Source: a bacterium
GTDB taxonomy: Bacteria; Pseudomonadota; Alphaproteobacteria; Rs-D84; CACZYB01
Length of the DNA stretch: 64,000 bases
Assembly: GCA_024692925.1 (NCBI GenBank)
Contig: JAILLX010000088.1
Location: 152 to 64,151 of the forward strand
Reading direction: 5' to 3'
Shown: positions 1-64,000 of the stretch, one piece after another
Layout: the number at the start of each line of letters is the position of its first letter
How positions within the stretch are numbered: the stretch's first letter is position 1
Made by a program: the position numbers and the translations under genes
The notes under the pieces: model-generated
The model's database searches: none
What the model was told of the DNA's origin: nothing
What the model saw: only the letters and a program-made list of their open reading frames with translations

Positions 1-95
1 GGACCAGGACAACCAGTAAGTACAGTTGCACCCCAAACTATTGATGCCAAAATAGCAGTAGCTTTTGCTTTATTTCTTTTAGAGATTTTATTCAT
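1..95 (-). CDS. N-terminus of a lipoprotein/secreted protein; partial, continues beyond the window start
   Basis: Reverse-complement reads MNKISKRNKAKATAILASIVWGATVLTGCPG... (signal peptide with lipobox-like LTGC); ATG at 93-95. Confidence 0.4.
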   Translation of the reverse strand, partial: MNKISKRNKAKATAILASIVWGATVLTGCPG

Positions 96-307
96 CTTAT
101 TCTCCTTGTTTTTCATTATATAATAATAAATCATAGCAAAGAATATTTAATTTGTCAACTATTTTGTCAAAGTCCATATTCTTATACACTTATGCCTCAT
201 TATAACATAAAATATGTCTAAAAAAAAGACTTTTTTACAAAAATACTTTTACTTGCTTTTTATATTGGGATACTATAAAATTCGAATAAATATAAACGGA
301 GATAAAA

Positions 308-1537
308 ATGTATAGTGTAAAATCAGATTTCTTAAATATTCTTATGGAACGTGGACTTTTTAATCAATCAAGTGATTTGGAAGGTTTGGATAAAAAACTT
401 TGCTCTGGACCACAAATTGCATATTGGGGAACTGACCCAACAGCCGACAGTCTTCATATCGGAAATCTTGCATCACTTACAATGTTAAGATGGTGGCAAA
501 AAACCGGAAACAAACCTATTGTTTTGGTTGGTGGTGCAACTGGACGAATTGGTGATCCATCCGGCCGTTCAAGTGAAAGACCTATGATGACTGATGAAAT
601 TTTTGCTAAAAACCTTGAAGGAATAAAGAAATCTGCGGGCAAGTTTTTTAATTTTGGAACCGGCAAATCCGATGCAATTATAGTAAATAACTATGATTGG
701 TTCAAAGATATTACATATATGGATTTTTTAACAAAATACGGACGTTTTTTTTCTGTAAATGAAATGCTTAAACGTGAAAGTGTAAAGTTAAGACTTGACC
801 GTGAACAACCACTTTCATTTTTGGAATTTAACTATTCACTTTTTCAGGCATACGATTTTGTTGAAATACACAAAAATTATGGTGCAATAGTTCAATTTGG
901 TGGTGGCGATCAATGGGGAAATATTGTTTCCGGTGTTGATCTTGGTAAAAAGTTTGGTATAGAGTTATTTGCCCTTACAACCCCACTTATCACTGATGCA
1001 AATGGTGTAAAGTTTGGAAAATCTATGGGAAATGCAATTTGGCTTAACGAAGAAAAACTTTCATCCTACGATTACTATCAATTCTGGCGTAATGTAGATG
1101 ACAGGGATGTTGAAAAGTTATTAAAAATATTTACAGACCTTCCAATGGATGAAATTTTGAAACTTGCAAAACTTCAGGGTGCAGAAATCAACGAAGCAAA
1201 AAAGATTTTAGCATTTGAAGCAACAAAACTTTGTCGTGGTGAAGAAGAAGCTAAAAAAGCCGAAGCAACTGCAAAGGAAACATTCGAAAATGGCGGTATG
1301 GGTCAAGATTTGCCTACATTTGAAATGGCTTCTGATTTAAACATCATTGATGCCCTTGTATCAACATCACTTTGCAAATCAAAAAGTGATGCAAGACGAA
1401 TGATTACTGCAGGTGCAATTTCGGTAAATGGTGAAAAAATTACTGATGATAAGTTTTTAATTTCAAAATCTATGGCAACCGATGGCAAAATCTTACTTTC
1501 CAGCGGAAAAAAGAACAAGGCTGTACTAAAGGTATAA
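308..1537 (+). CDS. tyrS: tyrosyl-tRNA synthetase
   Basis: 409 aa; class I HIGH motif (SLHIGNLASL) and KMSKS-like KFGKSMGN; C-terminal S4-like domain. Confidence 0.93.
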   Translation: MYSVKSDFLNILMERGLFNQSSDLEGLDKKLCSGPQIAYWGTDPTADSLHIGNLASLTMLRWWQKTGNKPIVLVGGATGRIGDPSGRSSERPMMTDEIFAKNLEGIKKSAGKFFNFGTGKSDAIIVNNYDWFKDITYMDFLTKYGRFFSVNEMLKRESVKLRLDREQPLSFLEFNYSLFQAYDFVEIHKNYGAIVQFGGGDQWGNIVSGVDLGKKFGIELFALTTPLITDANGVKFGKSMGNAIWLNEEKLSSYDYYQFWRNVDDRDVEKLLKIFTDLPMDEILKLAKLQGAEINEAKKILAFEATKLCRGEEEAKKAEATAKETFENGGMGQDLPTFEMASDLNIIDALVSTSLCKSKSDARRMITAGAISVNGEKITDDKFLISKSMATDGKILLSSGKKNKAVLKV

Positions 1538-1544
1538 TAAAAAT

Positions 1545-2129
1545 ATGATTTATGTAATACGTCACGGTGAAACTGACTTAAATAAAATTGCTATTATGCA
1601 AGGTGGTGGAACAAACCCTCCACTTAATGAATTAGGTCATAAACAAGCGTTCGAACGTGGGCAAACTTTGGTCAACCTTGGGATTGAAAAAATTTATTGT
1701 TCTGATTTAATAAGGACCAAACAAACTGCGGATGAAATGAATAAATCTCTTAACCTTCCCATTACATACAACTCACTTCTTCGTGAAACATATTATGGTA
1801 TTATGGAAGGAAAAATGGAATCAGTAATAAATTCTAATCCTGCACTTCGTGCTATCTGCGATGCAATTGACAATGGCGATAATGATGCTCATTTCAAAGA
1901 TGGGGAAAGCCGTAATATGTCCGCAAGTCGTTTTGTAAAATTTCTTAAAACTCTTGATGACAAGACAAAAAATCTCCTTATCGTGACACATGGTGGTATT
2001 CTTCGCAATTACCTTAAGGTATATGGGAACATTGATTTTAAGGTTTCAAATTGTGGTGGAGCAAGTTTTGATTTGGATAAAAACCTTTGCCCTATAAATA
2101 TCACATTAATTGGAAAAGCCAGAGAATAA
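1545..2129 (+). CDS. histidine phosphatase family protein (phosphoglycerate-mutase-like)
   Basis: N-terminal RHGETD(L)N catalytic motif and VTHGG motif. Confidence 0.8.
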   Translation: MIYVIRHGETDLNKIAIMQGGGTNPPLNELGHKQAFERGQTLVNLGIEKIYCSDLIRTKQTADEMNKSLNLPITYNSLLRETYYGIMEGKMESVINSNPALRAICDAIDNGDNDAHFKDGESRNMSASRFVKFLKTLDDKTKNLLIVTHGGILRNYLKVYGNIDFKVSNCGGASFDLDKNLCPINITLIGKARE

Positions 2130-2220
2130 AAACCTATTAAAATTTTCATTTTCCCTATTGAAAAACAGAATATACCTCCCTATATAAAAAGGTATAAATA
2201 AAAAAAATCGGAGGTATATT

Positions 2221-2511
2221 ATGAATTTTAAACCATTATTTAATAATATTCTTGTTGAAAGAATGGAAGAAGAAACTACTACAAAGGGTGGTATAATTAT
2301 TCCTGATACTGCAAAGGAAAAACCATCACGTGGTCGTGTATTGGCTGTTGGTGAAGGTACTACATTTGAAAATGGAAACACAATACCTATGCGTGTAAAG
2401 GTTGGTGATATTGTTCTTTTCTCAAAATGGGGTGGAACCGAAATCAAACTTGATGGCAAAGACAGACTTATTATGAAAGAAACTGACGTTCTTGGAATTA
2501 TAAACGAATAA
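2221..2511 (+). CDS. groES: co-chaperonin GroES
   Basis: 96 aa; MNFKPL..ILVER...KGGIIIPDTAKEKP..G.VLAVGEG; immediately upstream of groEL; RBS ggagg before ATG. Confidence 0.95.
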   Translation: MNFKPLFNNILVERMEEETTTKGGIIIPDTAKEKPSRGRVLAVGEGTTFENGNTIPMRVKVGDIVLFSKWGGTEIKLDGKDRLIMKETDVLGIINE

Positions 2512-2520
2512 GGAGATTAA

Positions 2521-4179
<1,659 letters not shown>

Positions 4180-4202
4180 AAATTCAACCCTCCTTATAAA
4201 AC

Positions 4203-4233
4203 TTCCCCGATTCATTTCGGGGAGTTTTTTTAT
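4203..4233 (+). terminator. rho-independent terminator after groEL
   Basis: ccccga...tcgggg hairpin followed by T-run. Confidence 0.6.
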
Positions 4234-4297
4234 TTTAATTTTGCCAACAAAAAAGAGCTTCCTAAGAAGCCCTTTTAAACTAAAATACAATTAACAA

Positions 4298-4573
4298 TTA
4301 TTTGTTAACAGCATCTTTCAAAGTTTTACCAGCTTTGAATTTTGGTTGTACAGATGCTGGGATCTTAATTTCTTCACCAGTTCTTGGGTTGTGACCCTTT
4401 GTTGCTTTTCTCTTAGAAACTGAGAATGTACCAAAACCAATAAGTTTTACTTCTTCTTTTTTCTTCAAAGCTTTTGTTACAACATTGATGAAAGCTTCAA
4501 CAACTTCAGATGTTTTTGCTTTTGAAAGATCTGTTGCTTCTGCAATAGCATTGATGATATCATTTTTATTCAT
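4298..4573 (-). CDS. hup: HU family DNA-binding protein
   Basis: 91 aa; MNKNDII..IA....LSK; GFGTF..SKRKA..G.NPRTGEEI.IPA signature arm. Confidence 0.9.
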   Translation of the reverse strand: MNKNDIINAIAEATDLSKAKTSEVVEAFINVVTKALKKKEEVKLIGFGTFSVSKRKATKGHNPRTGEEIKIPASVQPKFKAGKTLKDAVNK

Positions 4574-4787
4574 AGTATATCTCCTTTTTAAGTTTTTACC
4601 TTTTCTTATGCATTGATTTTCAACACATACCTAGATTCTAACTATTAAAACACGCATAAGTCAACAAAAAAAGTTCAAAAAACCCTAAAAAACCCTTATT
4701 TTTTCCAAAAAAACGGGTTTTTTAACCTAAATTTTATGATTTGTCCCTATTTTTCAAATAAAAATACAGTCAAAAATCAAAGATTCT

Positions 4788-5426
4788 CTAATACAATCCA
4801 TCATAAATCTTGGCTTTTCCAGACTTAACTTCACCCGAAACTTGCAAGAAATATTTTGAATCATAAAGAGCCGCACCATCATCATTTGTTGAACATTTAT
4901 AATATGCGTCATCAGTCTTTTTATCACGACAATCCACATAAACACCATTACTAATAACATCATCCAACGAAACACGATTTGTTGCCAAAGCAAGAAGTAC
5001 TTCTGCGAATGCAAGAATAATAACACCTATAACAAGCATTGCAATATGCATCCACTTCATATCCCCTTCATACGAAGCCTTTACAAAAATCCACAAAATC
5101 ATAAACACCGCAGCAACATAAATAAGGCGTCTGAATTGTAAAAATAGTTTTTCCGCCCTTTGCACAAATTTTTTCCATGGACCAAGGTCAGCTTCACCAA
5201 AATGCAAATCACGAACCGAGCAATATGCCTCTAAATTTTCAGATTTTTTTGGTGCATTTTTCAAAACATTTGGACAATGAGTTTTTATCCTTTTTACCAT
5301 ATCATCAGTAAAACGAAAAGTCTGTGTATTAGTCGAAGAACGATGATATGTTGTCCTTCTTCTTTGTGCCATAGATGGACTTGCAATAAACAAAGCTAAC
5401 ATCAAAAACAAAATAAACTTTTTCAT
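4788..5426 (-). CDS. hypothetical secreted/membrane protein
   Basis: 212 aa; N-terminal signal peptide (MKKFILFLMLALFIASPSMA), internal hydrophobic helices; no recognisable catalytic motif. Confidence 0.45.
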   Translation of the reverse strand: MKKFILFLMLALFIASPSMAQRRRTTYHRSSTNTQTFRFTDDMVKRIKTHCPNVLKNAPKKSENLEAYCSVRDLHFGEADLGPWKKFVQRAEKLFLQFRRLIYVAAVFMILWIFVKASYEGDMKWMHIAMLVIGVIILAFAEVLLALATNRVSLDDVISNGVYVDCRDKKTDDAYYKCSTNDDGAALYDSKYFLQVSGEVKSGKAKIYDGLY

Positions 5427-5480
5427 TTTACATCTCCTATAAAAAACATATTAACACAAATACGCCCTGATTGCAAATAT

Positions 5481-6698
5481 TTATTCAGTAATTGACTTTA
5501 TTTCATTATTAGTTTCTATACCAATATCCTTTACCGTTTTGGCACCCAAAGCCTTCATATCTTCGGCAATAGAAATTGCATTCCCCCTTCCACTGGAAAG
5601 TTGTTTATACGCTTCTTCGTATGCCTTTCTTGCGGAACTAAGTCCTTTATCAATACCTTCCATATTACCGACAAAGCCAACCAATTTATCGTAAAGTTGC
5701 CCTGCCTTATCCGCAATCTTACTTGCATTTTGATTTTGTTTTTCAATATTCCACAAATTTTTCACAGTCCTAAGTATTGGAAGTATTGATGACGGCGTTG
5801 TAATTGCAACATTGTTTTTATAAGCATTATCATAGATTGTATTATCACCCTTTAATGCCTCAATATATGCATGTTCATTCGGAATAAACATAAATACGAA
5901 ATCAAGACTATTATCTTTCAAAAGTTTTTGATATTCCTTTGTCGAAAGTTCGGAAATATGTTTTTTAATTGAAGAAATATGAAGTTCCAAACAACGTTTT
6001 CTTTCTGCATCATCTTCGGATTTTACATAATCGACATAGTTGGAAATAGAAACCTTTGAATCGACAATAAGTTTTTTTCCATCCGGAAGAGAGATTATAC
6101 AATCCGGACGAAGATTTTCGCCATCTTCTCCCTTCAAATTAAATTGCATTTGATAATCTCTACCTTCTAAAAATCCAGCCATATCCAAAATGTTTTTAAG
6201 TTGGTTTTCACCCCAATCCCCCTGAATTTTGCTATTACCCTTTAATGCCTTCACCAAATCATCAGCATTTTTCGAAAGGGTTGTATTCATATTTTTTAAA
6301 TCTTCCAAATTCTTTTTTAAAAAACCTTTATCTTCCCTATTTATTTCATTTGTTCGTTCAATAAGGCTTTTAAAATTATTTATATCAGTTTTAAATGGAT
6401 TAAGTATAACCGACAAATTTTCTTTCTGTTCCCTATCTAAATCCGCCTTTTGATTTTTAAGAACTTTGTTGGAAATATTTTCAAATTTTTCCTCCATAGT
6501 TTTTTGCATATTCAAAAGATTATTCGAAACATTTTCCTTTTCAGTTTTCAAAATAAACTCTAATTTTTCCTTTTCAAATTTAAGTTTTAAAAAGGCATCT
6601 TTTATCTTATTTTTTTCATTAAAAGCCAAATACCAATTCAAAGATGCGATTATCGAAACTATGACAAAGACTATTAGTAAAATTGTTGATATTTCCAT
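5481..6698 (-). CDS. rmuC: DNA recombination protein RmuC
   Basis: 405 aa; N-terminal TM helix, long coiled coil, C-terminal RmuC-type region (FVFMFIPNEHAYIEAL..ITTPSSILPILRTV). Confidence 0.8.
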   Translation of the reverse strand: MEISTILLIVFVIVSIIASLNWYLAFNEKNKIKDAFLKLKFEKEKLEFILKTEKENVSNNLLNMQKTMEEKFENISNKVLKNQKADLDREQKENLSVILNPFKTDINNFKSLIERTNEINREDKGFLKKNLEDLKNMNTTLSKNADDLVKALKGNSKIQGDWGENQLKNILDMAGFLEGRDYQMQFNLKGEDGENLRPDCIISLPDGKKLIVDSKVSISNYVDYVKSEDDAERKRCLELHISSIKKHISELSTKEYQKLLKDNSLDFVFMFIPNEHAYIEALKGDNTIYDNAYKNNVAITTPSSILPILRTVKNLWNIEKQNQNASKIADKAGQLYDKLVGFVGNMEGIDKGLSSARKAYEEAYKQLSSGRGNAISIAEDMKALGAKTVKDIGIETNNEIKSITE

Positions 6699-6766
6699 TT
6701 TTATACCTTATATTATTAATTATCGAACAAATTATACTAACAATTTATAAAAAAAGAAAGATTAAA

Positions 6767-7306
6767 GTGGATAATAAACAAAAATTAACATTGGTAATTG
6801 AACCTGATCCAATACTTCATCAAATTTCAGAAAAGGTTGAAAATATCACCGCTGATTTGGATGATATTTTAAATGAAATGGCTGATATTATGGGACAATT
6901 TGATGGTATCGGGCTTGCCGCACCACAGGTTGGAATCCTAAAACGTATGATTATAATTGATGCCGAAACCATTGCACGTGAAGAAAAAACTTCTCTTCCT
7001 GAAAAAAGGTATCTTAAAATCATAAATCCTGAAATAATCGAAGTATCAAAGGAAACCTGTCTAAAAGAAGAAGGTTGTCTTTCACTTCCAACAATTTATT
7101 ACACTGTTGAACGTCCGGAAAAAATCACTATCAAATACTTTGATGAATCAGGTAAGGAAACAAAACTTTCTGCAAATGGACTTTTGGCACGTTGTATTGA
7201 ACACGAAATTGACCACCTAAACGGAAAAATTTTCATCGATTATGTTGGCCCAATGAAAAGAAAACTTGCACTTTCAAAATTAAGAAAGATGAAACCAAGA
7301 AAATGA
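6767..7306 (+). CDS. def: peptide deformylase (start reassigned to in-frame GTG; the listed ORF start overlaps rmuC)
   Basis: GIGLAAPQVG, EGCLS and HEIDHLNG motifs. Confidence 0.88.
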   Translation: MDNKQKLTLVIEPDPILHQISEKVENITADLDDILNEMADIMGQFDGIGLAAPQVGILKRMIIIDAETIAREEKTSLPEKRYLKIINPEIIEVSKETCLKEEGCLSLPTIYYTVERPEKITIKYFDESGKETKLSANGLLARCIEHEIDHLNGKIFIDYVGPMKRKLALSKLRKMKPRK

Positions 7307-7707
7307 TAGAAATAAAAACAACAAAGCAATTTTTAAAAAAAGATTTATTTGAATTATTCAATGCATCAAATTGGGATAGTGCAAAGTATACAACCATACT
7401 TAAAACTGCATTTAAAAATTCATCCAATGTAATTTCTGCATGGGATAATGAAAAACTTGTAGGAATAATTCGTGATTTAGATGATAAGGTATGGAATGCA
7501 AACATTGATTGCCTATTAATACATCCGGAATACAGACGAAATGGTATCGGAACAAAATTATTAACAACCATGCTTGATTTATTAAAAAATATTCAGTACA
7601 TAACCATCGCACCAAACGAACGTGAAACTTTTGCTTTTTACGAAAAATTTGGTTTCAAAGAAGTAAGCTCTGGTTGTTGTTTACAATTAAGTAATATTGA
7701 AAAATAA
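7303..7707 (+). CDS. GNAT family N-acetyltransferase
   Basis: 134 aa; acetyl-CoA binding R..G.G motif (YRRNGIGTKLL); lies between def and fmt. Confidence 0.65.
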   Translation: MIEIKTTKQFLKKDLFELFNASNWDSAKYTTILKTAFKNSSNVISAWDNEKLVGIIRDLDDKVWNANIDCLLIHPEYRRNGIGTKLLTTMLDLLKNIQYITIAPNERETFAFYEKFGFKEVSSGCCLQLSNIEK

Positions 7708-7718
7708 GGGTATAAATA

Positions 7719-8672
7719 ATGAACGATAAAGAAATTTTAGAAACAAATTCAAAAGAAAAATTAAAAATAGTATTTATGGGAACACCTGATTTCGCTGTAC
7801 CTGCACTTAAAAAATTGATTGAAAGACATAATGTCATCAGTGTTTTTACTAAAGAAGCAAAACCTGTTGGTCGCAATATGGTTTTAACAAAATCCCCTGT
7901 GCAAGTTGTTGCCGAAGAATACGGCATTCCTGTTCAAACACCAAAAAATTTCAAGGATGTTTTAAGTATAACAAAGGTTCAAATGTTCCATCCTGATATG
8001 ATTATAGTTTGTGCATACGGTGTAATTCTTCCGGAACGTGTTCTTGATATTCCACGTCTTGGATGTATAAATATCCACGCATCAATTCTACCTCGTCATC
8101 GTGGAGCCAACCCAATCCAAAGGGCAATTATGGCTGGCGACAGAATGGCTGGTGTCACAATTATGAATATGGATAAAGGTGTTGATACTGGTTCTATGCT
8201 TCTAAAGGATGCAATTCCTGTACCCCAAGATATGACCTATGGCGAATTGGAAAATGCGTTAAGTGAAATGGGCGGAAACCTTATTATCGAATATCTTGAT
8301 AATATGGATAACATTTTACCACAACGTCAACCTCGGGAATTTACTCTTGCTCCAAAATTGGAAAAAGAAGAAGCAATAATAAATTGGGAAAAAAATGCAA
8401 CAACTATTCATAATTTAGTTCGTGGTCTTTCGCCATATCCTTATGCAAAATTCACCCACAACGATAATGTAATAAAGTTGATAAAAAGTGAGGTTGTAAA
8501 GGAAACTACTGATAAACCTGCTGGTACAGTATTAAGCAATGATTTGCAAATTGCATGTGGCGAAGGAACTGTATTAAAGATTCTTTCCGTACAAAAGGCT
8601 GGCGGTAAAATCATAGATACAAAATCATTCCTTAACGGATATAAAATTGAAATTGGCGAAGTATTAAAATAA
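7719..8672 (+). CDS. fmt: methionyl-tRNA formyltransferase
   Basis: 317 aa; IVFMGTPDFAVP N-terminus and formyltransferase core; def-fmt linkage. Confidence 0.93.
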   Translation: MNDKEILETNSKEKLKIVFMGTPDFAVPALKKLIERHNVISVFTKEAKPVGRNMVLTKSPVQVVAEEYGIPVQTPKNFKDVLSITKVQMFHPDMIIVCAYGVILPERVLDIPRLGCINIHASILPRHRGANPIQRAIMAGDRMAGVTIMNMDKGVDTGSMLLKDAIPVPQDMTYGELENALSEMGGNLIIEYLDNMDNILPQRQPREFTLAPKLEKEEAIINWEKNATTIHNLVRGLSPYPYAKFTHNDNVIKLIKSEVVKETTDKPAGTVLSNDLQIACGEGTVLKILSVQKAGGKIIDTKSFLNGYKIEIGEVLK

Positions 8673-9415
8673 TGGTTAAATATTTTTTGGAAATAGAATA
8701 TGTCGGCACAAATTATTCTGGGTGGCAAATCCAAGATAATTCCCCATCTATTGAAGGTGCAATTGAAACCGCAATCCAAAAATTTTGTGGGGAAAAGACT
8801 CTTGTATATTCCAGCGGAAGAACTGATGCTGGTGTCCACGCAATCAAAATGCCTGCACATATTGAGCTTTCAAAAGAATATGACCCTTATAAAATTTTGA
8901 TGGGTGTGAATTTCCATCTTAAGGATGCCGGCCATACAATTTCTATTTTAACTGTAAAAAAAGTTGATGACGATTTTCACGCAAGGTTCAGTTGCAAAAA
9001 ACGACACTATATATACAAAATTTTAAACCGCCCTACCCGTCCAGTAATTGAAGAAAATCGTGCATGGTGGGTATATAATGAATTGGATGTTGATTTTATG
9101 AATAAGGTTGCACAACACCTTCTTGGCAAACACGATTTTTCAACTTTTCGTGCTGCTGAATGTCAGGCAAAATCACCAATCAAAACACTTGATGAAATAA
9201 GAGTTGAAAAAAATGGTGATGAAATTGACATCATCGTTTCTGCACAATCATTTTTACATCATCAAGTAAGAAATATGGTCGGAACTCTTGTCCTTATTGG
9301 AAAACACAAATGGACCGAACAAGATTTTATTGACGCATTCAATGCTTGTGATCGTCGCCGTGGTGGACCAACTGCCCCTGCATGCGGACTTTATTTTAAT
9401 TATGCCGAGTACTAA
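8672..9415 (+). CDS. truA: tRNA pseudouridine(38-40) synthase TruA
   Basis: 247 aa; YVGTNYSGWQ.Q and SSGRTDAGVHA catalytic Asp motif. Confidence 0.93.
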   Translation: MVKYFLEIEYVGTNYSGWQIQDNSPSIEGAIETAIQKFCGEKTLVYSSGRTDAGVHAIKMPAHIELSKEYDPYKILMGVNFHLKDAGHTISILTVKKVDDDFHARFSCKKRHYIYKILNRPTRPVIEENRAWWVYNELDVDFMNKVAQHLLGKHDFSTFRAAECQAKSPIKTLDEIRVEKNGDEIDIIVSAQSFLHHQVRNMVGTLVLIGKHKWTEQDFIDAFNACDRRRGGPTAPACGLYFNYAEY

Positions 9416-9416
9416 A

Positions 9417-9665
9417 ATGCCAAAACAAATTTTTCAAATACATCTTTGCCCCAATTCCAAAAAAGATAAAATCGCCGGAACATTCAACGGCAAAATAAAA
9501 ATTTCCATCACTGCACAACCCATTGATGGAAAGGCAAACGAAGCCCTCATTAAATTTTTATCAAAAAAATTTCATATTTCGAAAAGTTCCATTGAAATAT
9601 TAAAGGGGCTAACCTCCCGTGAAAAAACTATTTCAATCGATTCGGAAAACGAAATAAAAATGTAA
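9417..9665 (+). CDS. DUF167/YggU family protein
   Basis: In-frame ATG 2 nt after the truA stop; ...ITAQPIDGKANEALIKFLSKKF...SSIEILKG..SREK motif pattern typical of UPF0235. Confidence 0.7.
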   Translation: MPKQIFQIHLCPNSKKDKIAGTFNGKIKISITAQPIDGKANEALIKFLSKKFHISKSSIEILKGLTSREKTISIDSENEIKM

Positions 9666-9917
9666 TTATTTTTTCTTCCAATTTCTTTCTAATTCAGAAA
9701 TAATTTCTTTTGCACTAACACCTATGGCATGAGCTACATCCAAAAATTCTATTACATCAAGACGTCTGTCGCCATTTTCATATTTTGAAATATATGATTG
9801 ATTTTTATGCAATACATCAGCCAATTTTTTCTGTGTAAGGCCCATTCTTTTTCTTGCATTAAAAATAAGTTTTAAAAAAAGTTTATTATTATCATTTAAT
9901 TGTCTTGTCATTTTCAA
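9666..9917 (-). CDS. XRE-family helix-turn-helix transcriptional regulator
   Basis: 83 aa; LTQKKLADVLHKNQSYISKYENGDR HTH_3-type motif. Confidence 0.8.
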   Translation of the reverse strand: MKMTRQLNDNNKLFLKLIFNARKRMGLTQKKLADVLHKNQSYISKYENGDRRLDVIEFLDVAHAIGVSAKEIISELERNWKKK

Positions 9918-10048
9918 ATCCTCCGTTAATTAAGATTATACAAAAGTATCCTTTAAATGCAATACCATAATTGATACCGACTCTAATAAAAAATTATTCT
10001 AAATTTTCAAAAAAACAAAGAAGTTGAAATTCAAAAAAATAAACAAAA

Positions 10049-10303
10049 TTACTTTTTCCCCTTTCTAATCATATTTTTTATAAAGGAAACAAGATATCGT
10101 TCTCCCTCTAAAAATCTTAATTCTGCATCACTTGATGTTGGCGACAAATAGCGATTAAGTGTAATTGAAACCAAATATTCCAAAACTTTTTTTCCACAAT
10201 CAGTATTAAAAGTTTTTACAAAATAAATAGGCATAACTTCTAACTCTTTTTTAAAATCTTTATCTTCCAATAAATCATTCATTCCTAATAAATCCTTTTT
10301 CAT
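10049..10303 (-). CDS. hypothetical protein (start reassigned to MKKDLLG)
   Basis: ORF with G-rich RBS; no recognisable motif; last gene of the minus-strand phage-like block. Confidence 0.35.
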   Translation of the reverse strand: MKKDLLGMNDLLEDKDFKKELEVMPIYFVKTFNTDCGKKVLEYLVSITLNRYLSPTSSDAELRFLEGERYLVSFIKNMIRKGKK

Positions 10304-10372
10304 AATTTCCCCCATAAATAAAAAAGGGTACCTTTTAAAAAGATACCCTATAAAAAATAATAACAAAAATTT

Positions 10373-11032
10373 TTATATAAATATTTGACCAGTCATTTTA
10401 AGTGTCTTTGGAAATGCTTTAAGACTACTGTTTCCACTTACAAAAATATGACCATTAACAAAATTATTTCCTGCAAAACTTAATGCTTCCGAATTAATAA
10501 GGTATATATTTCCAATCACATGGAAATTTTTCGGAATTTTTACAAAGTTAATATCTTTGATATACAAATCACCTTCGATTCGCACATTGGATTTAAGATA
10601 TTCCAAATGTCCCTTTGTAAACAAAACATTACCACTTATAACCTTAACTTTTGACGAAGATTTTTTAAATTTCACAACATTAGTTTTCTTCGAAGTCAAA
10701 ACTTGTTTACGGCAATTTTTACCATTACAAAGCAACTTTGCCTTATTCAAATATCTATCGCTTGCATAATTTTTAAGACCCGCAGAAAGAGGAATTCCTC
10801 TTTTAAACTCAACACCATCATCATAAACAAAATTAACTTTCGTAGGTCTTGCAAAAGGAACAAAAATATTTTCTGGTTTATCTTCTTTATTAGCCTTTAT
10901 ATAAGCACGAATTTCCGCCTTTTTAACTTCTTTTGCTGATTTTTTATAAGTTTTCATATAAACAAAACCACCCAAAATCATCAAAAATAATCCGGTAAAA
11001 ACAAGCATATATCTTTTTTGTTCAGTATTCAT
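10373..11032 (-). CDS. membrane-anchored hypothetical protein with C-terminal repeat-like region
   Basis: 219 aa; N-terminal TM helix; C-terminal N/I/G-rich repetitive segment (leucine-rich-repeat-like). Confidence 0.45.
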   Translation of the reverse strand: MNTEQKRYMLVFTGLFLMILGGFVYMKTYKKSAKEVKKAEIRAYIKANKEDKPENIFVPFARPTKVNFVYDDGVEFKRGIPLSAGLKNYASDRYLNKAKLLCNGKNCRKQVLTSKKTNVVKFKKSSSKVKVISGNVLFTKGHLEYLKSNVRIEGDLYIKDINFVKIPKNFHVIGNIYLINSEALSFAGNNFVNGHIFVSGNSSLKAFPKTLKMTGQIFI

Positions 11033-11111
11033 AATAACACCTTTTGGTTCAATTTATAGCTATAATTTATCCTCAAAATATTTATTTGTCAACTATTTTG
11101 TTTATTTTTTG

Positions 11112-11981
11112 TCATATTTTAAAATCAGTCCTAATTTTAAATGGAATATTAGGCAATTTCCGCACATTTCTTATTCTTCCACCAACAACAGCCGGCATTT
11201 TCACAGGCTCAGCCAAAATTGCACCAGCAACACTATCCAAACCATCATCATGAACATTGCTATCAACATTCCAGTCTGTAAATTCGCCAATAAACGGAGT
11301 ATTTTTCACTGATTCGTTCACAAAAAGATAGCCCGCAGACACAACCGCATCAAACGCATCCAAAATCCTAAGCTCCTTTGAAACCTTTGAAGTTTTTGCA
11401 ACAACAACCGTATCAATTCCCATTTTCAAAAGTTCGGATCTTAAAAACTCTGGTAAAAATTTACCAATACCATTACTTTCAACATTAATAAGCGGTACAA
11501 AATTTCTTTTTAAAAATCGCCCAACACTTTGACATTGATATCGTGCAGATTGCACATCCTCGCCGTCCTTAAAATAAAGATATTCCACATCATGCAGGTA
11601 ATACCGCCCATCTTCATCAATGAAAACAACTGACACAACCGAACCATCACCATTTTTGGAACCATACGCCGGATCCCACCAACAAGACATACTGATAATT
11701 CGTTTATCCATAATGGAAAAGAAAAGTTCCCTATTCCGCTCCTCTCGTTTTATCTCGGCATCATAGAATGAAAGTTTATTCACATCAAACCTTCCATCAC
11801 TAATATCAACCGGACAAAGCATCATCTGGGCTGAAAATTTTTTCATACCAACTGATTTTTTAAGTTGTTCTATTTTCTCCAACGGAAACTTTTCTTCCCA
11901 AACTGACTTTCCATTTTCAATAACCGGAATTTTCAAGACATCATAACCAATCAAAAAAGCATCGAAAACATCATCACTCAT
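11112..11981 (-). CDS. phage terminase large subunit, C-terminal nuclease (RNase H-like) domain only
   Basis: 289 aa; WWDPAYGSKNGDGSVVSVV (beta1 catalytic Asp) and C-terminal HDDGLDSVAGAI terminase signature; ATG overlaps the portal stop (ATGAGTGA). Confidence 0.8.
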   Translation of the reverse strand: MSDDVFDAFLIGYDVLKIPVIENGKSVWEEKFPLEKIEQLKKSVGMKKFSAQMMLCPVDISDGRFDVNKLSFYDAEIKREERNRELFFSIMDKRIISMSCWWDPAYGSKNGDGSVVSVVFIDEDGRYYLHDVEYLYFKDGEDVQSARYQCQSVGRFLKRNFVPLINVESNGIGKFLPEFLRSELLKMGIDTVVVAKTSKVSKELRILDAFDAVVSAGYLFVNESVKNTPFIGEFTDWNVDSNVHDDGLDSVAGAILAEPVKMPAVVGGRIRNVRKLPNIPFKIRTDFKI

Positions 11982-13485
11982 TTTTTACATCAATCAAATT
12001 TTCCGGCACAGAAAATGTCTTTGCAAGCCACAATGCAACCGCCTTTTTATCGACAATATTTGTTGCCTCTGTCCCAAGTTCAGAAAGAGCCTTTATCCAT
12101 GCCAAAATATTTTCCGCATCACGCACCGCCTGATTTTTTGCAAGTGGTGATTGATACTTCAAATCAACCTCATGCCCATCAATAAATATGTCTTCTATCT
12201 CACCCCTGCGTTTCAAAATTGAAACCGCACGAAGAATAACCGGCGTCAAAAATTCAGATTGAAGTCGGCCATATGTTGCACCCAAAATTCGGCTCATCTG
12301 ATTTGTTCGTTCAATAACTTCTGTCGCAGTCATCTTTGCCGAATTAAAAGATAAAATTTGATCCACCAAAAGACTGTGATTTATCTTTGCCCTTAAATCC
12401 GAAAGGACCAATTGCGAAACATCGAAATCCGCACCGGTCCTAAGTGGTGTAAGCCCACTTGACCCCACCGCCTTTGGAATAATTGTTCCCGGAGCCAAAG
12501 TAATATTTTCGATATTAAGGACACCATCATCATCCGCTTGCCAAACACCACTTACTGCAATTGATGCATTTTTAAGGATAAGTTCCACCACCTTATTTGC
12601 AGTTTTTATATCAGGCAAAGCACTCATCACCGGCGATCTTCCATAAATTTCTGATGGTACTTTCATCCATCTGAAACAAATGAACGGTGAGTTTGCAAAC
12701 ACCCCTGTTTTAAGGACAAATTTATGCCCAAGTTTAAGACAATTATTTTCATCAATTACGAATGCAACATAATTATAACCCTGTTGCCCACATGCATTTA
12801 TCCTTGGCAAAACAGCTTCTATCACCGTCACCATTTCATCCGGATTTTTATTTATATATGAAAGTTGTACTTCATCAAATTCAAAATTTGAAAACCTTAA
12901 TTTCAAATTCAAAAGTGAAAGATTTGTCCTTCTGAAAACCGTATCCAACTTACCATTCAAATTTTCCTCTAATGCAATTTCATTCATTGGCACCGCAGTA
13001 AATTTGAATGCAGAAACATCACCAACCTGATTTTCTTCCATAAGCATTACCGCAGTTCCAATAGTAATCAAATCCAAATAACACTGATGAGCTTCCACAT
13101 AAAAATTTGATCTATCGAAATGAGATTGCAAAGTTTTTTGTATCTTTTCCAATTGTTTGTATTTTTCGGATTTTGTATCTGCATCATCAATCACATCAAC
13201 ACCAAACCCAAGTCCAAACCATCGTGACCATGGTGGAGTAAGTTCCGATAAAATACTTCCTGCTAATTTTGCAACACCACTTTCCGCAGTCGAATCAAAA
13301 ATATCAGGACTTTTCTTTTTTGAATATTGCCCACCGGTAAAAAGTCCACCTTTTTGTGGCAAGGCAAAATCATAACATTCATTCCAATCTGGTTCCCACT
13401 CCAACCTTTTTTCCATTGCCAATTTGTATCTTGAATAAATTTTTTCAAGTTCCATTTCATCAACAACATATCTGTTTTCAAGCAT
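11974..13485 (-). CDS. T7 gp8-like head-to-tail connector (portal) protein
   Basis: 503 aa; alignable by eye to T7 gp8 (D..DSTAESGVAKLAG..L..L.PPW region; conserved YGRS motif in VPSEIYGRSPVMSAL). Confidence 0.8.
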   Translation of the reverse strand: MLENRYVVDEMELEKIYSRYKLAMEKRLEWEPDWNECYDFALPQKGGLFTGGQYSKKKSPDIFDSTAESGVAKLAGSILSELTPPWSRWFGLGFGVDVIDDADTKSEKYKQLEKIQKTLQSHFDRSNFYVEAHQCYLDLITIGTAVMLMEENQVGDVSAFKFTAVPMNEIALEENLNGKLDTVFRRTNLSLLNLKLRFSNFEFDEVQLSYINKNPDEMVTVIEAVLPRINACGQQGYNYVAFVIDENNCLKLGHKFVLKTGVFANSPFICFRWMKVPSEIYGRSPVMSALPDIKTANKVVELILKNASIAVSGVWQADDDGVLNIENITLAPGTIIPKAVGSSGLTPLRTGADFDVSQLVLSDLRAKINHSLLVDQILSFNSAKMTATEVIERTNQMSRILGATYGRLQSEFLTPVILRAVSILKRRGEIEDIFIDGHEVDLKYQSPLAKNQAVRDAENILAWIKALSELGTEATNIVDKKAVALWLAKTFSVPENLIDVKNE

Positions 13486-13507
13486 ATTAAACCCCTTTTC
13501 TTAAATT

Positions 13508-13542
13508 AAAAAAATCCCTTTAAGATAAAATTCTTAAAGGGA
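13508..13542 (-). terminator. rho-independent terminator downstream of ftsZ (minus strand)
   Basis: tccctttaag/cttaaaggga 10-bp stem followed by T-run on the minus strand. Confidence 0.6.
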
Positions 13543-13563
13543 GGTTAAAAAAAATTATAACTA

Positions 13564-15252
13564 TTATTTACTGCTATTATCCTTTTTAAATATTGCCGGA
13601 ATATGCATAGTTTCTTCCATTTTTTGCAACATTTCCATAATATCAGTTTGTTGAGCTTCTTGCTTTTGTTCTTCAAGTCCGCCCGCTAAAAATACGACAT
13701 TATCATCTTCGTGTTTTTCAGTTTTTTCCAATGCTTTCACTTCTAAATTTTCAGATTTCGAAAGCTTTGAATCATCATCACCGAATGTATCAACATCATC
13801 AAAGAAATTATCCTCTTTTGATTCGCCAAGCATATCAAAAAATGATGACAAAGGACTTTTCTTTTTTCCATTACCGCCGTTTGGATCGGTTGGATCATCA
13901 TCGCCATTATCATCATCTTTTTTTGAAACTTCAGCCTCATTCTTTTTTGTAATTTCTTCGGCTTCACGATTTATAAAATCGTCAATACTAAGTGATTCAT
14001 TTTTTTTCATAAAAGCGTCAAAACTATTATCTTCGGTTTGTCCCATATCCTTAAACAAACTTTCAGGTTCAGTTTTTTCATTATCCAAAACAAGTTCGTT
14101 TGCCCCAAGTTCATCAATTGCGACCGAAGGGTCTTTTTCAAATGTTTCGTTATCTATTGGCAAAGGTTTTTCTTCGACTTTTTTCTCTTCCTTTCTATCC
14201 GAAGAAAGAGAAGTCATAAAATCATTCACAACAGGTTTTGTCGCAAAAACATTACCATTTGAAACTGCTTCAGAAAGCCCAGTTGCAATAATCGCCACCT
14301 TTAAATTTTCGCCCATATTTGCATCAAAGCAAGTACCAAGATAAAAGTTTGTTTCATCGCCATCAATTTCACGTCTGATGCTATTCATCACCTCGGCTGG
14401 TTCATCCAAAGAAAGGTTTTCCGGATTCGCAGTAATATTCACCAAAACCGACCTTGCCCCCCTTATATCATTACCGGAAAGCATTGGGTTTTGCAAAACG
14501 CCACTTACTGCCTTAATCGCCCTATCCTCACCACTTTGAACTGATGTACCGATAAGGGTTCTTCCACTTTCCTCCATAACCGCACGAATATCCGCAAAAT
14601 CAAGGTTTATTGTACCTGGGATACGGATTAAATCAGTAATATTTTTCACCCCTTCATAAAGGACATTATCCGAAACCTTAAACGCATTCAAAAATGTCAT
14701 TTGCTTTCCCGCAACATGATAAAGGTTTTGATTAGGAAGCACGATATAAGAGTCCACATTTGGAACCAACTTTGCAATTGCATCGTTTGCAATTTTTTCC
14801 TTTTTCTTTCCTTCAAATTCAAACGGAGTAGTAATAATCGCCACGGTCAAAATTCCCTTTTCCCGAGCAAGCCCAGCAATCACCGGCATTGCACCACTAC
14901 CTGTACCGCCACCCATACCAGCAGTCAAAAAAAGTATATTAGTATTTTTAATTATATCAGAAATTTCGCCACTTGATTCTTCGGCTGCCTTCTGCCCAAC
15001 TTCTGGCCTTGAACCGGCACCAAACCCCTTGGTTGTCTGTTTACCAAGTTGAATTTTTTTCGAAGCCTTTGATTGAATAAGCGATTGTGCATCCGTATTT
15101 GCCACAACAAAATCGACACCATCGATTCCCTGACTAATCATATTATTTACGGCATTACAACCAGCCCCACCAACACCCATTACGGTAATTCGTGGAATAA
15201 AATTTTGAATTTCGTCGTCATTTGATTTATATCCGAAATTTCCTTCAATCAT
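13564..15252 (-). CDS. ftsZ: cell division GTPase FtsZ (long acidic C-terminal linker)
   Basis: 562 aa; ITVMGVGGAGCNAV, tubulin signature LFLTAGMGGGTGSGAMPVIA, NLDFADIRAVM; C-terminal HIPAIFKK resembles conserved DIPAFLR peptide. Confidence 0.92.
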   Translation of the reverse strand: MIEGNFGYKSNDDEIQNFIPRITVMGVGGAGCNAVNNMISQGIDGVDFVVANTDAQSLIQSKASKKIQLGKQTTKGFGAGSRPEVGQKAAEESSGEISDIIKNTNILFLTAGMGGGTGSGAMPVIAGLAREKGILTVAIITTPFEFEGKKKEKIANDAIAKLVPNVDSYIVLPNQNLYHVAGKQMTFLNAFKVSDNVLYEGVKNITDLIRIPGTINLDFADIRAVMEESGRTLIGTSVQSGEDRAIKAVSGVLQNPMLSGNDIRGARSVLVNITANPENLSLDEPAEVMNSIRREIDGDETNFYLGTCFDANMGENLKVAIIATGLSEAVSNGNVFATKPVVNDFMTSLSSDRKEEKKVEEKPLPIDNETFEKDPSVAIDELGANELVLDNEKTEPESLFKDMGQTEDNSFDAFMKKNESLSIDDFINREAEEITKKNEAEVSKKDDDNGDDDPTDPNGGNGKKKSPLSSFFDMLGESKEDNFFDDVDTFGDDDSKLSKSENLEVKALEKTEKHEDDNVVFLAGGLEEQKQEAQQTDIMEMLQKMEETMHIPAIFKKDNSSK

Positions 15253-15398
15253 AATCTCCCCCTTTTGACTTCATTCCCTAAGTATACCATAAAAAAAGCA
15301 AAAAGTTAAGATATAAAAAGCAAAAACGAAAAATATTTTTATTGACTAATCAGAACCAAACACATCCATTCCGGACTTGATTTGGAATCCACAAAAAA

Positions 15399-15908
15399 TT
15401 ATTCGCTAATACTTACATTTGACAAAGCATTATTGCAATCTTCTGCCTTATCCATAAGTTCAGCAAGTTCCTTTGTCGATGATGCCGAAAGTGCCACCGA
15501 AACCAGATTTGCACCTGTCGCCACACCCGAAGCAATAGTCGATGCCAACCGCAAATTTTTCAACTTTGCATTATTATCTTTGTTTATATTTGTCTCAGAT
15601 TTTGCATTAGCTTTTTCACCAATTGCTATATTGTCTTTTTCTTCATTAGCCTTAATAATCTTGCCCGCCTTTAACGCAGCCATTGTGGATGTAGTCGCAC
15701 CAACACCACTTGCCACGGTCGCAACACCCGATGTCACACTGGTTCCAATTGATTTTGATTTCACTTCATTAAGCACAGATTTATCAAACACACAAGTGGA
15801 AATTACCGCCTCTATATTCTCAGCCTGCTTTTTAATTTTTGTGGAAGAAAGCTTTGCCTCCGCCCCAGTTGATACAAAAGCCAACAAAACCAAAATTAAT
15901 TTTTTCAT
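15399..15908 (-). CDS. secreted Gly/Ala/Thr-rich protein
   Basis: 169 aa; signal peptide; GVATVASGVGATTS / GVATGANLVS glycine-zipper-like segments; stop abuts the start of the upstream 553-aa gene. Confidence 0.45.
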   Translation of the reverse strand: MKKLILVLLAFVSTGAEAKLSSTKIKKQAENIEAVISTCVFDKSVLNEVKSKSIGTSVTSGVATVASGVGATTSTMAALKAGKIIKANEEKDNIAIGEKANAKSETNINKDNNAKLKNLRLASTIASGVATGANLVSVALSASSTKELAELMDKAEDCNNALSNVSISE

Positions 15909-17569
15909 TATTCTTCTCCATAACTTTCAAGTTCAGCATTATAAGAGTTGTAAAGCAATTTCAATGCCGACATTTTTGACTCACATTCTTGCAAATGCGA
16001 AAGTGCAGAATCCGCAGTCGCAACCGCTGCCAAAGAAAGAGCAAATGTTCCACCCGATGTTAAAAGTGACCCAGCATTAAGTCCCGCCTGTACCCAATCC
16101 AAAGTATGCGAAGTCTTTACATTGCTATCCACCGACTTTTCGATACTTTTTCTTTGAGAAATCTTACTATTGTTTTCTTCTATCTTTTTAATTCTATTCT
16201 CAAGAAGAACTAAACTATCAGTCATATTTGTTAAACCAGTATCGCTAACATAATTAGATGGATTATTTCTTGCATCACTCCAAATCTCAACAGAAATATT
16301 ATCAGCTTCATTTTTCAACTCTGCATACCTTTTTTCATAAGATTTATCAAATTTATCCTTAGAATCATAACTCAAACCATAAGACTGAATTCTTGCCTTA
16401 CAAGAACCTGCTATCTTATCATCGACAAATTCAGGTTTTTTATTATTATCCAACTTTGTATACTTTTTACATTCAGTAATTTTACTTCCATCATTAGACC
16501 ATTTTACACCACCCATTTCACCTTCAAATTTTAAGAAATCGAAAGTTTTTTCATTAACTTTTTTCTCGACTTCTTTATCATTAAGATTTACTCCTAAGTC
16601 CTTCTTTTTTTCTGCAATCTTAGATTCAAGCTCTTCTTTTGCTCTTAATACACAACCCAATTTTTCTGTTGCAAGCTTGCTCTCATCTAACTTAGTACTT
16701 TCAACCAGACTAAGATCTATCGAAGATTTACAATCATCCTTAGTCGACTTATCTTCTTCACCAGAAACATCTGTTATTTTATTATACTGTTCTATTTTCT
16801 TGCCTACCTCGTTGGTCTTCTTAACATTCACAACACCAACTGCGGTTGCACCACCCGAAAGCAACATACCACCAACCGAAAGCCCAGTCGACCAACCAAG
16901 TTGACCTTTCAACTTTTCCATATCGTCATAAAATGCCGAGCAAGAAGACTTTGCATCATTTATCGCACTAACAATCTTTGGCACAAATTCCGCCACATCA
17001 ACAAACTGTTCATAATCAAATGACATATAGTTCACATCGACATCCGACCTTACAATTTTTAAACGGCGGGAAAGTGCAAATGTTTCAAGTTGAGATTTGC
17101 TTGCCTCCACCAATTCAATTGTATACGAATACCCTGCAAGCAATGGCTGACATTCGAACCCAGCCTCTGCACTATACGAAACAATATCCCCAGATGATGA
17201 AATTCCGGTTAGTTTCATATACGGACCAAAGCAAAGTGTTTCATTAAGCCCTGCTGATCCATTTGATTTATAATATGCCGAAACACTAGGGAGCAACATC
17301 GTCGCCAAATCATACTTCACATCATACCTAAGTTTTGTATCAAAAACCGCAGAGTCGGCAATAAACCTATGTGTCGAAGTTTGTATTGATGAACCTGACG
17401 ATGAACTACTTGAACTGGAAGATGAAGTCGATGACCTACTTGCCCTTAATTCAGATGATGATGTTGCACGTTTCGAAGATCTTGTACTTTTCTTCTTTTT
17501 TGCAAAGGCACCATCGCCCAACCCAAGGCAAAGACTTAAAACCAAACCAGAAACAATAACTTTTCTCAT
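15908..17569 (-). CDS. secreted coiled-coil protein with basic Ser/Arg-rich N-terminal module
   Basis: 553 aa; signal peptide, KKKKSTRSSKRATSSSELRASRSS, poly-Ser, long coiled coil, Gly-rich hydrophobic segments; paralogous to 47176..48756. Confidence 0.5.
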   Translation of the reverse strand: MRKVIVSGLVLSLCLGLGDGAFAKKKKSTRSSKRATSSSELRASRSSTSSSSSSSSSSGSSIQTSTHRFIADSAVFDTKLRYDVKYDLATMLLPSVSAYYKSNGSAGLNETLCFGPYMKLTGISSSGDIVSYSAEAGFECQPLLAGYSYTIELVEASKSQLETFALSRRLKIVRSDVDVNYMSFDYEQFVDVAEFVPKIVSAINDAKSSCSAFYDDMEKLKGQLGWSTGLSVGGMLLSGGATAVGVVNVKKTNEVGKKIEQYNKITDVSGEEDKSTKDDCKSSIDLSLVESTKLDESKLATEKLGCVLRAKEELESKIAEKKKDLGVNLNDKEVEKKVNEKTFDFLKFEGEMGGVKWSNDGSKITECKKYTKLDNNKKPEFVDDKIAGSCKARIQSYGLSYDSKDKFDKSYEKRYAELKNEADNISVEIWSDARNNPSNYVSDTGLTNMTDSLVLLENRIKKIEENNSKISQRKSIEKSVDSNVKTSHTLDWVQAGLNAGSLLTSGGTFALSLAAVATADSALSHLQECESKMSALKLLYNSYNAELESYGEE

Positions 17570-17696
17570 TCCAATTCTCCCATAAATATATTAAACATAG
17601 TACCATATTTTTGGACATAATCCAAGCAATATTTGAAAAAATTTACTTTTTTTGTTGCGTTTTAGTAAAATATCGGTTATAAACTATACATCCGAT

Positions 17697-17772
17697 GGCG
17701 AGGTAGCTCAGTTGGTAGAGCAAAGGACTGAAAATCCTTGTGTCGGCAGTTCGATTCTGCCCCTAGCCACCA
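17697..17772 (+). tRNA. tRNA-Phe (GAA)
   Basis: Cloverleaf by hand: acceptor GGCGAGG/CCUAGCC (one G4.A69 mismatch), D-loop AGUUGGUAG, anticodon loop cuGAAaa, T-loop UUCGAUU, encoded CCA. Confidence 0.88.
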
Positions 17773-17779
17773 TAAATTC

Positions 17780-17810
17780 ACTCCCCACTGTTTTGTGGGG
17801 AGTTTTTTTA
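17780..17810 (+). terminator. rho-independent terminator after tRNA-Phe
   Basis: ctccccac...gtggggag hairpin + T-run. Confidence 0.6.
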
Positions 17811-17828
17811 TTTCGAAAAATGATTATT

Positions 17829-19016
17829 TTATTTTGAATTATATTCCGATATTCCAAGGAAATCCTCTAATTTTACTGATCCTTTTTTTAAACTTTCCGT
17901 TCCCTTTACAAACATATTGTCACAATCAAGATATCCCTTTAAACGAGTCTGAAGTTCAGAATACCAAGGTTTTTCCTTTAATCCATTAAGTATAAATTTC
18001 AAATTTTCATTCATTTTATTTGAATGATTACGAATAGTCATATCCAAAAATGGGTTATAATCCTTAATACTACTTTCGGAATGTATTTCCGCTATCTTTG
18101 CAAAAGCCGAATACATATCAAAATTTAGTTTACTTCCATCAACAATGCTATTCATAATACTTTTACGCATTGAAAAAAACACACCACCAGAAGTCAAAGT
18201 TTTATAGACATTATCAATATTTTCATCCATTAACTTTTCATTAAACTCAATCAATGAAAGCCCTTCATCTTCCAACCTACTTTCCAAAGATTCGGAATGG
18301 GATTTATTACCACCATCACCCTTTAACCCCATATCATTTGCAATACTTGCAACCTTCACAGAAACATCATCTTCATGGGAAGATACAAATTTTTTCCCCA
18401 TTTCACCCAATGAAAGTTTTACAACATTATCCCTCAAAATATGAAACAATATAGAATTTTTTTCCTCATCCGATTTTGCATTTTCATAATCGAATTTAGT
18501 ATAATAATCAGCTACCTCTAAAATCTGTTTTACCTCATCTTCTGTATAATTCGAAGTTTTATAAACAGCAGAGTTTTTGCCAATTTCATACAATTTATCC
18601 CCTTTTTGTACTGGCTTAACAATAAAGGCATTATCAGGCAACACCAATCCCGTATCAGGATTAGGAATAAACCATGTATCATCTACCGAAACACTTTGTG
18701 GATTTACATTTTTACTAACCAACTCATTATATGGTATCAACACTACAAAAGGAGTTTTATCCCAATTCCCAGCCATATGAGATGTTACCACTTGATTTAA
18801 TGTTACATGCACACTAGCCCTAGGAAGCTTATAATCCGTAGCCATACCAGTAGTTTCAATATATCGCTCGCCATTCAAATTAACCTTTGGCTCATACTTT
18901 GTTGCATGAACACAAACCCAATTTTTCACATCAGACATATAGTCCACTTTGGCTTTTTTATCTTTTAATTCAAAAGATTCTACTTTTTCTAATAATTCCA
19001 TTTTTGCTCCTATCAA
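17829..19016 (-). CDS. hypothetical protein
   Basis: 395 aa intact ORF, no recognisable motifs; lies between the terminase ATPase half and tRNA-Phe. Confidence 0.45.
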   Translation of the reverse strand: MIGAKMELLEKVESFELKDKKAKVDYMSDVKNWVCVHATKYEPKVNLNGERYIETTGMATDYKLPRASVHVTLNQVVTSHMAGNWDKTPFVVLIPYNELVSKNVNPQSVSVDDTWFIPNPDTGLVLPDNAFIVKPVQKGDKLYEIGKNSAVYKTSNYTEDEVKQILEVADYYTKFDYENAKSDEEKNSILFHILRDNVVKLSLGEMGKKFVSSHEDDVSVKVASIANDMGLKGDGGNKSHSESLESRLEDEGLSLIEFNEKLMDENIDNVYKTLTSGGVFFSMRKSIMNSIVDGSKLNFDMYSAFAKIAEIHSESSIKDYNPFLDMTIRNHSNKMNENLKFILNGLKEKPWYSELQTRLKGYLDCDNMFVKGTESLKKGSVKLEDFLGISEYNSK

Positions 19017-20083
19017 AACCCAAAATTATTATAGCATTTTTACAAATCAAAAAACAATAATTAAAAAAAGCAAATATTCCATTCAATTCTAAAGGTAATC
19101 ATTAAAAATATCCTCCATATTTTAAACGAAAAACCAACACAAAAACACCCAACATTTTCCAATCCTCAAATCCATATTGTTCATTTATTGACAAATATTT
19201 ATTTTAGTCCTAAAAATTTGAGAATTCTCGAAAAAAAATAACAAAAAAGTGATTTTTTTATTTGAAATTTAAAAATTAAATTGCTAAAAAAGAACTATGT
19301 TTCGACCGATTCGAGAATCGATTCTATTTTTTACAAAAAGAATCGGTTTTTAAAGTGCTTTTTCTAGTGATTTTTCACTAGACAATTTGATTTTTCAAAA
19401 AGAATCTTAAAATTTTTAACTGATTGATTTTACAGTAAAATTTTTTGTTTTTCTTAGTTTAAAAAGTTGCCAAAAAAAGAATCGCTTGACTTTTTTTGTC
19501 GAGTAGTTTAAGAATCTAGCTATGAAACGAATTTGAAATATATTTTTAAGTTTGTTTTCACAGTTATTCCCTGTTGCGTTCCTTTTCTCTCCTTTCCTCC
19601 TTCTCTCCTCGCAACGGGGAATTTTTTTTATCTTGAGCAAGATATCCGAGTAAACAACCTTCCCTTGCCATTGCAAAGCAAAGGCGTGACAATCCATAAT
19701 AAGACAAACACATCTACTGTCACCCTGAACTTGTTTCAGGGTCCAGATCCCGAAATAAATTCGGGATGACCAAAGTTGGCGGAAATATCCCACTTTACCA
19801 TTACGAGAAATCCTAGAATTGCTGGTTTGTATACTCGGTTGGCTCCGATAAAAAAATCCCTTAAGTCGAGGAGAGAGAGAAAATAAGGAGGGAATGACTT
19901 AAGGGATATACTGGCTTTCACCAGACTTGCCGAAATGAGGGGTCGTCTCGGCAAATTTTGTTTTCGTATTAACGAATTGACTTCATTATACAAATTTATT
20001 TTTCTTTGTCAATATATTTTTGAAAAAAATTTTTATTTGTATAATATTTTTAATTTTTTCAGTAAAATCAATAGGTTTTTATT
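19017..20083. promoter_or_regulatory. ~1.07 kb non-coding region: AT-rich iterated AAAAAGAATC repeats and palindromes, then a GC-richer block of long hairpins
   Basis: AAAAAGAATC at 19335, 19397, 19474 (+AAGAATC 19509); palindromes gagaattctc, gaatcgattc, ctagtga-N5-tcactag; hairpins 19569-19619 and 19858-19905 with complementary CT-/GA-rich 28-31 nt loops. Confidence 0.5.
19719..19743. repeat. palindromic hairpin repeat, copy A (gtcaccctgaacttgtttcagggtc)
   Basis: Same unit as at 41931, 42046, 42377; stem carries a compensatory change (ccctgaa/ttcaggg vs tcctgaa/ttcagga); preceded by shared 18-nt box aatccataataagacaaa (19691-19708). Confidence 0.7.
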
Positions 20084-20683
20084 CTAAGTTTTATAAATTG
20101 TATCCAATGTATGAGGTGTCCCAATAAAAATTTGCATACCATTTGGCACCAAAATAAAGCTATATTCCAAAAGTTTCTCTCTCAAATCTTGTCTTTTTTG
20201 AAAAGTATCGCAATTTTTTGGTACCTCCACATCATCACAAATCACAACATCAGCCCTACTTCCCGTAGCATTAGACATAAGTCCCACCGCCATCATAGAT
20301 GGATCCCGCAAAGCCACATCACGTGCCACGGTAAAACTTCCCGACGCCCACTCTGATTTTTTCTCAGGTCTAATTTCTTCTAACAAAGGAAAAGTTTCAA
20401 TAATTCGCTTAACATTTCTGACCATCTTTTTTGCCAAAACTGTATCCGCCGCAACCACTAAAATCCTAAGGTTCGGATTAGTATATAAAAGCCACGCACA
20501 AAACACACCAACTATTGTTGACTTTCCACTACTTCGAAACGCCATCAAAAGACCTTTTTTATTTTCAGATTTGTAAATATTCAAAAGCCACTTTGCAATA
20601 CGTATATGGTGCGATGGTGTCGAAAGTCCCTGAAATTTATTCCAATCCAAAAGGAATTTTTCAAAATCAACTTTTTCAACCAT
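20084..20683 (-). CDS. phage terminase large subunit, N-terminal ATPase domain only
   Basis: 199 aa; Walker A AFRSSGKST, ILVVAADTVLAKK, Walker B GSRADVVICDDVE, IFIGTPHT: matches Terminase_6N-type ATPase core; ORF stops after the ATPase domain. Confidence 0.82.
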   Translation of the reverse strand: MVEKVDFEKFLLDWNKFQGLSTPSHHIRIAKWLLNIYKSENKKGLLMAFRSSGKSTIVGVFCAWLLYTNPNLRILVVAADTVLAKKMVRNVKRIIETFPLLEEIRPEKKSEWASGSFTVARDVALRDPSMMAVGLMSNATGSRADVVICDDVEVPKNCDTFQKRQDLREKLLEYSFILVPNGMQIFIGTPHTLDTIYKT

Positions 20684-20684
20684 T

Positions 20685-21110
20685 TTATACTATATTCAAA
20701 TCACCAAATGAATCCAACAAATCCAAACTTTTCTTTCGCATAGTCAAAAGATTTTTATTTTTCTTATAGTTATAATTTATATCATTCGAAGCCAAAGCAA
20801 GATCGGAAAAATATTCCTTATTTTTAATTTCATCCTCTGCTTCTCTTTCCATACTACCAAGAAGGACTGCCGAAGACCCATCTGTAAAATCCACACCATT
20901 TGATGCCATCTTTGCTTTTTTACTTGCAACTTTTGATTTAAGAAGGTTTCTTTTTTCCTCCTCATAAAGTTCTTGTTTTTTCCTTAAATTATCCTCTTGA
21001 ATCTTTGCTTCTTTTTTTGCTAATTTTTTTGATTTTTTAGCATCTTGTATATCCATCACGGTTTTCGCAGCAGAAACAACTCCACCAATCACCGCAGCCG
21101 TAGTTCCCAT
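20685..21110 (-). CDS. hypothetical coiled-coil protein (position of T7 gp13-like internal/assembly protein)
   Basis: 141 aa; follows the gp12-like gene as gp13 does in T7; no direct motif. Confidence 0.35.
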   Translation of the reverse strand: MGTTAAVIGGVVSAAKTVMDIQDAKKSKKLAKKEAKIQEDNLRKKQELYEEEKRNLLKSKVASKKAKMASNGVDFTDGSSAVLLGSMEREAEDEIKNKEYFSDLALASNDINYNYKKNKNLLTMRKKSLDLLDSFGDLNIV

Positions 21111-21122
21111 AATAAATACCTC

Positions 21123-22997
21123 CTATCTTATTACATCAACCAACATTGACATATTTAAAATTTTTAATTTACAAGGAGCCGAACTTTGAATTTTAAACAA
21201 AGGAATTTGGTAATTTTTAACAAAACCTTTTCCACGAATTTTTACATCACCAGAAAAATATTCATCATTAAGAATTATATTTTTAAGTCCCGCCCCTGTA
21301 TCTACTTCCAACTTTTCTGTATCCATAAGTCGTAAATTAAGTTCCAACAGTCTTACCGCCTTTGGAATAAAGCTTGAACCAACAAACAAAGGTAAAGGAC
21401 AAAAGATATGAGTAAAAGGAAGCCCAACAACAATATTTTTACAAGGCTTCGGCAAACTAACTTCATTATTTTCCACCCGTAAATTATAAATTTCACCATC
21501 CGCAACAACTACTACATCTTTATTATTTAAAAAGTCCAAATCAGTAATAGTCGAAATTTCCGTTATCGAAGATATTTTCTTTGCTTTATCAAGAAATAAA
21601 TCTTCATCAAAAACTTCTAAACTATAGGTTCCATCTCGTTCCACAACGACATAAACTTTATCAAATAACACAGCCAACGATTTAAACTTTCCATTGGTTT
21701 TATATTGCACCCACGCATTTGTATTATGACTTTTGTTTATAAGAAGTACTGCCAAAGTTCCATCTTCCTGTACAACATAAAGCCTTCGTTTTTTAACATT
21801 ATAATCTTGTTCCAATGGATTATTAAGAAGATGTGACGAAAGCAAAATTAAATCTTCGGATGAATAATTTTCACTTAAATCGCCATAGAAAAACTCTCTT
21901 ATTTCCTTTTTATTTCTTGCCACAAAAATTGTTGAACCTTCTACAAATTTCGGAGCAATATACCTATCATCCACCGACCCAATTTTTGTTTGTTGACTAA
22001 CACTGATATTCGACGGAGTAATCGGATTCCCAACAACCATCCATTCGGAATCAGATGTAAAAACTTGTAAATGTTTACCGGCAAAAACCGAAACTATTTG
22101 ATTACGCTTGTCTGAAAAAATATCAAATTCAATAGCTTCATCATCAAGTCCACTTCCCAAATCGAAATTAAAGTATTCACCAATTTTTGAAAACCACAAC
22201 CTATTTTTTAAAACATCAGTTCCACCAATCACAAGTCTGTTTTGATAAAAAGCAATACTTGCCGGATATCCACTTTTCTCAGAAAATGCCTGTTCTTGCC
22301 AATTTGCATCTGCATCTTTTGAATTCAAATCCACATTAACAGTTGCATTTGCAACACGTCCCGTAGAAACAGAATTTATCAGTATTTCTCCACCATTTAT
22401 CAAAATCTTCACACCGACATAAATACTGGAAAACAAAGATTGACTTGCCACAATTTTTATTTCCCCAGTTGTCCCATTAGGTGTCAATGTAATCCCTTCG
22501 GTACCATCAATTCTTGTATACGGTTCACACGAATATCCATATGTCGGATGTTTAGGATATATCCAAAAAGCAATAGTCCATGTTCCAACCAACTTATTAT
22601 ACCTAATAATCCGAGGCGGAATAAAAGGATGAACCAAATACAAAGTTTGTCCCTTTTGCACCCATCGCATCTTTGGCAAATCAGAAAGAGTATACGGTGA
22701 ATCTAATGTAGTCACAAACTCACCATTTTTATTAAAAATATCAATATATTCATCTCTGAAAAAAAGTAAAAACATACTGTCTTCGGAATATTCAAAGGCA
22801 ATAATTTTCCCATTTGATTCCAAACTTGAAACAAATTTCAAACCGCTTCGTCTTTCAATACCACCTGTCTGAATCACATCAAAATTAGTAAGGTTCATCG
22901 CCGAACTTCTGTATGCCGAAATATTTCCACGCCCAAACAAATTTCGTGAAAGTTCGCCAAACGAAAAATCATTATAAGTAATACTTTGTTTTGCCAT
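21123..22997 (-). CDS. T7 gp12-like tail tubular protein B
   Basis: 624 aa; KNRLWFSKIGEYFNFDLGSGLDDEAIEFD aligns to T7 gp12 RNRLGFLSG..AKYFNFYP..LSDDDPID; gene order gp11-gp12 preserved. Confidence 0.7.
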   Translation of the reverse strand: MAKQSITYNDFSFGELSRNLFGRGNISAYRSSAMNLTNFDVIQTGGIERRSGLKFVSSLESNGKIIAFEYSEDSMFLLFFRDEYIDIFNKNGEFVTTLDSPYTLSDLPKMRWVQKGQTLYLVHPFIPPRIIRYNKLVGTWTIAFWIYPKHPTYGYSCEPYTRIDGTEGITLTPNGTTGEIKIVASQSLFSSIYVGVKILINGGEILINSVSTGRVANATVNVDLNSKDADANWQEQAFSEKSGYPASIAFYQNRLVIGGTDVLKNRLWFSKIGEYFNFDLGSGLDDEAIEFDIFSDKRNQIVSVFAGKHLQVFTSDSEWMVVGNPITPSNISVSQQTKIGSVDDRYIAPKFVEGSTIFVARNKKEIREFFYGDLSENYSSEDLILLSSHLLNNPLEQDYNVKKRRLYVVQEDGTLAVLLINKSHNTNAWVQYKTNGKFKSLAVLFDKVYVVVERDGTYSLEVFDEDLFLDKAKKISSITEISTITDLDFLNNKDVVVVADGEIYNLRVENNEVSLPKPCKNIVVGLPFTHIFCPLPLFVGSSFIPKAVRLLELNLRLMDTEKLEVDTGAGLKNIILNDEYFSGDVKIRGKGFVKNYQIPLFKIQSSAPCKLKILNMSMLVDVIR

Positions 22998-23005
22998 TAC
23001 TCCTC

Positions 23006-23569
23006 CTATTTTCTTGCATCAATCAAAGAAAAATTTTTCAAAGATTCTGTTGTTTGTTGCATACCATCTATTGATTTTGCTTCTTTTATTTCAGAATTAA
23101 AAAGCCTGTAAAATAATGAATATTTTGATGTATCATTCAAAAGAGAAATCGAAAGTTCGGCAGCCATCAAATAAATAAATGATGAAACAAAAAGTGGTGA
23201 AAAACAATCCTCTCCTACATCAGAAATATACTCAAGTTCCACTTCTTCATCATTACAAAACAAATAGCTCCCTGCAATTTTGTATTTTACTCCTGATGAA
23301 ATTTTCACCGCCCTTAAAAAATCAGCCGGAAGAATATATGCATAACTGTAATCATAACGATTAACATCATCAGCCCTTGTCAACAACGCTGTTTTCAAGG
23401 CAAAACTCCACGCATAAAGGCAAAGAAGTTTTTGTTTTAATCCCAAATAAATACTTTCACAAATTTCCGATTCAACAGTTCCATCTTCAAAAGAAGTTAT
23501 CGAATTCGCCCCAATTTTATTAAGGGCTTTTGAACATAATTCAATATTTGAAAAACTCATATTACTCAC
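23006..23569 (-). CDS. T7 gp11-like tail tubular protein A
   Basis: 187 aa; N-terminus ELCSKALNKIGANSITSFEDG aligns to T7 gp11 [23 protein letters not shown]; size matches (196 aa). Confidence 0.65.
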   Translation of the reverse strand: MSNMSFSNIELCSKALNKIGANSITSFEDGTVESEICESIYLGLKQKLLCLYAWSFALKTALLTRADDVNRYDYSYAYILPADFLRAVKISSGVKYKIAGSYLFCNDEEVELEYISDVGEDCFSPLFVSSFIYLMAAELSISLLNDTSKYSLFYRLFNSEIKEAKSIDGMQQTTESLKNFSLIDARK

Positions 23570-23615
23570 CTTTTCCCTTTTTAAAAAAAGGGGGTCATTG
23601 CCCCCTTAAAATTTA

Positions 23616-23861
23616 CTAAACAACAGAAGATATACTTACTACACCCGCAGTAATCGCACTTACAACAAATATAGTTGTTTCCATTGTTCCATTTATAGAA
23701 GAAGATACAACAATCAAATCACCAACATTATAAATATTTGCAACATCGTTAAAATATCCTGATGTTGAAACAACACTCTTTGCATCTTCTGTTTTATAAT
23801 GCCACAAAGTAAAACCATTCGCATACGCAAGAACAGATAAATTTTTTGAATTCATACTCAT
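23616..23861 (-). CDS. hypothetical small protein between the capsid and tail tubular A genes
   Basis: 81 aa intact ORF; hydrophobic C-terminus. Confidence 0.35.
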   Translation of the reverse strand: MSMNSKNLSVLAYANGFTLWHYKTEDAKSVVSTSGYFNDVANIYNVGDLIVVSSSINGTMETTIFVVSAITAGVVSISSVV

Positions 23862-23896
23862 TTTATTTTTTCCTTTCCTTTTTTTATTTATAAAGC

Positions 23897-24727
23897 CTAA
23901 GCAATTGTTGCATCATCATCGCAAAGGATTTTTACAATACCTAAATTATCAATAAGTTTTGCACCCTGACTCATACAATTTGATACGAAATGAGATGCTC
24001 TTTCGCCATGCCATGAAATATCAGTTTTTACATCACAACCTGATGCATGACCTATTGCATTTTTGTGATAAATAAAGCAACTACGATTACCATCAGCAAT
24101 TGGCAAAGAATTATGTAAAATCCAATTAATTCCCATCCATTTTCTTGATTCTGTACCTTTCAAAAGAGGATATGAATCACCAACATAATCAGCACTGGAA
24201 AATTCTTCCATACTTAAAAGTTCATTCCATTGATGCACACCAACAACACCAAATCTTTGGCCATCATCCGGCACATCATTTGCATTTAAAAATTCTAATG
24301 CTTCAAAAATTTTTGATTTAGTAAGACCTGTTGAACCGGCACTAACCGCATTTGTTGCTTTATCAAGTTCTGAAATAATAAGTTCATCACTTTTTCTTCC
24401 CAAAGCATACGCACCAGCCGATGCAACAACTCTTCTTTCATCAATGTTTGTTTTAAGTTCATCAAGCTCGTCAACCCAATCCCCAGCATAGTAATCAGTA
24501 AGTACACATTCAACTGGTGTATGATCCAAATTCATCACTGGAACAAGTCCGTGTCTTGATTTAGTCGAAGCAATCCCCTTACCAATTTTTTGAAAAGTTG
24601 TTGAACTACCTCTTACATCATTTTTTGTTCTAACTGTTGAACGAAGTTTTGTTCCCATTTGTTGAAAAGCAAGGTGAACTTCCGCTTCGAATTGTTTTAT
24701 AAATACATTATCAATAGATACTGACAT
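23897..24727 (-). CDS. T7 gp10-like major capsid protein (HK97 fold)
   Basis: 276 aa; FEAEVHLAFQQ..RSTVRTKNDVRGSSTTFQKIGKG..ASAGAYALGRKSDELIISEL aligns to T7 gp10A FGGEVLTAF..SVTTSRHMVRSISSGKSAQFPVLGR..SQLGESLAMAADGAVLAEI. Confidence 0.78.
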   Translation of the reverse strand: MSVSIDNVFIKQFEAEVHLAFQQMGTKLRSTVRTKNDVRGSSTTFQKIGKGIASTKSRHGLVPVMNLDHTPVECVLTDYYAGDWVDELDELKTNIDERRVVASAGAYALGRKSDELIISELDKATNAVSAGSTGLTKSKIFEALEFLNANDVPDDGQRFGVVGVHQWNELLSMEEFSSADYVGDSYPLLKGTESRKWMGINWILHNSLPIADGNRSCFIYHKNAIGHASGCDVKTDISWHGERASHFVSNCMSQGAKLIDNLGIVKILCDDDATIA

Positions 24728-24835
24728 ATTTTAATCTCCTATATTTTATTAAAAAAAAGAGCAATATTTCTATTACCCAAACAAAAAATCCGCCTTGAAA
24801 CCAAGACGGATAAAAGTATAATTAAATCTTAAATT

Positions 24836-25396
24836 TTATTTTTTTACTTTTGTAATAATTGGTTCAATTCCCCTTACAATTCCATGCATCGAAGATATTG
24901 TAAACAAAACAGAAGCAAAAAATAGTACGAAAATTTGCACCGAAGATTCAATCAACTGTTTCGAATATTTTGTTAAAACCAAAAGATCTGTGTAAAACAA
25001 AATTGCAAATGCGAATGATACCAAAAATGAAACCAAAAGTTCGTATTTAAAAGATTTATTAAACACATATTCTATCTTTAATTTTTTCGATTTAATCATA
25101 ACATATTTTAAAATACCACACACAATAATAAAAGGCATAAATACTTTCACAATATTAAAAATTGCATCCACAACACCAATAAACATTATTTCGATTGGGT
25201 TCATTGCAAATCCAACAAGTTTATAAGTTTCCAACTTTTTAACAAAGGATTGTGTAAAGCATAAAATTACAGAAAGTACCAATACTGTTTTAATTATTGC
25301 ACCGGTATGATTATAAAAAAATCCCAACAATTTTCCAAAAAACGAAGATTTTTTATTTTCCTGTTTTCTGGTCTTGTTGGGATCCGAAACTACCAA
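24836..25396 (-). CDS. hypothetical polytopic membrane protein
   Basis: 186 aa; ~4 hydrophobic helices. Confidence 0.45.
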   Translation of the reverse strand: MVVSDPNKTRKQENKKSSFFGKLLGFFYNHTGAIIKTVLVLSVILCFTQSFVKKLETYKLVGFAMNPIEIMFIGVVDAIFNIVKVFMPFIIVCGILKYVMIKSKKLKIEYVFNKSFKYELLVSFLVSFAFAILFYTDLLVLTKYSKQLIESSVQIFVLFFASVLFTISSMHGIVRGIEPIITKVKK

Positions 25397-25404
25397 AGAA
25401 ATTT

Positions 25405-25839
25405 CTACTTCTTTGCTACTTTTTTTTTTGCTACTGGTTTAACAGCTTTCTTAACAGAAGCAACTTTTACAGCAGCTTTCTTAACAACGATTTTCTTTTT
25501 TGCTGGAGCTTTTACTGCAACTTTTTTTGCAGGAGCTTTTTTAGCAACTACTTTTTTAGCAGGAGCCTTTTTAACAGCAACCTTTTTAGCAGGAGCTTTT
25601 TTAGCAACTACTTTTTTAGCAGGTGCTTTTTTAACAGCAACTTTTTTTGCAACTACTTTTTTTGCTGGAGCTTTTTTAACAGCTACTTTTTTAGCAGGTG
25701 CCTTTTTAGCAGGAGCTTTCTTAACAGTAACTTTTTTTACTTCAACTTTTTTAACAGTAGTTTTTTTAACTTCAACTTTTTTTGCAGCTGGTTTTTTAGC
25801 AGCAGGTTTTACAGTTTTTTTAATTATACTTTTAAACAT
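25405..25839 (-). CDS. histone H1-like / Hc1-like Lys-Ala-rich DNA-binding protein (start reassigned to MFKS with AAGGAG RBS)
   Basis: ~144 aa; almost entirely KKAPAKKV(A/V)V decapeptide repeats; pI strongly basic. Confidence 0.72.
   Translation of the reverse strand: MFKSIIKKTVKPAAKKPAAKKVEVKKTTVKKVEVKKVTVKKAPAKKAPAKKVAVKKAPAKKVVAKKVAVKKAPAKKVVAKKAPAKKVAVKKAPAKKVVAKKAPAKKVAVKAPAKKKIVVKKAAVKVASVKKAVKPVAKKKVAKK
25440..25830. repeat. tandem ~30-nt coding repeats inside the H1-like gene
   Basis: gcaggagcttttttagcaactacttttttag... repeated >8x; the antisense ORFs 25297..25909 are artefacts of this repeat. Confidence 0.75.
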
Positions 25840-25929
25840 AATTCTCTCCTTAATTAAAACAAAAGACAATTACAATATACCACATAAAAAAGAATACTGC
25901 AATACTTAAATTAAAAAAATGCAAAAAAA

Positions 25930-26523
25930 TTATTCATCACCATACAAAAATTTAAAACCATCATCAACTTTTTTTATAAAATTTTTATCATTATCTCTCC
26001 AATATTTTGGATCCTTCATCATCTCTTTTAATTTTTCTTCTGTAATGACATCAGCAACTTCACCAGATTTTGCCATAACTTTTGGTTCACCCGAAGTCAT
26101 CATATTGTAAAGTGCAATCACGCCATAAAAAGATGTATTCAAAGATTGATAAATTTCAGCCGGTAAATTTTTATCAGCCCACAAAGAAATTTGTCGTGCA
26201 ATTTCATCAAATCTTTCTTCACCACCAAAATAATTTTCAAGCTTTGATAATTCTTTGTAAAGTTTAAATTCATTAACAACTTCCCTGATTTTTGGAATCA
26301 TAATTTCCGCAGCCAAATCATAAACAAGTTGTGCCTGTTCATTTGTAAATCCTGCAACTTTAAGCCTTTTGTTTACCTCTTCATCAATTGTTAAAAATTG
26401 GCTGTGAAGAACTATTTCATATCCCTTTTCTGCACCATCAGTTTTAAGTGCCAAATCCAAAATATCTTTGTTTGGATTAGTTTGCTTTTCATCCTGTTTT
26501 ATTTCAATTTTTTTATCTTCCAT
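25930..26523 (-). CDS. acidic helical protein, possible capsid scaffolding protein
   Basis: 197 aa; acidic, helical; position upstream of the capsid gene as gp9 is in T7; no direct motif. Confidence 0.3.
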   Translation of the reverse strand: MEDKKIEIKQDEKQTNPNKDILDLALKTDGAEKGYEIVLHSQFLTIDEEVNKRLKVAGFTNEQAQLVYDLAAEIMIPKIREVVNEFKLYKELSKLENYFGGEERFDEIARQISLWADKNLPAEIYQSLNTSFYGVIALYNMMTSGEPKVMAKSGEVADVITEEKLKEMMKDPKYWRDNDKNFIKKVDDGFKFLYGDE

Positions 26524-26637
26524 TTTTACCTCTATATAATTTAGTTTTCAAAAAATCAAACAACTCTATTAAAAAGAAATATTTGAATTTTCGTTTTTTA
26601 AATATTAACTTTAAAAGGAAACAAAGTTTCGACATAC

Positions 26638-26850
26638 TTATTTTTTTTTAGAATTTAGTTCATCGATTTTTGTTTGCAAACTGTCGGTAAGTTCACGACC
26701 CAAAAATATCACTCCGAACAAAGGAATAATAATCTGAAGTAAATCAATCAAACTTACATCGCCAACCAAATACATCGCAATACAAGAAATAAAACTTACA
26801 ACTGATGTGACCAAAGTTTTTTTATTTTTTAAGCAACCACCAATATTCAT
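26638..26850 (-). CDS. possible holin-like small membrane protein (start at internal MNIGG)
   Basis: ~70 aa; two TM helices followed by charged C-terminus (..LTDSLQTKIDELNSKKK). Confidence 0.3.
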   Translation of the reverse strand: MNIGGCLKNKKTLVTSVVSFISCIAMYLVGDVSLIDLLQIIIPLFGVIFLGRELTDSLQTKIDELNSKKK

Positions 26851-26866
26851 AATAACTCCTTTATTT

Positions 26867-27331
26867 TTACACATAAACATCAAAGAAAGAAAAACCATCC
26901 ACAATAAATTTTGGTTTAACATTGTTTGTTAAAAGATGGCTTTCCAATTTTTTATGAAAAGACAAAATATTTGAAAACTCTTCTTTTAAATTTCCACTTA
27001 ACACTTCATTTGCAATCTTTAAACATTTTTTGAAAACAGAATTATCAACACAAATTTCATCCATCATTTTCAAATTTTTCCAACATCGAAGTGATGTAAG
27101 TTCACTAACCATATTTGGTACATCATCAGAAATTTCCGCCTCAAAAATAAATCTGTTCATCAAAGTATTTGCAATCAATTCAATAAATTTATCACTTGGA
27201 TTTTTTGTTATTGCAAACAAAGTCTTTGCAAAAATAAATTTATTGATATTAGAATTAAGTTTAAGTTTTTTTATAAAATTTTTCTTTTCACCAACAATCA
27301 ATTTATTTACCTCCTGAAATTTTTTCCTCAA
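26867..27331 (-). CDS. hypothetical protein
   Basis: 154 aa ORF; no motifs. Confidence 0.35.
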   Translation of the reverse strand: MRKKFQEVNKLIVGEKKNFIKKLKLNSNINKFIFAKTLFAITKNPSDKFIELIANTLMNRFIFEAEISDDVPNMVSELTSLRCWKNLKMMDEICVDNSVFKKCLKIANEVLSGNLKEEFSNILSFHKKLESHLLTNNVKPKFIVDGFSFFDVYV

Positions 27332-27599
27332 TACGCAAAAGATGAGCCGTCAGTCTGTTTTCCACATCTTTCAAACAAGAAATAGATGCATAATTAACTG
27401 CGACATCAACCCTAAAGGAGGCAAGATTTTCAATCAAAGTAATTACATCTTTTTTTGATTTTGCCTCTACCTCCTTTACATAATTTTGCAAAAGGTAAAT
27501 ACTATTTTTCAAAAGCCAAAACCCACCCGCAAACAATGGAATTTCGACAACACTTATCCACCAGGATAAATTTATATTTTCCATTTTCACCCCCAACAA
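27303..27599 (-). CDS. hypothetical protein with N-terminal TM helix and coiled coil
   Basis: 98 aa; WWISVVEIPLFAGGFWLL TM segment. Confidence 0.35.
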   Translation of the reverse strand: MLGVKMENINLSWWISVVEIPLFAGGFWLLKNSIYLLQNYVKEVEAKSKKDVITLIENLASFRVDVAVNYASISCLKDVENRLTAHLLRIEEKISGGK

Positions 27600-27814
27600 T
27601 TTATGATTTTCGACCTAATGGGATAAGGAAATAATTTGCAAGAAAAGAAATTCATTGCAAACTTTTAAAACAACTTAAAAAAGAAATAAAAACGAAAAAG
27701 ACAAAGATTACTTTGGATATACTTATCCCATTAGTTGCCAAACACTATACCACATTTTTATCAAATTGTCAAGAACAAAATTGGAACAAATTTATTTTTC
27801 AAAACAAAAATCTG

Positions 27815-28315
27815 CTATAAATCAAGGCAATACCTTGAGTTTTTAAGGATAATATTTTTTTGTTTTCCAGTAATTTCTTCGATTTTTTTCCTTAAATTAT
27901 AGATATGCGTAGCCAAACTTTTCATCTGGGATTCGGTATTTTTTGAAAAAATCGCAATCGCCAAATCAGATGCCAAAATACCATCACTATTATTCATCAA
28001 TAACGAAAGAATTTTCACCTCTATATCCGTAAGCAATGCAACCTTATCACAAAATTTCATTTGTTTTAATTTTTGATTTAATGACATATTTCCAAATACA
28101 ATATCAACATTTTCACTTATCTTTGAAACCAAGTAAAATATATCAACCGGCTTTTCAAATACCATAGTTTCATTTACAACAATCCTGTCACCCAAATCAT
28201 CAAATACAAAATCCCCAGACCCCCTATCCACAACCTTAAATCCAAAAGTTGTAAATAAATCAGCAAAAGTCTGATACAAAATTTTATCGTCTATATTTAA
28301 ACAAATTGTCTTCAT
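27815..28315 (-). CDS. OmpR/PhoB-type winged-helix regulator with degenerate receiver-like N-terminus
   Basis: 166 aa; C-terminus LTDIEVKILSLLMNN.DGILASDLAIAIF......MKSLATHIYNLRKKIEEIT..KNIILKNSRYCL matches trans_reg_C; N-terminal alpha/beta region without the canonical phospho-Asp context. Confidence 0.6.
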   Translation of the reverse strand: MKTICLNIDDKILYQTFADLFTTFGFKVVDRGSGDFVFDDLGDRIVVNETMVFEKPVDIFYLVSKISENVDIVFGNMSLNQKLKQMKFCDKVALLTDIEVKILSLLMNNSDGILASDLAIAIFSKNTESQMKSLATHIYNLRKKIEEITGKQKNIILKNSRYCLDL

Positions 28316-28396
28316 AACTCCCTATTATAAAATATAAACTTGTATTTATAAAGTAAAAAATGTATAATAGGAACATATTAATAAAGGAGATAAAAA

Positions 28397-29023
28397 ATGA
28401 AAAATTTTATAAAAGTTTTATCAATAGTTTCACTTCTTGCTGGTTGTAGTGCAGCTTACACACAAATGTCGAAAAGTGATATGGAAATCAAAACCAATAT
28501 GACAAAGACAATATGGCTTACACCAACAAACCCTGCTGACACAACAATCTTTGTTCAAAGCAGAAATACTTCTGATAACAAATCATTCAATGATTTAGGA
28601 AAATATATAAAAGTTGCATTAGAAGAAAAGGGCTATCAAACAACAAACAATCCAAAAACTGCAACATTCGTTCTTCAGGCAAATGTCCTAAAGGCTATAC
28701 TTTACAACAAGAGCATAAGCGAAGATAAGGCATCATCCGATGCATCAGTAGCAGCCCTTGGAACTGGACTTCTTGTTGGAAGAAAAAATAACGATTTGAC
28801 AAGTGTTCTTGCCGGTGCTGGTGCTGGACTTGCAACAATGTATTTCGATGCAAAAACAAAGGATGCAACCTACATTGTACAAGTTGATATAAGAATTTTA
28901 GAGGGAAAAACTCCATACACAACTGTTCTTAATTTAGAGGCATCCCAAGTAAACCTTGCACCAGAAGACGCAACTTCAAAGATAAAAGAAAACATTGCTA
29001 ATTCATTATCTGGTTTATTCTAG
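28397..29023 (+). CDS. traT: TraT-like outer-membrane lipoprotein (complement resistance/surface exclusion family)
   Basis: 208 aa; lipobox LLAGCS; MEIKTNMTKTIWLTPTN..TIFVQSRNTSDNK aligns to F-plasmid TraT LEVKTQMSETIWLEP..TVFLQIKNTSDKD; ..QANVLKA.. conserved. Confidence 0.78.
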   Translation: MKNFIKVLSIVSLLAGCSAAYTQMSKSDMEIKTNMTKTIWLTPTNPADTTIFVQSRNTSDNKSFNDLGKYIKVALEEKGYQTTNNPKTATFVLQANVLKAILYNKSISEDKASSDASVAALGTGLLVGRKNNDLTSVLAGAGAGLATMYFDAKTKDATYIVQVDIRILEGKTPYTTVLNLEASQVNLAPEDATSKIKENIANSLSGLF

Positions 29024-29043
29024 TATAAAGAAAGGTAAAAAAT

Positions 29044-29074
29044 TTCCCCATCATAAGGTGGGGATTTTTTATTT
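29044..29074. terminator. bidirectional rho-independent terminator between traT-like and tsaB
   Basis: tcccca...tgggga hairpin flanked by A-run and T-run. Confidence 0.55.
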
Positions 29075-29656
29075 TGCCTTAACCTTTGCATAATGCGGTT
29101 TAATATAGGTTGGTTCAATTGGTTTCTGTTCAAAAGTTGACTTATCAAAAGTTTTTTCCACCTGCAAAAGCACCTTTTCAACATTTACCTTTAAATCAAA
29201 ATAAACAAATTCCAGCGGATGAAAGTTTTCTTTTTTTACAAGTTTACCTTCCTCCAACAACTTTCCATCACACGAAAATTTTGCAACAAAAAGTTCCGAC
29301 ATCCCAGACGGAATTGCAATATAAAAATCTTCACCTTTTTTTTCTACCTCATCCATCACAGAATAAAGCAATGCCGTAAAGTTATTAAGGGTTATAACTG
29401 GCACACCAACCGCAATATTAAACCCTTTCACCACCGAAAGCCCAAGCCTTATCCCTGTAAATGACCCCGGACCAGACAAACACACAATAAAATCCAAATC
29501 TGAAATTTTATTTTTTCCTAAAGCCTCACTAATCAAAGGAAAAATTTTTTCTGATTGTTGAACCTGATTGGAACTTTCGACCAAATTAAACTTGTCGCCA
29601 TCTTTAAACCCAAGGCTTAAATTTTTTTCCACAGTATTTATATATAAACTTTTCAT
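29069..29656 (-). CDS. tsaB: tRNA threonylcarbamoyladenosine biosynthesis protein TsaB (start at MKSLYI)
   Basis: GPGSFTGIRLG motif characteristic of YeaZ/TsaB. Confidence 0.82.
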   Translation of the reverse strand: MKSLYINTVEKNLSLGFKDGDKFNLVESSNQVQQSEKIFPLISEALGKNKISDLDFIVCLSGPGSFTGIRLGLSVVKGFNIAVGVPVITLNNFTALLYSVMDEVEKKGEDFYIAIPSGMSELFVAKFSCDGKLLEEGKLVKKENFHPLEFVYFDLKVNVEKVLLQVEKTFDKSTFEQKPIEPTYIKPHYAKVKAK

Positions 29657-29724
29657 ATTTTGGTTGACCCTTTTACTTTTCGTTATTATAATATCAAAAG
29701 GTGAGGAAAAAACAAGAGGGAAAA

Positions 29725-30672
29725 ATGGCAAATAAAAAAATCGATTCCGAAAGATATAATTTACCTGTGACTATTAAAGAGCTTGGCTCGTTCGCAACAA
29801 CATTGTTTGAATTTTCAACCGATGCAATGCTTGTATTGGATGCAGTTGGAAAAATTTCCGCAATAAACACTGCACTTTGCAACCTTATCGGTGATGAAAA
29901 GGAAAATATCATCGGTCGTATTCCAGACTTTTTATTTGCTGGACAATCTGATGTTTCATCATACAAAAATTTCATCCGTGATTTAATAAGTAATGGTTAT
30001 TGGTCAGGTCAAGTTTTCGGAAGAAATAAATCCGGTGCTGTTATTCCATTGGATTTACATTTTTCTGCGGTCTATAACGAACTTGGGGAGGCAAATCATT
30101 ATGTTGGAATTTGCTCTTCAATCTATTCTTATATATCACAAATGAACGAAATTTCGTTTGATCCAAACATTGATCCACTTACAAAAATTTACAACGCCAA
30201 CGCATTTTTGCACCGTTTGGAACATAATATTCACAAGATTGAAAAGGATATGTCTGTCCTTTCCCTTCTTTATATTGATATTGATAATTTCCACGAACTT
30301 GCAAAACAGGATAACTACCACGCAGGCGACATAATTCTTAAAAACCTTGGCTCTACACTTAAGGAAACATTGGAAGAAAGTGATACTGTTGCACGATTAA
30401 AAGGTGATATTTTCTGTGTTATAATACAGGATATTTATACACAAGAAAGTATTGATGAAATGGTAAACAAGATTTTTGCAAAAATTACAAAACCTTATGT
30501 CTTACACCCAAAAATTGAAAAAGTTTCCATCAGTATTGGTGTTGCAACATTCCCAATTTCTGGCGAAACACCACAAAACTTGCTTGCATCTGCCGCATCC
30601 GCCGCAAAGGAAGCAAAGGTCAAGGGTGGAAATCAAATTTCATACCACAAATTGTTAACTGATATTGAATAA
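29725..30672 (+). CDS. PAS domain / degenerate GGDEF domain protein (start at MANKK after an AGAGGG RBS)
   Basis: GGDEF fold (RLKGDIFCVI, ...SISIGVATFP) but the signature is KGDIF instead of GGDEF; N-terminal PAS-like segment. Confidence 0.7.
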   Translation: MANKKIDSERYNLPVTIKELGSFATTLFEFSTDAMLVLDAVGKISAINTALCNLIGDEKENIIGRIPDFLFAGQSDVSSYKNFIRDLISNGYWSGQVFGRNKSGAVIPLDLHFSAVYNELGEANHYVGICSSIYSYISQMNEISFDPNIDPLTKIYNANAFLHRLEHNIHKIEKDMSVLSLLYIDIDNFHELAKQDNYHAGDIILKNLGSTLKETLEESDTVARLKGDIFCVIIQDIYTQESIDEMVNKIFAKITKPYVLHPKIEKVSISIGVATFPISGETPQNLLASAASAAKEAKVKGGNQISYHKLLTDIE

Positions 30673-31533
30673 TTAAATTTTCTTTGAAAGTTCAAAAAAC
30701 ATCTCTGGGCTGATTTCTTCGGCCCTTTGTGTTTCTTTTATCCCAAGCACAGAAAATACTTTAAGCATTTCCTCTGCACTTGCAAATAATGGTTTAAGTG
30801 TTGAACGAACCATCTTTCTTCGTTCGGAAAATGCCTGTTTTACAACTTCGGTAAGTTTAAGCAAAAGTTCAGTTGATGGTTGAGTTGGTTTCGCACGAAA
30901 TTCCACAATACACGAAGTCACCTTTGGTGCCGGAGTAAAACAAGTCCTTGGCACTTTAAACAAAATTTTTACATCATTGGTAATTTGAGATACAATTGAA
31001 ATTCTGCCATAATCTTTTGTTTTTGGTTTTGCAGTAATTCTTTCCCCAACTTCCAATTGAAACATCAATGTCATAGAGTTAATAATATCCGCATCAAAAA
31101 GCCACTTCGCAGTCAAAGGTATTGAAACATTATACGGAAGATTTGCACAAATTCTGAAATCACAATCACTTGCATATTTAGATTTCAACATCTTAAAATC
31201 CACCAAAAGAGCATCAGATTCAATAATTTCCAACCTGTCGCCGTATGTTTGTTGAAGTTCCTTTAAAATACCGATTGCCCTGTTATCAAGTTCTATTGCA
31301 ATAACTTTTTTTGCATTATTTTTAAGCAAAGCTCGTGTAAGTCCAGCCGGTCCAGAACCAACCTCCACAACAACAGAATTTTGGATATTTGGAACCGATT
31401 TTGCGATTTTATCAGTCAAATTCAAATCCAAAATAAAATTTTGCCCCAATGATTTTAATGCTTTTAAATTATATCTTTCTATAAAATCCGAGATAGGAGG
31501 CAATCCATCATAATAATTTTCTGTCATCTTCAA
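30673..31533 (-). CDS. rsmA: 16S rRNA (adenine1518/1519-N6)-dimethyltransferase RsmA/KsgA
   Basis: 286 aa; GQNFILD, VVEVGSGPAGLTRALL SAM-binding motif, NLPYNVS. Confidence 0.9.
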   Translation of the reverse strand: MKMTENYYDGLPPISDFIERYNLKALKSLGQNFILDLNLTDKIAKSVPNIQNSVVVEVGSGPAGLTRALLKNNAKKVIAIELDNRAIGILKELQQTYGDRLEIIESDALLVDFKMLKSKYASDCDFRICANLPYNVSIPLTAKWLFDADIINSMTLMFQLEVGERITAKPKTKDYGRISIVSQITNDVKILFKVPRTCFTPAPKVTSCIVEFRAKPTQPSTELLLKLTEVVKQAFSERRKMVRSTLKPLFASAEEMLKVFSVLGIKETQRAEEISPEMFFELSKKI

Positions 31534-31601
31534 TTCTGTTGTTTTTTAGTTAACCTTATGGTATAATAACCTAAGTTTTTGAAATAAGAAAGGAGAAAAT
31601 T

Positions 31602-32102
31602 ATGAAATTTAAAAATGATATGGGTCGTTCCATGATGGAAATGATACTTTACCTTGGTTTAATTGTGGTTCTTACTGCATCAACACTAAAGATGTACGCT
31701 GACTCTGTTGAAAAAACCCGTATAATAAAATTTGAAAATCAGGTTGATGATTTAAGGGAGTATGTAAACACCTATTTCCTTGGCCGTCCACTTCCTACTG
31801 ATAACAATGTATATAAAACATCATTTGCAAATGCTATTGGCGGAACAACAAAACTTGATGACCCTTGGGGTGGTGTAATTACCCTAAAAACAATAGATGC
31901 AAATAAAAGTTTCAGTATGACCTTTACTGGCAAGGATCAAAAAACTTGCATCAACATTGGTAATACCTTACTTACAAAGGACAGTTTTTCTGTCACAATT
32001 GGTTCTGTTGCTCTTACTGGTGACAATTTAACTATTGCAAAGGTTGCCGAAAATTGTAAAACAACAAATAACACAATTATTGGTTCGTTTTATAAGAACT
32101 AA
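31602..32102 (+). CDS. prepilin-type N-terminal cleavage/methylation domain protein (pilin/pseudopilin-like)
   Basis: 166 aa; ..DMG|RSMMEMILYLGLIVVLTAS: Gly followed by Glu at +5 and a hydrophobic helix, the class III signal peptide pattern. Confidence 0.45.
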   Translation: MKFKNDMGRSMMEMILYLGLIVVLTASTLKMYADSVEKTRIIKFENQVDDLREYVNTYFLGRPLPTDNNVYKTSFANAIGGTTKLDDPWGGVITLKTIDANKSFSMTFTGKDQKTCINIGNTLLTKDSFSVTIGSVALTGDNLTIAKVAENCKTTNNTIIGSFYKN

Positions 32103-32278
32103 ACCTTAAAAAATACTTGATTTTTTTGAAAAGGTGGTGTACATTTACATCACCTTTCTGTTTGATAGATTCTTTTGAAATATGAAAAGGATTATTTTCA
32201 AGCGGATAATTCAAAGGATTTTGGCGGGCGTCAAAATTTAAAATTAAAACCTTTGAAAACCCATAAGGAGTATAAATT

Positions 32279-32623
32279 ATGGCATTTTACGAAACAGTAT
32301 TTGTTTTGAGACAAGATTTAACTTCACAACAAGTTGAAGATATTTCTAAAGATTTCAAAAAAATACTTTCCGATGGTAAGGCAAAATTACTTAAGGAAGA
32401 AAACTGGGGACTTCGTTCTCTTGCTTATAAAATCAACAAAAATAAAAAAGGTCATTATGTTCTTTTGGAAACAGAAGCACCTGCATCTGCAATTTCTGAA
32501 TTCGAAAGAAAGTTGGGCTTAAACGAAAACGTTTTAAGGTTTATGACAATTAAACTTGATAAACCATCCGAAGGTCCATCACCTATACTTTCACAAAAAG
32601 ATACAAAAGATGAAAGGAAATAA
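32279..32623 (+). CDS. rpsF: 30S ribosomal protein S6
   Basis: 114 aa; [14 protein letters not shown]...; rpsF-rpsR-rplI operon. Confidence 0.9.
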
Positions 32624-32625
32624 AA

Positions 32626-32850
32626 ATGGCTATTCAAGAAAAAGTTATGAGAAAGAAAACAGATCCTTTAAAATCAGTTAACATTGATTATAAAGATGTA
32701 AAACTTCTAAGAAAATTTATTTCTGAACGTGGTAAAATTGTTCCAAGAAGAATTTCTGGTACATCTGCAAAAAGTCAAAGACAACTTGCAAATGCAATTA
32801 AACGTGCAAGATATATTGCATTATTACCATACGTTGCAAACAATGAATAG
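32626..32850 (+). CDS. rpsR: 30S ribosomal protein S18
   Basis: 74 aa; ..[45 protein letters not shown]. Confidence 0.9.
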
Positions 32851-32859
32851 GAGATAAAA

Positions 32860-33462
32860 ATGGAAGTTATTTTATTAGAAAAAGTTGGTAAACTTGGTCA
32901 TCTTGGTGACAAGGTTACTGTAAAAGATGGTTATGCAAGAAATTTCCTTATTCCTACAGGTAAAGCTTTGCGTGTGACAAAGGCAAACATCGAAATGTTC
33001 GAAGCACAAAAGGCTGAACTTGCAAAGAAAAGTGAAGAAGCTAAAAAAGTTGCTGAAACAATTTCTGCAAAAATCAATGGTAAATCTTTCGTTGTGATAA
33101 GACAAGCTGGCGACACTGGTCACCTTTATGGTTCTGTTTCAACACGTGATTTGGCTGCTGTTTTCAAAGCTGCTGGTGCTGATGTTGATTACACAAAAAT
33201 CACAATTGATACACCTATCAAAGAAATTGGTATTTACGAAGTAAAGGTTGCATTGCACCCTGAAATTGTTGATACTGTAAAAATTAACGTTGCAAGATCA
33301 GAAGAAGAAGCAAAAGTTGCTGAAATCACTGCTGAAAAAGAAGCTAAACTTGCTAAAGAAAAAGCTGAAAAAGCAAAAGCTGAAGCAAAGGCTGAAAAAG
33401 AAGCAAAAGAAGCTGAACTTGCAAAGGCTTCTGCTGAAAAGAAAGAAGAAGCAAACGCTTAA
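32860..33462 (+). CDS. rplI: 50S ribosomal protein L9 with Lys/Ala/Glu-rich C-terminal extension
   Basis: 200 aa; MEVILLEKVGKLGHLGDKVTVKDGYARNFLIP... Confidence 0.88.
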   Translation: MEVILLEKVGKLGHLGDKVTVKDGYARNFLIPTGKALRVTKANIEMFEAQKAELAKKSEEAKKVAETISAKINGKSFVVIRQAGDTGHLYGSVSTRDLAAVFKAAGADVDYTKITIDTPIKEIGIYEVKVALHPEIVDTVKINVARSEEEAKVAEITAEKEAKLAKEKAEKAKAEAKAEKEAKEAELAKASAEKKEEANA

Positions 33463-33483
33463 TTTGATTTTCTTTATAAAATT

Positions 33484-33512
33484 ATCCCCTCATTTTTCGA
33501 GGGGATTTTTTA
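33484..33512 (+). terminator. rho-independent terminator after rplI
   Basis: tcccctc...gagggga + T-run. Confidence 0.6.
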
Positions 33513-33594
33513 TTTCAGTAAATATATTTCAGTAAATATTATCAAAAAAATACCCCAGCCAAACCGACTGGGGATAAAACTTAAAAACAAGAAA

Positions 33595-33774
33595 TTAATC
33601 TCTTGTATATCTGCATTTCCAACCATTAGCCTTGTTTGTCTTCATAAAGCCATGGATATCATCAGTTGTTCGGATTGTTTGACCACCCTTTGTGCATTCA
33701 GCACCAGAAATTGTTCCTGCAAAAACATCCGAAGCAATTATTGAAAACAATGCAACTATAAATAATTTTTTCAT
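33595..33774 (-). CDS. small secreted protein (59 aa, 2 Cys), below the ORF-track length cutoff
   Basis: Hand translation MKKLFIVALFSIIASDVFAGTISGAECTKGGQTIRTTDDIHGFMKTNKANGWKCRYTRD*; signal peptide. Confidence 0.3.
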   Translation of the reverse strand: MKKLFIVALFSIIASDVFAGTISGAECTKGGQTIRTTDDIHGFMKTNKANGWKCRYTRD

Positions 33775-33840
33775 TTTATACTCCTTCTATTTTATTAGAA
33801 TACATTCTTATTTTATCATAATTTATTTTTTCAGTCAAAT

Positions 33841-33870
33841 AAAAAAATCGCCCTTAAAAACCAAGGGCGA
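33841..33870 (-). terminator. rho-independent terminator after the lipoprotein gene (minus strand)
   Basis: tcgccctt/aagggcga stem then T-run on the minus strand. Confidence 0.55.
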
Positions 33871-33890
33871 CTTTCTAAACTTTGTTGAAA

Positions 33891-35042
33891 TTATTTTTCG
33901 AATACACGAACTTCATCAAAATCAACATTTTCAGTCTTCATTGTGATTGCAACACGACTTGCAGGAAGACCCATTTCAGTCAAAGCATTCATAACAGCCT
34001 TAACATCTTTCTTTACATTTGCAGAAGGTTTTCCCTGAGGAGCAACACCAACAACTTCAAATGTAGCAGATGGATTTCTTTCCAATGAACGGCTTAATGC
34101 TTGATAAAGTGGTTCTTCGAATTCAACATTTGTCTTGTCAAATTTTACAACAGCAATAGGTCTTACAGCAACAGGTGCAGATACCTTTTCAACAACAGAT
34201 ACTGGTGCACGCATTGGAACCATAACGTTTCTGTCTTCCTTTACCATTGGTTGTCTTCTAGGAGCAGGAGCTCTTCTTGAAGCATAGCCATATTCTTGTT
34301 CATTTTCTTCCATGAAAGCATTGTATGCATCATCACTTGAGAACATTGAACCACCGTTTGCAAAGAAATCAGTTGATGAACCGCCCATACCATAAAGTTT
34401 TCCGTTCTTTATGTTAAGTGCAACATCATTAAGGTTGTATTTTTCATTTTCAACATATGCTTGTTGTCTTTCTGCTTCGGCATTAAGTTGACGAGCAAAG
34501 ATTGAAATATTTGAACCAATTTGTTTTGCTTCTTCTTCCAATGATTTCAATTGTTTGTGTTCATCTTCTGTTGCACCACGGATTTTGTATGATGCTTGGA
34601 TAGAACCAACCATATAGTCAACCATTGATTGATCAGATTCTACATCTGCAACAAGTCTTTTTATATCAAAAGCAATGTTGTTAATTTTTTCAAGTTTTGC
34701 ACGTGCTTCTTTCCATTCATCCATAAGTTCAGGATTTCCTGGTGTTGTGCCAAGTTGCAATTTTGAATTGATTTGAGCAACAGCACTTCTGTAGTCAGAA
34801 ACAGCAGTGTTTGTTTCGTTTCTCATAACTTGCAAAGCATCTTTTCTGCCATCAACAAGTTTTTTAAGTTCTGCTTGTTCAGAGCCAAAATTTGCAATTT
34901 TATTTTTGATAAAAGTACCATCAAATGCAGTTGATGATTCTTTTGCTGGTTTAGATGTTTCACTACCTGCGAATAATGTATCAGATGTTGAAGAACAAGC
35001 ACCCAAAACAACTACTGAAAGTAATGCTATAAGTTTTTTCAT
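33891..35042 (-). CDS. hypothetical lipoprotein with coiled-coil region
   Basis: 383 aa; lipobox VLGACSS; central coiled coil; Pro/Arg-rich linker; C-terminal domain of unknown type. Confidence 0.5.
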   Translation of the reverse strand: MKKLIALLSVVVLGACSSTSDTLFAGSETSKPAKESSTAFDGTFIKNKIANFGSEQAELKKLVDGRKDALQVMRNETNTAVSDYRSAVAQINSKLQLGTTPGNPELMDEWKEARAKLEKINNIAFDIKRLVADVESDQSMVDYMVGSIQASYKIRGATEDEHKQLKSLEEEAKQIGSNISIFARQLNAEAERQQAYVENEKYNLNDVALNIKNGKLYGMGGSSTDFFANGGSMFSSDDAYNAFMEENEQEYGYASRRAPAPRRQPMVKEDRNVMVPMRAPVSVVEKVSAPVAVRPIAVVKFDKTNVEFEEPLYQALSRSLERNPSATFEVVGVAPQGKPSANVKKDVKAVMNALTEMGLPASRVAITMKTENVDFDEVRVFEK

Positions 35043-35135
35043 TTGATAACCCCTTTGTGTTAAAGTTAATACCTGTTTTTATTTACAGTTGTTTAAATAA
35101 TAAAATATTTCTTTAAAAAAAGCAACATTTTCTTA

Positions 35136-35753
35136 TTATTTTTTTACATATTTCTTTATATAGTTAACAGCCTCTTTTGGAGTTTTAACTATTTTGAAAA
35201 ATTTTTTATTAGTTTCGGGAATAAATCCTGTTGAAATTAACGAGTCAACCAACTTTTCAAATGGTTTGAAAAAACCATCTACATCCAACAAGATAAGAGG
35301 TTTTTTAACAATATCTTTACCAAGTTTTTCCGGATCCTTGCTTCCGAAAAGTTTGTTATGTTTTGCAATTATTTCTTTGCTAACAAGTATTTCAAATAAC
35401 TCGTCAAATGTTCCAAATCCACCAGGAGAAACAATAAAAGCATCTGACGCATCAATAAATCCGCGTTTTCTTAGTTGTATATTTTTAACTATTTCAAATT
35501 TTGTTCCCTTAATAGGTTCTTCGAAATCAGCAATAATTTTTGTTGTAATACCAAAAATTTTACCCTTTAATGCCAAAACGCCATTGGCAACTTTTCCCAT
35601 TAAACCTTTTCCACCGGCACCATAAACAAGACGCATATTGTTTTTTGCAATAAGGTTGCCAACTTCTGCTACAACATCAGCATATTTTTTCTTATTACCC
35701 AATTCTGCACCACAAAAGACACATACAGAAATTTTCTTTTTTAAAATAGACAT
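35136..35753 (-). CDS. LOG family protein (cytokinin riboside 5'-monophosphate phosphoribohydrolase-like, TIGR00730)
   Basis: 205 aa; YGAGGKGLMG and SPGGFGTFDELFE (PGGxGTxxE) motifs. Confidence 0.85.
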   Translation of the reverse strand: MSILKKKISVCVFCGAELGNKKKYADVVAEVGNLIAKNNMRLVYGAGGKGLMGKVANGVLALKGKIFGITTKIIADFEEPIKGTKFEIVKNIQLRKRGFIDASDAFIVSPGGFGTFDELFEILVSKEIIAKHNKLFGSKDPEKLGKDIVKKPLILLDVDGFFKPFEKLVDSLISTGFIPETNKKFFKIVKTPKEAVNYIKKYVKK

Positions 35754-35874
35754 TTAGAGATTCCTTCTTATTAAAAAAATTTAACCATTTTCTATAATAT
35801 CAAATTTTATGCACTCTTTCAATAAAATACTTATTGATTTTTTAGAAAATGTCGTATATACTGTCTGCCATAAC

Positions 35875-35948
35875 GGTCGGTTGGCAGAGAGGCTATGCAG
35901 AGGACTGCAAATCCTTGTACACTGGTTCGAATCCGGTATCGACCTCCA
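35875..35948 (+). tRNA. tRNA-Cys (GCA)
   Basis: Acceptor GGUCGGU/AUCGACC, 3-bp D-stem with G13.A22 as in other tRNA-Cys, anticodon loop cuGCAaa, T-loop UUCGAAU, encoded CCA. Confidence 0.82.
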
Positions 35949-35973
35949 ACTTTATTTTTAAAGGAGTAAATTT

Positions 35974-36498
35974 TTGGCTGATAAAAACAATAGCTTATCG
36001 CTTAATGTAAATGAAAAAATTCGCGCTCGCGAAGTTCGCTTGATAAATCAAAATGGTGATAATGTTGGTATCGTTTCTGTGTCAGAAGCATTGAATATGG
36101 CACGCGATGCTGGACTTGATCTTCTTGAAATCTCACCACAGGCAAATCCACCTGTATGCAAAATTATGGACTATGGCAAGTGGAAGTATGAGGAACAAAA
36201 AAAACAATCAGAGGCGAAAAAGGCACAAAAGGTTGTTGAAACAAAAGAACTTAAAATCCGCCCAAACATTGATGTTCATGATTTTCAGGTTAAAATCAAG
36301 GCTGCAACTCGTTTTATTGAGGATGGAAACAAGGTTAAATTCACCGTTCGTTTCAAAGGTCGTGAAATCACAAATCAGGATTCCGGCATCCAACTTTTAA
36401 ACAGGGTTAAGGCTGAACTTGGCGATATTATAAAGGTTGATAAGGAACCAATGATGGAAGGCAGACAGATGATAATGTTTGTTGTTCCAAATAAATAA
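35974..36498 (+). CDS. infC: translation initiation factor IF-3
   Basis: 174 aa; IRAREVRLINQNGDNVGIVS..AL..A...GLDLLEISP.A.PPVCKIMDYGK. Confidence 0.9.
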   Translation: MADKNNSLSLNVNEKIRAREVRLINQNGDNVGIVSVSEALNMARDAGLDLLEISPQANPPVCKIMDYGKWKYEEQKKQSEAKKAQKVVETKELKIRPNIDVHDFQVKIKAATRFIEDGNKVKFTVRFKGREITNQDSGIQLLNRVKAELGDIIKVDKEPMMEGRQMIMFVVPNK

Positions 36499-36503
36499 AA
36501 TTT

Positions 36504-36531
36504 ACCCCGCCACAAGGTGGGGATTTTTTTT
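36504..36531 (+). terminator. rho-independent terminator after infC
   Basis: accccgcc...ggtgggga + T-run. Confidence 0.6.
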
Positions 36532-36599
36532 GATTTTCTTCTCATAGCAAAAACCTCCAAAATGTGCTATCTTTCTTTCAAGTGAAGGAGGAAAGATTT

Positions 36600-37196
36600 A
36601 TGGCAAATATTTTACTTATCTATGGTCATCCAAAAACACCAACCAGTTTTAATTTTGCATTAAAGGAAAAACTTGTTTCTGCGATAAAAAATAAGGGACA
36701 TAACATTCTTGTTCGTGATTTGTATGAGGTAAGTTTTAATCCGCTTTTGTCATCTGAAGATTTGGCAAAATTGCATAATAATGAAATTCCCGAAGATATA
36801 AAACAAGAGCAAGAATTCATAAAAAATGCTGATGTGATAATTTTCATTTATCCAATATGGTGGGCAGGAAGTCCCGCAATCATAAAGGGTTATATTGACC
36901 GAGTATTTTCCTATGGTTTTGCATATATGTATAAGGGGAGTAAAGTAGTCGGACTTTTGACTGATAAACGAGCTATTGTAATAAATTCTAATGGTTCACC
37001 CTATGACTTTTATAAAAACGAAGGATTCTATAGTGCCATTAAAAAAACTGTTGATGAAGGAATTTTCAAATTCTGTGGTTTTAAAAGGGTAAAACATCTT
37101 TTCTTTGGTGGGATTATGAATAAAACTATGGAAGAAAAAGATGAAAATATAAAACAGGCGATTGATGAAACAATTATCGAGATAGAGGCAAAATAA
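36600..37196 (+). CDS. flavodoxin-like fold NAD(P)H dehydrogenase (quinone) family protein (start at MANILLIYGHP after an AGGAGG RBS)
   Basis: ILLIYGHPK...SFN..L motif typical of Flavodoxin_2/NQO-like proteins. Confidence 0.65.
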   Translation: MANILLIYGHPKTPTSFNFALKEKLVSAIKNKGHNILVRDLYEVSFNPLLSSEDLAKLHNNEIPEDIKQEQEFIKNADVIIFIYPIWWAGSPAIIKGYIDRVFSYGFAYMYKGSKVVGLLTDKRAIVINSNGSPYDFYKNEGFYSAIKKTVDEGIFKFCGFKRVKHLFFGGIMNKTMEEKDENIKQAIDETIIEIEAK

Positions 37197-37197
37197 A

Positions 37198-37230
37198 ATT
37201 CCCCACCAAAGATGGGGAATTTTTTCTTTT
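37198..37230 (+). terminator. rho-independent terminator
   Basis: ttccccacc...gatggggaa + T-run. Confidence 0.55.
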
Positions 37231-37242
37231 AAACAGATACAA

Positions 37243-37947
37243 TTAGAATTGTACGCCATATTTCAATGTAAGAACATTGTCTATATCATCGATTTTTGCT
37301 TCATGAGTATAAGCCAATGACCATAGACCACCCTTTAGGTAATTTACTTGTGCAGTCACAGCCATTGAATTTTCATCATCTTGACCATACCAAGAGAATT
37401 CATCAACAATTGTATATTTAAGTCCAAGACTTGCAGATACACGATCATCAAATGAGTATGCACCTTCTAAACCAAGAACTATATTGTTTGTATCTGTATA
37501 ATCTTTTACATCGATATGTTCAACACCTGCTTGTGCAGCAAGAGTATATTTCTTTGTTTGTTTACCGAATTTCAAACCAGCATCCCATGCAGTATAATCA
37601 CCGATAACATCTTCATCTATTGCTGTTTGATAATGAGCATAGATATCAGAAATGAATGAACCTGATGAAAGTCTGTATGCACCACCAATGTTGAATGAAC
37701 CAAAGCCGTCTTCACCATCTTCTTTATCTTGATCGATATAGTTTACAAAGCCGTCAACAACCAATCTGTTTGTAATACCATAACCAAACTTTTGTTGCAA
37801 AGTATATTCTGTATCAGCTTTTGCAACTGATGTTTTTGAATAAAGTTTACCTTTTGCAGGTGCATAAAGTGGATCTTCCACATTTGCATTTGCAGCAGAT
37901 GAAACAGCTAAAACAGCAAGTAATGATAATAATGATATTTTTTTCAT
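37243..37947 (-). CDS. outer-membrane beta-barrel protein (porin/OmpW-like)
   Basis: 234 aa; signal peptide ending AANA; alternating amphipathic strands; C-terminal ...TLKYGVQF with terminal Phe. Confidence 0.6.
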   Translation of the reverse strand: MKKISLLSLLAVLAVSSAANANVEDPLYAPAKGKLYSKTSVAKADTEYTLQQKFGYGITNRLVVDGFVNYIDQDKEDGEDGFGSFNIGGAYRLSSGSFISDIYAHYQTAIDEDVIGDYTAWDAGLKFGKQTKKYTLAAQAGVEHIDVKDYTDTNNIVLGLEGAYSFDDRVSASLGLKYTIVDEFSWYGQDDENSMAVTAQVNYLKGGLWSLAYTHEAKIDDIDNVLTLKYGVQF

Positions 37948-38038
37948 ATTATATCTCCTTTTTTTAGTTTAACATACAAGATTTTCACCCTGTTGATAAG
38001 AATCTTATCCTAAAACAAGAAGATTGTAAAGAGTTTAT

Positions 38039-38821
38039 TTATCTTGAAAAATCAGTACTTTTGGATAATTGATTATCCATTTTCAAAAGTTCAAGCAACT
38101 TATTTTTACCCATTTCGAACATCTCGTCACGGCTTTTTGAAATATCATCCGACAATGCAATTTCAGTATTATCAGTTGGGGTTGAAACAACCTCCTCCTG
38201 TGGCATTGCGAAACTTGGTACTTCATCAACCTTTGTTTCAGGTTCTGAAAACGCTGGCACATCGGACATATTTTCAATAACCTCCTCCATAACCGGAGTA
38301 AATTCAGGAACTGCAAATTCAATATTATCCCCCAAATCCAATTCAGCTTCTGCCTTTTTAATTTCATCTGATGAAAAATCAACTGATGGTACAGAAAATT
38401 CCGGAACATCAGCAACACTATTTTCTTGTGGCATAGAAAAACTTGGCACTTCCTCCGCCATCTCCTCCTGTAGCATTGCGAAACTTGGTACTTCCTCAAC
38501 CTTTGTTTCAGGTTCCGAAAATGCTGGCACATCATCAACCTTAACTTCGTTTTGCACAGGATTTTCAGCAGTTTCTTTTACTTCTGGTTTTACTTCAACC
38601 TGACCATTTTCCAAACGGCTTCGTATTTCATTGACAAGTTGTTGATGCCTATCCTTAACAGAAATTTCTTCATCCTTTTTACGGCTTTCACCATAGCCAT
38701 CAGCCCATCTTGTTTTAAGTGGTTCCACATTCATAACGGATCTCATTTGTTCATCAGTAAGCCCGTATGATTTTTTCATATTTTCATATTCTTCAAGTGG
38801 TACTTGTCTTACTTCAGCCAT
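38039..38821 (-). CDS. acidic protein with internal ~80-aa tandem repeats (start at MAEVRQ)
   Basis: DVPAFSEPETKVEEVPSFAM.QEE... repeated twice; strongly acidic; no known domain. Confidence 0.45.
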   Translation of the reverse strand: MAEVRQVPLEEYENMKKSYGLTDEQMRSVMNVEPLKTRWADGYGESRKKDEEISVKDRHQQLVNEIRSRLENGQVEVKPEVKETAENPVQNEVKVDDVPAFSEPETKVEEVPSFAMLQEEMAEEVPSFSMPQENSVADVPEFSVPSVDFSSDEIKKAEAELDLGDNIEFAVPEFTPVMEEVIENMSDVPAFSEPETKVDEVPSFAMPQEEVVSTPTDNTEIALSDDISKSRDEMFEMGKNKLLELLKMDNQLSKSTDFSR

Positions 38822-38875
38822 AAAAAATTCTCCTTCTAAAACAGAAGTATAACACAAAAAATTTTTTATTTCAAA

Positions 38876-40141
38876 TTATTTAGAAAGTTTCAATTTTATT
38901 GTATCAAGGTCATAAATACCTTCACATTTTCCAAGACCCGCAACCGTAATTTTTGATGAAAAAATTTTCTGTGCAGTATTTTTTATATCATCCAGCGAAA
39001 GTGATTCAATAAGTTGTATTGACTCAGAAAACGGAATATGCTTTCCAAAGTGTTGCATTTGACGACCCAAAACCCTTGCCCTTGCAGTTGAATTTTCCAA
39101 ACTCATTAACACACTGGACTTATAACTTATCTTTGCACGTTCAAATTCACGTTCAGTAATACCATCACAAATCTTTAAAATTTCACCGGCTGTTGCATCA
39201 ATAACCTTGTTAATCTTTTCCGGTACGGTGGAAGTATAAATATAAAAATGTCCGGTATCGGAATAATTACTTACACTTGAATATATTGTGTAAACAAGGT
39301 TGTGTTTTTCCCTTACCTCTTGGAAAAGTCGGGATGACATTCCCCCGCCAAGGGTATTGCAAAGAATGTTTTCACAAAAAACTTCTTTCCTGTCAAAAAG
39401 GTTTGTTGCTTCGAACCCAAGCATAAGGTGTACTTGCTCCAAATCTTTGTTTTTGATAAAGTACCCACCCTCGTATTTTGCAGGTGGTGTTGGTGGACAT
39501 CCAGCCACAGTCAAATTTGTGAAATATTTTTTTGCAAGTTCAATAACTTTTTCCTCATCAAAATTTCCTGATACCACAAGGAAAAGTTTATCGGCACAAT
39601 AATTTGTTTTGATATAGGATTTAAGCATATCCGGAGTAATAGAACGTATCGTTTCATCAGTACCCAAAATTGCCCGCCCAAGTGGTTGGTTTGGATATGC
39701 CACCTCGCCATAGTAATCATAAATCACATCATCCGGAGTATCCAGCGAGCTATAATATTCCTGTAAAATAACATTCCTTTCCTTCGAAGTTTCATTTTCA
39801 TCGAAAACAGAGTTTTGAATAATATCCGCCAAAATATCAATGCTTACTTCTAAATATTCCTTTAATGTTTTGGTATAAAAAAAGGTATGATCCTTTGAGG
39901 TATAGGCGTTAATATCGCCCCCAATATCTTCGATAATTTCAGCAATATCCTTATATGTTTTAGTAGTAGTCCCCTTAAAAGCCATATGTTCCAAAAAGTG
40001 TGAAATTCCGTTAATTTCCTTTGTTTCATTACGTGAACCAACACTTGCCCACACACCACAAAAAACCGTTTCAATCGAAGGGTTAAAATCCGACACAACC
40101 GTAAATCCATTTTCCAACTTTGTAATTCTTACATTCTTCAT
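38876..40141 (-). CDS. M16 family zinc metallopeptidase (pitrilysin/processing-peptidase-like)
   Basis: 421 aa; inverted zinc motif HFLEHMAFKGT (HxxEH). Confidence 0.85.
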   Translation of the reverse strand: MKNVRITKLENGFTVVSDFNPSIETVFCGVWASVGSRNETKEINGISHFLEHMAFKGTTTKTYKDIAEIIEDIGGDINAYTSKDHTFFYTKTLKEYLEVSIDILADIIQNSVFDENETSKERNVILQEYYSSLDTPDDVIYDYYGEVAYPNQPLGRAILGTDETIRSITPDMLKSYIKTNYCADKLFLVVSGNFDEEKVIELAKKYFTNLTVAGCPPTPPAKYEGGYFIKNKDLEQVHLMLGFEATNLFDRKEVFCENILCNTLGGGMSSRLFQEVREKHNLVYTIYSSVSNYSDTGHFYIYTSTVPEKINKVIDATAGEILKICDGITEREFERAKISYKSSVLMSLENSTARARVLGRQMQHFGKHIPFSESIQLIESLSLDDIKNTAQKIFSSKITVAGLGKCEGIYDLDTIKLKLSK

Positions 40142-40268
40142 AACACACCTCTTTTTAATGATAGTAAAATAGTATCACCTGCCCTGATTAAAATCAAATA
40201 AAAAAGTATTTACAATAAGTATTATATACTTTATACTTTAAGAAAATAAGTCACAAAAAGGAGAAAAA

Positions 40269-41864
40269 ATGTTAAACAAAAGAAGCATAGGAAAAATTTT
40301 ACTTTCTGTTTTTGTAATATCATCACTACTTATTACTGGTGATAGTATTGTAAATGCAGCAAAGAAAAGATCATCAAAACGTGCAAGTAGCACATCAAAC
40401 AAAAAGAAAACTTCATCAAAAAAATCCGGTTCAAAACGTTCGGCAAGTTCTAAATCATCGAAACGTGCCGCAAGTACAAATTCACGTCGTGCCGCAAGTA
40501 CAAATTCCCGCCGTGCCGCACGAACAAACTCTCGCCGTGCTGCCGCTGCTGCACGAAGAATTTCTGGTGCAACAACATCAACTGCTTCCACATCAAAAAG
40601 GTCATCGGGTAATCAATGTCCTGTTGGAAGAGTAGTAAGATATGCTTCTGATGAACAAACATATTATTATGCAAGAAAGAAAACTTGTACTGCACCTGAA
40701 AATGCACACGAAGAATCATGGGATTCAAGTTCTAATTTAAAAAAGATGGCATGGATCGAAGCATCCGAAGCTGTATACTTCACCTGTGATGAAAATTTCA
40801 CAAAAAAGGGAACTGCATGTATCGATGCATACGGTATTTGCCCTCTTGATACTGCACTTGAAAAATCAGGAAAGGATTACATAAATCCAAATACGGATGA
40901 GGCTTGCTCTGCTCCGGAAAAATCAATTTTATCAAAACTTACTGATGAGGAAGCCGAAAACGCAGGATACGATTCCGCATATAAATTCTCTTGCCCTGAA
41001 AATTATTATTCAAGCGAGTTAACAGCTGGATACATTGCACAATGTAATGAATGCCCTGATGGATATACTGCACCTGCTGGTTCCACATCAAAGGATGCCT
41101 GTGTAAATCCATTGGATAAGGTATCATGCGATGCCGGAAACGGATATGTCGATGGCACATGTACCCCATGTGCTGCTGGTACTTTCTCTCTTGGTGGAAA
41201 GACACAATGTAATACTTGTCTTGCAACAGGTGTTGCGACATGTGATGCCACAAATGGAAAGGCTTTGACCTGTAAGACTGGCTATTATATGAGTGATGGT
41301 AATTGCGTAGCAGAAAAATCTTGTGGTACAGGGGCTGCGACATGTGATAAATCTACTGGAAAAGCAACAAAATGTAATGGTGGTTATAAGTTGTTAAGCA
41401 ACGGTACATGTGAAATTTGTCCTGCTGGTACTTATGCAAGGGCTGGTTCACAAGTATGTTCTCCATGTAATGATTACTACTGGTCTAACCCTGGTTCTGC
41501 ATCTTGCGGTCGAATTCAAATTAAAATTACTTACTCTCATTGGAACAATGACAATGAAGCAGGAAGAACTTGTGCCGCTTCAAAACAACAATGGTTTAAC
41601 GCTGGAACAACTGTTCAATGTAATAATGCAACATTTGGTGACCCTGCGGTAGGTCGTGGTAAGGGTTGTGGTGCCGAATGTGCTCACCTTTCAAGTGAAG
41701 GACAAACCATTGAACTTGGTTCATGCCGAAAACTTCCATGTGATATTTACGGAAGAAGTGGCGACAGAACTATAAAACTTAATGCTGATGGTACCGCTGA
41801 TGGTAAGGGTTCTGGTTGGTCCAATACTTACAGCAGGGTTTCATCAAATATGGTAAGATGGTAA
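40269..41864 (+). CDS. secreted cysteine-rich repeat protein with basic Ser/Arg/Ala-rich N-terminal module
   Basis: 531 aa; signal peptide; KRASSTSNKKKTSSKK...STNSRRAASTNSRRAARTNSRRAAAAARR; >40 Cys in repeated C..C(P).G.Y(.A.AG....C..C) units resembling eukaryotic furin-like/GCC2-GCC3/VSP-type repeats. Confidence 0.55.
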   Translation: MLNKRSIGKILLSVFVISSLLITGDSIVNAAKKRSSKRASSTSNKKKTSSKKSGSKRSASSKSSKRAASTNSRRAASTNSRRAARTNSRRAAAAARRISGATTSTASTSKRSSGNQCPVGRVVRYASDEQTYYYARKKTCTAPENAHEESWDSSSNLKKMAWIEASEAVYFTCDENFTKKGTACIDAYGICPLDTALEKSGKDYINPNTDEACSAPEKSILSKLTDEEAENAGYDSAYKFSCPENYYSSELTAGYIAQCNECPDGYTAPAGSTSKDACVNPLDKVSCDAGNGYVDGTCTPCAAGTFSLGGKTQCNTCLATGVATCDATNGKALTCKTGYYMSDGNCVAEKSCGTGAATCDKSTGKATKCNGGYKLLSNGTCEICPAGTYARAGSQVCSPCNDYYWSNPGSASCGRIQIKITYSHWNNDNEAGRTCAASKQQWFNAGTTVQCNNATFGDPAVGRGKGCGAECAHLSSEGQTIELGSCRKLPCDIYGRSGDRTIKLNADGTADGKGSGWSNTYSRVSSNMVRW

Positions 41865-41885
41865 TCATAATATAACTAATAAAAA

Positions 41886-41916
41886 GACCCTGAAATTCAT
41901 TCAGGGCCTTTTTTTG
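41886..41916 (+). terminator. terminator-like hairpin (degenerate member of the hairpin repeat family) after the Cys-rich gene
   Basis: gaccctgaa attcat ttcagggcc + T-run. Confidence 0.5.
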
Positions 41917-41930
41917 TCGCATAATACCTT

Positions 41931-41955
41931 GTCATCGTGAACTTGTTTCAGGATC
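41931..41955. repeat. palindromic hairpin repeat, copy B (gtcatcgtgaacttgtttcaggatc)
   Basis: Matches copies at 19719, 42046 and 42377(rc). Confidence 0.65.
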
Positions 41956-42045
41956 TAAAACTAATATCCTGTCATTGCGAACCTCACAGTGGCACGGTAA
42001 TCCATAATAAGACAAATATATCCTTTGTCACACTTATATATAATT

Positions 42046-42070
42046 GTCATCCTGAACTTGTTTCAGGATC
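42046..42070. repeat. palindromic hairpin repeat, copy C, overlapping the 3' end/stop of the GIY-YIG gene; preceded by the 18-nt box taatccataataagacaaa (41998-42016)
   Basis: gtcatcctgaacttgtttcaggatc; 8-bp stem atcctgaa/ttcaggat with 5-nt loop. Confidence 0.7.
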
Positions 42071-42360
42071 TAAAACAAACTATCATACAAATCATTAAAA
42101 TCTGGATTTTTACTTTTAATTAAATTTATCTTCCAATCTCTGTGCCAATTTTTAAGTTGTCGTTCTCTTGAAACCATAAGATAAGGATCATCATAAATTT
42201 CATAATAAACAAGTTTTTCAACATTATATTTTTTTGAAAATCCTTTAAAAATTTTATTTTTATGTTCATAAATTCTTTTTTGTAAATCTGATGTAGAACC
42301 AATATAAAATACATTATTTTTTAAATTCGTTAAAATATAAATATAATATTGTTTTGACAT
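42070..42360 (-). CDS. small GIY-YIG nuclease domain protein (YhbQ/UPF0213-like); start reassigned to ATG (MSKQYY)
   Basis: ~96 aa; YYIYILTN (GIY), FYIGST (YIG), R.YEH motif. Confidence 0.8.
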   Translation of the reverse strand: MSKQYYIYILTNLKNNVFYIGSTSDLQKRIYEHKNKIFKGFSKKYNVEKLVYYEIYDDPYLMVSRERQLKNWHRDWKINLIKSKNPDFNDLYDSLF

Positions 42361-42376
42361 ATTTTTTAATCTCAAA

Positions 42377-42401
42377 GATCCTGAAACAAGTTCAGGATGA
42401 C
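42377..42401. repeat. palindromic hairpin repeat, copy D in inverted orientation, 17 nt upstream of the GIY-YIG start
   Basis: gatcctgaaacaagttcaggatgac = reverse complement of copy C. Confidence 0.7.
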
Positions 42402-42433
42402 CCTCCCCTCTATCATTATAAAAGACTACTCTT

Positions 42434-43681
42434 CTACTGATACCTTAATGCCTCAATCGGATCAAGTTTTGTTGCCTTAATCGCAGGGAAAATTCCTGAC
42501 GCAATTCCAACAACAATTGCAACTGAAAATGAAATTATCACGGTAAGCATTGATATTGGCACATTCTTTTCCAACAAAACGCCAACAACTTGCGATATAC
42601 CAATACCCAAAACCATTCCAACCATACTTCCAATAAACGAAATCAAAATCGCCTCCAAAAGGAATTGATAAAGTATATAGGAATTTTTCGCACCAATCGC
42701 CTTTCGTATACCAATCTCACGCGTACGTTCGGTCACGGAAACAAGCATCATATTCATAATACCAATACTTCCAACAATAAGGGATATCGAAGCAATCGAC
42801 GCCAACAAAATCGAAAGATATGTTCCAACCGACTTTACAGTTTCGACCATCTCGGTCATATCATCCACCCTAAAATCATTTTCCGCACCAGGTTTAAGAC
42901 GTCGAGATTCGCGTAGGGCATTTTCAATATACTTTTTTGCCTTTGAAATATTTTTATCACTATCCACCTGTGCCATAATATAGCTTACACGATTCGGAAT
43001 ATAACTTCCCCTAATACGTCTACGATAAGTTGTCACCGGCATAATCACAGTTTCGTCCCTGTCGACGCCACCCATACCTTGACCCTTTGCCTTTAACACA
43101 CCCTTTACAATAAACGGAATATTACTTACACGCACAGTTTTCCCAATCGCACTTTCACCACCTGGGAAAAGATTCGCTTCAATAGTTTTTCCAATCAACA
43201 CATAAGCCTGTGCCGATTTCACATCACGTTCGGAAAGTCCCTCGCCTCGTTCAATCTCCCACTTTCCAGTAGAAAGATAATCCGGAGTCGACGCAACAAT
43301 TGATGCGGTATAATTTTCATTTCCATAAATAATTTGTGCCGTACCATTAACAATAGGCGACACTGCCTTTATATATTTAAGTTTTCTTATCACATCCGCA
43401 TCACCAGTTTTAACCACAGTTTGCCCACCACTTTTCACACCCGACGTTGCAACAAATTCCGGTCTGATAAGCAAAAGATTACTTCCCATTCCGGCGAAAC
43501 TGTCGTTAATCATATTCTGTACAGTTTGCCCCGCCGCAACCATAATCACAACTGCACACACACCAATAATGATACCAAGTGTTGTCAAAAACGAACGAAG
43601 TTTATTTGACTTTATCGAAATCCAAGACTCACGAAAAACAGCATTGGACATATGAATTTTTTGATCAAGTTTTTCTTCCAT
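42434..43681 (-). CDS. ABC transporter permease, MacB/LolE (FtsX) family
   Basis: 415 aa; N-terminal TM, large periplasmic domain, three C-terminal TMs; MacB-like architecture. Confidence 0.82.
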   Translation of the reverse strand: MEEKLDQKIHMSNAVFRESWISIKSNKLRSFLTTLGIIIGVCAVVIMVAAGQTVQNMINDSFAGMGSNLLLIRPEFVATSGVKSGGQTVVKTGDADVIRKLKYIKAVSPIVNGTAQIIYGNENYTASIVASTPDYLSTGKWEIERGEGLSERDVKSAQAYVLIGKTIEANLFPGGESAIGKTVRVSNIPFIVKGVLKAKGQGMGGVDRDETVIMPVTTYRRRIRGSYIPNRVSYIMAQVDSDKNISKAKKYIENALRESRRLKPGAENDFRVDDMTEMVETVKSVGTYLSILLASIASISLIVGSIGIMNMMLVSVTERTREIGIRKAIGAKNSYILYQFLLEAILISFIGSMVGMVLGIGISQVVGVLLEKNVPISMLTVIISFSVAIVVGIASGIFPAIKATKLDPIEALRYQ

Positions 43682-44388
43682 TATCGTTTTCCCTTAAATT
43701 CACTTACCGGACCATCATAATGCACGACACCATCAATTATGTAAATAAGGCGTTTTGCAAAATCCGCAATATCCGGTTCATGCGTGACAAGAACAATAGT
43801 TTTTCCATCTTCGTTTAATTTTTGGAAAAGGTTCATAATTTCAACCGAAGTTTTTGTATCCAAATTTCCGGTTGGTTCATCCGCCAAAATAAGTTTTGGA
43901 TTATTGATAAGTGCACGTGCAATTGCAACCCTTTGTTGCATACCACCCGAAATCTGACTTGGAAATCTATCAACAAAATCCTTTAGCCCAACATGTTCAA
44001 GCATCTCCCTTGCCCGTTTATGTTGAGTATCCAAATCATACCCCGCATAAATAAGAGGAATTGAAACATTATCAAGCAAAGATCTTTTCATCAAAAGGTT
44101 AAACCCCTGAAACACAAAACCGATTTTTTCACTTCGAACATTTGCAAGCTGGTCATCATTCATTCCCGATACAACTTCGCCACCAATTTTATAAACACCT
44201 GATGTCGGAGTATCAAGACAACCAAGCGTATTCATAAGAGTGGACTTACCACTTCCACTTGGTCCCATAATTGCAACAAATTCACCTTCTTCTATTGAAA
44301 AATTTACATCCTTTAAAACAGGATACGGATCCCCAACAGCCATAGGATAACTTTTATATAAATGTTCTACTTCTATAACTTTTGCCAT
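43681..44388 (-). CDS. ABC transporter ATP-binding protein (MacB/LolD-type)
   Basis: 235 aa; Walker A GPSGSGKST, signature LSGGMQQRVAIARAL, Walker B LILADEPTGNLD. Confidence 0.9.
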   Translation of the reverse strand: MAKVIEVEHLYKSYPMAVGDPYPVLKDVNFSIEEGEFVAIMGPSGSGKSTLMNTLGCLDTPTSGVYKIGGEVVSGMNDDQLANVRSEKIGFVFQGFNLLMKRSLLDNVSIPLIYAGYDLDTQHKRAREMLEHVGLKDFVDRFPSQISGGMQQRVAIARALINNPKLILADEPTGNLDTKTSVEIMNLFQKLNEDGKTIVLVTHEPDIADFAKRLIYIIDGVVHYDGPVSEFKGKR

Positions 44389-44398
44389 AGGTCTTTTC

Positions 44399-45613
44399 CT
44401 ACATCATTGGTGGACCACGTCTATTTCTTCCGCCGAACGATGATGACTTTTTTGATTTTTTAGCTTTAAGTTCACCCTCATACAAAAAATCAGAAATAAT
44501 CATATCCCCATCTTTTAATTCCGAAGATATAATTTCAGTAATCGCACCATTTGTAATACCCTTTACAACCTTAACTGCTCTTATATCTTTTTCACCTTTT
44601 TTAAAGGTATAAACAAATGTTTCATTAGGAAGCAATGTTTTATTTTCCGGATAGATTATATAGCTTTGCAATGCCTCATCTGGTTTAAATTGAAGAACAT
44701 AATTTTCAATAGAAAGGACATTATTTTTTCTTAATGTATCCACATCAACAAACGCAGTCATCCCCGGAAGAAGTTTTCCTTCCTTATTATCGATTTTTAT
44801 AATAACATTATAGATAACAACATTTTGTTCAGTTGTTGGATTAAGTCGCACCTGATCCACAACACCATGGAATGTTTCAACCGGAAAAGCATCAACCGTA
44901 AAATCTACATTCTGACCTTTTTTTATATTACCAATATCCGCCTCTGAAATACTCGCTTCAATCTGCATTTTAGTTAAATCTTCCGCAATAGTAAAAAGTG
45001 TTGGTGCAGAAAATGACGAAGCAATAGTTTGCCCTTCCTCCACATCCTTTGAAATAACGACACCCGATACCGGAGATTTAATTTCAGCATATTCAATATT
45101 GCGTTTGCTTCGTTCATTATTTGCCTTTGCCGCAATATAATCAGCCTCCGCACTTGCCAAATCAGTCACAGCTTGATCCAATTCAAATTTTGCAATATAT
45201 CCCTCATTAAACAAAGACTCGGTTCTTTCTTTATCAAGCCTTGCTAAATCAAACTTTGCCTTTGCCTGAGCCATCTTTGCCTCAGTCGAATTTATATCTT
45301 CAATCAAAAGGGATTTATCAATTTGTGCAAGAAGTTGTCCTTCCTTCACCTCTGCATTATAATCAACATAAATCTTGTCAACTATACCTGAAACTTGTGC
45401 ACCAACAGACACAACATTCACCGGATTTATTGTACCAGTTGCACTTACTGATGAATGCACATCTTGATTTGATAACTTTGCAAATTCAAAAAGTTCTGGT
45501 TTAAGGTTAAGTGGTTTATTTCTTCCAAAAAAAAGTTTATATGCACCAAATATGGCACCCAAAATAATAATTGAAACTATAACTTTCTTTTTATTTACAT
45601 TTTCTAAAACCAT
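44399..45613 (-). CDS. HlyD/MacA-family periplasmic adaptor (membrane fusion protein)
   Basis: 404 aa; N-terminal TM, coiled-coil hairpin, beta-barrel/lipoyl-like C-terminal region. Confidence 0.78.
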   Translation of the reverse strand: MVLENVNKKKVIVSIIILGAIFGAYKLFFGRNKPLNLKPELFEFAKLSNQDVHSSVSATGTINPVNVVSVGAQVSGIVDKIYVDYNAEVKEGQLLAQIDKSLLIEDINSTEAKMAQAKAKFDLARLDKERTESLFNEGYIAKFELDQAVTDLASAEADYIAAKANNERSKRNIEYAEIKSPVSGVVISKDVEEGQTIASSFSAPTLFTIAEDLTKMQIEASISEADIGNIKKGQNVDFTVDAFPVETFHGVVDQVRLNPTTEQNVVIYNVIIKIDNKEGKLLPGMTAFVDVDTLRKNNVLSIENYVLQFKPDEALQSYIIYPENKTLLPNETFVYTFKKGEKDIRAVKVVKGITNGAITEIISSELKDGDMIISDFLYEGELKAKKSKKSSSFGGRNRRGPPMM

Positions 45614-45628
45614 CTAGCCTCCAATATT

Positions 45629-47011
45629 TTATTTTAGTTCACCAAGATTTTTTAAATTAAGTTCACCCGCTGATTTAAGAAGGGCAACCTTTGCAGTATA
45701 AAGTCCATACTGTGCAGCAATAAGTTCCTGTCTTGCAGAAAGAAGTTTTGATTGTGCTTCCATAAGACTTATAATATCGCCTTTTCCTGCCTTAAATGAA
45801 CCAAGGGCAACCCTTTCGTTTTCAACTGCACTTTCAAAAAGTTTCTTTGCAATAGTAAGAGCTTTTACACTTGTCTTATAACCATTATACGCGGTCACAA
45901 CACTAAGTTCGACATCTTGTTCTAATTGTTTCAAAGCCTCTTTGTCTGCTGCATATTGATATTTTGCATTACGGAGCGAATAAGTATTTTCAAATCCAGT
46001 AAATATTGGCATAGAAATTTTTACACCCAAAGCCCAATAATCTTGATCTTTTTCCAAACTATTTACTTCTGGATCAACATCAGTCCATGTTCTTGAACCA
46101 AATGCAGAAATCGTTGGGAAATAAGTTGCACTTGCCGATCTTACACCTGCATAACTTGCCTTAACTACCGCAGCCTTTGCCTGTAAATCAGGTCTTTTTG
46201 CCAAAGCAAGTTTCACCAAATCATCAACTGATTTATTAATAAGTTCATCTGTTGTATCAGCAAATGATTGAACAAGTCTTATCTCCTGTGATGGAGGAAG
46301 TCCCAAATAACTTGCAAGTTTTGCATTTGCGGTAATTACAACTTGCTCTTGCTTTGTCACCTGAAGTTGTGCCTGTGCATAAGCAGTTTCCGCCTGCAAA
46401 GTATCAGCCTTTGATGACATTCCTAATTCAAACTTTTTACTTGCAAGTTCAAACGATTTCAAACTTGCCTCTTCATTTGCCTTAACCGCAGCCAATTCCT
46501 CCACCGCAGAAAGAGCATCATAATATGCAACTATTGTATCGTATGCAACCTGTTGCAAAGTATTATTGTATTGAAAATTCATCGAATTCATTGATTGAAA
46601 AGTTTTTTCAACCGCAGATTCTCTTTTTCCAAAATCATACAAAAGCCAACTAAGTGATAAACCAGCCTCTGCCCCCTTTGAAACAGTTTCAACACCATCT
46701 GGATTTACCATATAATTTGTTGAATCAGATTTTGTATAACCCGCACTTGCATTTATTTGTGGAAGATATGAACCCAATGTTCCCTTATACGCAGTTTCAC
46801 CAACCTTTGTTGAAAGCCAAGCCTGTCTTGTTGTCGGATTATTGCACATAGCAAGTTCAATTACATCAGCCAAGTTAAGTGCATCCTTTGTCACATCCTT
46901 TGTAATATTACAAGAACTACTAATATTAACACTTTTATTTTCTACATTTTCCGAAGCCATAACATTTGTTGATAAAAGCAAAGCCATAGCCAATATTGAT
47001 ACTTTTTTCAT
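45629..47011 (-). CDS. TolC-like outer-membrane efflux protein (start at MKKVSIL)
   Basis: Signal peptide; two internally repeated helical-hairpin halves typical of the OEP family. Confidence 0.72.
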   Translation of the reverse strand: MKKVSILAMALLLSTNVMASENVENKSVNISSSCNITKDVTKDALNLADVIELAMCNNPTTRQAWLSTKVGETAYKGTLGSYLPQINASAGYTKSDSTNYMVNPDGVETVSKGAEAGLSLSWLLYDFGKRESAVEKTFQSMNSMNFQYNNTLQQVAYDTIVAYYDALSAVEELAAVKANEEASLKSFELASKKFELGMSSKADTLQAETAYAQAQLQVTKQEQVVITANAKLASYLGLPPSQEIRLVQSFADTTDELINKSVDDLVKLALAKRPDLQAKAAVVKASYAGVRSASATYFPTISAFGSRTWTDVDPEVNSLEKDQDYWALGVKISMPIFTGFENTYSLRNAKYQYAADKEALKQLEQDVELSVVTAYNGYKTSVKALTIAKKLFESAVENERVALGSFKAGKGDIISLMEAQSKLLSARQELIAAQYGLYTAKVALLKSAGELNLKNLGELK

Positions 47012-47175
47012 AAAAATTACTCCTTTATACATATCCTTTAATTATAGTTTAAAAAGAAAATAGTGTCAAATTATTTAAACTCCTATATCTAAGTTTTTAT
47101 TATTTTTGTCATTAACTTAACAAAAAAATAAACCCCATACAAAAAGCACGGGGTTTAAGAAGTACCAAAAAAAAG

Positions 47176-48756
47176 TTATTGTGCAGAATTTAACGCATCA
47201 AGACAATCCTTTGCCATATCTGCATCTTTTTCCACCTTTGAAATTGCCACCACAGAAAGTGCAGTTGACGCACCCGAAGTACCGGTTGTCACACCTGCCA
47301 ATATTGTTGTAGCAAGGTTCAAATTCTTTTCTTTCTTTTTTCCCTTTTCGGAATCATCAGAACGAACCTTATCATTATTTGCCATAATTGATGTCACAGT
47401 ACCAGCACCAGCCGTAGCAGTTCCAACTGATGAAATAATACCTGATGCCAACATAACATTTGAAACTTTTTCAATATTTTTTTCATCAAACGGAGAACAT
47501 TTTTCTGCAATATTTGATGCAAGTTTATATGTTGCATCTTCGATTGACATTTCTTCGGCTTCGAACTCTGCTTTTATTTGTTTAAGTTCTGCAATTTTCG
47601 CATTACATGTAGCCATTCTTTTTACCAAAGTTTTCGCCCTACCTGTTGAAACAAATGATGAAACAGTTGATACAGTCGAAGTAGCAGTTGCACCTGCCAT
47701 AAGTCCAGTTCTTATATTACCCAAAGTTTTTGAAGTTTGTTCATCCTTTGAATTTTTTAAATTATTTCGTGCATTAACTTCATCAACCTTTGCCTGTAAT
47801 GTTGTTTCGTTATCTTTTTCCGCATCATAGGATGCAAGTTTTCCAGACAATTCTTCAGTATTAGAAATTGATGAATATGGTTCAAGTTTTTGCAATGCAT
47901 CATATTGTTGTCTAAGAATATTTGCATTAACCGACGGACCTTCTTCAAAAGGATTAAGATCTACCTTACCAACTTCTTTAAAATATTGACCATAAAGTTC
48001 ATCAATTTTCTTTGCTTCTTCAATCATTTTTTCATTATCTTCAGCATTTTTAGCTTCATCAAAAGCAAACCATGCTTCACCAACCACACCTTTTACTTCA
48101 TCAATTTTTTCTTGTGTAAGCTCATCTTTTACCAAAGCAATTTCTTGACTATTTTCGATTCGTTTATCAACTGAACCCTTTACCAAACTTACTGCCAATG
48201 CACCACCCGCAGCCATTGTTCCCAAACCGGATGATACTGTTGTTGCGGTTGCCCATCCTCTTATCACAGCCAAATCATCTGCAATTCCTGAACATGCACT
48301 TGATGCTTCGGTAAGTTTAGCAGCAAATTTTGTTTTAAGTGCATTTAATGCTTTTGAAGATTTAAGTTCTGATTTCAACGCATTATTTTCCATTGTCAAT
48401 TGTTGTTCAGTAGAAAGTGCTGTACCATCTGCATTTGTGACAGAAGAAGAAACTGAACCATCCGAATATGTTTGTGTTGTTGTTATTGTACCATCAGCAT
48501 TTACAACAGTATTTGTTGAAACCAAAGTGGCTGGTTCCGGAGTTGCCACAACATTTTCTGGTACCACAGGTACCACAGTATCAGTTGTTGTATAAATTGC
48601 AGTAGTAGAACTAGCCGCAAGTTTTGAAGCCGATGCCGCCCTACGTCTTTTTGCAGTATACCTGTTTGTTTTTGCATCCGCAGTTAATGGAAATACTATA
48701 ATTTCATTCAAAATAATAGCACTTAAAGTAAGAATACTTATTTTTTTATTTTTCAT
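47176..48756 (-). CDS. secreted coiled-coil protein with basic N-terminal module and Gly/Ala/Thr-rich segments
   Basis: 526 aa; signal peptide; RRRAASASKLAASS; GLGTMAAGGALAVS, GTATAGAGTVTS, GVTTGTSGASTALS; paralogue of 15908..17569. Confidence 0.5.
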   Translation of the reverse strand: MKNKKISILTLSAIILNEIIVFPLTADAKTNRYTAKRRRAASASKLAASSTTAIYTTTDTVVPVVPENVVATPEPATLVSTNTVVNADGTITTTQTYSDGSVSSSVTNADGTALSTEQQLTMENNALKSELKSSKALNALKTKFAAKLTEASSACSGIADDLAVIRGWATATTVSSGLGTMAAGGALAVSLVKGSVDKRIENSQEIALVKDELTQEKIDEVKGVVGEAWFAFDEAKNAEDNEKMIEEAKKIDELYGQYFKEVGKVDLNPFEEGPSVNANILRQQYDALQKLEPYSSISNTEELSGKLASYDAEKDNETTLQAKVDEVNARNNLKNSKDEQTSKTLGNIRTGLMAGATATSTVSTVSSFVSTGRAKTLVKRMATCNAKIAELKQIKAEFEAEEMSIEDATYKLASNIAEKCSPFDEKNIEKVSNVMLASGIISSVGTATAGAGTVTSIMANNDKVRSDDSEKGKKKEKNLNLATTILAGVTTGTSGASTALSVVAISKVEKDADMAKDCLDALNSAQ

Positions 48757-48789
48757 AATAAAGACCTTTCCTTCTTTGTTAACTAATAA

Positions 48790-49060
48790 ACGTCTTATTC
48801 AAAAAGGCGGGGAGTTCGAAAAGTCATATAACCTGAAACGACTTCTTTGATCTTTAAGGGAAAACCCTCTGAACATACATCAAAGACTCCCCATTTATTT
48901 TATGGGGAAGATTATCGGGGCATAACAAAAGATATTATGCCACGCAGGTTATTTTGAGCTTTCGACAGCCCGTATCCTCTCGAATACTAGGAACAGAACC
49001 TCTCCATTCCATAGGACTAATAGTACCATAATTTTGCATTATTGTAAATAAGAATTTGAT
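48790..49060. ncRNA. candidate structured non-coding element (family unidentified) in the divergent intergenic region upstream of dut
   Basis: GC-richer than surroundings; nested helices ggggagt..tctttgat..(gggaaaaccc)..atcaaaga..actcccc; ggggcataa-N10-ttatgcc; no ORF of 60 aa or more. Confidence 0.25.
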
Positions 49061-49107
49061 TTTCAAAATCCCTATGCTAAACTTTGAAAAAAAGAAAAGG
49101 AGTTATT

Positions 49108-49572
49108 ATGCCAAAAGTAAATGCAAAAATTTTATATCTTTCAAATTATGATAAATCATGGGGACCTATGACCTATGCTCATCCAACCGATACCGGATTC
49201 GATATTCGTGCATGCAATACCGAAGACATTGTTGTAAACAAGGGCGAACGTGTTATTGTCCCAGCGGGATTTAAAATTATGCCACAGGATGGCTTTGCAC
49301 TTCAAATCCGTGCCAGAAGTGGTAATGCTTTCAAACTTGGGCTTTCTATGCCAAACGGACTTGGCACCATAGACAATGGCTACCTTGGGGAAATAGGTGT
49401 TTTAGTCGTAAACGTTGGAAATGAACCCTTTACCATCACCCGTGGTATGAAAATTGCCCAAGGCGTTGTCGAACCAGTTTACCAATTCGAATTCGAAGAA
49501 GTTTTTGACGAAAAAGATTTAGGTTCATCCATTAGGGGTACTAGCGGTTTTGGTTCAACCGGCACAAAATAA
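49108..49572 (+). CDS. dut: dUTP diphosphatase (start at MPKV after an AAGGAG RBS)
   Basis: GFDIRA, RSG, GTIDNGYLGEIGV and C-terminal RGTSGFGSTG motifs. Confidence 0.9.
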   Translation: MPKVNAKILYLSNYDKSWGPMTYAHPTDTGFDIRACNTEDIVVNKGERVIVPAGFKIMPQDGFALQIRARSGNAFKLGLSMPNGLGTIDNGYLGEIGVLVVNVGNEPFTITRGMKIAQGVVEPVYQFEFEEVFDEKDLGSSIRGTSGFGSTGTK

Positions 49573-49669
49573 AGACTTTATTTATAAATCTTCATAAATA
49601 AAATGTTGACAAAAATATTTTTATTTTATAAAATAACCTCATTATAAATTCTTTTTAAAAGAGGTTATT

Positions 49670-51067
49670 ATGGAACTTATAAGGCGTAATTCTTTTTTTG
49701 GTTCTCTTGTTATATCATACAAGGAACTTTTTCCAGAAGGAATTGATGAACGAATTGGTGTGTCAAAAGAACACATTACAAAAATTGGAAAAAGGGTATC
49801 TCATACAAAAGAAAATATTTATGGATGGGAAGAAAATATTATTTCTTCACAAATAGATTTTAATAAACCTATATTACTTTGCCTTGGTGGTTCAGGCATT
49901 GATGAAAATAAACTTGCAAACGGTATTGCTAAACTTTCCCAAGAACTTATTGGAAGAAAAAATATTAATGACAAAGAAGTACAAATCCTATCTGCTGTAT
50001 ATCCAAAAGATGTGCAAATGCTTGGCGAAGAACGCAAACAATTCAAACTTGGTCAAAAACGCAACAGAGTTGATTATATCTATGCAGTATATGATACAAT
50101 TTTTTTACCAATTTTATTTAGCAATTACCAAAAACAACATGCCCTATTTGAAATATCAAGAAATTTCCCAGGTGTCAGTTTAAACATAGAAGGTAAATCC
50201 GTATCTATACCACAGGCTATACAAGACCTAAAAATAGAAGGTTTCGATTCCATAAAGAAAAAACTCAGAAACATAACAATACTTTCACATTGTCATGGTT
50301 CATTTGTCGCATGCGAATTAATAAATTATTTGCGTGAGGATTTAGAAACACTTCAATTTTCTAATAACAAGATAAACGAGTTATTAGGTGAAATTACAAA
50401 TATTATGCTAAGCCCTCGTGATGGTGTCCAAAGAATAGAAGGACCTCTTAATATTGGGTTCACCCTTGCATCAGACAATCTTGAAGGTGGCATCACCGAA
50501 CAAATACGTAAGGGTAAAAATACATCCGTTTCTGATTTCACAGATAAACTTTTATCAAATAAAATAAAAGGAAGTGATACCTTTTATTTCAAATATGGCT
50601 CATTATACAATTTTTGGGATACTGATAAATTTGGTGCTGATTTCAGATTTGTAAAAGATTATGACGAAGACGGAATGTCTTACTCTCCTTCTGATATGAT
50701 TTACAGAGAAGTTTTTATGGGAAATCATTTTCATCTTTTTGAAAATTATTGCTCTATTACTGGAAAATATGACGAAGAAGGTATTGGTACTATCTCAAAA
50801 AATGAAATAGGAAGAAATTTCACAAAAATAATTGCAAAGACTTTACAAAATGCGATTTCTCTTTCTGCACTTGGTGCAAAACGTACATTAAAAGAAGTAA
50901 TTTCCAACGAAACTGAACTTGGCTTCCGTCAAGGTACAGATTCAGAAAATCCTCATTTCAAAAATGTAAAATTCGATGGAAATTTAGAAGATTTTGCACA
51001 CACCTATGAATTAAAAATTGCAAACAAAGTAAAAAATATTCCTATTGATACACAAAATCAAAGATAG
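49670..51067 (+). CDS. hypothetical protein (possible alpha/beta-hydrolase-like core, weak)
   Basis: 465 aa intact ORF; ILSHCHGSF resembles a nucleophile-elbow context; no firm assignment. Confidence 0.4.
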   Translation: MELIRRNSFFGSLVISYKELFPEGIDERIGVSKEHITKIGKRVSHTKENIYGWEENIISSQIDFNKPILLCLGGSGIDENKLANGIAKLSQELIGRKNINDKEVQILSAVYPKDVQMLGEERKQFKLGQKRNRVDYIYAVYDTIFLPILFSNYQKQHALFEISRNFPGVSLNIEGKSVSIPQAIQDLKIEGFDSIKKKLRNITILSHCHGSFVACELINYLREDLETLQFSNNKINELLGEITNIMLSPRDGVQRIEGPLNIGFTLASDNLEGGITEQIRKGKNTSVSDFTDKLLSNKIKGSDTFYFKYGSLYNFWDTDKFGADFRFVKDYDEDGMSYSPSDMIYREVFMGNHFHLFENYCSITGKYDEEGIGTISKNEIGRNFTKIIAKTLQNAISLSALGAKRTLKEVISNETELGFRQGTDSENPHFKNVKFDGNLEDFAHTYELKIANKVKNIPIDTQNQR

Positions 51068-51069
51068 AA

Positions 51070-51384
51070 CTAATCGTGATGGTGGTGACAGTGGCAATCA
51101 CAGTCATCATCTTCACAATGACATTCTTCGCATTCACAATCTTCGTGACAATCACAATCATCATCTTCGGCGAAAACTTCCTCTTCTGATGCTCCCGCCT
51201 CCATTAAGGCTTGCTTTTTCTTATCAATTTTTACATTAACCGAAGCATATTCATCCTCAAAACCATACTTTTTAGCAATAGCTTCATTTTCTATAAATTT
51301 AGAAATTTCATCTTCGGAAAGACCCATTTCCCTTGCTTTTTTAATAATTTCTTCTGTTGTCATTTTATAACCTTTCGTTTGCAA
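51070..51384 (-). CDS. small protein with Cys/His/Asp-rich metal-binding-like C-terminal tail
   Basis: ~100 aa; C-terminus DDDCDCHEDCECEECHCEDDDCDCHCHHHHD. Confidence 0.5.
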   Translation of the reverse strand: MQTKGYKMTTEEIIKKAREMGLSEDEISKFIENEAIAKKYGFEDEYASVNVKIDKKKQALMEAGASEEEVFAEDDDCDCHEDCECEECHCEDDDCDCHCHHHHD

Positions 51385-51474
51385 ATATTTTACCGAAAAT
51401 TAAATATAAATCAATAAGAAAAAAGTTCTTGCAATTTAAAAAATATATTATATAATTATCCTATCTTTTGGGTT

Positions 51475-51551
51475 GGGTGACTAGCTCAGTTGGCTAGAGC
51501 ATCTCGTTTACACCGAGGAGGTCTGGGGTTCGAGTCCCTAGTCACCCACCA
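51475..51551 (+). tRNA. tRNA-Val (TAC)
   Basis: Acceptor GGGUGAC/GUCACCC, D-loop AGUUGGCUAG, anticodon loop uuUACac, T-loop UUCGAGU, encoded CCA. Confidence 0.88.
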
Positions 51552-51675
51552 TTCTTCACAATCATCATTATTTAATAAAAAATCAAACGGTTTAGCTATT
51601 GAAAATAAGTATTGAATTAACAAAATCCTTGCAAAAAAAAATATGTTAGGGTATCTTTACCTTTGTTTTATGGCT

Positions 51676-51751
51676 GTCCCTATCGTCTAGAGGCCTAGGA
51701 CACAAGATTCTCATTCTTGCAACATGGGTTCGACTCCCATTAGGGATACCA
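51676..51751 (+). tRNA. tRNA-Glu (CTC anticodon)
   Basis: GUCCCUAUCGUCUAGAGGCCUAGGACA... closely matches bacterial tRNA-Glu; anticodon loop uuCUCau; encoded CCA. Confidence 0.82.
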
Positions 51752-51845
51752 AATTTTAATGTCGCTTGCCAATATCGGAAACAACCTTGCTTACTTCTAA
51801 ACTCCTCACTAACACCGTTCGTCGTTAAGGTTGCGCAAGAACGTT

Positions 51846-51896
51846 TTCGACTCCCATTAGGGATACCAAATCTTAATATCGCTTGCCAATATCGGA
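51846..51896 (+). pseudogene. partial tandem duplicate of tRNA-Glu 3' end plus ~28 nt of its downstream flank
   Basis: 49/51 nt identical to 51729..51779 (ttcgactcccattagggatacca + aaat(t/c)ttaat(g/a)tcgcttgccaatatcgga); no intact 5' half. Confidence 0.55.
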
Positions 51897-51985
51897 TTAC
51901 TTTACACACCATTTCCAAGGCAAATTGAAATTTGTAAAAAATACCCCTTTAAAACAAAGGGGTAATATTTTATTTAATACTAAAC

Positions 51986-52591
51986 CTATTTTATATCTTC
52001 ACGATTTGTAATAACTTTATCAATCAAGCCAAAGTTCAAAGCCTCTTCTGCACTCATAAAATTATCACGTTCAACCGCTCTTTCAACTTCTTCAATAGGT
52101 CTATTACAATGTTCACTGTAAAGTTTATTCATACGCTTGCGAATATTAAGTATCTCCCTTGCATGAATTTCTATATCCGTAGCCTGTCCCTGAAAACCAC
52201 CCAAAGGTTGATGTATCATAATCCTTGAGTTTGGAAGAGAAAATCTTTTTCCCTTTGCACCACCGGCAAGAAGGAATGAACCCATCGAACATGCCTGACC
52301 AATACAAAGAGTTGCAACATCAGGTTTAATATATTGCATAGTATCATAAATTGCCATACCCGAAGTAATCACACCACCAGGAGAATTGATATACATATAA
52401 ATATCCTTATCCGGATTTTCAGATTCCAAAAATAAAAGCTCAGCCACAATCAAACTTGCCGATGCATCATTTACTTCACCATTTAAAAAGACGATTCTTT
52501 CCTTCAATAGCCTTGAAAATATATCATAACTTCTCTCCCCACGGCCAGTTTGTTCCACAACCATAGGAACCAAATCCATTTTTTCGTTCAT
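51986..52591 (-). CDS. clpP: ATP-dependent Clp protease proteolytic subunit
   Basis: 201 aa; catalytic Ser context [11 protein letters not shown], His IMIHQPLGG. Confidence 0.95.
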
Positions 52592-52739
52592 AATTTACTC
52601 CTTTGTTTATTTTATAAGTGTATTATACATTTTTTTCTTGCAATTTCAAAGAAAAATATGTAAAATGTACATACATTCTTGAAATCGAAAAGAGTGGGAG
52701 CCGAAAAGCCCCGCTTTTTTTAATAACTAAAGGAATAAA

Positions 52740-53255
52740 ATGTTAATAAACGAAAAAATTGAAAGTATTTTAGAATCCACCGCAAGGGAATATGGCCTTA
52801 ATATTGTACAGGTTTCATATTTAAGACAGACTTTACAAATTTTGGTTGAAAAAATTGATTTGTCCCCTGTCGGTGTTGATGAAATTGAAAAGGCAAGCAA
52901 GGCTTTCTCTGCTATCCTTGATGTTGAGGATTTAATAAAGGATAAATATATGCTTGAGGTAAGTTCTGCGGGAATGGATCGTCCACTTGTAAAACTTGCT
53001 GATTACACTCGTTTCTGTGGTCGTGATGTAAAGCTCGAACTTAAAATGCCCCGTAATTCCGAGGATAACCGCAAGCGACTAAAAGGAAAAATTACAAAAG
53101 TTGAAGGTTCAAAAATATTTTTGGAAACAACTTTGGATGAAAAATTACAAACTGTTGATTTCGAGTTTGATAATGTTTTGAAATGCAAACTTTTAATCTC
53201 AGATGATTTTATTAAACAACTTTTAAAAGAAGATAAAAACGAAAGGAAAAAATAA
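52740..53255 (+). CDS. rimP: ribosome maturation factor RimP
   Basis: 171 aa; LEVSSAGMDRPL motif; directly upstream of nusA. Confidence 0.85.
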   Translation: MLINEKIESILESTAREYGLNIVQVSYLRQTLQILVEKIDLSPVGVDEIEKASKAFSAILDVEDLIKDKYMLEVSSAGMDRPLVKLADYTRFCGRDVKLELKMPRNSEDNRKRLKGKITKVEGSKIFLETTLDEKLQTVDFEFDNVLKCKLLISDDFIKQLLKEDKNERKK

Positions 53256-53257
53256 AA

Positions 53258-54799
53258 ATGTATAAATCTTTATCTTTGCCAAGACCTGAACTTGTTGCTA
53301 TTGCAAACAGTGTTAGTTTAGAAAAAAATATTGATGCAGAAATTGTTTTCAAATCATTAGAAGCAGCCGTTGAAAAAGTTGCAAAAAACAAATATGGTTA
53401 TGACTACAATATCATCGCTCATATCGATAGAAAAGATGGTAAAATCACTATTATCAAAAGACTTACTGTTGTTGGTGATAAAATTGTTGATGAAAATGGT
53501 GAAGAAATTCCATTCGATTCTAACACTATGATTTCAGTTAAGGATGCAAAGAAAAAAGATGCAAGTTTAGAAGAAGGTTCTTTTGTTGATGAAGAATTGC
53601 TTCCTGTTGATTTTGGTCGTTCAAATTTTCAGGCTGTTCGTCAAATAGTTCTTCAAAAAATTAAATCCGCAGAAAAGGAAAAAGAATTTGCTGAATTTTC
53701 TGATAAAGGTTTAACTGTAATCAATGGTATCGTAAAACGTAATGAATACGGTGTTGTTTATGTTGATATCAATGGAAAAGCCGAAGGTATTATCAAAAGA
53801 AACGAAGGTATTCCTCGTGAAAATCTTCATGTTGGTGACAGAATTCGTGCATTGATTCTTGAAGTAAAAAGGGATAACAATGGCCCACAAATTTTCTTAA
53901 CACGTTCACATCCAATGTTCTTGGCTAAACTTTTTGAAGCTGAAATTCCAGAAGTTTACGAAGGTGTTATCGAAGTAAAATCTGTTGCACGTGATCCTGG
54001 TTCAAGGGCAAAAGTTGCTGTTCTTGCAAAAGAAGCATCTCTTGATCCTGTTGGTGCATGTGTTGGTATGAAAGGAAGCCGTATTCAAAACATCGTAAAC
54101 GAACTTGCTGGTGAAAAAATTGATGTTATTGAATGGACCGAAAACGTTGCAAACTTGGCTGTTGAAGCATTGGCTCCTGCAAAAGTTGTAAAAGTTATCG
54201 TTGACGAAGAAGCAAAGAAAATCGAAGCTGTTGTTGAAGATGATCAACTTTCACTTGCAATTGGTCGTCACGGTCAAAACGTACGTTTGGCATCACAACT
54301 CCTTGGTTGGGGTATTGATGTTCTAAGTGAAGAACAATCTTCTGAAAAACATCAAAAAGAAGTTAAGGAAAAAACAGATAAATTTATTTCTGCCCTCGAC
54401 ATCGATGATGTTATCGCACACCTTTTGGTTGTAGAAGGTTTCACAAGCATCGAAGAAATTGCATTTGTTTCAATTGATGAACTTAAAGCAATTGAAGGAT
54501 TCGATGAAGATTTGGCAAACGAACTTCAATCCCGTGCAAAGGCATTTGTTGAAAAACAAAAGAAAGAATTTGAAACTGAATCAAAGAAAATTGGTATCGA
54601 CAATACCCTTGTTTCATTCGATGGTTTAAGCCAAGAAATGATTTTAAAACTTGGTCAAAATGGTGTTAAAACATTGGATGACTTGGCTGACCTTGCTTCT
54701 GATGAACTTGTTGAAATTCTTGGCAAAGATTCAATGAATGAAAAAGAAGCTGAACAAATCATTATGAAAGCAAGAGAACATTGGTTCGAAAATAAATAA
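53258..54799 (+). CDS. nusA: transcription termination/antitermination factor NusA
   Basis: 513 aa; S1 and tandem KH domains (..GMKGSRIQNIV..), C-terminal acidic repeats. Confidence 0.95.
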   Translation: MYKSLSLPRPELVAIANSVSLEKNIDAEIVFKSLEAAVEKVAKNKYGYDYNIIAHIDRKDGKITIIKRLTVVGDKIVDENGEEIPFDSNTMISVKDAKKKDASLEEGSFVDEELLPVDFGRSNFQAVRQIVLQKIKSAEKEKEFAEFSDKGLTVINGIVKRNEYGVVYVDINGKAEGIIKRNEGIPRENLHVGDRIRALILEVKRDNNGPQIFLTRSHPMFLAKLFEAEIPEVYEGVIEVKSVARDPGSRAKVAVLAKEASLDPVGACVGMKGSRIQNIVNELAGEKIDVIEWTENVANLAVEALAPAKVVKVIVDEEAKKIEAVVEDDQLSLAIGRHGQNVRLASQLLGWGIDVLSEEQSSEKHQKEVKEKTDKFISALDIDDVIAHLLVVEGFTSIEEIAFVSIDELKAIEGFDEDLANELQSRAKAFVEKQKKEFETESKKIGIDNTLVSFDGLSQEMILKLGQNGVKTLDDLADLASDELVEILGKDSMNEKEAEQIIMKAREHWFENK

Positions 54800-54820
54800 T
54801 AAAAGTAAAAGAGGTATTTT

Positions 54821-57307
54821 ATGGCTGAAAAATTAACATTAAAACTTGGAACTAAACTAAGTTCTTCCGCATCACGTGGTGGTATCGAAGTTGAAGTTAT
54901 TAAGAAAAGACGTGTATTTTCAAATGCTGGAAATACCTCTGAAACTTCAACGGCTCCTACTATCTCCAAACAGGAACAAGAACAGGCGGATAAACTTAAA
55001 TCCATTCTTGAAAATGCCCGAAAGATAGAAGAACAATCAAAAGCCGAAGCTGAAAAAGAAGCCGAAGTTGAACGTGAACGTCAGGCATTAATTGAAAAAG
55101 AAAGAAAGGAACAAGAAGAACTTCAAAAACAAGCACAGGAGGTATTGGAAGAAACAAAACCTACTCCTGCCCCTGTTGAATCTTCTCCTGCTCCAATAGA
55201 AGAAAAATCTGAACCTCAAGAAAAGGTAAAATATAAAAAGAACAAAGACGCATACGAAGATGATGACGAAGAAGAAGATTCATCAAATGGAAAGAAAAAA
55301 ACATCTGATAAAAATAAATCTTCAAAAAAATTCTCTGATAGAAAGATGAATTTTTCAAATGTTGTTGTTTCAAGTAGCGATCTTGATTTCGATGATGACG
55401 ATGATGAGCAAGAAGAACGCTCTGCATCTTTGACATCAGCAATGGAATTTGTTGGCACACACCAACACCGTCGTTCATTTGCTTCTATAAAAAGACAAAA
55501 GGAAAAAAATTACCGTAAATTTATGGAACATCAGGAACCAAAGGAAGTTCAAAAAACTTATCACGAAGTTATTCTTCCTGAAACAATTACAGTTAAGGAT
55601 TTGGCTATCCGTATGGCTGAAAAAAGTAGTGATGTTATAAAAACTATGATGAAACTTGGTATTATGGCAACAATTAACCAAGTTATTGATGCCGATACTG
55701 CTGAACTTATCGTTATGGAATTTGGTCATACTGTGAAACGTGTTTCCGATGCTGATACAATTACATCTATTTTGAAAAACGATACCGAAGATGCGGTATG
55801 GCAACCTCGCCCACCTGTTGTGACAGTAATGGGACACGTTGACCATGGTAAAACTTCACTTCTTGACGCATTCAGACAAACTGATGTCGTAAGTGGTGAA
55901 GCTGGCGGTATCACACAACACATTGGTGCATACCAAATCACAAACAAAACTGGTCGTAAGATTACATTCATTGATACACCAGGGCACGAAGCATTCTCTG
56001 CAATGCGTGCACGTGGTGTGAATGTGACTGATATTGTTATTTTGGTTGTTGCTGCAAACGATGGTATTATGCCACAAACTGTTGAGGCTATTAACCATGC
56101 AAAGGCAGCAAAGGTTCCAATGATTGTTGCAATTAACAAAATCGATTTACCAGAAGCAAACCCAGAAAAGGTTCGTATGGAACTTTTACAACACGGTTTG
56201 GTTGTTGAAAAACTTGGTGGGGATGTCCTTGATGTTGAAATCTCGGCAAAGAAAAAACTCAACCTTGATAAACTCGAAGAACTTCTTCTTCTCCAGGCTG
56301 ATGTTTTGGAATTAAAGGGAAATACTGCGGGTCACGCAACTGGTGCTGTTATCGAAGCAAAAATGGAACAAGGTCGTGGTTCAACCGCAACCGTTTTGGT
56401 TCAAAAGGGTATCCTTAAAAAAGGTGATATTTTCGTATCTGGTTCATCCGTTGGTCGTGTTCGTGAACTTCTTGATGAATTCGGCAAAAAGGTACAAAAG
56501 GCCGAACCATCACAACCTGTTGTTGTCCTTGGGTTCGAAGGAACACCTGTTGCAGGTGATGACTTTGTCGTTGTTGAATCTGATGCAAAGGCTCGTGAAG
56601 TTGCAGAATACAGAAAACGCAAAGAAAAAGAACGCCAAATGGTTGCTAAAAAATCCAACTGGCAGGAACTTTTCCAAAATATTAAAGAAGGTAAAGCTGA
56701 AACTCTTCCTGTTATTATTAAGGCAGATACCCAAGGTTCAGCCGAAGCTATTGCCGATTCGCTTTTGAAAATCAAATCTGAAAAGGTAAAGGTCCAAGTT
56801 ATGCACTCTGGCGTTGGTGCGATAAATGAATCCGATATAACATTGGCAAAAACTACTGGTGCAGTTGTTCTTGGTTTCAATGTTCGTGCAAATACTAATG
56901 CAAAGGATCAGGCAAAACACGATGATGTCGATATTCGCTACTATTCAGTTATTTATAATATGATTGATGATGTAAAAGTATTGATGTCCGGACTTCTTGC
57001 TCCTGTTATCAAGGAAAACTTTATTGGTTACGCCGATGTTCTTCAGGTATTCAACGCTGGTAAGGCAAAGGCTGCCGGCTGTAAGGTAACCGAAGGTATC
57101 GTTAAAAAAGGTTGTGGCGTTCGTATGCTTCGTGATAATGTTGTTATCTTCGAAGGAAAACTTGCTCAACTTAAACGTATGAAAGAAGATGTGAAAGAAG
57201 TTCGTTCCGGTATGGAATGTGGTATTTCATTTGAAAACTTTAATGATATACTTCCTGGTGACAGGCTTGAATGTTTCGAAACCGAAGAAGTCAAAGCAAC
57301 ACTTTAA
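54821..57307 (+). CDS. infB: translation initiation factor IF-2
   Basis: 828 aa; G-domain VVTVMGHVDHGKTSLLD, DTPGHEAF, NKID; nusA-infB linkage. Confidence 0.95.
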   Translation: MAEKLTLKLGTKLSSSASRGGIEVEVIKKRRVFSNAGNTSETSTAPTISKQEQEQADKLKSILENARKIEEQSKAEAEKEAEVERERQALIEKERKEQEELQKQAQEVLEETKPTPAPVESSPAPIEEKSEPQEKVKYKKNKDAYEDDDEEEDSSNGKKKTSDKNKSSKKFSDRKMNFSNVVVSSSDLDFDDDDDEQEERSASLTSAMEFVGTHQHRRSFASIKRQKEKNYRKFMEHQEPKEVQKTYHEVILPETITVKDLAIRMAEKSSDVIKTMMKLGIMATINQVIDADTAELIVMEFGHTVKRVSDADTITSILKNDTEDAVWQPRPPVVTVMGHVDHGKTSLLDAFRQTDVVSGEAGGITQHIGAYQITNKTGRKITFIDTPGHEAFSAMRARGVNVTDIVILVVAANDGIMPQTVEAINHAKAAKVPMIVAINKIDLPEANPEKVRMELLQHGLVVEKLGGDVLDVEISAKKKLNLDKLEELLLLQADVLELKGNTAGHATGAVIEAKMEQGRGSTATVLVQKGILKKGDIFVSGSSVGRVRELLDEFGKKVQKAEPSQPVVVLGFEGTPVAGDDFVVVESDAKAREVAEYRKRKEKERQMVAKKSNWQELFQNIKEGKAETLPVIIKADTQGSAEAIADSLLKIKSEKVKVQVMHSGVGAINESDITLAKTTGAVVLGFNVRANTNAKDQAKHDDVDIRYYSVIYNMIDDVKVLMSGLLAPVIKENFIGYADVLQVFNAGKAKAAGCKVTEGIVKKGCGVRMLRDNVVIFEGKLAQLKRMKEDVKEVRSGMECGISFENFNDILPGDRLECFETEEVKATL

Positions 57308-57310
57308 AAA

Positions 57311-57337
57311 AACCTCCCATCTGGGAGGTTTTATTTT
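57311..57337. terminator. bidirectional terminator between convergent infB and parE
   Basis: cctccca tc tgggagg hairpin flanked by A-run/T-run. Confidence 0.6.
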
Positions 57338-57338
57338 A

Positions 57339-59318
57339 TTAAATATCCAAATCTTTGGTAAACTTTGCTCCTTCCTGAATAAATCGAAAACGATAATCCG
57401 GATTTTTACCCATAAGATTCGCAACCAAGTTTTTCGTATTTTGCAAATCTTCCAATCCCTCTTCTGTCTTTGGTGGAATTTCGATTCGCAAAAGTTGTCT
57501 TGTTTTTGGATCCATTGTTGTTTCCTTCAACTGTGATGGCATCATTTCACCAAGACCTTTGAATCGATTAATTTCAACTTTCTTACCTTTGAAATGCTTT
57601 GCAATAATCCTATCTTTTTCTTCATCATCCATCGCATAGAACGAAGTCTTTCCATCCGTCACCTTAAAAAGAGGAGGAAGAGCAATATAAAGATGTCCAT
57701 TTTGAATCAAATCAGGCATCTGTTCAAGGAAAAATGTCATAAGAAGGGAGGCAATATGTGCACCATCCACATCGGCATCAGTCATAATAATAACCCTGTC
57801 GTAACGAAGTTTATCTTCGTTATAATCACGACCAACACCACAACCAATCGCCTCTGTAATATCTTGAATTTCCTTGTTTGCCTGAAGTTTTTCATTACTC
57901 GAACTTGCAACATTCAAAATTTTACCACGAAGTGGAAGTATCGCCTGTGTAAGTCGGTTTCTTGCCTGCTTTGCCGAACCACCCGCAGAATCTCCCTCAA
58001 CAATAAACATCTCTGTATCACTTCTATCCTTACTCGAACAATCAGCAAGTTTTCCCGGAAGACGAAGTTTTTTCGTAGGAGTTTTACGAAGTGTTTCCTT
58101 TAATTTTTTAAGTTTCAACCTTGCTTCACTTTTTTCAACTATATAATCAAGCAAAAGGTTTGCTTCCTTTGGATTCGATGTAAGGTAATAATCGAAATAA
58201 TCCTTTACCGCATTATCAACTAACCTTGTTGCCTCAGCCGATGAAAACTTTTCCTTTGTCTGGCCCTGAAATTGTGGATTTTTGAAAAACAAAGATAAAA
58301 TCACAACTGCATCATCAAAAACATCTTCGGTAATAACATTTGAAAACTTTTTATTTCCAACCATATCCGCAAAATTTTTAAGACTCCTAAGCACTGCTGA
58401 TTTAAGTCCGGATTCGTGTGTTCCACCTTCTGGTGTTGGAATAGTATTACAGTAAGAATTTAAAAATCCACCATCATTTCCCTCTTCGTGCGGAGTATCA
58501 ATCCACGACATCGCAACCTCAACCTTTCCCATTTCGGATGCAAGATTCGATTCGCTATAGAAAATATTTGAAACGACTTGTGGCCTTGTTTTAATAGTTT
58601 CAGCCAAATAATCTTTAATTCCATTTGGAAAACAAAGCACAGTTTCCGCCGGCACATTTCCATCCTGTGGAAGCAAAGATTCGTCACACTTCCAATTTAT
58701 TTTTACCCCTTTAAAAAGGAACGCCTTTGACCTTATCATTCTGTAAAGTCGCAAAGGTTTAAATATATTATTTTCCCCAAAAATTTCAGCATCAGGTTTA
58801 AATGTAATCTTTGTTCCCCGTGTCTTTGTCTTTCCAATAATTTCCAACTTTGTTTGTGGAATACCACGTGAATATTTTTGTGAATAAATATTTCCATCAC
58901 GGAAAACTTCCACATTCATAAATTCAGAAAGTGCATTCACAACCGATGATCCCACACCATGAAGTCCACCCGATGTTTGATAAACTTTATTCGAAAACTT
59001 TCCACCACTATGAAGTGTAGTCAAAATAACTTCCAACGCAGATTTTTCTGGATACTTTGGATGATTATCAACCGGAATACCACGACCATTATCTGTCACA
59101 CAAATTGTATTATCAGGAAAAAGTTCCACCCAAATTTCGTTTGCAAAACCTGCACCAACTTCATCCATGGAATTATCAACAATTTCCGAAACCAAATGAT
59201 GAAGTGCAGTTGCATCAATACCACCAATATACATACCTGGACGAAGTCTTACTGGCTCCAAACCTTCTAAAACTTGAATATCCTTTGCTGAATATGAACT
59301 TTCTACCATAATACTCAC
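57339..59318 (-). CDS. parE: type IIA topoisomerase ATPase subunit, most likely topoisomerase IV subunit B (ParE) by length
   Basis: 659 aa; LEGLEPVRLRPGMYIGG, GHKL ATPase and Toprim (EGDSAGGSAKQ) motifs; too short for alphaproteobacterial GyrB. Confidence 0.75.
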   Translation of the reverse strand: MSIMVESSYSAKDIQVLEGLEPVRLRPGMYIGGIDATALHHLVSEIVDNSMDEVGAGFANEIWVELFPDNTICVTDNGRGIPVDNHPKYPEKSALEVILTTLHSGGKFSNKVYQTSGGLHGVGSSVVNALSEFMNVEVFRDGNIYSQKYSRGIPQTKLEIIGKTKTRGTKITFKPDAEIFGENNIFKPLRLYRMIRSKAFLFKGVKINWKCDESLLPQDGNVPAETVLCFPNGIKDYLAETIKTRPQVVSNIFYSESNLASEMGKVEVAMSWIDTPHEEGNDGGFLNSYCNTIPTPEGGTHESGLKSAVLRSLKNFADMVGNKKFSNVITEDVFDDAVVILSLFFKNPQFQGQTKEKFSSAEATRLVDNAVKDYFDYYLTSNPKEANLLLDYIVEKSEARLKLKKLKETLRKTPTKKLRLPGKLADCSSKDRSDTEMFIVEGDSAGGSAKQARNRLTQAILPLRGKILNVASSSNEKLQANKEIQDITEAIGCGVGRDYNEDKLRYDRVIIMTDADVDGAHIASLLMTFFLEQMPDLIQNGHLYIALPPLFKVTDGKTSFYAMDDEEKDRIIAKHFKGKKVEINRFKGLGEMMPSQLKETTMDPKTRQLLRIEIPPKTEEGLEDLQNTKNLVANLMGKNPDYRFRFIQEGAKFTKDLDI

Positions 59319-59415
59319 CTCTTTAAATTACTTGAAAACTATACTTTTTTTATTTGCAAAAGGCAAGTTTTTTTAATAAACTAAAAAGCAATAAAAAAAG
59401 AAAGGGAGATAAAAA

Positions 59416-61056
59416 GTGAATTTCGAAGAAATACAAAGTTATAATCAATTAAAAAAACATTCTGTGTTTTTAAGCGATGCTACAATTTACAGTTTATTTA
59501 AACAAGACAAAGACAGATTTTCAAAATTTTCACAATCATTCAGCGACATACTTTTTGACTTTTCAAAAAATTTAATTGATGAAAAAGCATTTGACCTTCT
59601 TTTAAAAAGTGCCGAACAATTAGAATTAAAAGAAAAAATTCGTGATATGTTTGATGGTGTAAAAATCAACTCTACCGAAAGACGAAGCGTTCTTCATACC
59701 GCACTTCGTTCAAAATCCCAAAGCATAAAGGTTGATGGTAAAAACATTATGGATGATATAAAATCCACAAACAAAGCAATGTATACCTTTGCTGAAAATG
59801 TTCGAAATGGTGTTTTCAAGGGAATAAATGGAACAAGGATTCTTGATGTCGTAAATATCGGCATTGGTGGTTCATACCTTGGTCCACTTATGGCAACCGA
59901 AGCACTTAAACCATACAAAACACCACTTATTAACTTTCATTTTGTTTCAAATGTTGATGGTACTGATATAAAGGAAACATTAAAAAAGTTATCACCTGAA
60001 ACAACATTATTCATAATCGCAAGTAAAACTTTTACAACTGATGAAACAATGACAAACGCCGAAACTGCAAAGGAATGGATTGTAAAAACATTAGGTCAAA
60101 ATGCCATAGGTTATCATTTCTGTGCCGTAAGTTCCAATGTCGATTTGGCTGTGAAATTTGGTATAAAGAAAGAAAATATTTTTGGATTCGGCAACTATGT
60201 TGGTGGAAGATATTCTATGTGGGGTCCAATCGGTCTTCCATTGCTTATTGCAATTGGTTCTGAAAAATTTAATGAATTTCTTGATGGTGCAAGAAAAGCT
60301 GATGAGCATTTTCTAAACACTCCATTTGAAAAAAACATTCCTGTTATTATGGCACTTCTTTCTATATGGAATGTTAATTTTTTGGGAATCACCGCCGAAG
60401 CCGTACTTCCATACGATAATTATTTAAGATATGTTCCACTATATCTTCAACAACTTGTCATGGAAAGTAATGGTAAATCCATTGACAGAAACGGCAAACC
60501 TGTTTCATATAAAACCTGCCCTGTTGTATTTGGTGAAGTTGGTACCAACGGACAACATTCATTCTATCAACTTTTGCATCAGGGAACAGAAAAGATTCTT
60601 TGTGATTTCATACTTCCTGTAATTTCACATAATGAAACTGGTATGCATCAAGAAAAACTTCTTGCAAATGGCATTGCCCAAACCGAAGCATTGATGAAGG
60701 GTAAATCACCAAAAGAAGTATTTGAAGAATTAAAGGAACAAAAACTTTCCGATGCCGAAATTGCAAAACTTTTACCATACAAAGTTTTTACCGGCAACCG
60801 TCCATCAAACACATTTTTAATAAAGGAAATAACACCTGAAACATTCGGAATGTTAATTGCTTTTTACGAACATAAAACTTTCGTAGAAGGTGTATTTTGG
60901 AACATTAATTCATTCGATCAATTCGGTGTTGAACTTGGCAAACAACTTGCAAAAAGAGTTTTAACAGATTTACAAAATCCATCAATGGATTTATTGAATG
61001 AATACGATTCTTCTACTGCAAGTTTAATTGAAATAGTAAAGGATATAAGAAAATAA
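59416..61056 (+). CDS. pgi: glucose-6-phosphate isomerase
   Basis: 546 aa; ..INSTERRSVLHTALR.., GIGGSYLGP, ..QLVMESNGK.. PGI signatures. Confidence 0.9.
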   Translation: MNFEEIQSYNQLKKHSVFLSDATIYSLFKQDKDRFSKFSQSFSDILFDFSKNLIDEKAFDLLLKSAEQLELKEKIRDMFDGVKINSTERRSVLHTALRSKSQSIKVDGKNIMDDIKSTNKAMYTFAENVRNGVFKGINGTRILDVVNIGIGGSYLGPLMATEALKPYKTPLINFHFVSNVDGTDIKETLKKLSPETTLFIIASKTFTTDETMTNAETAKEWIVKTLGQNAIGYHFCAVSSNVDLAVKFGIKKENIFGFGNYVGGRYSMWGPIGLPLLIAIGSEKFNEFLDGARKADEHFLNTPFEKNIPVIMALLSIWNVNFLGITAEAVLPYDNYLRYVPLYLQQLVMESNGKSIDRNGKPVSYKTCPVVFGEVGTNGQHSFYQLLHQGTEKILCDFILPVISHNETGMHQEKLLANGIAQTEALMKGKSPKEVFEELKEQKLSDAEIAKLLPYKVFTGNRPSNTFLIKEITPETFGMLIAFYEHKTFVEGVFWNINSFDQFGVELGKQLAKRVLTDLQNPSMDLLNEYDSSTASLIEIVKDIRK

Positions 61057-62820
61057 ATGTCTATCAGAGTATTATCACAAAATTTAATAAACCAAATTGC
61101 TGCTGGTGAAGTAATCGAACGCCCAGCCAGTGTTGTAAAAGAACTTATGGAAAACTCAATTGATGCTGGTGCAACAAAAATTGAAATTACTGTTCGTGAT
61201 GCCGGTAAATCATATATTTGTGTTTGTGATAATGGTTCTGGTATGAACAAAGATGATTTACAAAGTTGTATTCTTCGTCATGCGACATCAAAACTTCCAA
61301 CCGATGATTTGATGAACATAAATTACCTTGGATTCCGTGGCGAAGCGATTCCATCTATCGCCTCTGTTTCAAAAATGAAAATTACAACAAACGATGGCAA
61401 TGAATGTTGGTGTTTGGAAATAGAAAACGGCGATGTAAAAAAACTTTCTCCGGCAAGTAATACAAAGGGAACAAAAATTGAAGTTTCAAATTTATTTTAT
61501 ACCGTTCCTGCACGACTTAATTTTTTAAAAACTGATCGTGGCGAAATGTCAACTATAATTGATACAGTCGAAAGAATTGCCCTTTGCCATCCAGATAAAA
61601 CTTTTATCTTAAATGATACTTTGGTACTTCGCCCAACAGATAAACTTTCACGTGTATGTTCCGTCCTTGGAAAAGATTTTAAACAAAATGCGATTGAGGT
61701 AAATGCCGAAGCACACAACCTTAAAATCGAAGGGTTTATTTGTCGCCCAACATATACAAAGGGAACATCTGCAAACCAATATCTTTATGTCAATGGTCGA
61801 AGCCTAAAAGATAAACTTTTATTCGGTGCATTAAAGGCTGGATATATGGATACAATGGAAAAGGGTAAATACCCAAGTGTTTGTCTTTGGCTTACTATTC
61901 CTAACTCTGATATTGATGTAAACGTCCATCCGCAAAAGGCCGAGATTCGTTTTAAGGAACAAGGTTTAATTCGTGGTGTTCTTATAAATGTAATAAGAAA
62001 ACATATTGCCGAAGCTCCGGTAAACCCAAATGTTATAAATTTAAAAGATTCGTTTAAACCACAAAGTTTTAATTCGAAAATTTTGGATTTGAATACTAAT
62101 GTACAACAAAATAATTTTTCCCAAACTTCAAACAATTTTAATTTTGTTGCAGAAAATGTTCAAACATCATTTGATAATAAAATTTTACCACTAAGTATAA
62201 ACAAGGAAACAATCGCAACTGATTCGCCTGCTGACTATATTACTTATCCACTTGGAACTGCACGTGGACAATTGCATAATACCTACATTATTTCACAAAC
62301 AACTGATGGTATTGTTATTGTGGACCAACACGCATGCCACGAAAGATTAGTTTATGAAAAAATCAAACGACAACTCGCCGAAGGTGGTATCAAACGTCAA
62401 ATTATGCTTATACCTGAAATTGTTGAACTTGGTGAAAAAAAGGCAGGTGCAGTTTTAGATATTGCCGATGAACTTGAAAAATTTGGTTTACTTATCGAAG
62501 AATTTGGCAAAGGTGCCATTGTGATTCGTGAAATGCCATCACTTCTTGGTGATGCTGATTTGCAGGGATTAATCAAACAAATTGCCGAAGATATTGATGA
62601 CTTGAATAAGGCAAAAATTCTTGAAAATAAAATTGCAATGATGGCAAAAACTTATGCGTGTCATACCTCGATTCGTGCCGGTAAAACATTAACCATTGAT
62701 GAAATGAACGAACTTTTAAGACAGGTCGAAGCATCCGAAAATGCGGGCGAATGTAATCACGGTCGACGTGCCTATATCAAAATGAATCTTTATGATTTAG
62801 GAAAACTTTTCGACAGATAA
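61057..62820 (+). CDS. mutL: DNA mismatch repair protein MutL
   Basis: 587 aa; N-terminal GHKL ATPase (IAAGEVIERPASVVKELMENSIDAGA, DNGSGM) and C-terminal dimerisation domain. Confidence 0.9.
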   Translation: MSIRVLSQNLINQIAAGEVIERPASVVKELMENSIDAGATKIEITVRDAGKSYICVCDNGSGMNKDDLQSCILRHATSKLPTDDLMNINYLGFRGEAIPSIASVSKMKITTNDGNECWCLEIENGDVKKLSPASNTKGTKIEVSNLFYTVPARLNFLKTDRGEMSTIIDTVERIALCHPDKTFILNDTLVLRPTDKLSRVCSVLGKDFKQNAIEVNAEAHNLKIEGFICRPTYTKGTSANQYLYVNGRSLKDKLLFGALKAGYMDTMEKGKYPSVCLWLTIPNSDIDVNVHPQKAEIRFKEQGLIRGVLINVIRKHIAEAPVNPNVINLKDSFKPQSFNSKILDLNTNVQQNNFSQTSNNFNFVAENVQTSFDNKILPLSINKETIATDSPADYITYPLGTARGQLHNTYIISQTTDGIVIVDQHACHERLVYEKIKRQLAEGGIKRQIMLIPEIVELGEKKAGAVLDIADELEKFGLLIEEFGKGAIVIREMPSLLGDADLQGLIKQIAEDIDDLNKAKILENKIAMMAKTYACHTSIRAGKTLTIDEMNELLRQVEASENAGECNHGRRAYIKMNLYDLGKLFDR

Positions 62821-62883
62821 AAACTCCTTGCTTTTAATCACGATTCTGTGTATTATATATGTATAAAATATAAGGAGGATAAT

Positions 62884-63234
62884 ATGAAAAAATTTTTATT
62901 TGGTATAGTTGCATCGCTTTCACTTTTTGCATGTTCAACCGCTGAAAAACCTGCACTCGAAGTTGTAGAAGATAGACAAATTGAATCCGCTATTCCTCAG
63001 GAGTTCATATCTGCATTCACTGAAAGTTCAAATGAAACATGTATTGAAAGCGGTAATGATATAAATGATTGCCAATGTTATTCAAACGAAATTGTTTCAA
63101 CATTTACAGCCAATGATTTTTCAAAGATTATCGATTCTATAAATAACTCCGAAGATTTTAATGAAATTGTTCAGGATCCAGAAATCGGACCAAAAATAAT
63201 TAATGCTTCAATAAAATGTTTTAATAAAGATTAA
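62884..63234 (+). CDS. hypothetical lipoprotein (start at MKKFLFG after AAGGAGG)
   Basis: Lipobox SLFACS; 4 Cys; small. Confidence 0.45.
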   Translation: MKKFLFGIVASLSLFACSTAEKPALEVVEDRQIESAIPQEFISAFTESSNETCIESGNDINDCQCYSNEIVSTFTANDFSKIIDSINNSEDFNEIVQDPEIGPKIINASIKCFNKD

Positions 63235-63242
63235 AAAAAATT

Positions 63243-63268
63243 TCCCCCTCTAATCAGAGGGGGTTTTA
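63243..63268 (+). terminator. rho-independent terminator
   Basis: ccccctc taat cagaggggg hairpin + T-run. Confidence 0.55.
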
Positions 63269-63285
63269 ATTACAATCAATAAACA

Positions 63286-63900
63286 TTAATGTGCAAAGAT
63301 ATCATCTTCACCAAAACCATTCAAATCCAAAGCACACCTTGTTGGTAAAAATTTAAAGGCATCCTTTGCATAATCCAAACGATTCTCTCTTTTTAACTTT
63401 TCAATTAAAATATCCTTGATTCGGTGAAGATATTCCACATCACCCGCCGCATATTTAATTTGTTTTTCCGAAAGATGAGGCACCGCCCAATCACTTGTTT
63501 GTTCATCCTTATTCAAATCGATATCAAACATTTCTTTTACCAAAGCCTTTAAACTATGTTTATCAGTCGATGTTCTGGAAAGTTTTGACGCAATCTTTGT
63601 GCAAAAAATCGGAGCCACATCCACACCCAAACATTTTTTAATCATTGCAACATCAAACCTTGCAAAATGAAAAATTTTTTCAATCTTTGGATTCGCAAGT
63701 AATGATTTTAAATTAGGACAATTATACGGAGGATTAACTTTTACAACATAAATAATTCCCTTCCCATCCGTAAGCTGTACAACACAAAGTCTATCCCTAA
63801 GCATAGAAAGCCCAGTCGCTTCTGTATCCACAGCAATAGATTTTGAAAATTTAAGATTCTTTGGAAGATCTCCTTCTAAATATATGATTTTATTTTCCAT
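63286..63900 (-). CDS. rnd: 3'-5' exonuclease domain protein (RNase D-like, DEDDy family)
   Basis: 204 aa; AVDTEATGL exo I motif, FHFARFD, Y..D motif. Confidence 0.78.
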   Translation of the reverse strand: MENKIIYLEGDLPKNLKFSKSIAVDTEATGLSMLRDRLCVVQLTDGKGIIYVVKVNPPYNCPNLKSLLANPKIEKIFHFARFDVAMIKKCLGVDVAPIFCTKIASKLSRTSTDKHSLKALVKEMFDIDLNKDEQTSDWAVPHLSEKQIKYAAGDVEYLHRIKDILIEKLKRENRLDYAKDAFKFLPTRCALDLNGFGEDDIFAH

Positions 63901-64000
63901 TTTTACACCTCATAAAATTTTACATAAAAACATTATAGTATGATTCTTAAATCAAAGCAAGAAACAATTTACCGATTCTTTCCCAAAAAATCTAAGGTTT

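Follow-up and report, generated by a model that had tools for sequence, protein, structure and literature searches.

The question that this locus raises is whether a block of phage head, tail and packaging genes, surrounded by genes of the host, is a prophage, the debris of one, or a device that the host has made its own. The podovirus-type block occupies positions 9666-28315, on the minus strand, of the window, by which we mean the whole 64 kb (64,000-nucleotide) stretch of DNA analysed; both flanks and the remainder of the 64 kb consist of housekeeping genes. Here, we find that the block is probably a domesticated, vertically inherited remnant of an HTVC010P-like podovirus, maintained by selection as a "viriform" gene cluster.

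Pfam and PHROG profile matches bear out every structural and packaging gene that the initial annotation had named. All features lie on the minus strand unless otherwise indicated. The portal (11974-13485; T7 gp8 family) matches PF12236 over its full length (E = 2e-118; dN/dS 0.11-0.23). The major capsid protein (23897-24727), which has the HK97 fold and is of T7/HTVC010P type, matches PF19821 (E = 4e-75) and phrog_3437, with 76-93% identity and dN/dS of 0.07-0.21 within the clade of relatives described below. The tail adaptor (23006-23569; gp11 or tail tubular protein A-like) matches phrog_394 (E = 9e-40) and phrog_9239; the tail nozzle (21123-22997; gp12 or tail tubular protein B-like) matches phrog_376 (E = 2e-109; dN/dS 0.17-0.39). 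The ORF in gp13 position (20685-21110) encodes a small internal virion protein (phrog_418, E = 7e-9), homologues of which lie 3′ of gp12 in 60 loci, and the scaffolding protein (25930-26523; T7 gp9 family, PF05396, E = 4e-8) shows 54-83% identity and dN/dS of 0.15-0.37 within the clade. With the two terminase genes considered next, the block encodes a full set for head assembly, DNA packaging and a short tail: scaffold, capsid, portal, both parts of the large terminase, adaptor, nozzle and small internal protein. Three further small genes accompany these. Gene p81 (23616-23861; phrog_18004, E = 5e-14) is invariably 3′ of the capsid gene and was found in 56 loci; a Bbp19-like gene (10049-10303; PF25181, E = 2e-8) lies 3′ of the portal gene in relatives; and p98 (27303-27584; phrog_29007, E = 9e-18; dN/dS 0.06-0.14) is gene 1 of the operon. 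The p98 protein has an N-terminal TM helix, a coiled coil and, in alignments, an invariant C-terminal motif. No PDB relative of p98 was found, and in relatives its gene sits between TerL and the endolysin gene, a spanin- or holin-like position.

Two genes that lie 8 kb apart encode the large terminase, one its ATPase and the other its nuclease, with the division at the interdomain linker. TerL-N (20084-20683; 199 aa) and TerL-C (11112-11981; 289 aa) match adjoining stretches of a single profile, phrog_38 (positions 270-459, E = 3e-42, and 468-712, E = 4e-41, respectively), and the linker that contains the break is about 10 aa long. TerL-C, which carries the RNase-H-like nuclease domain, also matches PF17289 and PF22530. 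In alignments, the Walker A (GKS) and Walker B (CDDVE) motifs of TerL-N and the acidic residues of TerL-C (WDP, DDGLDS) are invariant, with dN/dS of 0.08-0.20 and 0.13-0.31. In one relative, L017, the two halves are adjacent, which looks like an intermediate. We recognise no small terminase in the clade, and the small ORF found at the TerS position in relatives is absent.

As the initial annotation reported, ftsZ and a tRNA gene lie inside the block. The ftsZ gene (13564-15252) is canonical for Alphaproteobacteria (PF00091, PF12327; GGGTGSG, NTDAQ and C-terminal IPAIFKK), has its own extended -10 promoter and RBS, and sits between TerL-N and the portal gene in every clade genome. After it comes a strong intrinsic terminator (13515-13542); about 23 nt separate the end of this terminator from the portal ATG, which leaves no room for a portal promoter. 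In nine genomes the position of this hairpin and T-run, 20-30 nt 5′ of the portal RBS, is kept and its sequence is not. The tRNA-Phe gene (17697-17772, plus strand), also between the terminase halves, belongs to a variable insert (15399-19016) that further contains p395, p553 and p169 on the minus strand. None of these three has a Pfam or PHROG match; p553 and p169 have signal peptides and a paralogue at 47176-48756. The insert is patchily distributed and absent from L080, L018 and L004, and is host cargo outside the conserved core.

The initial annotation had proposed that gene order, selection and the integrity of reading frames in related genomes would distinguish a maintained element from simple decay; these comparisons favour a maintained element. 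The cluster does not stand alone but belongs, as a rearranged branch, to a large, host-flanked alphaproteobacterial family. At least 13 relatives, each assembled independently and at saturated synonymous divergence, share the scrambled order with its split terminase and embedded ftsZ: [p98-dead endolysin-(p94)-scaffold-K-rich-p186-capsid-p81-gp11-gp12-internal virion protein-(fibre)-TerL-N]-ftsZ-[portal-TerL-C-p219-Bbp19]. This order is found in L002/L008, L009, L011, L012-L016, L004, L006, L018, L080, L175 and L176, which come from varied studies and habitats; p94, p219 and Bbp19 were not all detected in L018, L080 and L006, which branch deeply. The clade genomes are all MAGs of uncultured Alphaproteobacteria, mostly from animal guts. 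Clustering at 90% identity leaves at least 16 distinct clusters in which FtsZ and portal share a contig. When loci were retrieved by FtsZ alone, cluster genes adjoined ftsZ in 3/3 clade members, as far as the contigs reach, and in 0/77 other FtsZ loci. Purifying selection is strong, with dN/dS of about 0.07-0.25 for core genes against 0.08-0.28 for ftsZ and 0.21-0.39 for the flanking traT and tsaB, although these are NG86 values and, with dS near saturation, rough.

These observations bear on the idea that the block is an ordinary defective prophage in slow decay, its rearrangement and split terminase being damage. The interrupted terminase, scrambled order, degenerate endolysin and several missing modules fit that idea. 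However, the same "damage" is common to at least 13 lineages at saturated synonymous divergence, all core ORFs are intact across relatives, with dN/dS of about 0.07-0.3, the cluster promoter is conserved, and the 3′ end of the portal gene shares an 8-nt overlap with the start of TerL-C. Simple decay is thus already contradicted, and we consider it very improbable. The claim that every ORF is intact and full-length holds for the core genes; the 85-aa and 125-aa ORFs (19416-19993) proved to be small-RNA genes, and the mechanically called starts of p98, p94, Bbp19 and the K-rich ORF are too far 5′.

Inheritance also appears to be that of a host locus. Pairwise divergence of the structural genes tracks that of FtsZ (r 0.86-0.95, Mantel p ≤ 0.0015), although this test is not independent of the block because ftsZ lies inside it. 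A tree built from TerL-N, capsid and gp12 recovers the clade as monophyletic. Cluster and host genes have similar GC3 (0.237 and 0.245, respectively), and codon usage is near that of the host but not identical (RSCU r 0.85, versus 0.98 in a host-versus-host control). Flanking genes vary among distant members: truA/fmt in the window, L002 and L014, mipZ/obg in L004, and murJ in L006. Such variation, together with the lack of independence of the FtsZ comparison, could be taken to mean that an active temperate phage or mobile element is at work, with an ftsZ homologue of its own as cargo and varied sites of insertion. Several facts make this scarcely credible. The block is just 18.6 kb and contains no integrase, transposase, or replication or immunity genes, and no repeats; its ftsZ encodes an FtsZ of canonical alphaproteobacterial type and is served by a promoter and a terminator of its own; sub-clades have the truA-fmt and traT flanks in common, at host-like divergence; and no member occurs among 2.9 million IMG/VR contigs. 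We regard it as very likely that the cluster is domesticated and vertically inherited.

The cluster is a derived branch of a larger family that includes Magnetospirillum, Micavibrio, Terasakiella and Thalassospira. Members of this apparently undescribed family contain only HTVC010P-like structural and lysis genes, at conserved, host-flanked chromosomal sites. The T7-like origin first proposed stands as regards the T7-type structural module; for the ancestor, HTVC010P-like podovirus is the better description. RNA polymerase is never seen in relatives of the cluster, so its absence here is not a loss. No true phage of the lineage was found for the clade in INPHARED or IMG/VR.

What the block lacks bears on what it can do. 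That it has no integration or replication module was correctly recognised: we found no integrase, no att-like repeats and no missing phage module anywhere on the contig, so that an ordinary prophage is not supported. As to lysis, a degenerate endolysin homologue does exist. This protein, p154b (26867-27331), is of SleB (Hydrolase_2) type, as shown by relatives that match PF07486 (E = 1e-18 to 1e-21); the window's own copy has no Pfam match, the GEARGE catalytic motif is gone in alignments, and dN/dS of 0.5-0.8 indicates relaxed selection. The 3-TM holin of relatives is absent from the clade, large ejection proteins (gp15/gp16-like) are absent, and there is no tail fibre gene in the window, L008, L009 or L011. 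Fibre, ejection proteins, small terminase and lysis are precisely what the locus is missing, and what a co-resident or infecting helper phage would supply to a satellite-like element that makes its own heads and tail stubs, as in capsid-forming PICIs. Yet the cluster has no integrase, no replication origin or initiator and no excision signature, its chromosomal place is fixed with ftsZ inside, and the two phage databases yielded no true phage of the lineage for the clade; we think a satellite of this kind very improbable.

With the endolysin motif lost, the holin and the TerS-position ORF absent and, in the window sub-lineage, the fibre absent too, a classical cycle of lysis, release, adsorption and injection is not encoded locally and is doubtful, although genes for it could lie elsewhere in the genome. 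The clade has gained proteins of its own. These comprise p94 (26638-26850), a small protein with two TM helices by hydropathy, putatively holin-like in architecture, with homologues only in the clade, L017, L036 and L080; p186 (24836-25396), with four TM helices by hydropathy and orthologues in 12 loci; and p219 (10373-11032), in which an N-terminal TM anchor precedes a C-terminal beta-solenoid (AF2 model, pLDDT about 80 for residues 130-219). The p186 protein is unrelated to the GTA_holin_3TM of relatives (hhalign probability 0.15). A fold search with the p219 model gave no significant match, and its homologues number just 20 among 5.8 billion proteins, all from the clade. There is also a Lys/Ala/Pro-rich, histone-H1-like basic protein (25405-25839; pI 11; low-complexity match to PF07382 HC2), encoded by 15-nt tandem repeats (pN 0.12 versus pS 0.38) and clade-specific, with orthologues in 12 loci, L080 and L018 among them.

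Alternatively, a particle, or a sub-assembly of one, might have been exapted and kept by selection with no delivery of DNA to other cells: a container or host-interaction device, a decoy in defence against related phages, or a device for DNA disposal or chromosome processing tied to cell division. The inactive or lost lysis cassette, the lost TerS-position ORF, loss of the fibre in the window sub-lineage, the gain of membrane and histone-like proteins, and the conserved, tight wiring to ftsZ are consistent with this, and there is precedent in Rickettsiales and Holosporaceae symbionts, where purifying selection maintains tailless sets of GTA head and portal genes, for which repurposing has been suggested (PMC9254644). 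On the other hand, neither terminase domain has lost its catalytic residues and both rank with the most constrained of the genes, which argues that DNA is still packaged, and constraint on adaptor and nozzle argues for a closed, tailed particle instead of a bare shell. This exaptation is unlikely overall, if the most serious of the alternatives.

Regulatory signals are well preserved. A promoter of the form TTGACA-17 nt-TG-n-TATAGT (27744-27792; 11/12 consensus match, extended -10) precedes the cluster and is near-invariant in the window, L008, L009, L011 and L012-L016, and for the -35 region in L080 too. A direct repeat, TGTTY-N6-TGTTC, precedes and overlaps it; the 11-bp spacing is typical of OmpR/PhoB-type sites and marks it as a candidate site. 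Just 3′ of the -10 element is CTAATGGGATAAnTnTATCC (27715-27734), with the palindrome GGATA-N4-TATCC, a candidate operator or 5′-UTR hairpin. It occupies the same place in nine clade genomes; an inverted second copy (27615-27626) occurs in this genome only, and these two are the sole exact copies in the 64 kb. Regulators do bracket the block, as first noted. Upstream of the promoter is a gene (27815-28315) for a 166-aa protein with an OmpR/PhoB-type winged-helix C-terminal domain (PF00486, E = 2.7e-8; weak PDB match 2k4j) and a short, atypical N-terminus (dN/dS 0.4-0.6), with orthologues only in the sub-clade of the window, L008, L009 and L011 (four genomes). At the 3′ end is an XRE-family HTH gene (9666-9917; PF01381, E = 8e-14), present in the window, L002, L009, L011, L014 and L176 and not beside Bbp19 in L004/L015. 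An intrinsic-terminator-like hairpin after capsid-p81 (23588-23607) is placed like T-phi after gene 10 in T7, and a second hairpin lies 5′ of the capsid gene (24788-24811). Directly 3′ of TerL-N is a conserved small-RNA gene (19850-20012), found in 10 clade loci, with a sigma-70 promoter (20012-19985; 12/12 match). The predicted RNA is about 130 nt long with four hairpins, 9/34 pairs being compensatory in alignments; its terminator hairpin has a 28-nt CU-rich (anti-SD-like) loop, and no Rfam family matched. A related small-RNA gene with a second CU-rich-loop terminator hairpin (19565-19630, plus strand) is inverted in the window and L008 relative to L009, L011, L014 and L015.

For the domesticated podovirus remnant that we favour, these elements suggest how it may work. 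The single near-consensus sigma-70 promoter, gated by the repeat or the operator, would drive p98 through TerL-N. There is no space for a promoter in front of the distal operon (portal, TerL-C, p219, Bbp19); transcription would have to enter it past the ftsZ terminator, by read-through or antitermination, wiring its expression to ftsZ transcription. Procapsids would form on the portal with the help of the scaffold, the two terminase polypeptides may act jointly and, because no small terminase is recognisable, we propose that cellular DNA would be packaged non-specifically; gp11 and gp12 would close the particle. With the endolysin motif lost and the holin gone, the ancestral lysis cassette is unusable for release, in which the clade-specific membrane proteins p94, p186 and p219 may take part. 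Delivery to other cells is uncertain in the window sub-lineage because it has no fibre gene.

That the cluster still builds particles seems reasonably likely; that it transfers DNA between cells like a GTA seems less likely than not. The initial description of the block as GTA-like is thus sound in that it is a domesticated, non-mobile element of structural genes only, but a GTA function is tentative, and classical lysis, release and adsorption are doubtful given the lost endolysin motif, holin and TerS-position ORF and, in the window sub-lineage, the lost fibre. The expectation that a GTA of podovirus origin would be a novelty now holds only in part, since a 2026 report presents FpGTA, from Faecalibacterium, as the first GTA that is podovirus-like (PMC12946183). 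The cluster described here has the look of a gene transfer agent relative that descends from a podovirus and has not been described before.

The podovirus-type block at 9666–28315, nearly all of whose genes lie on the minus strand, is embedded in a low-GC bacterial chromosome (~33% GC), with tyrS, groEL, rmuC, def, fmt and truA upstream and traT, tsaB, a GGDEF gene, ksgA and rplI downstream. The other 30 kb of the window holds genes for MacAB-TolC-type efflux and for a GyrB/ParE-type topoisomerase subunit, together with clpP, nusA, infB, pgi and mutL. Searches of the ORFs with Pfam and PHROG profiles returned podovirus families for the phage-type genes of the block, and every gene called by eye in the initial annotation was upheld: each structural identity, ftsZ, the XRE HTH gene and the OmpR-type winged-helix gene. 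The portal (11974–13485) belongs to PF12236 (E = 2e-118), the capsid to PF19821 (E = 4e-75) and the scaffold to PF05396; the gp11-like adaptor, gp12-like nozzle and small internal virion protein match phrog_394, phrog_376 (E = 2e-109) and phrog_418, respectively. It had also been proposed that both catalytic halves of a large terminase are present. The ATPase half TerL-N (20084–20683) and nuclease half TerL-C (11112–11981) indeed match adjoining parts of one TerL profile, phrog_38 (270–459 and 468–712, each E about 1e-41), and together retain the Walker A/B and nuclease acidic residues in all genomes aligned. Alignment with one-piece relatives shows that the break costs only ~10 linker residues between the two domains.

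The T7-like (Autographivirales) structural set is thus represented by a gp8-type portal, gp9 scaffold, gp10-type capsid and gp11 and gp12 tail proteins; gp14–gp16 core/ejection proteins and a gp17 fibre were not found in the window, where the sole internal protein is 141 aa long. Profile searches of the 64-kb window detected no integrase, replication genes or RNA polymerase, as the initial annotation had noted, and no transposase or immunity genes either; direct repeats around the block are AT-rich chance matches, none of them a credible att site. Single-subunit RNA polymerase and DNA replication genes are likewise absent from the surroundings of the relatives examined. Nor is the site variable among close relatives: the block occupies the same position in the window and in L002 and L014 (L-numbers denote fetched genome or metagenome loci of relatives). 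Its GC3 is 0.237, against 0.245 in host genes.

Related loci were fetched by portal similarity, and one genome per GTDB species was scanned with a TerL-N alignment. Portal relatives form a tight set at 59–84% identity, on MAG contigs of up to 365 kb, before identity falls to ~53%. Within this window clade, known from MAGs only, one scrambled order is found: p98 – p154b – (p94) – scaffold – Lys-rich protein – p186 – capsid – p81 – gp11 – gp12 – internal protein – (fibre) – TerL-N, then 0–6 kb of variable sequence, then ftsZ (13564–15252 in the window), then portal – TerL-C – p219 – Bbp19. It recurs in L002/L008, L009, L011, L012–L016, L004, L006, L018 and L080, and in L175 and L176, which were retrieved via FtsZ alone; partial loci span only part of it, and p94, p219 and Bbp19 were not all detected in the deep branches. 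In the deepest of these, L018 and L080, ftsZ lies directly between TerL-N and the portal, with gaps of ~55–200 nt. Synteny across related genomes thus extends to at least 13 lineages. Mis-assembly is excluded as the source of the order, since the contigs were assembled in separate projects, which by their record names sampled rumen, human gut, termite gut and other sources. FtsZ and portal share contigs in at least 16 separate 90%-identity clusters. Among 80 FtsZ loci collected irrespective of any phage genes, cluster genes lie beside ftsZ in all three clade members, as far as the contigs reach, and in none of the 77 other alphaproteobacterial loci; in the next-closest FtsZ lineages, lexA-recA or sugar-metabolism genes adjoin ftsZ.

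Purifying selection is evident throughout the core genes, whose dN/dS (NG86) is 0.07–0.3, albeit with dS saturated: pS of 0.4–0.7 is near saturation, and non-synonymous differences are few. By gene, the values, subject to the same saturation, are 0.07–0.21 for capsid, 0.08–0.20 for TerL-N, 0.11–0.23 for portal, 0.13–0.31 for TerL-C and 0.17–0.39 for gp12, with 0.08–0.28 for ftsZ and 0.21–0.39 for the flanking genes traT and tsaB. The capsid is better conserved (76–93% identity) than FtsZ (43–88%), and pairwise identities of FtsZ correlate with those of seven structural genes (r 0.86–0.95, Mantel p ≤ 0.0015). The truA-fmt flank is common to the window, L002 and L014, and the traT flank to the window, L008, L009 and L011. 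As in GTAs, the cluster is vertically inherited and co-evolves with its host under purifying selection (dS being saturated). A decaying prophage, an active prophage and an ftsZ-carrying mobile element are all contradicted.

Beyond the clade, the GTDB scan confirmed 385 relatives (TerL-N 55–62% identical) in hosts including Micavibrio aeruginosavorus, Magnetospirillum, Terasakiella, Thalassospira, Telmatospirillum, Asaia and Magnetovibrio. Loci L019–L087, L088, L089, L092 and L020 belong to this wider family, in which chromosomal position is conserved and selection is purifying. Here TerL is a single ORF of 480–510 aa, and the genes run S24 repressor – three small ORFs – portal – Bbp19 – scaffold – capsid – p81 – gp11 – gp12 – internal protein – fibre/tailspike – small ORF (phrog_31793, at the TerS position) – TerL – p98 – Hydrolase_2 endolysin – 3-TM holin (PF11351, 'GTA holin'). 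Window proteins are 35–63% identical to those of wider-family loci, beside which the clade nests in the tree. Portal, Bbp19, scaffold, capsid, p81, gp11, gp12, internal virion protein, TerL, p98 and Hydrolase_2 are orthologous between the two, with host genes on both sides; the clade is set apart by the split of its TerL, the order of its genes, the ftsZ within the cluster and the modules it has lost.

Host genes bound the cluster in all four wider-family contexts annotated: argH and lysA upstream and rpmI and pheST downstream in Magnetospirillum gryphiswaldense (L088, a locus that holds only portal-Bbp19-scaffold), lysS upstream in two others, and, in L020, dnaE and a gene for a CpaF-like ATPase at opposite ends. 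In M. gryphiswaldense, cluster genes are dispersed over more than one locus. A Pfam census downstream of the lysis genes (134 ORFs, 20 loci) gave icd (8), folD (7), nhaA (7) and EamA (6), and none of the 25 families listed is an integrase or replication family. Flanking gene families are common to 8–11 species-level loci in both the Micavibrio-like and the Terasakiella-like groups, and in species pairs cluster genes have pS of 0.6–0.8 but pN of 0.04–0.25, as in the flanks. Many wider-family clusters are catalogued in IMG/VR as 'proviruses' of 9–26 kb, about the size of the cluster itself; no window-clade member was found there. On this sampling, which is not an exhaustive survey, the whole wider family looks like a set of domesticated clusters of structural and lysis genes only.

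Several further observations concern the surroundings of these clusters. A gene for a MipZ/ParA-type ATPase lies beside Bbp19 in L004 (13456–14271, −) and after scaffold in M. gryphiswaldense (L088, 12594–13220, +). MipZ positions FtsZ in Alphaproteobacteria, and its adjacency in two unrelated members may be a second link between cluster and cell division, or may be coincidence. A 5-kb 'Bacteriophage sp.' record from a human faecal sample from Mexico (MT838907.1, L093; GC 51%) carries portal-Bbp19-scaffold-capsid-p81-gp11-gp12 of the wider family, with a capsid 73% identical to that of L020. A virus-like-particle origin of this record, if true, would hint at packaged cluster DNA. In the window, conjugation- or type IV secretion-related genes are scattered among housekeeping genes: a TrbC/VirB2-type pilin gene (4788–5426), a PilS-N-like pilin gene (31602–32102) and a TraT lipoprotein gene (28397–29023), the last directly adjoining the cluster and syntenic in L008, L009 and L011.

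How did the scrambled order arise? In a neighbour-joining tree of TerL-N, capsid and gp12, which carries no support values, the window clade is monophyletic, with L017 and L036 as sisters. In L017, ~215 nt separate the TerL-N ORF from the TerL-C ORF, and host ABC-transporter genes, p219 and ftsZ come after them. Since these two ORFs are still adjacent, with ftsZ 8 kb away, the split of the terminase seems to have preceded the separation of its halves. L036 (ZodW_Metabat.18) has the order capsid-p81-gp11-ivp-fibre-TerL-N-portal-Bbp19-p98-p154b-...-gp12-p94-scaffold, where ivp is the internal virion protein; TerL-C is absent within 20 kb. This arrangement and that of L017/L094 (SZUA-605 type) look like steps in the scrambling. 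The order could not be derived from the ancestral one by a simple rearrangement in one or two steps; no ancestral block adjacency survives.

The window clade has lost the TerS-position ORF, the 3-TM holin and the S24 repressor with its small ORFs. Its endolysin, p154b (26867–27331), lacks the GEARGE motif in the whole clade and has dN/dS of 0.5–0.8; this motif holds the catalytic Glu of SleB-type enzymes. Dedicated holin/endolysin release, a GTA trait for which the wider family has both genes, is thus not encoded at the locus. A PF03906-type fibre gene is missing from the window, L008, L009 and L011 only; other members retain it between the internal protein and TerL-N. Gained were a histone-H1-like Lys-rich protein, the 4-TM p186, the 2-TM p94, the TM-anchored beta-solenoid p219 and the ftsZ insertion. 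The Lys/Ala/Pro-rich ORF (25405–25869, −; pI 11.2) is built from a 15-nt repeat present 19 times, keeps its place between scaffold and capsid throughout the clade, and has long spurious ORFs on its opposite strand. Its product could be a DNA-condensing protein.

For several small proteins, candidate functions were considered. That p186 is a diverged GTA_holin_3TM was ruled out (hhalign probability 0.15), and p98 (27303–27584), with an N-terminal TM helix and coiled coil, is unlikely to be a small terminase. Neither p98 nor the TerS-position ORF gave a match in PDB profile searches; the latter is of 'unknown function' in PHROGs, and both, like p94, have functions assigned from position only. 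The AF2 model of p219 comprises a TM helix and a beta-solenoid, for which Foldseek against the PDB gave no significant match, only generic beta-helix matches (E > 0.2). The variable-insert proteins p553, p169 and p395 (15399–19016) were rejected as tail fibres: they carry signal peptides, a paralogue is encoded elsewhere in the window, they are patchily distributed and they show no connection with the fibre family. Of these, p553 and p169 (15399–17569) have N-terminal hydrophobic or signal-peptide-like segments. A 526-aa paralogue encoded 30 kb away (47176–48756) and homologues encoded in host sequence flanking L004 and L015 belong to the same small family, which has no Pfam or PHROG match; p553 and p169 are probably surface proteins.

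The sigma-70 promoter upstream of p98 is close to consensus, has an extended -10 and hardly varies among nine genomes; a TGTTY-N6-TGTTC direct repeat overlaps it, and a conserved leader containing a palindrome comes next. In this genome only, the leader motif CTAATGGGATAA has a second, inverted copy (27615–27626, +, versus 27723–27734, −) ~100 nt downstream in the p98 5′ UTR, and the two copies could form a long-range stem of 12–13 bp in the transcript. An OmpR-type gene adjoins the cluster in one sub-clade only; there is no evidence that a 166-aa ORF upstream of the cluster in L014 encodes such a regulator. CtrA control is unsupported: 5 CtrA boxes (TTAA-N7-TTAA) were seen versus ~10 expected, none at cluster or ftsZ promoters. 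Terminator-like hairpins with T-runs flank capsid-p81 (24788–24811, −, before capsid; 23588–23607, −, after p81), recalling the arrangement around gene 10 of T7, where the T-phi terminator comes after the capsid gene. These hairpins may set the capsid-to-tail expression ratio.

ftsZ comes with an extended -10 promoter of its own, and its RBS and terminator are both strong; the terminator ends ~23 nt ahead of the portal ATG, and in nine genomes a hairpin and T-run of differing sequence occupy this same place. Because this leaves no room for a promoter of its own, the portal – TerL-C – p219 – Bbp19 operon would depend on read-through or antitermination. Directly after TerL-N is a small-RNA gene (19850–20012, −). 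Its TTGACA-16-TATAAT promoter is a perfect match to the consensus, and the ~130-nt RNA has four hairpins, in which 9 of 34 base pairs show compensatory changes. Its terminator loop, AUUCCCUCCUUAUUUUCUCUCUCUCCU, is 28 nt long, CU-rich and anti-Shine-Dalgarno-like. A related CU-loop hairpin lies at 19565–19630 (+); there are 2–3 such hairpins per genome, one of them inverted in the window and L008. Small-RNA genes occupy the same place in L008, L009, L010, L011, L013–L016 and L004, and mechanical ORFs of 85 and 125 aa, rejected as protein genes, are in fact these conserved genes. Rfam returned only tRNAs (whole window at gathering threshold, 18900–20150 at a permissive one), so the small RNAs fall outside known families. 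Their targets are possibly the RBSs of ftsZ or of cluster genes.

The best-known point of comparison is RcGTA (Rhodogtaviriformidae), likewise a cluster of head, tail and packaging genes of phage origin that lacks genes for replication and integration, is vertically inherited, evolves under purifying selection and has host-type composition; in the wider family only, the PF11351 'GTA holin' also stands beside the endolysin. RcGTA is siphovirus-type with a long tail, whereas the block has the PF12236 portal, PF19821 capsid, gp11 and gp12 of T7/HTVC010P-type podoviruses; no block gene is homologous to RcGTA g1–g15, all matches being to podovirus families. Judged by these families, the two are of independent origin. 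The window clade differs further in its split TerL, embedded ftsZ and lost lysis genes, and in being known from genes alone. Chromosomal capsid-forming PICIs (cf-PICIs) also have their own capsid, portal and terminase and lack some virion functions; unlike the block, they are mobile, with integrase, replication genes and helper induction. The closest cultured phages are HTVC010P-type pelagiphages, whose portal is 31–34% identical over its full length, with low identity overall. Like the clusters, they have no RNA polymerase, and their order (TerL – small ORFs – portal – small ORF – scaffold-position gene – capsid – small ORFs – tail A – tail B – small protein) matches that of compact relatives such as L020. 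They are, however, true lytic phages of 35 kb that have replication genes, many genes for tail and fibre and a functional endolysin; of their genes, only about 12 survive in the window element, in scrambled order. To our knowledge, Rhodospirillales-like and Micavibrio-like lineages and gut 'Rickettsiales-like' MAGs have been reported without complete RcGTA clusters, and the present cluster occurs in these lineages.

A full-text search, of incomplete coverage, turned up no account of a domesticated cluster of T7/HTVC010P type from Alphaproteobacteria. The cluster appears to be an independent domestication of such a podovirus within this class. The three formally recognised viriform families, none podovirus-derived, are joined by a handful of other independently domesticated phages (PMC9662315). 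The suggestion that a podovirus-derived GTA would be new is now only partly true, since FpGTA of the Firmicutes species Faecalibacterium prausnitzii (Nat Commun 2026) is already podovirus-like, the first such GTA by its own description (PMC12946183). FpGTA was shown experimentally, with particles, about 8.5-kb DNA and proteomics, and its operon encodes TerS, TerL, portal, scaffold and capsid with no replication genes (PMC12946183). It resembles the window element as a GTA-like element of a gut bacterium with podovirus-like content and no replication genes; it differs in its TerS-like gene, intact TerL and second operon with RBP, holin and endolysin. The window element is alphaproteobacterial, with split TerL and no working lysis cassette, a contrast drawn by gene content rather than sequence.

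With caudovirus-derived structural and packaging genes and no replication or integration genes of its own, the block is best read as a particle system domesticated from a podovirus. All assembly genes are intact, and the constraint seen on the terminase (both domains), on portal, capsid and scaffold and on the adaptor and nozzle is an argument for continued production of tailed particles filled with DNA. Since the clade has no recognisable TerS, its gene content is compatible with non-specific DNA packaging. The locus encodes neither release nor adsorption functions. That strong selection on the particle genes has outlasted the lysis cassette raises the question of what the particles are for. 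A serious alternative to gene transfer, by analogy, is that they have been exapted for a non-transfer role. There is precedent in Rickettsiales/Holosporaceae endosymbionts, where capsid, portal and terminase are under purifying selection, tail or lysis functions are missing, and a repurposed function was suggested for what remains of the GTA, its head genes only (George et al. 2022, PMC9254644). Those clusters, too, belong to host-associated Alphaproteobacteria with constrained head and packaging genes and missing functions; they are RcGTA homologues, whereas the window cluster is of podovirus type and retains a short tail. From its genes, the domesticated particle system would belong in kind with GTAs and viriforms, minus a dedicated lysis system.

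Finally, we tentatively raise a broader, and still doubtful, possibility: that many early-branching Alphaproteobacteria, among them Magnetospirillum, Micavibrio, Terasakiella, Thalassospira and relatives, harbour an ancient, unrecognised second family of GTA-like viriforms, derived from an HTVC010P/T7-type podovirus, whose clusters stay at a fixed chromosomal site and contain, beside an S24 repressor, nothing but genes for structure and lysis. Of this family the window clade would be an extreme derivative, with ATPase and nuclease as separate polypeptides, the lysis module abandoned, and portal and nuclease expression wired to read-through of the ftsZ terminator. Because relatives exist in cultured strains (Magnetospirillum gryphiswaldense, Micavibrio aeruginosavorus, Terasakiella pusilla, Thalassospira profundimaris), the presence of DNA-filled particles is directly testable. 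A large terminase long kept as two genes offers, moreover, a natural test of how the domains of packaging motors are coupled. An essential cell-division gene has become fixed inside a viral operon, with the portal apparently dependent on read-through of its terminator; such wiring, if real, would couple particle production to cell division.

Follow-up and report, generated by a model that had tools for sequence, protein, structure and literature searches.

A T7-type large terminase encoded as two separate genes, with predicted small-RNA genes at the break, in a phage-derived chromosomal element

In a 64,000-nt stretch of bacterial DNA (hereafter the window), the large terminase (TerL) of a T7-type element is carried by two minus-strand ORFs. 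TerN (20084..20683, 199 aa) is the RecA-like ATPase core, with Walker A (AFRSSGKST), Walker B (DVVICDDVE), and motif III (IFIGTPHT, containing GTPHT). TerC (11112..11981, 289 aa) comprises the ATPase lid (approximately residues 1-70), the RNase-H-like nuclease, and a C-terminal tail. These positions, the combined length of 488 aa, and the motifs, including WWDPAYGSKNGDGSVVSVV and HDDGLDSVAGAI, had been given in an initial annotation of the window and were all found again. TerN has the features of the ASCE ATPase of a T7-type TerL (Walker A, Walker B with the catalytic Glu, and motif III) and TerC those of its RNase-H-like nuclease, with the conserved acidic residues; the two activities do not reside on one polypeptide, as each ORF has its own start and stop codons. 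To our knowledge, the large terminase is one protein in every studied phage, and we found no description of such a split terminase in the literature.

TerN matches positions 270-459 of the PHROG 38 profile (T7-type TerL; E 3e-42) and TerC positions 468-712 (E 4e-41), so the two pieces abut without overlap. TerN also aligns with residues 17-217 of the T7/PhiV-1 TerL (E 4e-29; ~1e-29 to 1e-37 for the T7/T3/PhiV-1 large terminases), and TerC matches PF17289 (E 1e-4) and PF22530 (E 1e-3). Joined together, the halves are 47-52% identical to single-chain TerLs of 470-505 aa, encoded on large alphaproteobacterial contigs, over 93-100% of the length. This alignment, which the initial annotation had proposed as a check, extends from end to end and places the break in a variable loop directly after motif III. 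The sequence comparisons confirm that TerN and TerC are non-overlapping pieces of one T7-type TerL, and neither an origin in different terminase lineages nor a loss of catalytic residues was observed. The suggested partition into an ATPase ORF and a nuclease ORF holds insofar as a single TerL lineage is concerned, but as the first ~70 residues of TerC form the lid subdomain of the ATPase, the break falls inside the ATPase domain (core on one side, lid and nuclease on the other) and not between the two domains. In an AF2 model of the fused TerN-TerC (pLDDT 85), residues 199/200 lie within a coil formed by residues 189-212. The best Foldseek matches of this model were full-length TerLs (8dgc_E, 5.9e-30; T4 gp17; HK97; D6E), and the ATPase-domain-only chains of P74-26 (250-258 residues) aligned with it over 271-279 columns, beyond the break. 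By fold comparison, TerC resembles the nuclease domains of RB49 and T4.

Both halves evolve under purifying selection similar in strength to that on ftsZ, with dN/dS values of 0.08-0.14 for TerN and 0.10-0.19 for TerC, compared with 0.08-0.20 for ftsZ and 0.12-0.19 for the portal gene (dS 0.75-1.8). Walker A, Walker B, and motif III are kept in 65/65 stand-alone TerN homologs, and D103, E168, D245, D246, and D249 of TerC are invariant in 20/20 stand-alone representatives. Given these dN/dS values and the invariance of all catalytic residues, we conclude from the sequences that neither half is a pseudogene. This bears directly on the idea that the ORFs are remnants of a terminase broken by rearrangement in a decaying prophage that no longer packages DNA, or that one half has been reused elsewhere. 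The element is indeed fragmented by host genes, and no small terminase, gp15/gp16 core proteins, or, within the window, tail fiber could be recognized in it. However, a dN/dS of ~0.1 on both halves at a dS of ~1 largely refutes decay; in at least 17 clusters at 50% identity no catalytic residue varies, both halves are accompanied by capsid, portal, and tail genes in lineages of 31-59% GC, and neither contains frameshifts or internal stops. We therefore regard a decaying prophage as improbable.

The 8,102 nt between TerN and TerC contain the portal gene, ftsZ, two genes for signal-peptide proteins, a tRNA-Phe, a 395-aa ORF, and a 1.07-kb non-coding stretch. The T7-type portal gene (11974..13485, minus strand; PF12236, E 2e-118) directly precedes TerC. 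Read at the junction, its stop codon overlaps the TerC start as ATGAGTGA, which bears out the overlap previously described, and this tight coupling is also seen in four relatives (L002, L005, L016, and L017). An intrinsic terminator (13515..13542, minus strand) lies between ftsZ and the portal gene, whose RBS and ATG are found ~25 nt past its T-run; across six loci, the stem sequence differs while the pairing is kept. The ftsZ gene (13564..15252, minus strand) codes for a 562-aa protein with PF00091 and PF12327 domains and a C-terminal FtsA-binding-like peptide, and is also located between the terminase halves in L002, L005, L010, L012, and L017. The remaining genes form a variable cargo (15399..19016, minus strand) composed of the 553-aa and 169-aa signal-peptide proteins (15908-17569 and 15399-15908, both minus strand), the tRNA-Phe (17697-17772, plus strand), and the 395-aa ORF (17829-19016, minus strand). 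No family match was found for the cargo proteins; homologs of the 553-aa and 169-aa pair occupy the same position in L016, and L005 has none of this cargo. Given the predicted promoter and terminator of a small RNA after TerN and the terminator hairpin ahead of the portal gene, we infer that TerN and portal-TerC are separate transcription units; the earlier proposal of different operons can thus be retained as a prediction from consensus sites. As the sources are metagenome assemblies, a chimeric contig or a sequencing frameshift had to be considered as well, but the same arrangement occurs in independent assemblies that differ in sample and pipeline (ENA, NCBI, JGI, Logan, and IMG/VR), with proteins that are 65-99% identical, which refutes an assembly or annotation artifact and leaves it a negligible probability.

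The 1.07-kb spacer had been described merely as structured. Two conserved small-RNA genes are predicted in it, with pyrimidine-rich hairpin loops similar to the anti-Shine-Dalgarno sequence. The first, sRNA-1 (19850..20012, minus strand), lies directly downstream of TerN and would give an RNA of ~130 nt; it has a perfect TTGACA-16-TATAAT promoter (20012-19985; 12/12 in the promoter scan) and ends in a terminator hairpin with a 28-nt loop, AUUCCCUCCUUAUUUUCUCUCUCUCCUC (fold z-score -5.6). It is near-invariant in the window, L002, L005, and L012, and in L016 (59% GC) the stem sequences differ with complementarity kept. The second, sRNA-2 (19486..19632, plus strand), is convergent with sRNA-1; it has a promoter-like site, a predicted RNA of ~110 nt, and a terminator hairpin with a 31-nt loop, UUCCUUUUCUCUCCUUUCCUCCUUCUCUCCU (fold z-score -6.9), and was found in L002, L005, L012, L014, L016, and L017, with a related loop in L019 and L058. 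The region of both genes matched no Rfam family at gathering thresholds or at E <= 1. These hairpins occur in nine distinct split-type loci (ten identifiers, with L002 and L011 denoting one scaffold); ~75 unsplit loci had none. L019 and L058 are the simplest cases: a small-RNA module of 270-335 nt is the only element between TerN and TerC, the gene order being otherwise contiguous, and it marks the site of interruption. Judged by this conservation, the spacer is not inert; in relatives, the small-RNA genes it holds point out where terL is interrupted. Loci of the L018 type have no such gene beside TerN.

A structured RNA at the break, with the two halves sharing a strand and following each other in the expected order, recalls the splicing-restored, intron-split terL of Jug gut phages (PMC12880540), and the halves could in principle be rejoined by a cis- or trans-spliced intron, by a split intein, or by programmed DNA excision comparable to that of the sigK skin element. 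The sequences argue against each of these routes. No Rfam intron or other family was detected at the break (E <= 1 for the window spacer; E <= 0.1 for L019, L058, and L090). The two halves add up to a normal TerL length, leaving no space for inteins, and the Pfam searches revealed no intein domain. TerN has its own stop codon; TerC starts at an ATG of its own, which in the window overlaps the stop codon of the portal gene and in L019 and L058 follows a separate Shine-Dalgarno sequence. Excision of the interval would also remove the portal gene and ftsZ, the ends of the break are without flanking repeats, no recombinase is encoded between the halves, and the RNA at the break comes with a consensus promoter and terminator of its own. 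Rejoining is therefore very unlikely.

The initial annotation had called for a comparison of orthologous loci and had treated the split as unusual. The first yielded both states and the second needs revision, as stand-alone TerCs beginning at the same point form at least 17 clusters at 50% identity. TerL is split in L002, L005, L012, L013, L016, L017, L018, L019, L058, and L090, over a range of 31-59% GC, and its identity to the TerLs of deposited phages does not exceed 31%. Judging by this distribution, the split is no peculiarity of one genome but an old feature that is widespread in a T7-like element of the chromosome. The fused state is found in unsplit alphaproteobacterial T7-like mini-clusters (for example, Skermanella mucosa CP086106, referred to as L007, and L008 and L015), whose TerL is ~50% identical to the joined halves along their entire length. 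They share the portal, Bbp19, scaffold, capsid, tail A and B, ‘y’, and Hydrolase_2 genes and, like the window, a chromosomal, replication-less context. However, a conserved 93-106-aa ORF lies before their terL, which is a single unbroken gene, they form a contiguous cluster of ~11 kb beside an S24 repressor gene, and no CU-loop small RNA was found within 10 kb of them. A bipartition of unsplit and split loci was recovered in the full NJ tree, yet in just 15/100 bootstraps of a subsample, so the idea that the split arose once is not robust. In L018-type loci, the gap holds DnaB and HTH genes, whereas that of the window holds ftsZ and the genes for secreted proteins. The proposal that insertion of a small-RNA gene caused the split draws on L019, L058, and the clade of the window.

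Host genes in conserved synteny border the element, truA-fmt-def at one end and tsaB-ksgA at the other. Between truA (8672) and tsaB/ksgA (29069-31533) there are only structural genes, a hydrolase-like lysis gene, and regulator genes; the searches revealed no gene for an integrase, polymerase, or primase there. Sub-cluster A (20685..28315, minus strand), of which TerN is the last gene, was delineated by PHROG and Pfam matches and by tblastn/blastp mapping to the unsplit L007, L008, and L015. It is headed by a winged-helix regulator (27815-28315), followed by the 93-aa ‘y’ gene (27304-27584), which sits after TerL in the unsplit relatives, a divergent Hydrolase_2-like ORF (26867-27331), the scaffold (25930-26523), an HC2-like Lys/Ala-repeat protein (25405-25869), a membrane protein (24836-25396), the major capsid protein (23897-24727), an 82-aa protein (23614-23861), tail tubular A (23006-23569), tail tubular B (21123-22997), and a gp14-like internal virion protein (20685-21110). 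Downstream of TerC, the remainder of sub-cluster B (9666..11032, minus strand) codes for a 219-aa membrane-anchored protein (10373-11032), a homolog of which follows TerC in L016, a Bbp19-like protein (10049-10366; PF25181, E 2e-8), and an HTH regulator (9666-9917; HTH PHROGs), which ends the sub-cluster; all three are on the minus strand. The truA-fmt-def-rmuC flanks and an internal ftsZ are common to L002 and L004, and ftsZ is also internal to the element in L005, L012, and L017. A small terminase, which adjoins the T7-type TerL, was not recognized at the locus and could be encoded elsewhere in the genome; the candidate from unsplit relatives (the 93-106-aa ORF, PHROG 31793, function unknown) has no homolog in the window, L016, L017, or L018.

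This composition resembles that of gene transfer agents (GTAs) such as the RcGTA type and BaGTA, which are phage-derived sets of head, tail, terminase, and lysis genes that lack modules for replication, integration, or lysogeny-excision. What defines a GTA is that its particles package essentially random host DNA, in an amount too small to carry the element itself. The likeness extends to host synteny and inheritance with the host genome, to purifying selection (dN/dS 0.08-0.30 for all genes of the element, with a divergence similar to that of ftsZ), to dispersed sub-clusters, and to the regulators carried, here the winged-helix protein heading sub-cluster A and the HTH protein ending sub-cluster B. 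However, known GTAs are of siphovirus-like (HK97-type) or other ancestry, whereas this element is of the T7-like podovirus type and belongs to the chromosomes of gut Alphaproteobacteria, represented by uncultured gut and rumen MAGs; we found no T7-like GTA in the literature. The most plausible role of the element is the host-controlled production of particles that resemble those of GTAs or defective phages. In this setting, the suggestion of the initial annotation that the split might shift packaging toward GTA-like headful cutting is reasonable but speculative.

Taken together, we consider it probable that the locus is a domesticated, GTA-like T7-type gene set with a two-chain TerL that was split by a small-RNA gene and reassembles non-covalently. 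By fragment complementation, TerN and TerC would associate through packing of the lid against the core and give a working packaging ATPase-nuclease, and translation coupled to that of the portal may place TerC at the portal vertex, where the terminase docks. The series of relatives suggests that a small-RNA gene with its promoter, CU-rich-loop hairpins, and terminator interrupted terL in place and that, after the halves had become separate cistrons, rearrangements inserted host DNA between them and swapped the order of TerC and the portal gene. A working two-chain terminase is not a given, since the ATPase and nuclease domains of T4 gp17, when expressed apart, reportedly keep partial activities and fail to restore packaging in trans. 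One could also imagine that the split itself is adaptive, either as a two-key control of packaging, in which the late structural operon would supply one half and a terminator near ftsZ would precede the other, or as a means of hiding TerL from Avs-type sensors so that the host can express domesticated particles without triggering suicide. The predicted location of the halves in different transcription units, the conserved terminator right before portal-TerC with no space for a promoter after it, and the persistence of the split over deep divergence are all compatible with this, and the best structural match, 8dgc, happens to be an Avs3-bound TerL. However, the argument is purely inferential, and the halves of L019 and L058, which lie next to each other, are probably transcribed together, so control from two loci would not be ancestral; we regard an adaptive split as rather unlikely.

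Compared with gp19 of T7, T3, and PhiV-1 (PDB 4bij, 8dgc), the two-chain terminase is of the same family and fold and has the same neighbors (T7-type portal, scaffold, capsid, and tail tubular A/B genes), but gp19 is a single chain of 586 aa encoded beside the small terminase gp18 in a replicating phage, whereas here two chains come from separate chromosomal loci with no detectable small terminase and no replication genes. A coding sequence for the terminase ATPase and nuclease parted by kilobases containing unrelated genes is also found in herpesviruses, where pUL15 is encoded by two exons with other genes in the intron; these exons are spliced into one mRNA for one protein, whereas two proteins are expected here. 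Introns also interrupt terL in crAss-like and staphylococcal phages. The terL of phage phiPDS1 consists of two adjacent CDS (PMC10773633), and that of the Jug phages is interrupted by an intron whose splicing restores the gene. In such cases, two or more terL ORFs are adjacent, co-transcribed, and restored by group I splicing, or possibly reflect an assembly or genetic-code issue; in the present element, the searches detected no intron, TerN ends at its own stop and TerC begins at its own start, and the split is maintained under selection with as much as 8 kb of unrelated genes, ftsZ among them, separating the pieces.

Finally, the predicted small RNAs have parallels on other phage-derived DNA. 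DicF, encoded by the Qin prophage of E. coli, blocks ftsZ translation, and anti-Shine-Dalgarno small RNAs of the ‘cuckoo’/alpha-r14 type exist in alphaproteobacteria. Those described here differ from both families in having no Rfam match, and their targeting of ftsZ is a duplex-energy prediction; they resemble them in residing on a phage-derived element and in having loops with CCUCCUUA-like anti-Shine-Dalgarno sequences. The best predicted target in the window is the ftsZ translation-initiation region: RNAduplex gave -27.8 kcal/mol for the sRNA-2 loop, the best of 68 window ORFs (mean -10.3, sd 4.6), and 0/500 shuffles reached this value. Any purine-rich Shine-Dalgarno sequence pairs to some extent with such a loop; the corresponding duplex is weak in L012 (-13.8) and ranges from -20 to -22.7 in the other relatives.

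The large terminase (TerL) is encoded here by two minus-strand ORFs, TerN (20084-20683, 199 aa) and TerC (11112-11981, 289 aa), with the coordinates and motifs that the initial annotation had reported. Against PHROG 38, the T7-type large-terminase profile, TerN covers positions 270-459 (E 3e-42) and TerC positions 468-712 (E 4e-41), so that the two abut without overlap. Pfam agrees more weakly, placing TerN in Terminase_6N and TerC in Terminase_6C and Terminase-T7_RNaseH-like. The interval between them is 8,102 nt, and tblastn with full-length relatives as queries found no further terminase-like sequence in the 64-kb window. When concatenated (488 aa), the halves align over 93-100% of their own length with single-chain TerLs of 470-505 aa, at 47-52% identity. 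Such matches number in the hundreds, among Rhodospirillales, Magnetospirillum, Skermanella, and unnamed Alphaproteobacteria, and many of them lie on contigs of 0.2-6.4 Mb. Alignment to full-length proteins thus bears out the proposal that the halves make up one terminase, with neither loss nor duplication at the break.

The proposed division into an ATPase ORF and a nuclease ORF is only partly correct. The nuclease does reside in TerC, but alignment, AlphaFold2, and Foldseek place the cut inside the ATPase domain, leaving the lid in TerC. In the multiple alignment, the break lies directly after ...IFIGTPHTLDTIYKT (motif III), in a short variable stretch ahead of the conserved FLxG(F/Y). In an AlphaFold2 model of the fused chain (mean pLDDT 85; input alignment of 30 sequences), residues 199/200 fall in the coil (189-212) that joins the motif-III strand to the one after it, and the TerC part takes in helices 233-251 and everything beyond residue 270. 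The top Foldseek matches to this model are full-length terminases, led by PhiV-1 (8dgc_E, 5.9e-30) and followed by T4 gp17, HK97, D6E, and Sf6; the P74-26 phage chains that comprise only the ATPase domain, 250-258 residues long, extend over 271-279 alignment columns and pass well beyond residue 199. Together, the alignment, the fused model, and the Foldseek extents show TerN to be the RecA-like core and TerC to comprise lid subdomain, RNase-H-like nuclease, and C-terminal tail.

The two ORFs could be read as the decaying remnants of a terminase gene, a reading contradicted by the dN/dS of both halves and by their intact motifs. Independent metagenome assemblies from ruminant gut and rumen supplied orthologous loci, with TerC identities to the window of 82% (L002, the same as L011, RUG13061; L010, water-deer rectum), 78% (L004/L005, ENA assemblies), 73% (L012, MAG035), and 65% (L013). 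At dS 0.75-1.8, pairwise dN/dS was 0.08-0.14 for TerN and 0.10-0.19 for TerC, next to 0.08-0.20 for ftsZ and 0.12-0.19 for the portal gene. Pseudogene remnants would behave differently, and both halves are under selection. The initial annotation had named different lineages with overlapping domains, or lost catalytic residues, as grounds against a single split enzyme; the profiles abut, all 65 stand-alone TerNs carry Walker A, Walker B, and motif III, and D103, E168, D245, D246, and D249 are invariant in all 20 stand-alone TerCs. An assembly artefact is excluded, as the arrangement recurs in independent assemblies.

With TerN alone as the query, dozens of stand-alone proteins were recovered (193-214 aa, identities as low as 50%), and every one terminates 6-11 residues past GTPH(T). 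An exhaustive HMMER search with TerC gave, after clustering at 50% identity, at least 17 representatives of 265-300 aa, which start 2-12 residues ahead of FLxG(F/Y); no portal-TerC fusion protein occurred among the best 150 representatives. When relatives were compared for a fused or split terL, the split recurred in distant loci, and unsplit genes were found in L007, L008, and L015. Loci L016 (a “Rickettsiales bacterium” MAG, 59% GC) and L017 (58% GC) carry tail B, a gp14-like protein, a fibre-N-terminal-like protein, TerN, 4-5 kb of intervening sequence, and portal-TerC, and in L017 this gap likewise contains ftsZ. In L018 and L090, from bovine metagenomes, TerN is followed by 3.3 kb of opposite-strand genes (HTH in both, DnaB in L018) and then by TerC-portal-Bbp19. 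Identity between the window and L017 is 75% for the capsid, 59% for the portal, 58% for TerN, 45% for TerC, and just 43% for ftsZ. These relatives show the split to be old and widespread. Split and unsplit sequences part on one branch in a neighbour-joining tree of 184 ATPase cores, but this bipartition has a bootstrap of only 15/100 in a 51-taxon subsample, and the split may have arisen once or more than once.

The 1.07 kb directly 3′ of TerN had been described as a structured spacer. It is structured (fold z-scores of -5.6 for sRNA-1 and -6.9 for sRNA-2), but it is not mere spacer, as it holds two small-RNA genes (19486-20012, both strands), and its conservation exceeds that of the flanking coding sequence in the window, L002, and L005. 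sRNA-1 (19850-20012, minus strand) directly follows TerN, with a perfect TTGACA-16-TATAAT promoter and then an RNA of about 130 nt whose 3′ end is a terminator hairpin with the 28-nt loop AUUCCCUCCUUAUUUUCUCUCUCUCCUC. Inside this loop lies CCUCCUUA, the sequence that 16S rRNA carries at its 3′ end. sRNA-2 (19486-19632, plus strand) carries a terminal hairpin with the 31-nt loop UUCCUUUUCUCUCCUUUCCUCCUUCUCUCCU. Each gene has its own predicted promoter and a nearly invariant, pyrimidine-only loop of 28-31 nt with CCUCCUU(A). In L016, both loops are nearly letter-identical to those of the window, and the stems differ yet remain complementary (TCCCTTAAGTC/GACTTAAGGGA in the window versus CCCCCGGGTC/GATCCGGGGG in L016). 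The sRNA genes were located in L002 (1334-1988), L005 (4868-5398), L012 (3079-3654), L016 (10870-11481), L017 (11282-11417), L019 (8875-9022), and L058 (~9180-9390); the sRNA-2-type hairpin is additionally present in L012, L014, and L017. Across 99 sequences (1.29 Mb), such CU-loop hairpins occur in nine distinct split-type loci and in none of about 75 unsplit loci, as counted by a stem/loop regular-expression scan and nhmmer (the MAFFT alignment A5 is not in structural register).

Rejoining of the halves by an intron, an intein, or DNA excision would restore a single chain, and it too is contradicted. Rfam searches of the window, the spacer, L019, L058, and L090 at gathering and permissive thresholds returned only tRNAs, with no intron, DicF, alpha-r, or other family. 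The halves have separate stop and start codons and show neither spare length nor an intein domain. Flanking repeats and a recombinase are both absent: between 9.5 and 28.5 kb, no relevant att-like direct or inverted repeats were found at the break ends, the sole strong repeat being the 15-nt periodicity of an HC2-like gene. Excision would also take out ftsZ and the portal gene.

Two loci from IMG/VR suggest how the split may have arisen. In L058, scaffold, capsid, tail A, tail B, a fibre-like protein, TerN, 335 nt, TerC, two small ORFs, and portal are contiguous; L019 has the same order up to TerN, followed by 268 nt, TerC, and portal. In both, a consensus promoter, one or two CU-loop hairpins, and a terminator make up the short insert, with the SD and ATG of TerC after them. 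In the simplest reading, an sRNA gene would have interrupted terL in place. Loci of the L018 type have no sRNA beside TerN, and therefore either the sRNA was lost there or the split was independent. The split might be adaptive in itself, through two-key regulation or evasion of TerL-sensing immunity; this is possible but unsupported, and the adjacent halves in L019 and L058 argue that the separation into two loci came later. Following in-place interruption by an sRNA gene, the halves, once independent cistrons, could have been moved apart by later rearrangements, namely the insertion of host genes and an exchange of order between TerC and portal, at least two further events being required to pass from the canonical order to that of the window.

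Proteins cut in a surface loop inside a domain can usually reassemble non-covalently, the pieces sharing a large packed interface. Since the break leaves such an interface, of the lid on the RecA-like core, TerN and TerC would be expected to reassemble, and the heterodimer to oligomerise on the portal as an ordinary TerL does. Although the cut is at a different place there, packaging is reportedly not restored in trans when the ATPase and nuclease domains of T4 gp17 are made separately, which counsels caution about function.

Translational coupling of portal and TerC, proposed in the initial annotation, agrees with the junction: the portal gene (11974-13485, minus strand; PF12236, E 2e-118) ends in ...AATGAGTGA, and the TerC ATG lies inside this string. 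The overlap is 8 nt in the window and L002, 4 nt in L005, and 14 nt in L017, with a 2-nt gap in L016, and TerC is predicted to be coupled to portal in all loci of the portal-TerC type. The C-terminal region of the terminase contacts the portal in lambda (gpA) and T4 (gp17), and coupling would deliver TerC, which bears this region, at the assembly site. An intrinsic terminator lies between ftsZ and portal (13515-13542, minus strand; alignment A3), and its stem varies in sequence with pairing kept across six loci. As the portal RBS and start follow about 25 nt past it, a space too short for a promoter, we speculate that expression of portal-TerC probably depends on read-through or antitermination, as is common for phage late genes.

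The sRNAs may also act on the host gene in the gap. Against 68 translation-initiation regions of the window, the strongest predicted duplex of the sRNA-2 loop was with ftsZ, at -27.8 kcal/mol (background -10.3 +/- 4.6; reached by 0/500 shuffles), the partner being the ribosome-binding region AAAAGGGGGAGAUUAUGAUUGAAGGAAAU in the ftsZ leader (15253-15300, minus strand). In relatives, the corresponding duplex reaches -20 to -22.7 kcal/mol, and only -13.8 in L012. This pairing is a prediction that any purine-rich SD could partly mimic. In L005 and L017, sRNA-2 is the immediate upstream neighbour of ftsZ. The predicted pairing recalls DicF, a prophage-encoded sRNA of E. coli that prevents translation of ftsZ, and suggests a DicF-like control of cell division by a phage-derived element.

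The phage-derived genes form two blocks set between the host genes truA-fmt-def at one end and tsaB/ksgA at the opposite end. On the minus strand, sub-cluster A (28315 down to 20084) encodes, in order, a winged-helix regulator, a 93-aa protein, a divergent Hydrolase_2-like protein, a T7-type scaffold, an HC2-like Lys/Ala-repeat protein, a membrane protein, the major capsid, an 82-aa protein, tail tubular A, tail tubular B, a gp14-like internal virion protein, and TerN; the 93-aa gene is a homologue of the gene 3′ of terL in unsplit relatives. Sub-cluster B (13485 down to 9666) encodes portal, TerC, a 219-aa membrane-anchored protein, a Bbp19-like protein, and an HTH protein. No integrase, polymerase, primase, or RNA polymerase was found in the element. 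In the unsplit L007 (Skermanella mucosa), L008, and L015, the equivalent genes form one contiguous block of about 11 kb, which adjoins an S24 (LexA/CI-like) repressor and has housekeeping genes on its flanks. This block, found in these three and in about 70 IMG/VR loci (L020-L098) from many Alphaproteobacteria, contains portal, Bbp19, scaffold, capsid, tail A and B, a small ORF, TerL, Hydrolase_2, and a GTA-type holin, with no replication or integration genes, and is a candidate for a new type of gene transfer agent (GTA) or a domesticated podovirus. Many IMG/VR “provirus” entries are of this kind (10-25 kb, nearly all unsplit), and TerL identity to deposited phage genomes reaches 31% at most.

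Judged by its genes, the element appears to match a GTA or a selectively retained defective prophage and to be a misfit for an active T7-like phage, because it has structural and lysis genes only, host-like divergence, purifying selection, conserved host synteny, and dispersed sub-clusters. Random packaging of host DNA is what defines a GTA, for which the element is a candidate. We consider it rather unlikely, as a whole, that these loci represent an undescribed, vertically inherited family of podovirus-derived (T7-like) GTAs in Alphaproteobacteria, in one large branch of which an anti-Shine-Dalgarno sRNA gene cut terL, the two-chain terminase is functional, and sRNAs beside ftsZ stop division in a DicF-like manner when the particle genes are on.

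The large terminase is the textbook single-chain motor-nuclease, and in herpesviruses UL15 has an intron with other genes inside, yet is spliced. Phage phiPDS1 has two adjacent terminase CDSs, the reality of which is uncertain (PMC10773633). The literature searched held no non-intron split terminase and no description of a T7-like GTA or of the 11-kb block; the papers on B. thuringiensis 0305phi8-36 and on the Bartonella GTA are irrelevant here. The combination of two predicted proteins, a core/lid cut with an sRNA gene beside it, halves separated by as much as 8 kb of unrelated genes (ftsZ among them), and deep conservation in a chromosomal T7-like element appears to be undescribed.

Current power-stroke models depend on the covalent connection of ATPase core, lid, and nuclease. 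A natural, long-lived core/lid cut would offer a ready-made system for asking which connections the motor needs, and a two-chain terminase would test assembly from parts at the portal. The break would also be a concrete case of a regulatory RNA gene splitting a protein-coding gene by insertion and, if the predicted ftsZ pairing is true, particle production would be linked to cell division. A compact T7-like structural set, chromosomally fixed and evolving like host genes, would represent a new evolutionary origin of GTA-like particles, and its carriers are abundant uncultured gut and rumen bacteria.

Several neighbouring genes deserve mention. A conserved ORF of 93-106 aa (PHROG 31793) overlaps the terL start in L015 (9736-10017), L008 (9706-10014), and L007 (9674-9994) and is a candidate small terminase; no homologue was detectable in any split locus examined. 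The HC2-like gene between scaffold and capsid (25405-25869, minus strand; PF07382, E 4e-12) is built of 15-nt tandem repeats (19 overlapping copies), and its Lys/Ala-rich, histone-H1/HC2-like product, unexpected in a head-assembly operon, could serve to condense DNA. Between the sRNA region and portal/ftsZ, a pair of signal-peptide proteins (553 and 169 aa; 15399-17569, minus strand) may be cargo or part of the element; a large and small pair recurs in L016 (11519-14022), L002 (4110-6460), and L012 (3864-6459) and is absent in L005. PHROG and Pfam gave no match for the 553-aa, 169-aa, and 219-aa proteins, nor for a 395-aa protein (17829-19016, minus strand) encoded, with a tRNA-Phe (17697-17772, plus strand), between the sRNA region and this pair in the window lineage only. 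Their place is taken by a 452-aa ORF in L002 and by nothing in L005, which marks this stretch of the gap as recent, variable cargo.

Follow-up and report, generated by a model that had tools for sequence, protein, structure and literature searches.

How a gene of bacterial cell division comes to lie among genes of phage origin, and whether it belongs to the host or to the element around it, is the question raised by a minus-strand open reading frame in the window, by which we mean the whole 64-kb stretch of DNA analysed here, which comes from an uncultured gut alphaproteobacterium. The frame opens with an ATG and encodes 562 amino acids, and a first, sequence-only reading had taken its product for a cell-division FtsZ rather than a phage tubulin, an identification that our comparisons bear out:

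13564 to 15252, minus strand: ftsZ coding sequence, identified by Pfam, TIGR00065 and PDB matches and by clade alignment

Pfam recognizes a Tubulin domain (PF00091) at residues 21-181 (158 bits, 4e-46) and FtsZ_C (PF12327) at residues 230-326 (71 bits, 8e-20), the score against the NCBIfam equivalog TIGR00065 is 343.5 bits, above the curated cutoff of 295.2, and the PDB matches below 1e-30 are FtsZ without exception (49/49, the best at 4e-84). The motifs first read from the letters, namely GGGTGSG in the G-box, NLDFADIRAVM in the T7 synergy loop (NxDFAD) and the C-terminal MHIPAIFKKDNSSK, are present in the translation, and so is the long acidic linker: the GTPase core takes up about residues 1-335, the acidic, disordered linker of some 200 residues extends over about residues 336-540, and the chain closes with the C-terminal peptide ...DIMEMLQKMEETMHIPAIFKK. 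This terminal peptide (...MEETLEIPAIFKK) is conserved across 23 aligned clade sequences, and the CTC motif LEIPAIFKK is kept clade-wide. With GTP, FtsZ forms the polymers of the division ring, which are tethered to membrane anchors through its C-terminal peptide. By its G-box domain, T7 loop, C-terminal domain, equivalog score, and linker with peptide, the protein belongs to FtsZ as delimited by TIGR00065 and by Pfam Tubulin with FtsZ_C; among 80 viral contigs, IMG/VR and the PDB, nothing placed it with the phage tubulins PhuZ and TubZ or with a phage-borne FtsZ. An exact look-up of its sequence returned no record, and relatives were used in its place. Judged from its sequence, it is a canonical FtsZ of cell division; the protein itself is ordinary, and its location is unusual.

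The ftsQ-ftsA-ftsZ order of the dcw cluster, which is usual rather than defining for FtsZ, is missing here. Pfam and NCBIfam scans of nearly all open reading frames of at least 110 amino acids found no ftsA, ftsQ, ftsW, mur or lpxC in the 64-kb window, in agreement with the initial remark that no ftsA, ftsQ, lpxC or murein gene lies nearby, and the 10-kb flanks of relatives hold no dcw gene except a ddl 4 kb downstream in L051. Phage-derived neighbours and the absence of dcw genes nearby are what would be expected of an extra, element-borne paralogue whose true division counterpart sits elsewhere with ftsQ and ftsA, and some Alphaproteobacteria do have additional FtsZ copies, such as FtsZm of Magnetospirillum and the FtsZ2 types of Rhizobiales. 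To our knowledge, however, the accessory paralogues have neither the long linker nor the C-terminal peptide, whereas both are present here, the peptide being conserved across the clade, and the equivalog cutoff of TIGR00065 is passed.

The gene lies between the two halves of a single phage large-terminase gene, an interruption that the sequence-only reading had missed, and it is directly followed by a portal gene, as had been proposed:

20084 to 20683, minus strand: TerL-N, the ATPase half of the large terminase, 199 aa, phrog_38 positions 270-459
11974 to 13485, minus strand: T7-type portal (head-tail connector), 503 aa, PF12236 at 396 bits
11112 to 11981, minus strand: TerL-C, the nuclease (RNaseH-like) half, 289 aa, phrog_38 positions 468-712

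TerL-N carries Walker A (SSGKST) and Walker B (VVICDD) motifs, and the portal stop and TerL-C start overlap by 8 nt (ATGAGTGA). Both terminase halves occupy one reading frame of 499-538 aa in five of six viral relatives; in the related viral contigs the terminase is undivided and ftsZ is missing. A split intein or intron joining the halves was considered and rejected, because the two frames abut at phrog_38 positions 459/468 without extra residues and because about 6.4 kb and five genes separate them. The gap that holds the ftsZ unit coincides exactly with the boundary between the ATPase and nuclease domains, so that the terminase is encoded as two polypeptides with ftsZ and the portal between them. 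The locus is a natural case of a two-piece large terminase maintained under selection.

Further phage-derived genes lie on both sides, and an insert of other genes stands between TerL-N and ftsZ:

20685 to 28315, minus strand: upstream arm of the podophage cluster (Pfam, PHROGs), in ascending coordinates internal virion protein, nozzle/tubular B, tubular A, orf81, capsid (PF19821), orf186, scaffold (PF05396), small ORFs and a Trans_reg_C regulator (27815-28315)
15399 to 19016, minus strand: lineage-variable insert between TerL-N and ftsZ, with signal-peptide paralogues, a tRNA-Phe and an orphan ORF
15399 to 15908 and 15908 to 17569, minus strand: two fast-evolving signal-peptide paralogues in the insert
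17697 to 17772, plus strand: tRNA-Phe in the insert
17829 to 19016, minus strand: orphan ORF in the insert
9666 to 11032, minus strand: downstream cluster end, with a conserved 219-aa membrane protein, a Bbp19-like protein and an Xre-type HTH protein

Tubular A and B match phrog_394 and phrog_376, and the two signal-peptide proteins correspond to the secreted proteins that had been remarked upon upstream of ftsZ. The window also encodes PGI (glucose-6-phosphate isomerase). The GTDB order Rs-D84 (Enterousia), whose members live in the gut and have reduced genomes, was weighed as the source taxon and not adopted, since this enzyme is reported to be missing there.

Phage-like capsid, portal, tail and terminase genes, with a tRNA-Phe (a typical integration target) inside the block, might suggest a recent or active prophage integrated around ftsZ, or else a chimeric misassembly. 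Annotation of the 9.6-28.3 kb block with Pfam and PHROGs, however, yielded nothing beyond genes for structure and packaging, two regulators and host genes, with no integrase, replication or lysogeny gene among them. Compared with more than 70 viral relatives the genes stand in a scrambled order, and the terminase is in two parts; an active prophage was rejected on these grounds. Misassembly, which had been named at the outset as a possible refutation, was rejected because the same order occurs in 12 lineages whose assemblies are independent and come from a variety of hosts and samples. Base composition, moreover, is host-like in each of these lineages (30-60% GC), and we find a recent prophage or a chimera hardly credible.

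From the canonical phage order, the order seen here is at least two to three rearrangement steps away, with no unique solution found for the path. The cluster has two attributes of a GTA or viriform, in that it comprises phage-derived head, tail and packaging genes devoid of replication, integration and lysogeny modules, and is inherited vertically at a fixed locus under purifying selection; it may make GTA-like DNA-packaging particles, those of a GTA being unable to propagate themselves and filled with random host DNA. It falls outside the RcGTA-like family, which is defined by a head-tail gene set with siphovirus-type portal, capsid and tail genes.

The examination of synteny in related genomes that had been recommended revealed the ftsZ-portal adjacency in all 12 lineages. 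TerL-C comes next after the portal in 11 of them, all those whose contig reaches it (the contig of L136 stops inside the portal), and TerL-N lies upstream of ftsZ in nine, the order TerL-N, ftsZ, portal, TerL-C being counted over the part covered by each contig. Identity of the FtsZ core to that of the window descends to 57%, and the GC content of the locus, which matches that of the host in each lineage, ranges from 30% to 60%; the domesticated cluster has outlasted this drift in host base composition. Congruent trees were obtained for the FtsZ core, portal, capsid, TerL-N, TerL-C and nozzle, and a truA-fmt-def-rmuC flank is common to the window, L011 and L013. Between the window and L011, dN/dS amounts to 0.07 for the capsid, 0.11 for the portal, 0.11 for TerL-N, 0.13 for TerL-C and 0.08 for ftsZ, compared with 0.07 for truA, 0.08 for rmuC, 0.16 for def and 0.21 for fmt; overall, the phage genes (0.07-0.25) are comparable to housekeeping genes. 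None of 80 portal-bearing IMG/VR contigs carries ftsZ, and scans of IMG/VR found no FtsZ of this clade and no relative above 47% identity. The proposal that a phage-derived cluster has been fixed around ftsZ by domestication is therefore upheld by the 12-lineage synteny, the congruent trees, purifying selection and the absence of this clade's FtsZ from viral sequences; what had escaped attention is the great age of the arrangement.

These data also bear on the extra-copy alternative. Against it stand the low dN/dS of ftsZ (0.08-0.15), the agreement of its tree with those of the phage genes, the same housekeeping neighbours in the window, L011 and L013, and the fact that the clade's FtsZ occurs on no viral contig; a genome scan also returned one locus per related MAG, which is a weak test because the peptide patterns employed are specific to the window FtsZ. 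The arrangement is not universal in the wider group, since in P0060 (L052), a relative with the same clade-specific FtsZ C-terminal motif, lexA-recA rather than phage genes lie upstream of ftsZ. Because the protein has its full length, linker and C-terminal peptide included, and shares this motif with P0060, an accessory paralogue is disfavoured and seems to us very improbable. This copy is presumably the only or primary ftsZ of the genome.

The signals that flank the gene suggest how it could be expressed in such surroundings:

15281 to 15309, minus strand: predicted ftsZ promoter, TTAACT, 17 nt, TGgTATACT (extended -10), with a T-tract before the extended -10
15253 to 15266, minus strand: ftsZ leader with a G-rich Shine-Dalgarno (AAAAGGGGGAGATT) immediately 5' of the ATG
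13508 to 13544, minus strand: predicted intrinsic terminator in the ftsZ/portal spacer, an 11-bp stem followed by a T7 run

As sequence motifs, the upstream T-tract, TGn and a TATAAT-like -10 recur in 12/12 lineages; this conserved predicted promoter had gone unnoticed, while the strong terminator between ftsZ and the portal had been pointed out and is borne out as a sequence prediction. A hairpin with a U-tract is found in that spacer in all 11 lineages with a complete one, with stem sequences that differ. With a strong promoter of the extended -10 kind, a G-rich ribosome-binding site and an intrinsic terminator of its own, ftsZ would constitute an autonomous transcription unit; it lies in a gap in an anciently domesticated, order-scrambled podophage structural cluster. 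The layout would have a single origin, in an ancestor shared by a deep, mostly gut-associated clade of Alphaproteobacteria, with vertical inheritance since, and its stability would follow from purifying selection on ftsZ and on the flanking phage-derived genes alike. We regard it as likely that the host's own FtsZ is encoded by an insulated unit inside a GTA-like podophage cluster of scrambled gene order and vertical inheritance, and that the nesting would be a frozen rearrangement rather than an adaptation.

The nesting could conversely be functional. The 63-98 nt spacer between ftsZ and the portal consists in all lineages of a terminator and a ribosome-binding site, and comparison of the spacers across lineages found no conserved promoter; the portal, TerL-C and the following genes, lacking a promoter of their own, would depend entirely on polymerase passing the ftsZ terminator by read-through or antitermination. 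Particle output would then be linked to transcription of ftsZ or to the cell cycle, and the essential gene would shield the cluster from deletion. Antitermination control is known for the Caulobacter GTA cluster (PMC11150451). Strand and order are unchanged in the 12 lineages, an observation equally expected if the neighbours are merely selected in small, rarely rearranging genomes, and lineages differ freely in the insert that separates TerL-N from ftsZ. In four lineages the arm from the portal to the HTH gene lies between ftsZ and a convergent mipZ, encoding the FtsZ-positioning ATPase, but this neighbour is absent in the window lineage. Two conserved non-coding elements just upstream of ftsZ also enter the argument:

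19850 to 20012, minus strand: candidate small RNA A, with a perfect sigma-70 promoter (19985-20012), three hairpins and a terminator
19300 to 19629, plus strand: conserved regulatory region with 7 GANTC sites, and candidate small RNA B

The terminator hairpin of candidate A has a 28-nt CU-rich loop, and its nucleotide identity is 83-92% across six lineages; candidate B has a promoter at 19486-19515 and a terminator with a CU-rich loop at 19564-19629. Both candidates are of the anti-SD type, and the ftsZ start region ranks second and first of 48 genes as their duplex target in a naive calculation, which ignores intramolecular structure and in which G-rich ribosome-binding sites score well generically. 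Rfam searches (gathering threshold and E<=1) returned only tRNAs and matched neither element. A replication origin at the GANTC-rich region was rejected because GC skew does not switch there. On balance, we deem a functional nesting rather unlikely.

A broader proposal draws on the terminase split by ftsZ, on transcription of the portal and TerL-C only through the ftsZ terminator, on the mipZ that closes the block in several lineages and on the two conserved anti-Shine-Dalgarno candidate small RNAs beside the GANTC-rich region. It is conceivable, if doubtful, that the locus is an undescribed podovirus-type (HTVC010P/T7-like) GTA-like element interleaved with division genes in a deep gut-associated alphaproteobacterial clade; that particle production and division are mechanistically coupled in it, or that it is stabilised by the nested essential gene, is likewise a tentative thought.

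On our preferred reading, that of an insulated host ftsZ nested in a domesticated cluster, an essential division gene kept within the split terminase of a virus-derived cluster is unusual, and the literature searched yielded no description of ftsZ inside a phage-derived cluster. The locus is a candidate for a GTA-like element of podovirus descent in Alphaproteobacteria, and lends itself to testing whether particle production is coupled to the cell cycle, be it through nesting of an essential gene or through transcriptional read-through. It also carries a warning for prophage and GTA predictors and for MAG curators, as such blocks are not contamination.

Among known systems, the ftsZ of dcw clusters (E. 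coli; Caulobacter, ddl-ftsQ-ftsA-ftsZ) encodes the same GTPase core, FtsZ_C, disordered linker and (D/E)IPAF-type peptide, and the long linker is that of the alphaproteobacterial type; the window gene differs in having no ftsQ, ftsA or mur within 64 kb and in having terminase halves and a portal as neighbours. The accessory paralogues of genomic islands (Magnetospirillum FtsZm, Rhizobiales FtsZ2-type) and PhuZ/TubZ resemble it as tubulin-superfamily genes in an accessory or phage-related context. As far as we know, these are either without linker and C-terminal peptide or strongly diverged, whereas the window FtsZ has its full length and scores above the FtsZ equivalog cutoff.

The phage-derived part is closest to the HTVC010P-type Pelagibacter podophages and IMG/VR contigs, with which it shares homologous portal, Bbp19-like, scaffold, capsid, tubular A/B and TerL genes. 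The portal is 31-34% identical to its pelagiphage counterparts and about 50% identical to those of uncultured viral contigs. Capsid identity reaches 66-74%, the highest values coming from partial alignments. Unlike the window cluster, with its scrambled order, split TerL and embedded host genes, these phages have the order TerL-...-portal-Bbp19-scaffold-capsid-tubeA-tubeB, a single-ORF TerL and no ftsZ.

According to PMC9254644, the RcGTA-type GTAs, which include those of reduced Rickettsiales and Holosporaceae endosymbionts, resemble the window cluster in their vertically inherited phage-derived head and packaging genes, purifying selection and small alphaproteobacterial genomes, capsid and portal being the most conserved in both. 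That paper does not mention ftsZ (0 occurrences), and its passages on terminase and portal describe no split terminase. The window cluster has instead a T7-type portal (PF12236), capsid PF19821 and scaffold and tubular proteins of T7 type; the window lacks the RcGTA gene set, and the nearest cultured phages are HTVC010P-type podophages. The alphaproteobacterial GTAs in the literature found are of RcGTA, Bartonella or Caulobacter type, and the only podovirus-like one is in a Firmicute: FpGTA of Faecalibacterium prausnitzii, termed the first podovirus-like GTA-like element (PMC12946183). Both are GTA-like elements of gut bacteria, FpGTA with an inferred podovirus-like morphology; FpGTA, however, has a Firmicute host, two loci and experimentally shown packaging, whereas the window cluster, known from its genes alone, is alphaproteobacterial and interleaved with ftsZ.

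The open reading frame in which the sequence-only reading had recognized a canonical cellular FtsZ does encode one: its translation holds GGGTGSG and NLDFADIRAVM, an acidic linker of ~200 residues and the C-terminal tail ...MEETMHIPAIFKKDNSSK, Pfam returns Tubulin (4e-46) and FtsZ_C (8e-20), the NCBIfam equivalog TIGR00065 scores 343.5 bits (cutoff 295.2), and all 49 PDB matches below 1e-30 are FtsZ. The lack of nearby dcw genes (the cell-division/cell-wall cluster) held when nearly every window ORF of at least 110 aa was scanned, and the terminator proposed downstream of ftsZ was recovered as a hairpin with a T-run. The gene itself is ordinary; the novelty rests in its arrangement.

Main features of the ftsZ region
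13564..15252, minus: ftsZ, ORF of 562 aa
15281-15309, minus: predicted ftsZ promoter, TTAACT-17-TATACT with TG
13508-13544, minus: predicted intrinsic terminator in the ftsZ/portal spacer, 11 base pairs followed by T7
20084-20683, minus: TerL-N, terminase fragment of 199 aa with Walker A and B, phrog_38 positions 270-459
11112-11981, minus: TerL-C, terminase fragment of 289 aa, RNaseH-like, phrog_38 positions 468-712

The window is bacterial chromosome of low GC (~33%) carrying tyrS, groES/EL, rmuC, def, fmt, truA, rplI, infC, nusA, infB, clpP, parE, pgi and mutL, together with a podophage structural gene set on the minus strand, from ~9.66 to 28.3 kb. In transcription order, this set opens with a Trans_reg_C regulator and small ORFs, followed by a T7-type scaffold (PF05396), the capsid (PF19821), tubular protein A (phrog_394), the nozzle or tubular protein B (phrog_376), an internal virion protein (phrog_418) and TerL-N; further on come a T7-type portal (PF12236, 396 bits), TerL-C and, last, a 219-aa membrane protein, a Bbp19-like protein and an Xre-type HTH protein. 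The two terminase ORFs are halves of one terminase, as their phrog_38 ranges indicate, split at the ATPase/nuclease boundary and now 8 kb apart; between them lie two conserved non-coding elements, an orphan ORF, a tRNA-Phe, two secreted paralogues, ftsZ and portal, whose stop overlaps the TerL-C start by 8 nt. Since the halves flank ftsZ and portal, ftsZ sits inside a split terminase gene, beyond mere adjacency to phage genes. Wherever the halves were seen, both are intact (dN/dS 0.11-0.13), and together they look like a natural two-piece terminase. An independent split may be present in one IMG/VR viral contig (L106), where 400 nt separate the halves and their frames differ.

FtsZ homologues in metagenome assemblies range from 91% down to 45-47% identity to the window FtsZ, and comparison with relatives bore out the window layout, the ftsZ-portal order recurring in 12 lineages: the window, rumen RUG13061 (L011), water-deer RGIG8969 (L012), MAG035 (L010), a Hadza human-gut MAG (L013, L004), GCA_031263095.1 (L051) and the contigs L006, L050, L133, L134, L135 and L136. 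These loci span 30-60% GC and FtsZ-core identities to the window down to 57%. TerL-C follows portal in all 11 lineages whose contig reaches far enough (that of L136 stops inside portal), and TerL-N was seen upstream in nine. The distance from TerL-N to ftsZ is only ~64 bp in L051 and L136, and in L006 candidate small RNA A (19850-20012 in the window) alone separates them; the order TerL-N, ftsZ, portal, TerL-C is therefore likely ancestral, and the three to four extra genes of the window likely a later, lineage-variable insert.

The TerL-N/ftsZ gap (15399-19016 in the window, with equivalents in L011, L010, L050, L134 and L135) is an insertion hot spot of zero to four lineage-specific genes, holding in the window two fast-evolving signal-peptide paralogues and an orphan 395-aa ORF; its tRNA-Phe varies in orientation between lineages and is absent from L006. 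The high-GC lineage L051 carries the dcw gene ddl (D-Ala-D-Ala ligase) at 15655-16530, on the same strand as ftsZ and 4 kb downstream of it, past portal, TerL-C, a glucosaminidase gene and ymdB; this ddl may be a leftover of an older dcw neighbourhood.

A T-tract followed by an extended -10 (TGnTATAAT) accompanies ftsZ in all 12 lineages, 42-56 nt upstream of the start in ten of them and 146 nt upstream in L135; in L050 the element falls within the called ORF, 51 nt from its start, and the true start is therefore probably further downstream. The ftsZ-portal spacer (63-98 nt in the 11 lineages where it is complete) comprises a GC-rich hairpin, a U-tract and the portal ribosome-binding site, and its stem sequences vary, the terminator thus being conserved in structure and not in sequence. 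On these predictions ftsZ is an insulated transcription unit. No conserved promoter fits between terminator and portal in the 11 complete spacers; the nesting might be functional, with portal and TerL-C expressed when transcription passes the ftsZ terminator (read-through or antitermination), or with an essential gene stabilizing the cluster, although we consider this unlikely.

By neighbour joining, the FtsZ core and five phage proteins (portal, capsid, both terminase halves and nozzle) share one topology; they differ solely in whether L010 groups with L006 as its sister.

Identity between the window and the Hadza lineage; dN/dS between the window and L011 (dS ~0.7-1.2)
capsid: 80%; 0.07
TerL-N: 77%; 0.11
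truA: 75%; 0.07
portal: 72%; 0.11
def: 64%; 0.16
rmuC: 63%; 0.08
fmt: 61%; 0.21
TerL-C: 60%; 0.13
ftsZ (full length for identity): 58%; 0.08
nozzle: dN/dS 0.17
tubular A: dN/dS 0.25
secreted insert proteins: dN/dS 0.37-0.40

The phage-gene dN/dS values resemble those of the housekeeping genes, and selection therefore keeps both groups, the two terminase halves included, equally strongly. Together with the congruent trees, they support the earlier proposal of a phage-derived cluster domesticated around ftsZ, one that by its sequence is free of decay.

That the window ftsZ is an extra, element-borne copy is very improbable. The protein is full length, linker and C-terminal peptide included; its extended C-terminal motif DLMEMIKKMEETLEIPAIFKK, a clade signature, recurs in diverged form in P0060, which like P0067 is a more distant FtsZ lying outside the cluster, and whose gene follows lexA-recA, not phage genes, on a contig that stops just past ftsZ. 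Moreover, the FtsZ tree matches those of the phage genes and both adjoin the same housekeeping genes, while no phage with an FtsZ of this clade was found: ftsZ is absent from all 80 fetched portal-bearing IMG/VR contigs, and IMG/VR scans with FtsZ queries gave no match closer than 47% identity. The full-length architecture and this absence from related viral contigs also uphold the assignment as a cell-division FtsZ rather than a phage tubulin.

We favor instead a scenario whereby an ancient rearrangement would have nested the host's ftsZ, as a unit running from its own promoter to a terminator ahead of portal, in a domesticated podophage cluster, the nesting itself being probably a frozen accident. 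Since the cluster keeps both terminase activities along with capsid, scaffold, portal and tail tube, it most likely still builds DNA-packaging particles resembling gene transfer agents (GTAs). Three lineages encode a protein of ~240 aa with a T7 tail-fibre N-terminal domain (PF03906) between the internal virion protein and TerL-N (L004 7357-8079, L050 4632-5351, L051 8659-9360); the clusters of the window, L011, L006 and L134 lack it. One candidate for the receptor-binding component in the window is the conserved 219-aa membrane protein (10373-11032). In four lineages a full-length gene for the FtsZ-positioning ATPase MipZ (PF09140, ~300 bits) lies convergently, on the strand opposite to ftsZ, directly past the portal-TerL-C-orf219-Bbp19 arm (L004 15525-16340, L006 14298-15110, L050 15216-16037, L135 13132-13944), so that two division genes bracket the arm there; the 64-kb window holds no mipZ.

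Two conserved non-coding elements lie upstream of ftsZ.

19850-20012, minus: candidate small RNA A, ~128 nt, downstream of a perfect TTGACA-16-TATAAT promoter
19300-19629, plus: second element, ~440 nt, 76-87% identity, inverted in some lineages

Small RNA A has three hairpins, with CCCCUC as the SL1 loop and a CU-rich, anti-Shine-Dalgarno-like 28-nt loop in the terminator hairpin; it shows 83-92% nucleotide identity in six lineages, above neighbouring genes, compensatory changes at four base pairs and no Rfam match. The second element bears repeated AAAAAGAATC motifs and seven sites for GANTC, the CcrM-type methylation motif, in 210 bp, the densest spot of a window where this motif is under-represented (135 observed versus ~199 expected). 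It also has a second terminator hairpin with a CU-rich loop, suggesting a plus-strand small RNA paralogous to A. When duplexes were scored naively across 48 genes, the start region of ftsZ ranked first and second as target of the two candidate RNAs.

The closest cultured phages are HTVC010P-type Pelagibacter podophages (portal identity 31-34%). In IMG/VR, a portal ~50% identical to that of the window occurs in at least 578 contigs. Capsid identity to these contigs is ~60-66%, reaching 74% over partial alignments; many of them are stretches of 15-25 kb taken from isolate genomes (UViG ids starting with 25-29) and could represent prophages or else other domesticated clusters of cultured bacteria. 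Their gene order is portal-Bbp19-scaffold-capsid-orf81-tubeA-nozzle-(internal proteins)-TerL-orf98, with TerL as one ORF of 499-538 aa in five of the six checked, whereas the bacterial cluster has a split TerL and an order scrambled by at least two rearrangements. We found no description of ftsZ inside a phage-derived cluster in open-access papers and bioRxiv. Known RcGTA-type clusters include those of Rickettsiales and Holosporaceae endosymbionts (PMC9254644), and the Faecalibacterium FpGTA was termed the first podovirus-like GTA-like element in a 2026 paper (PMC12946183); the window arrangement is a form of domesticated phage cluster that is novel in layout.
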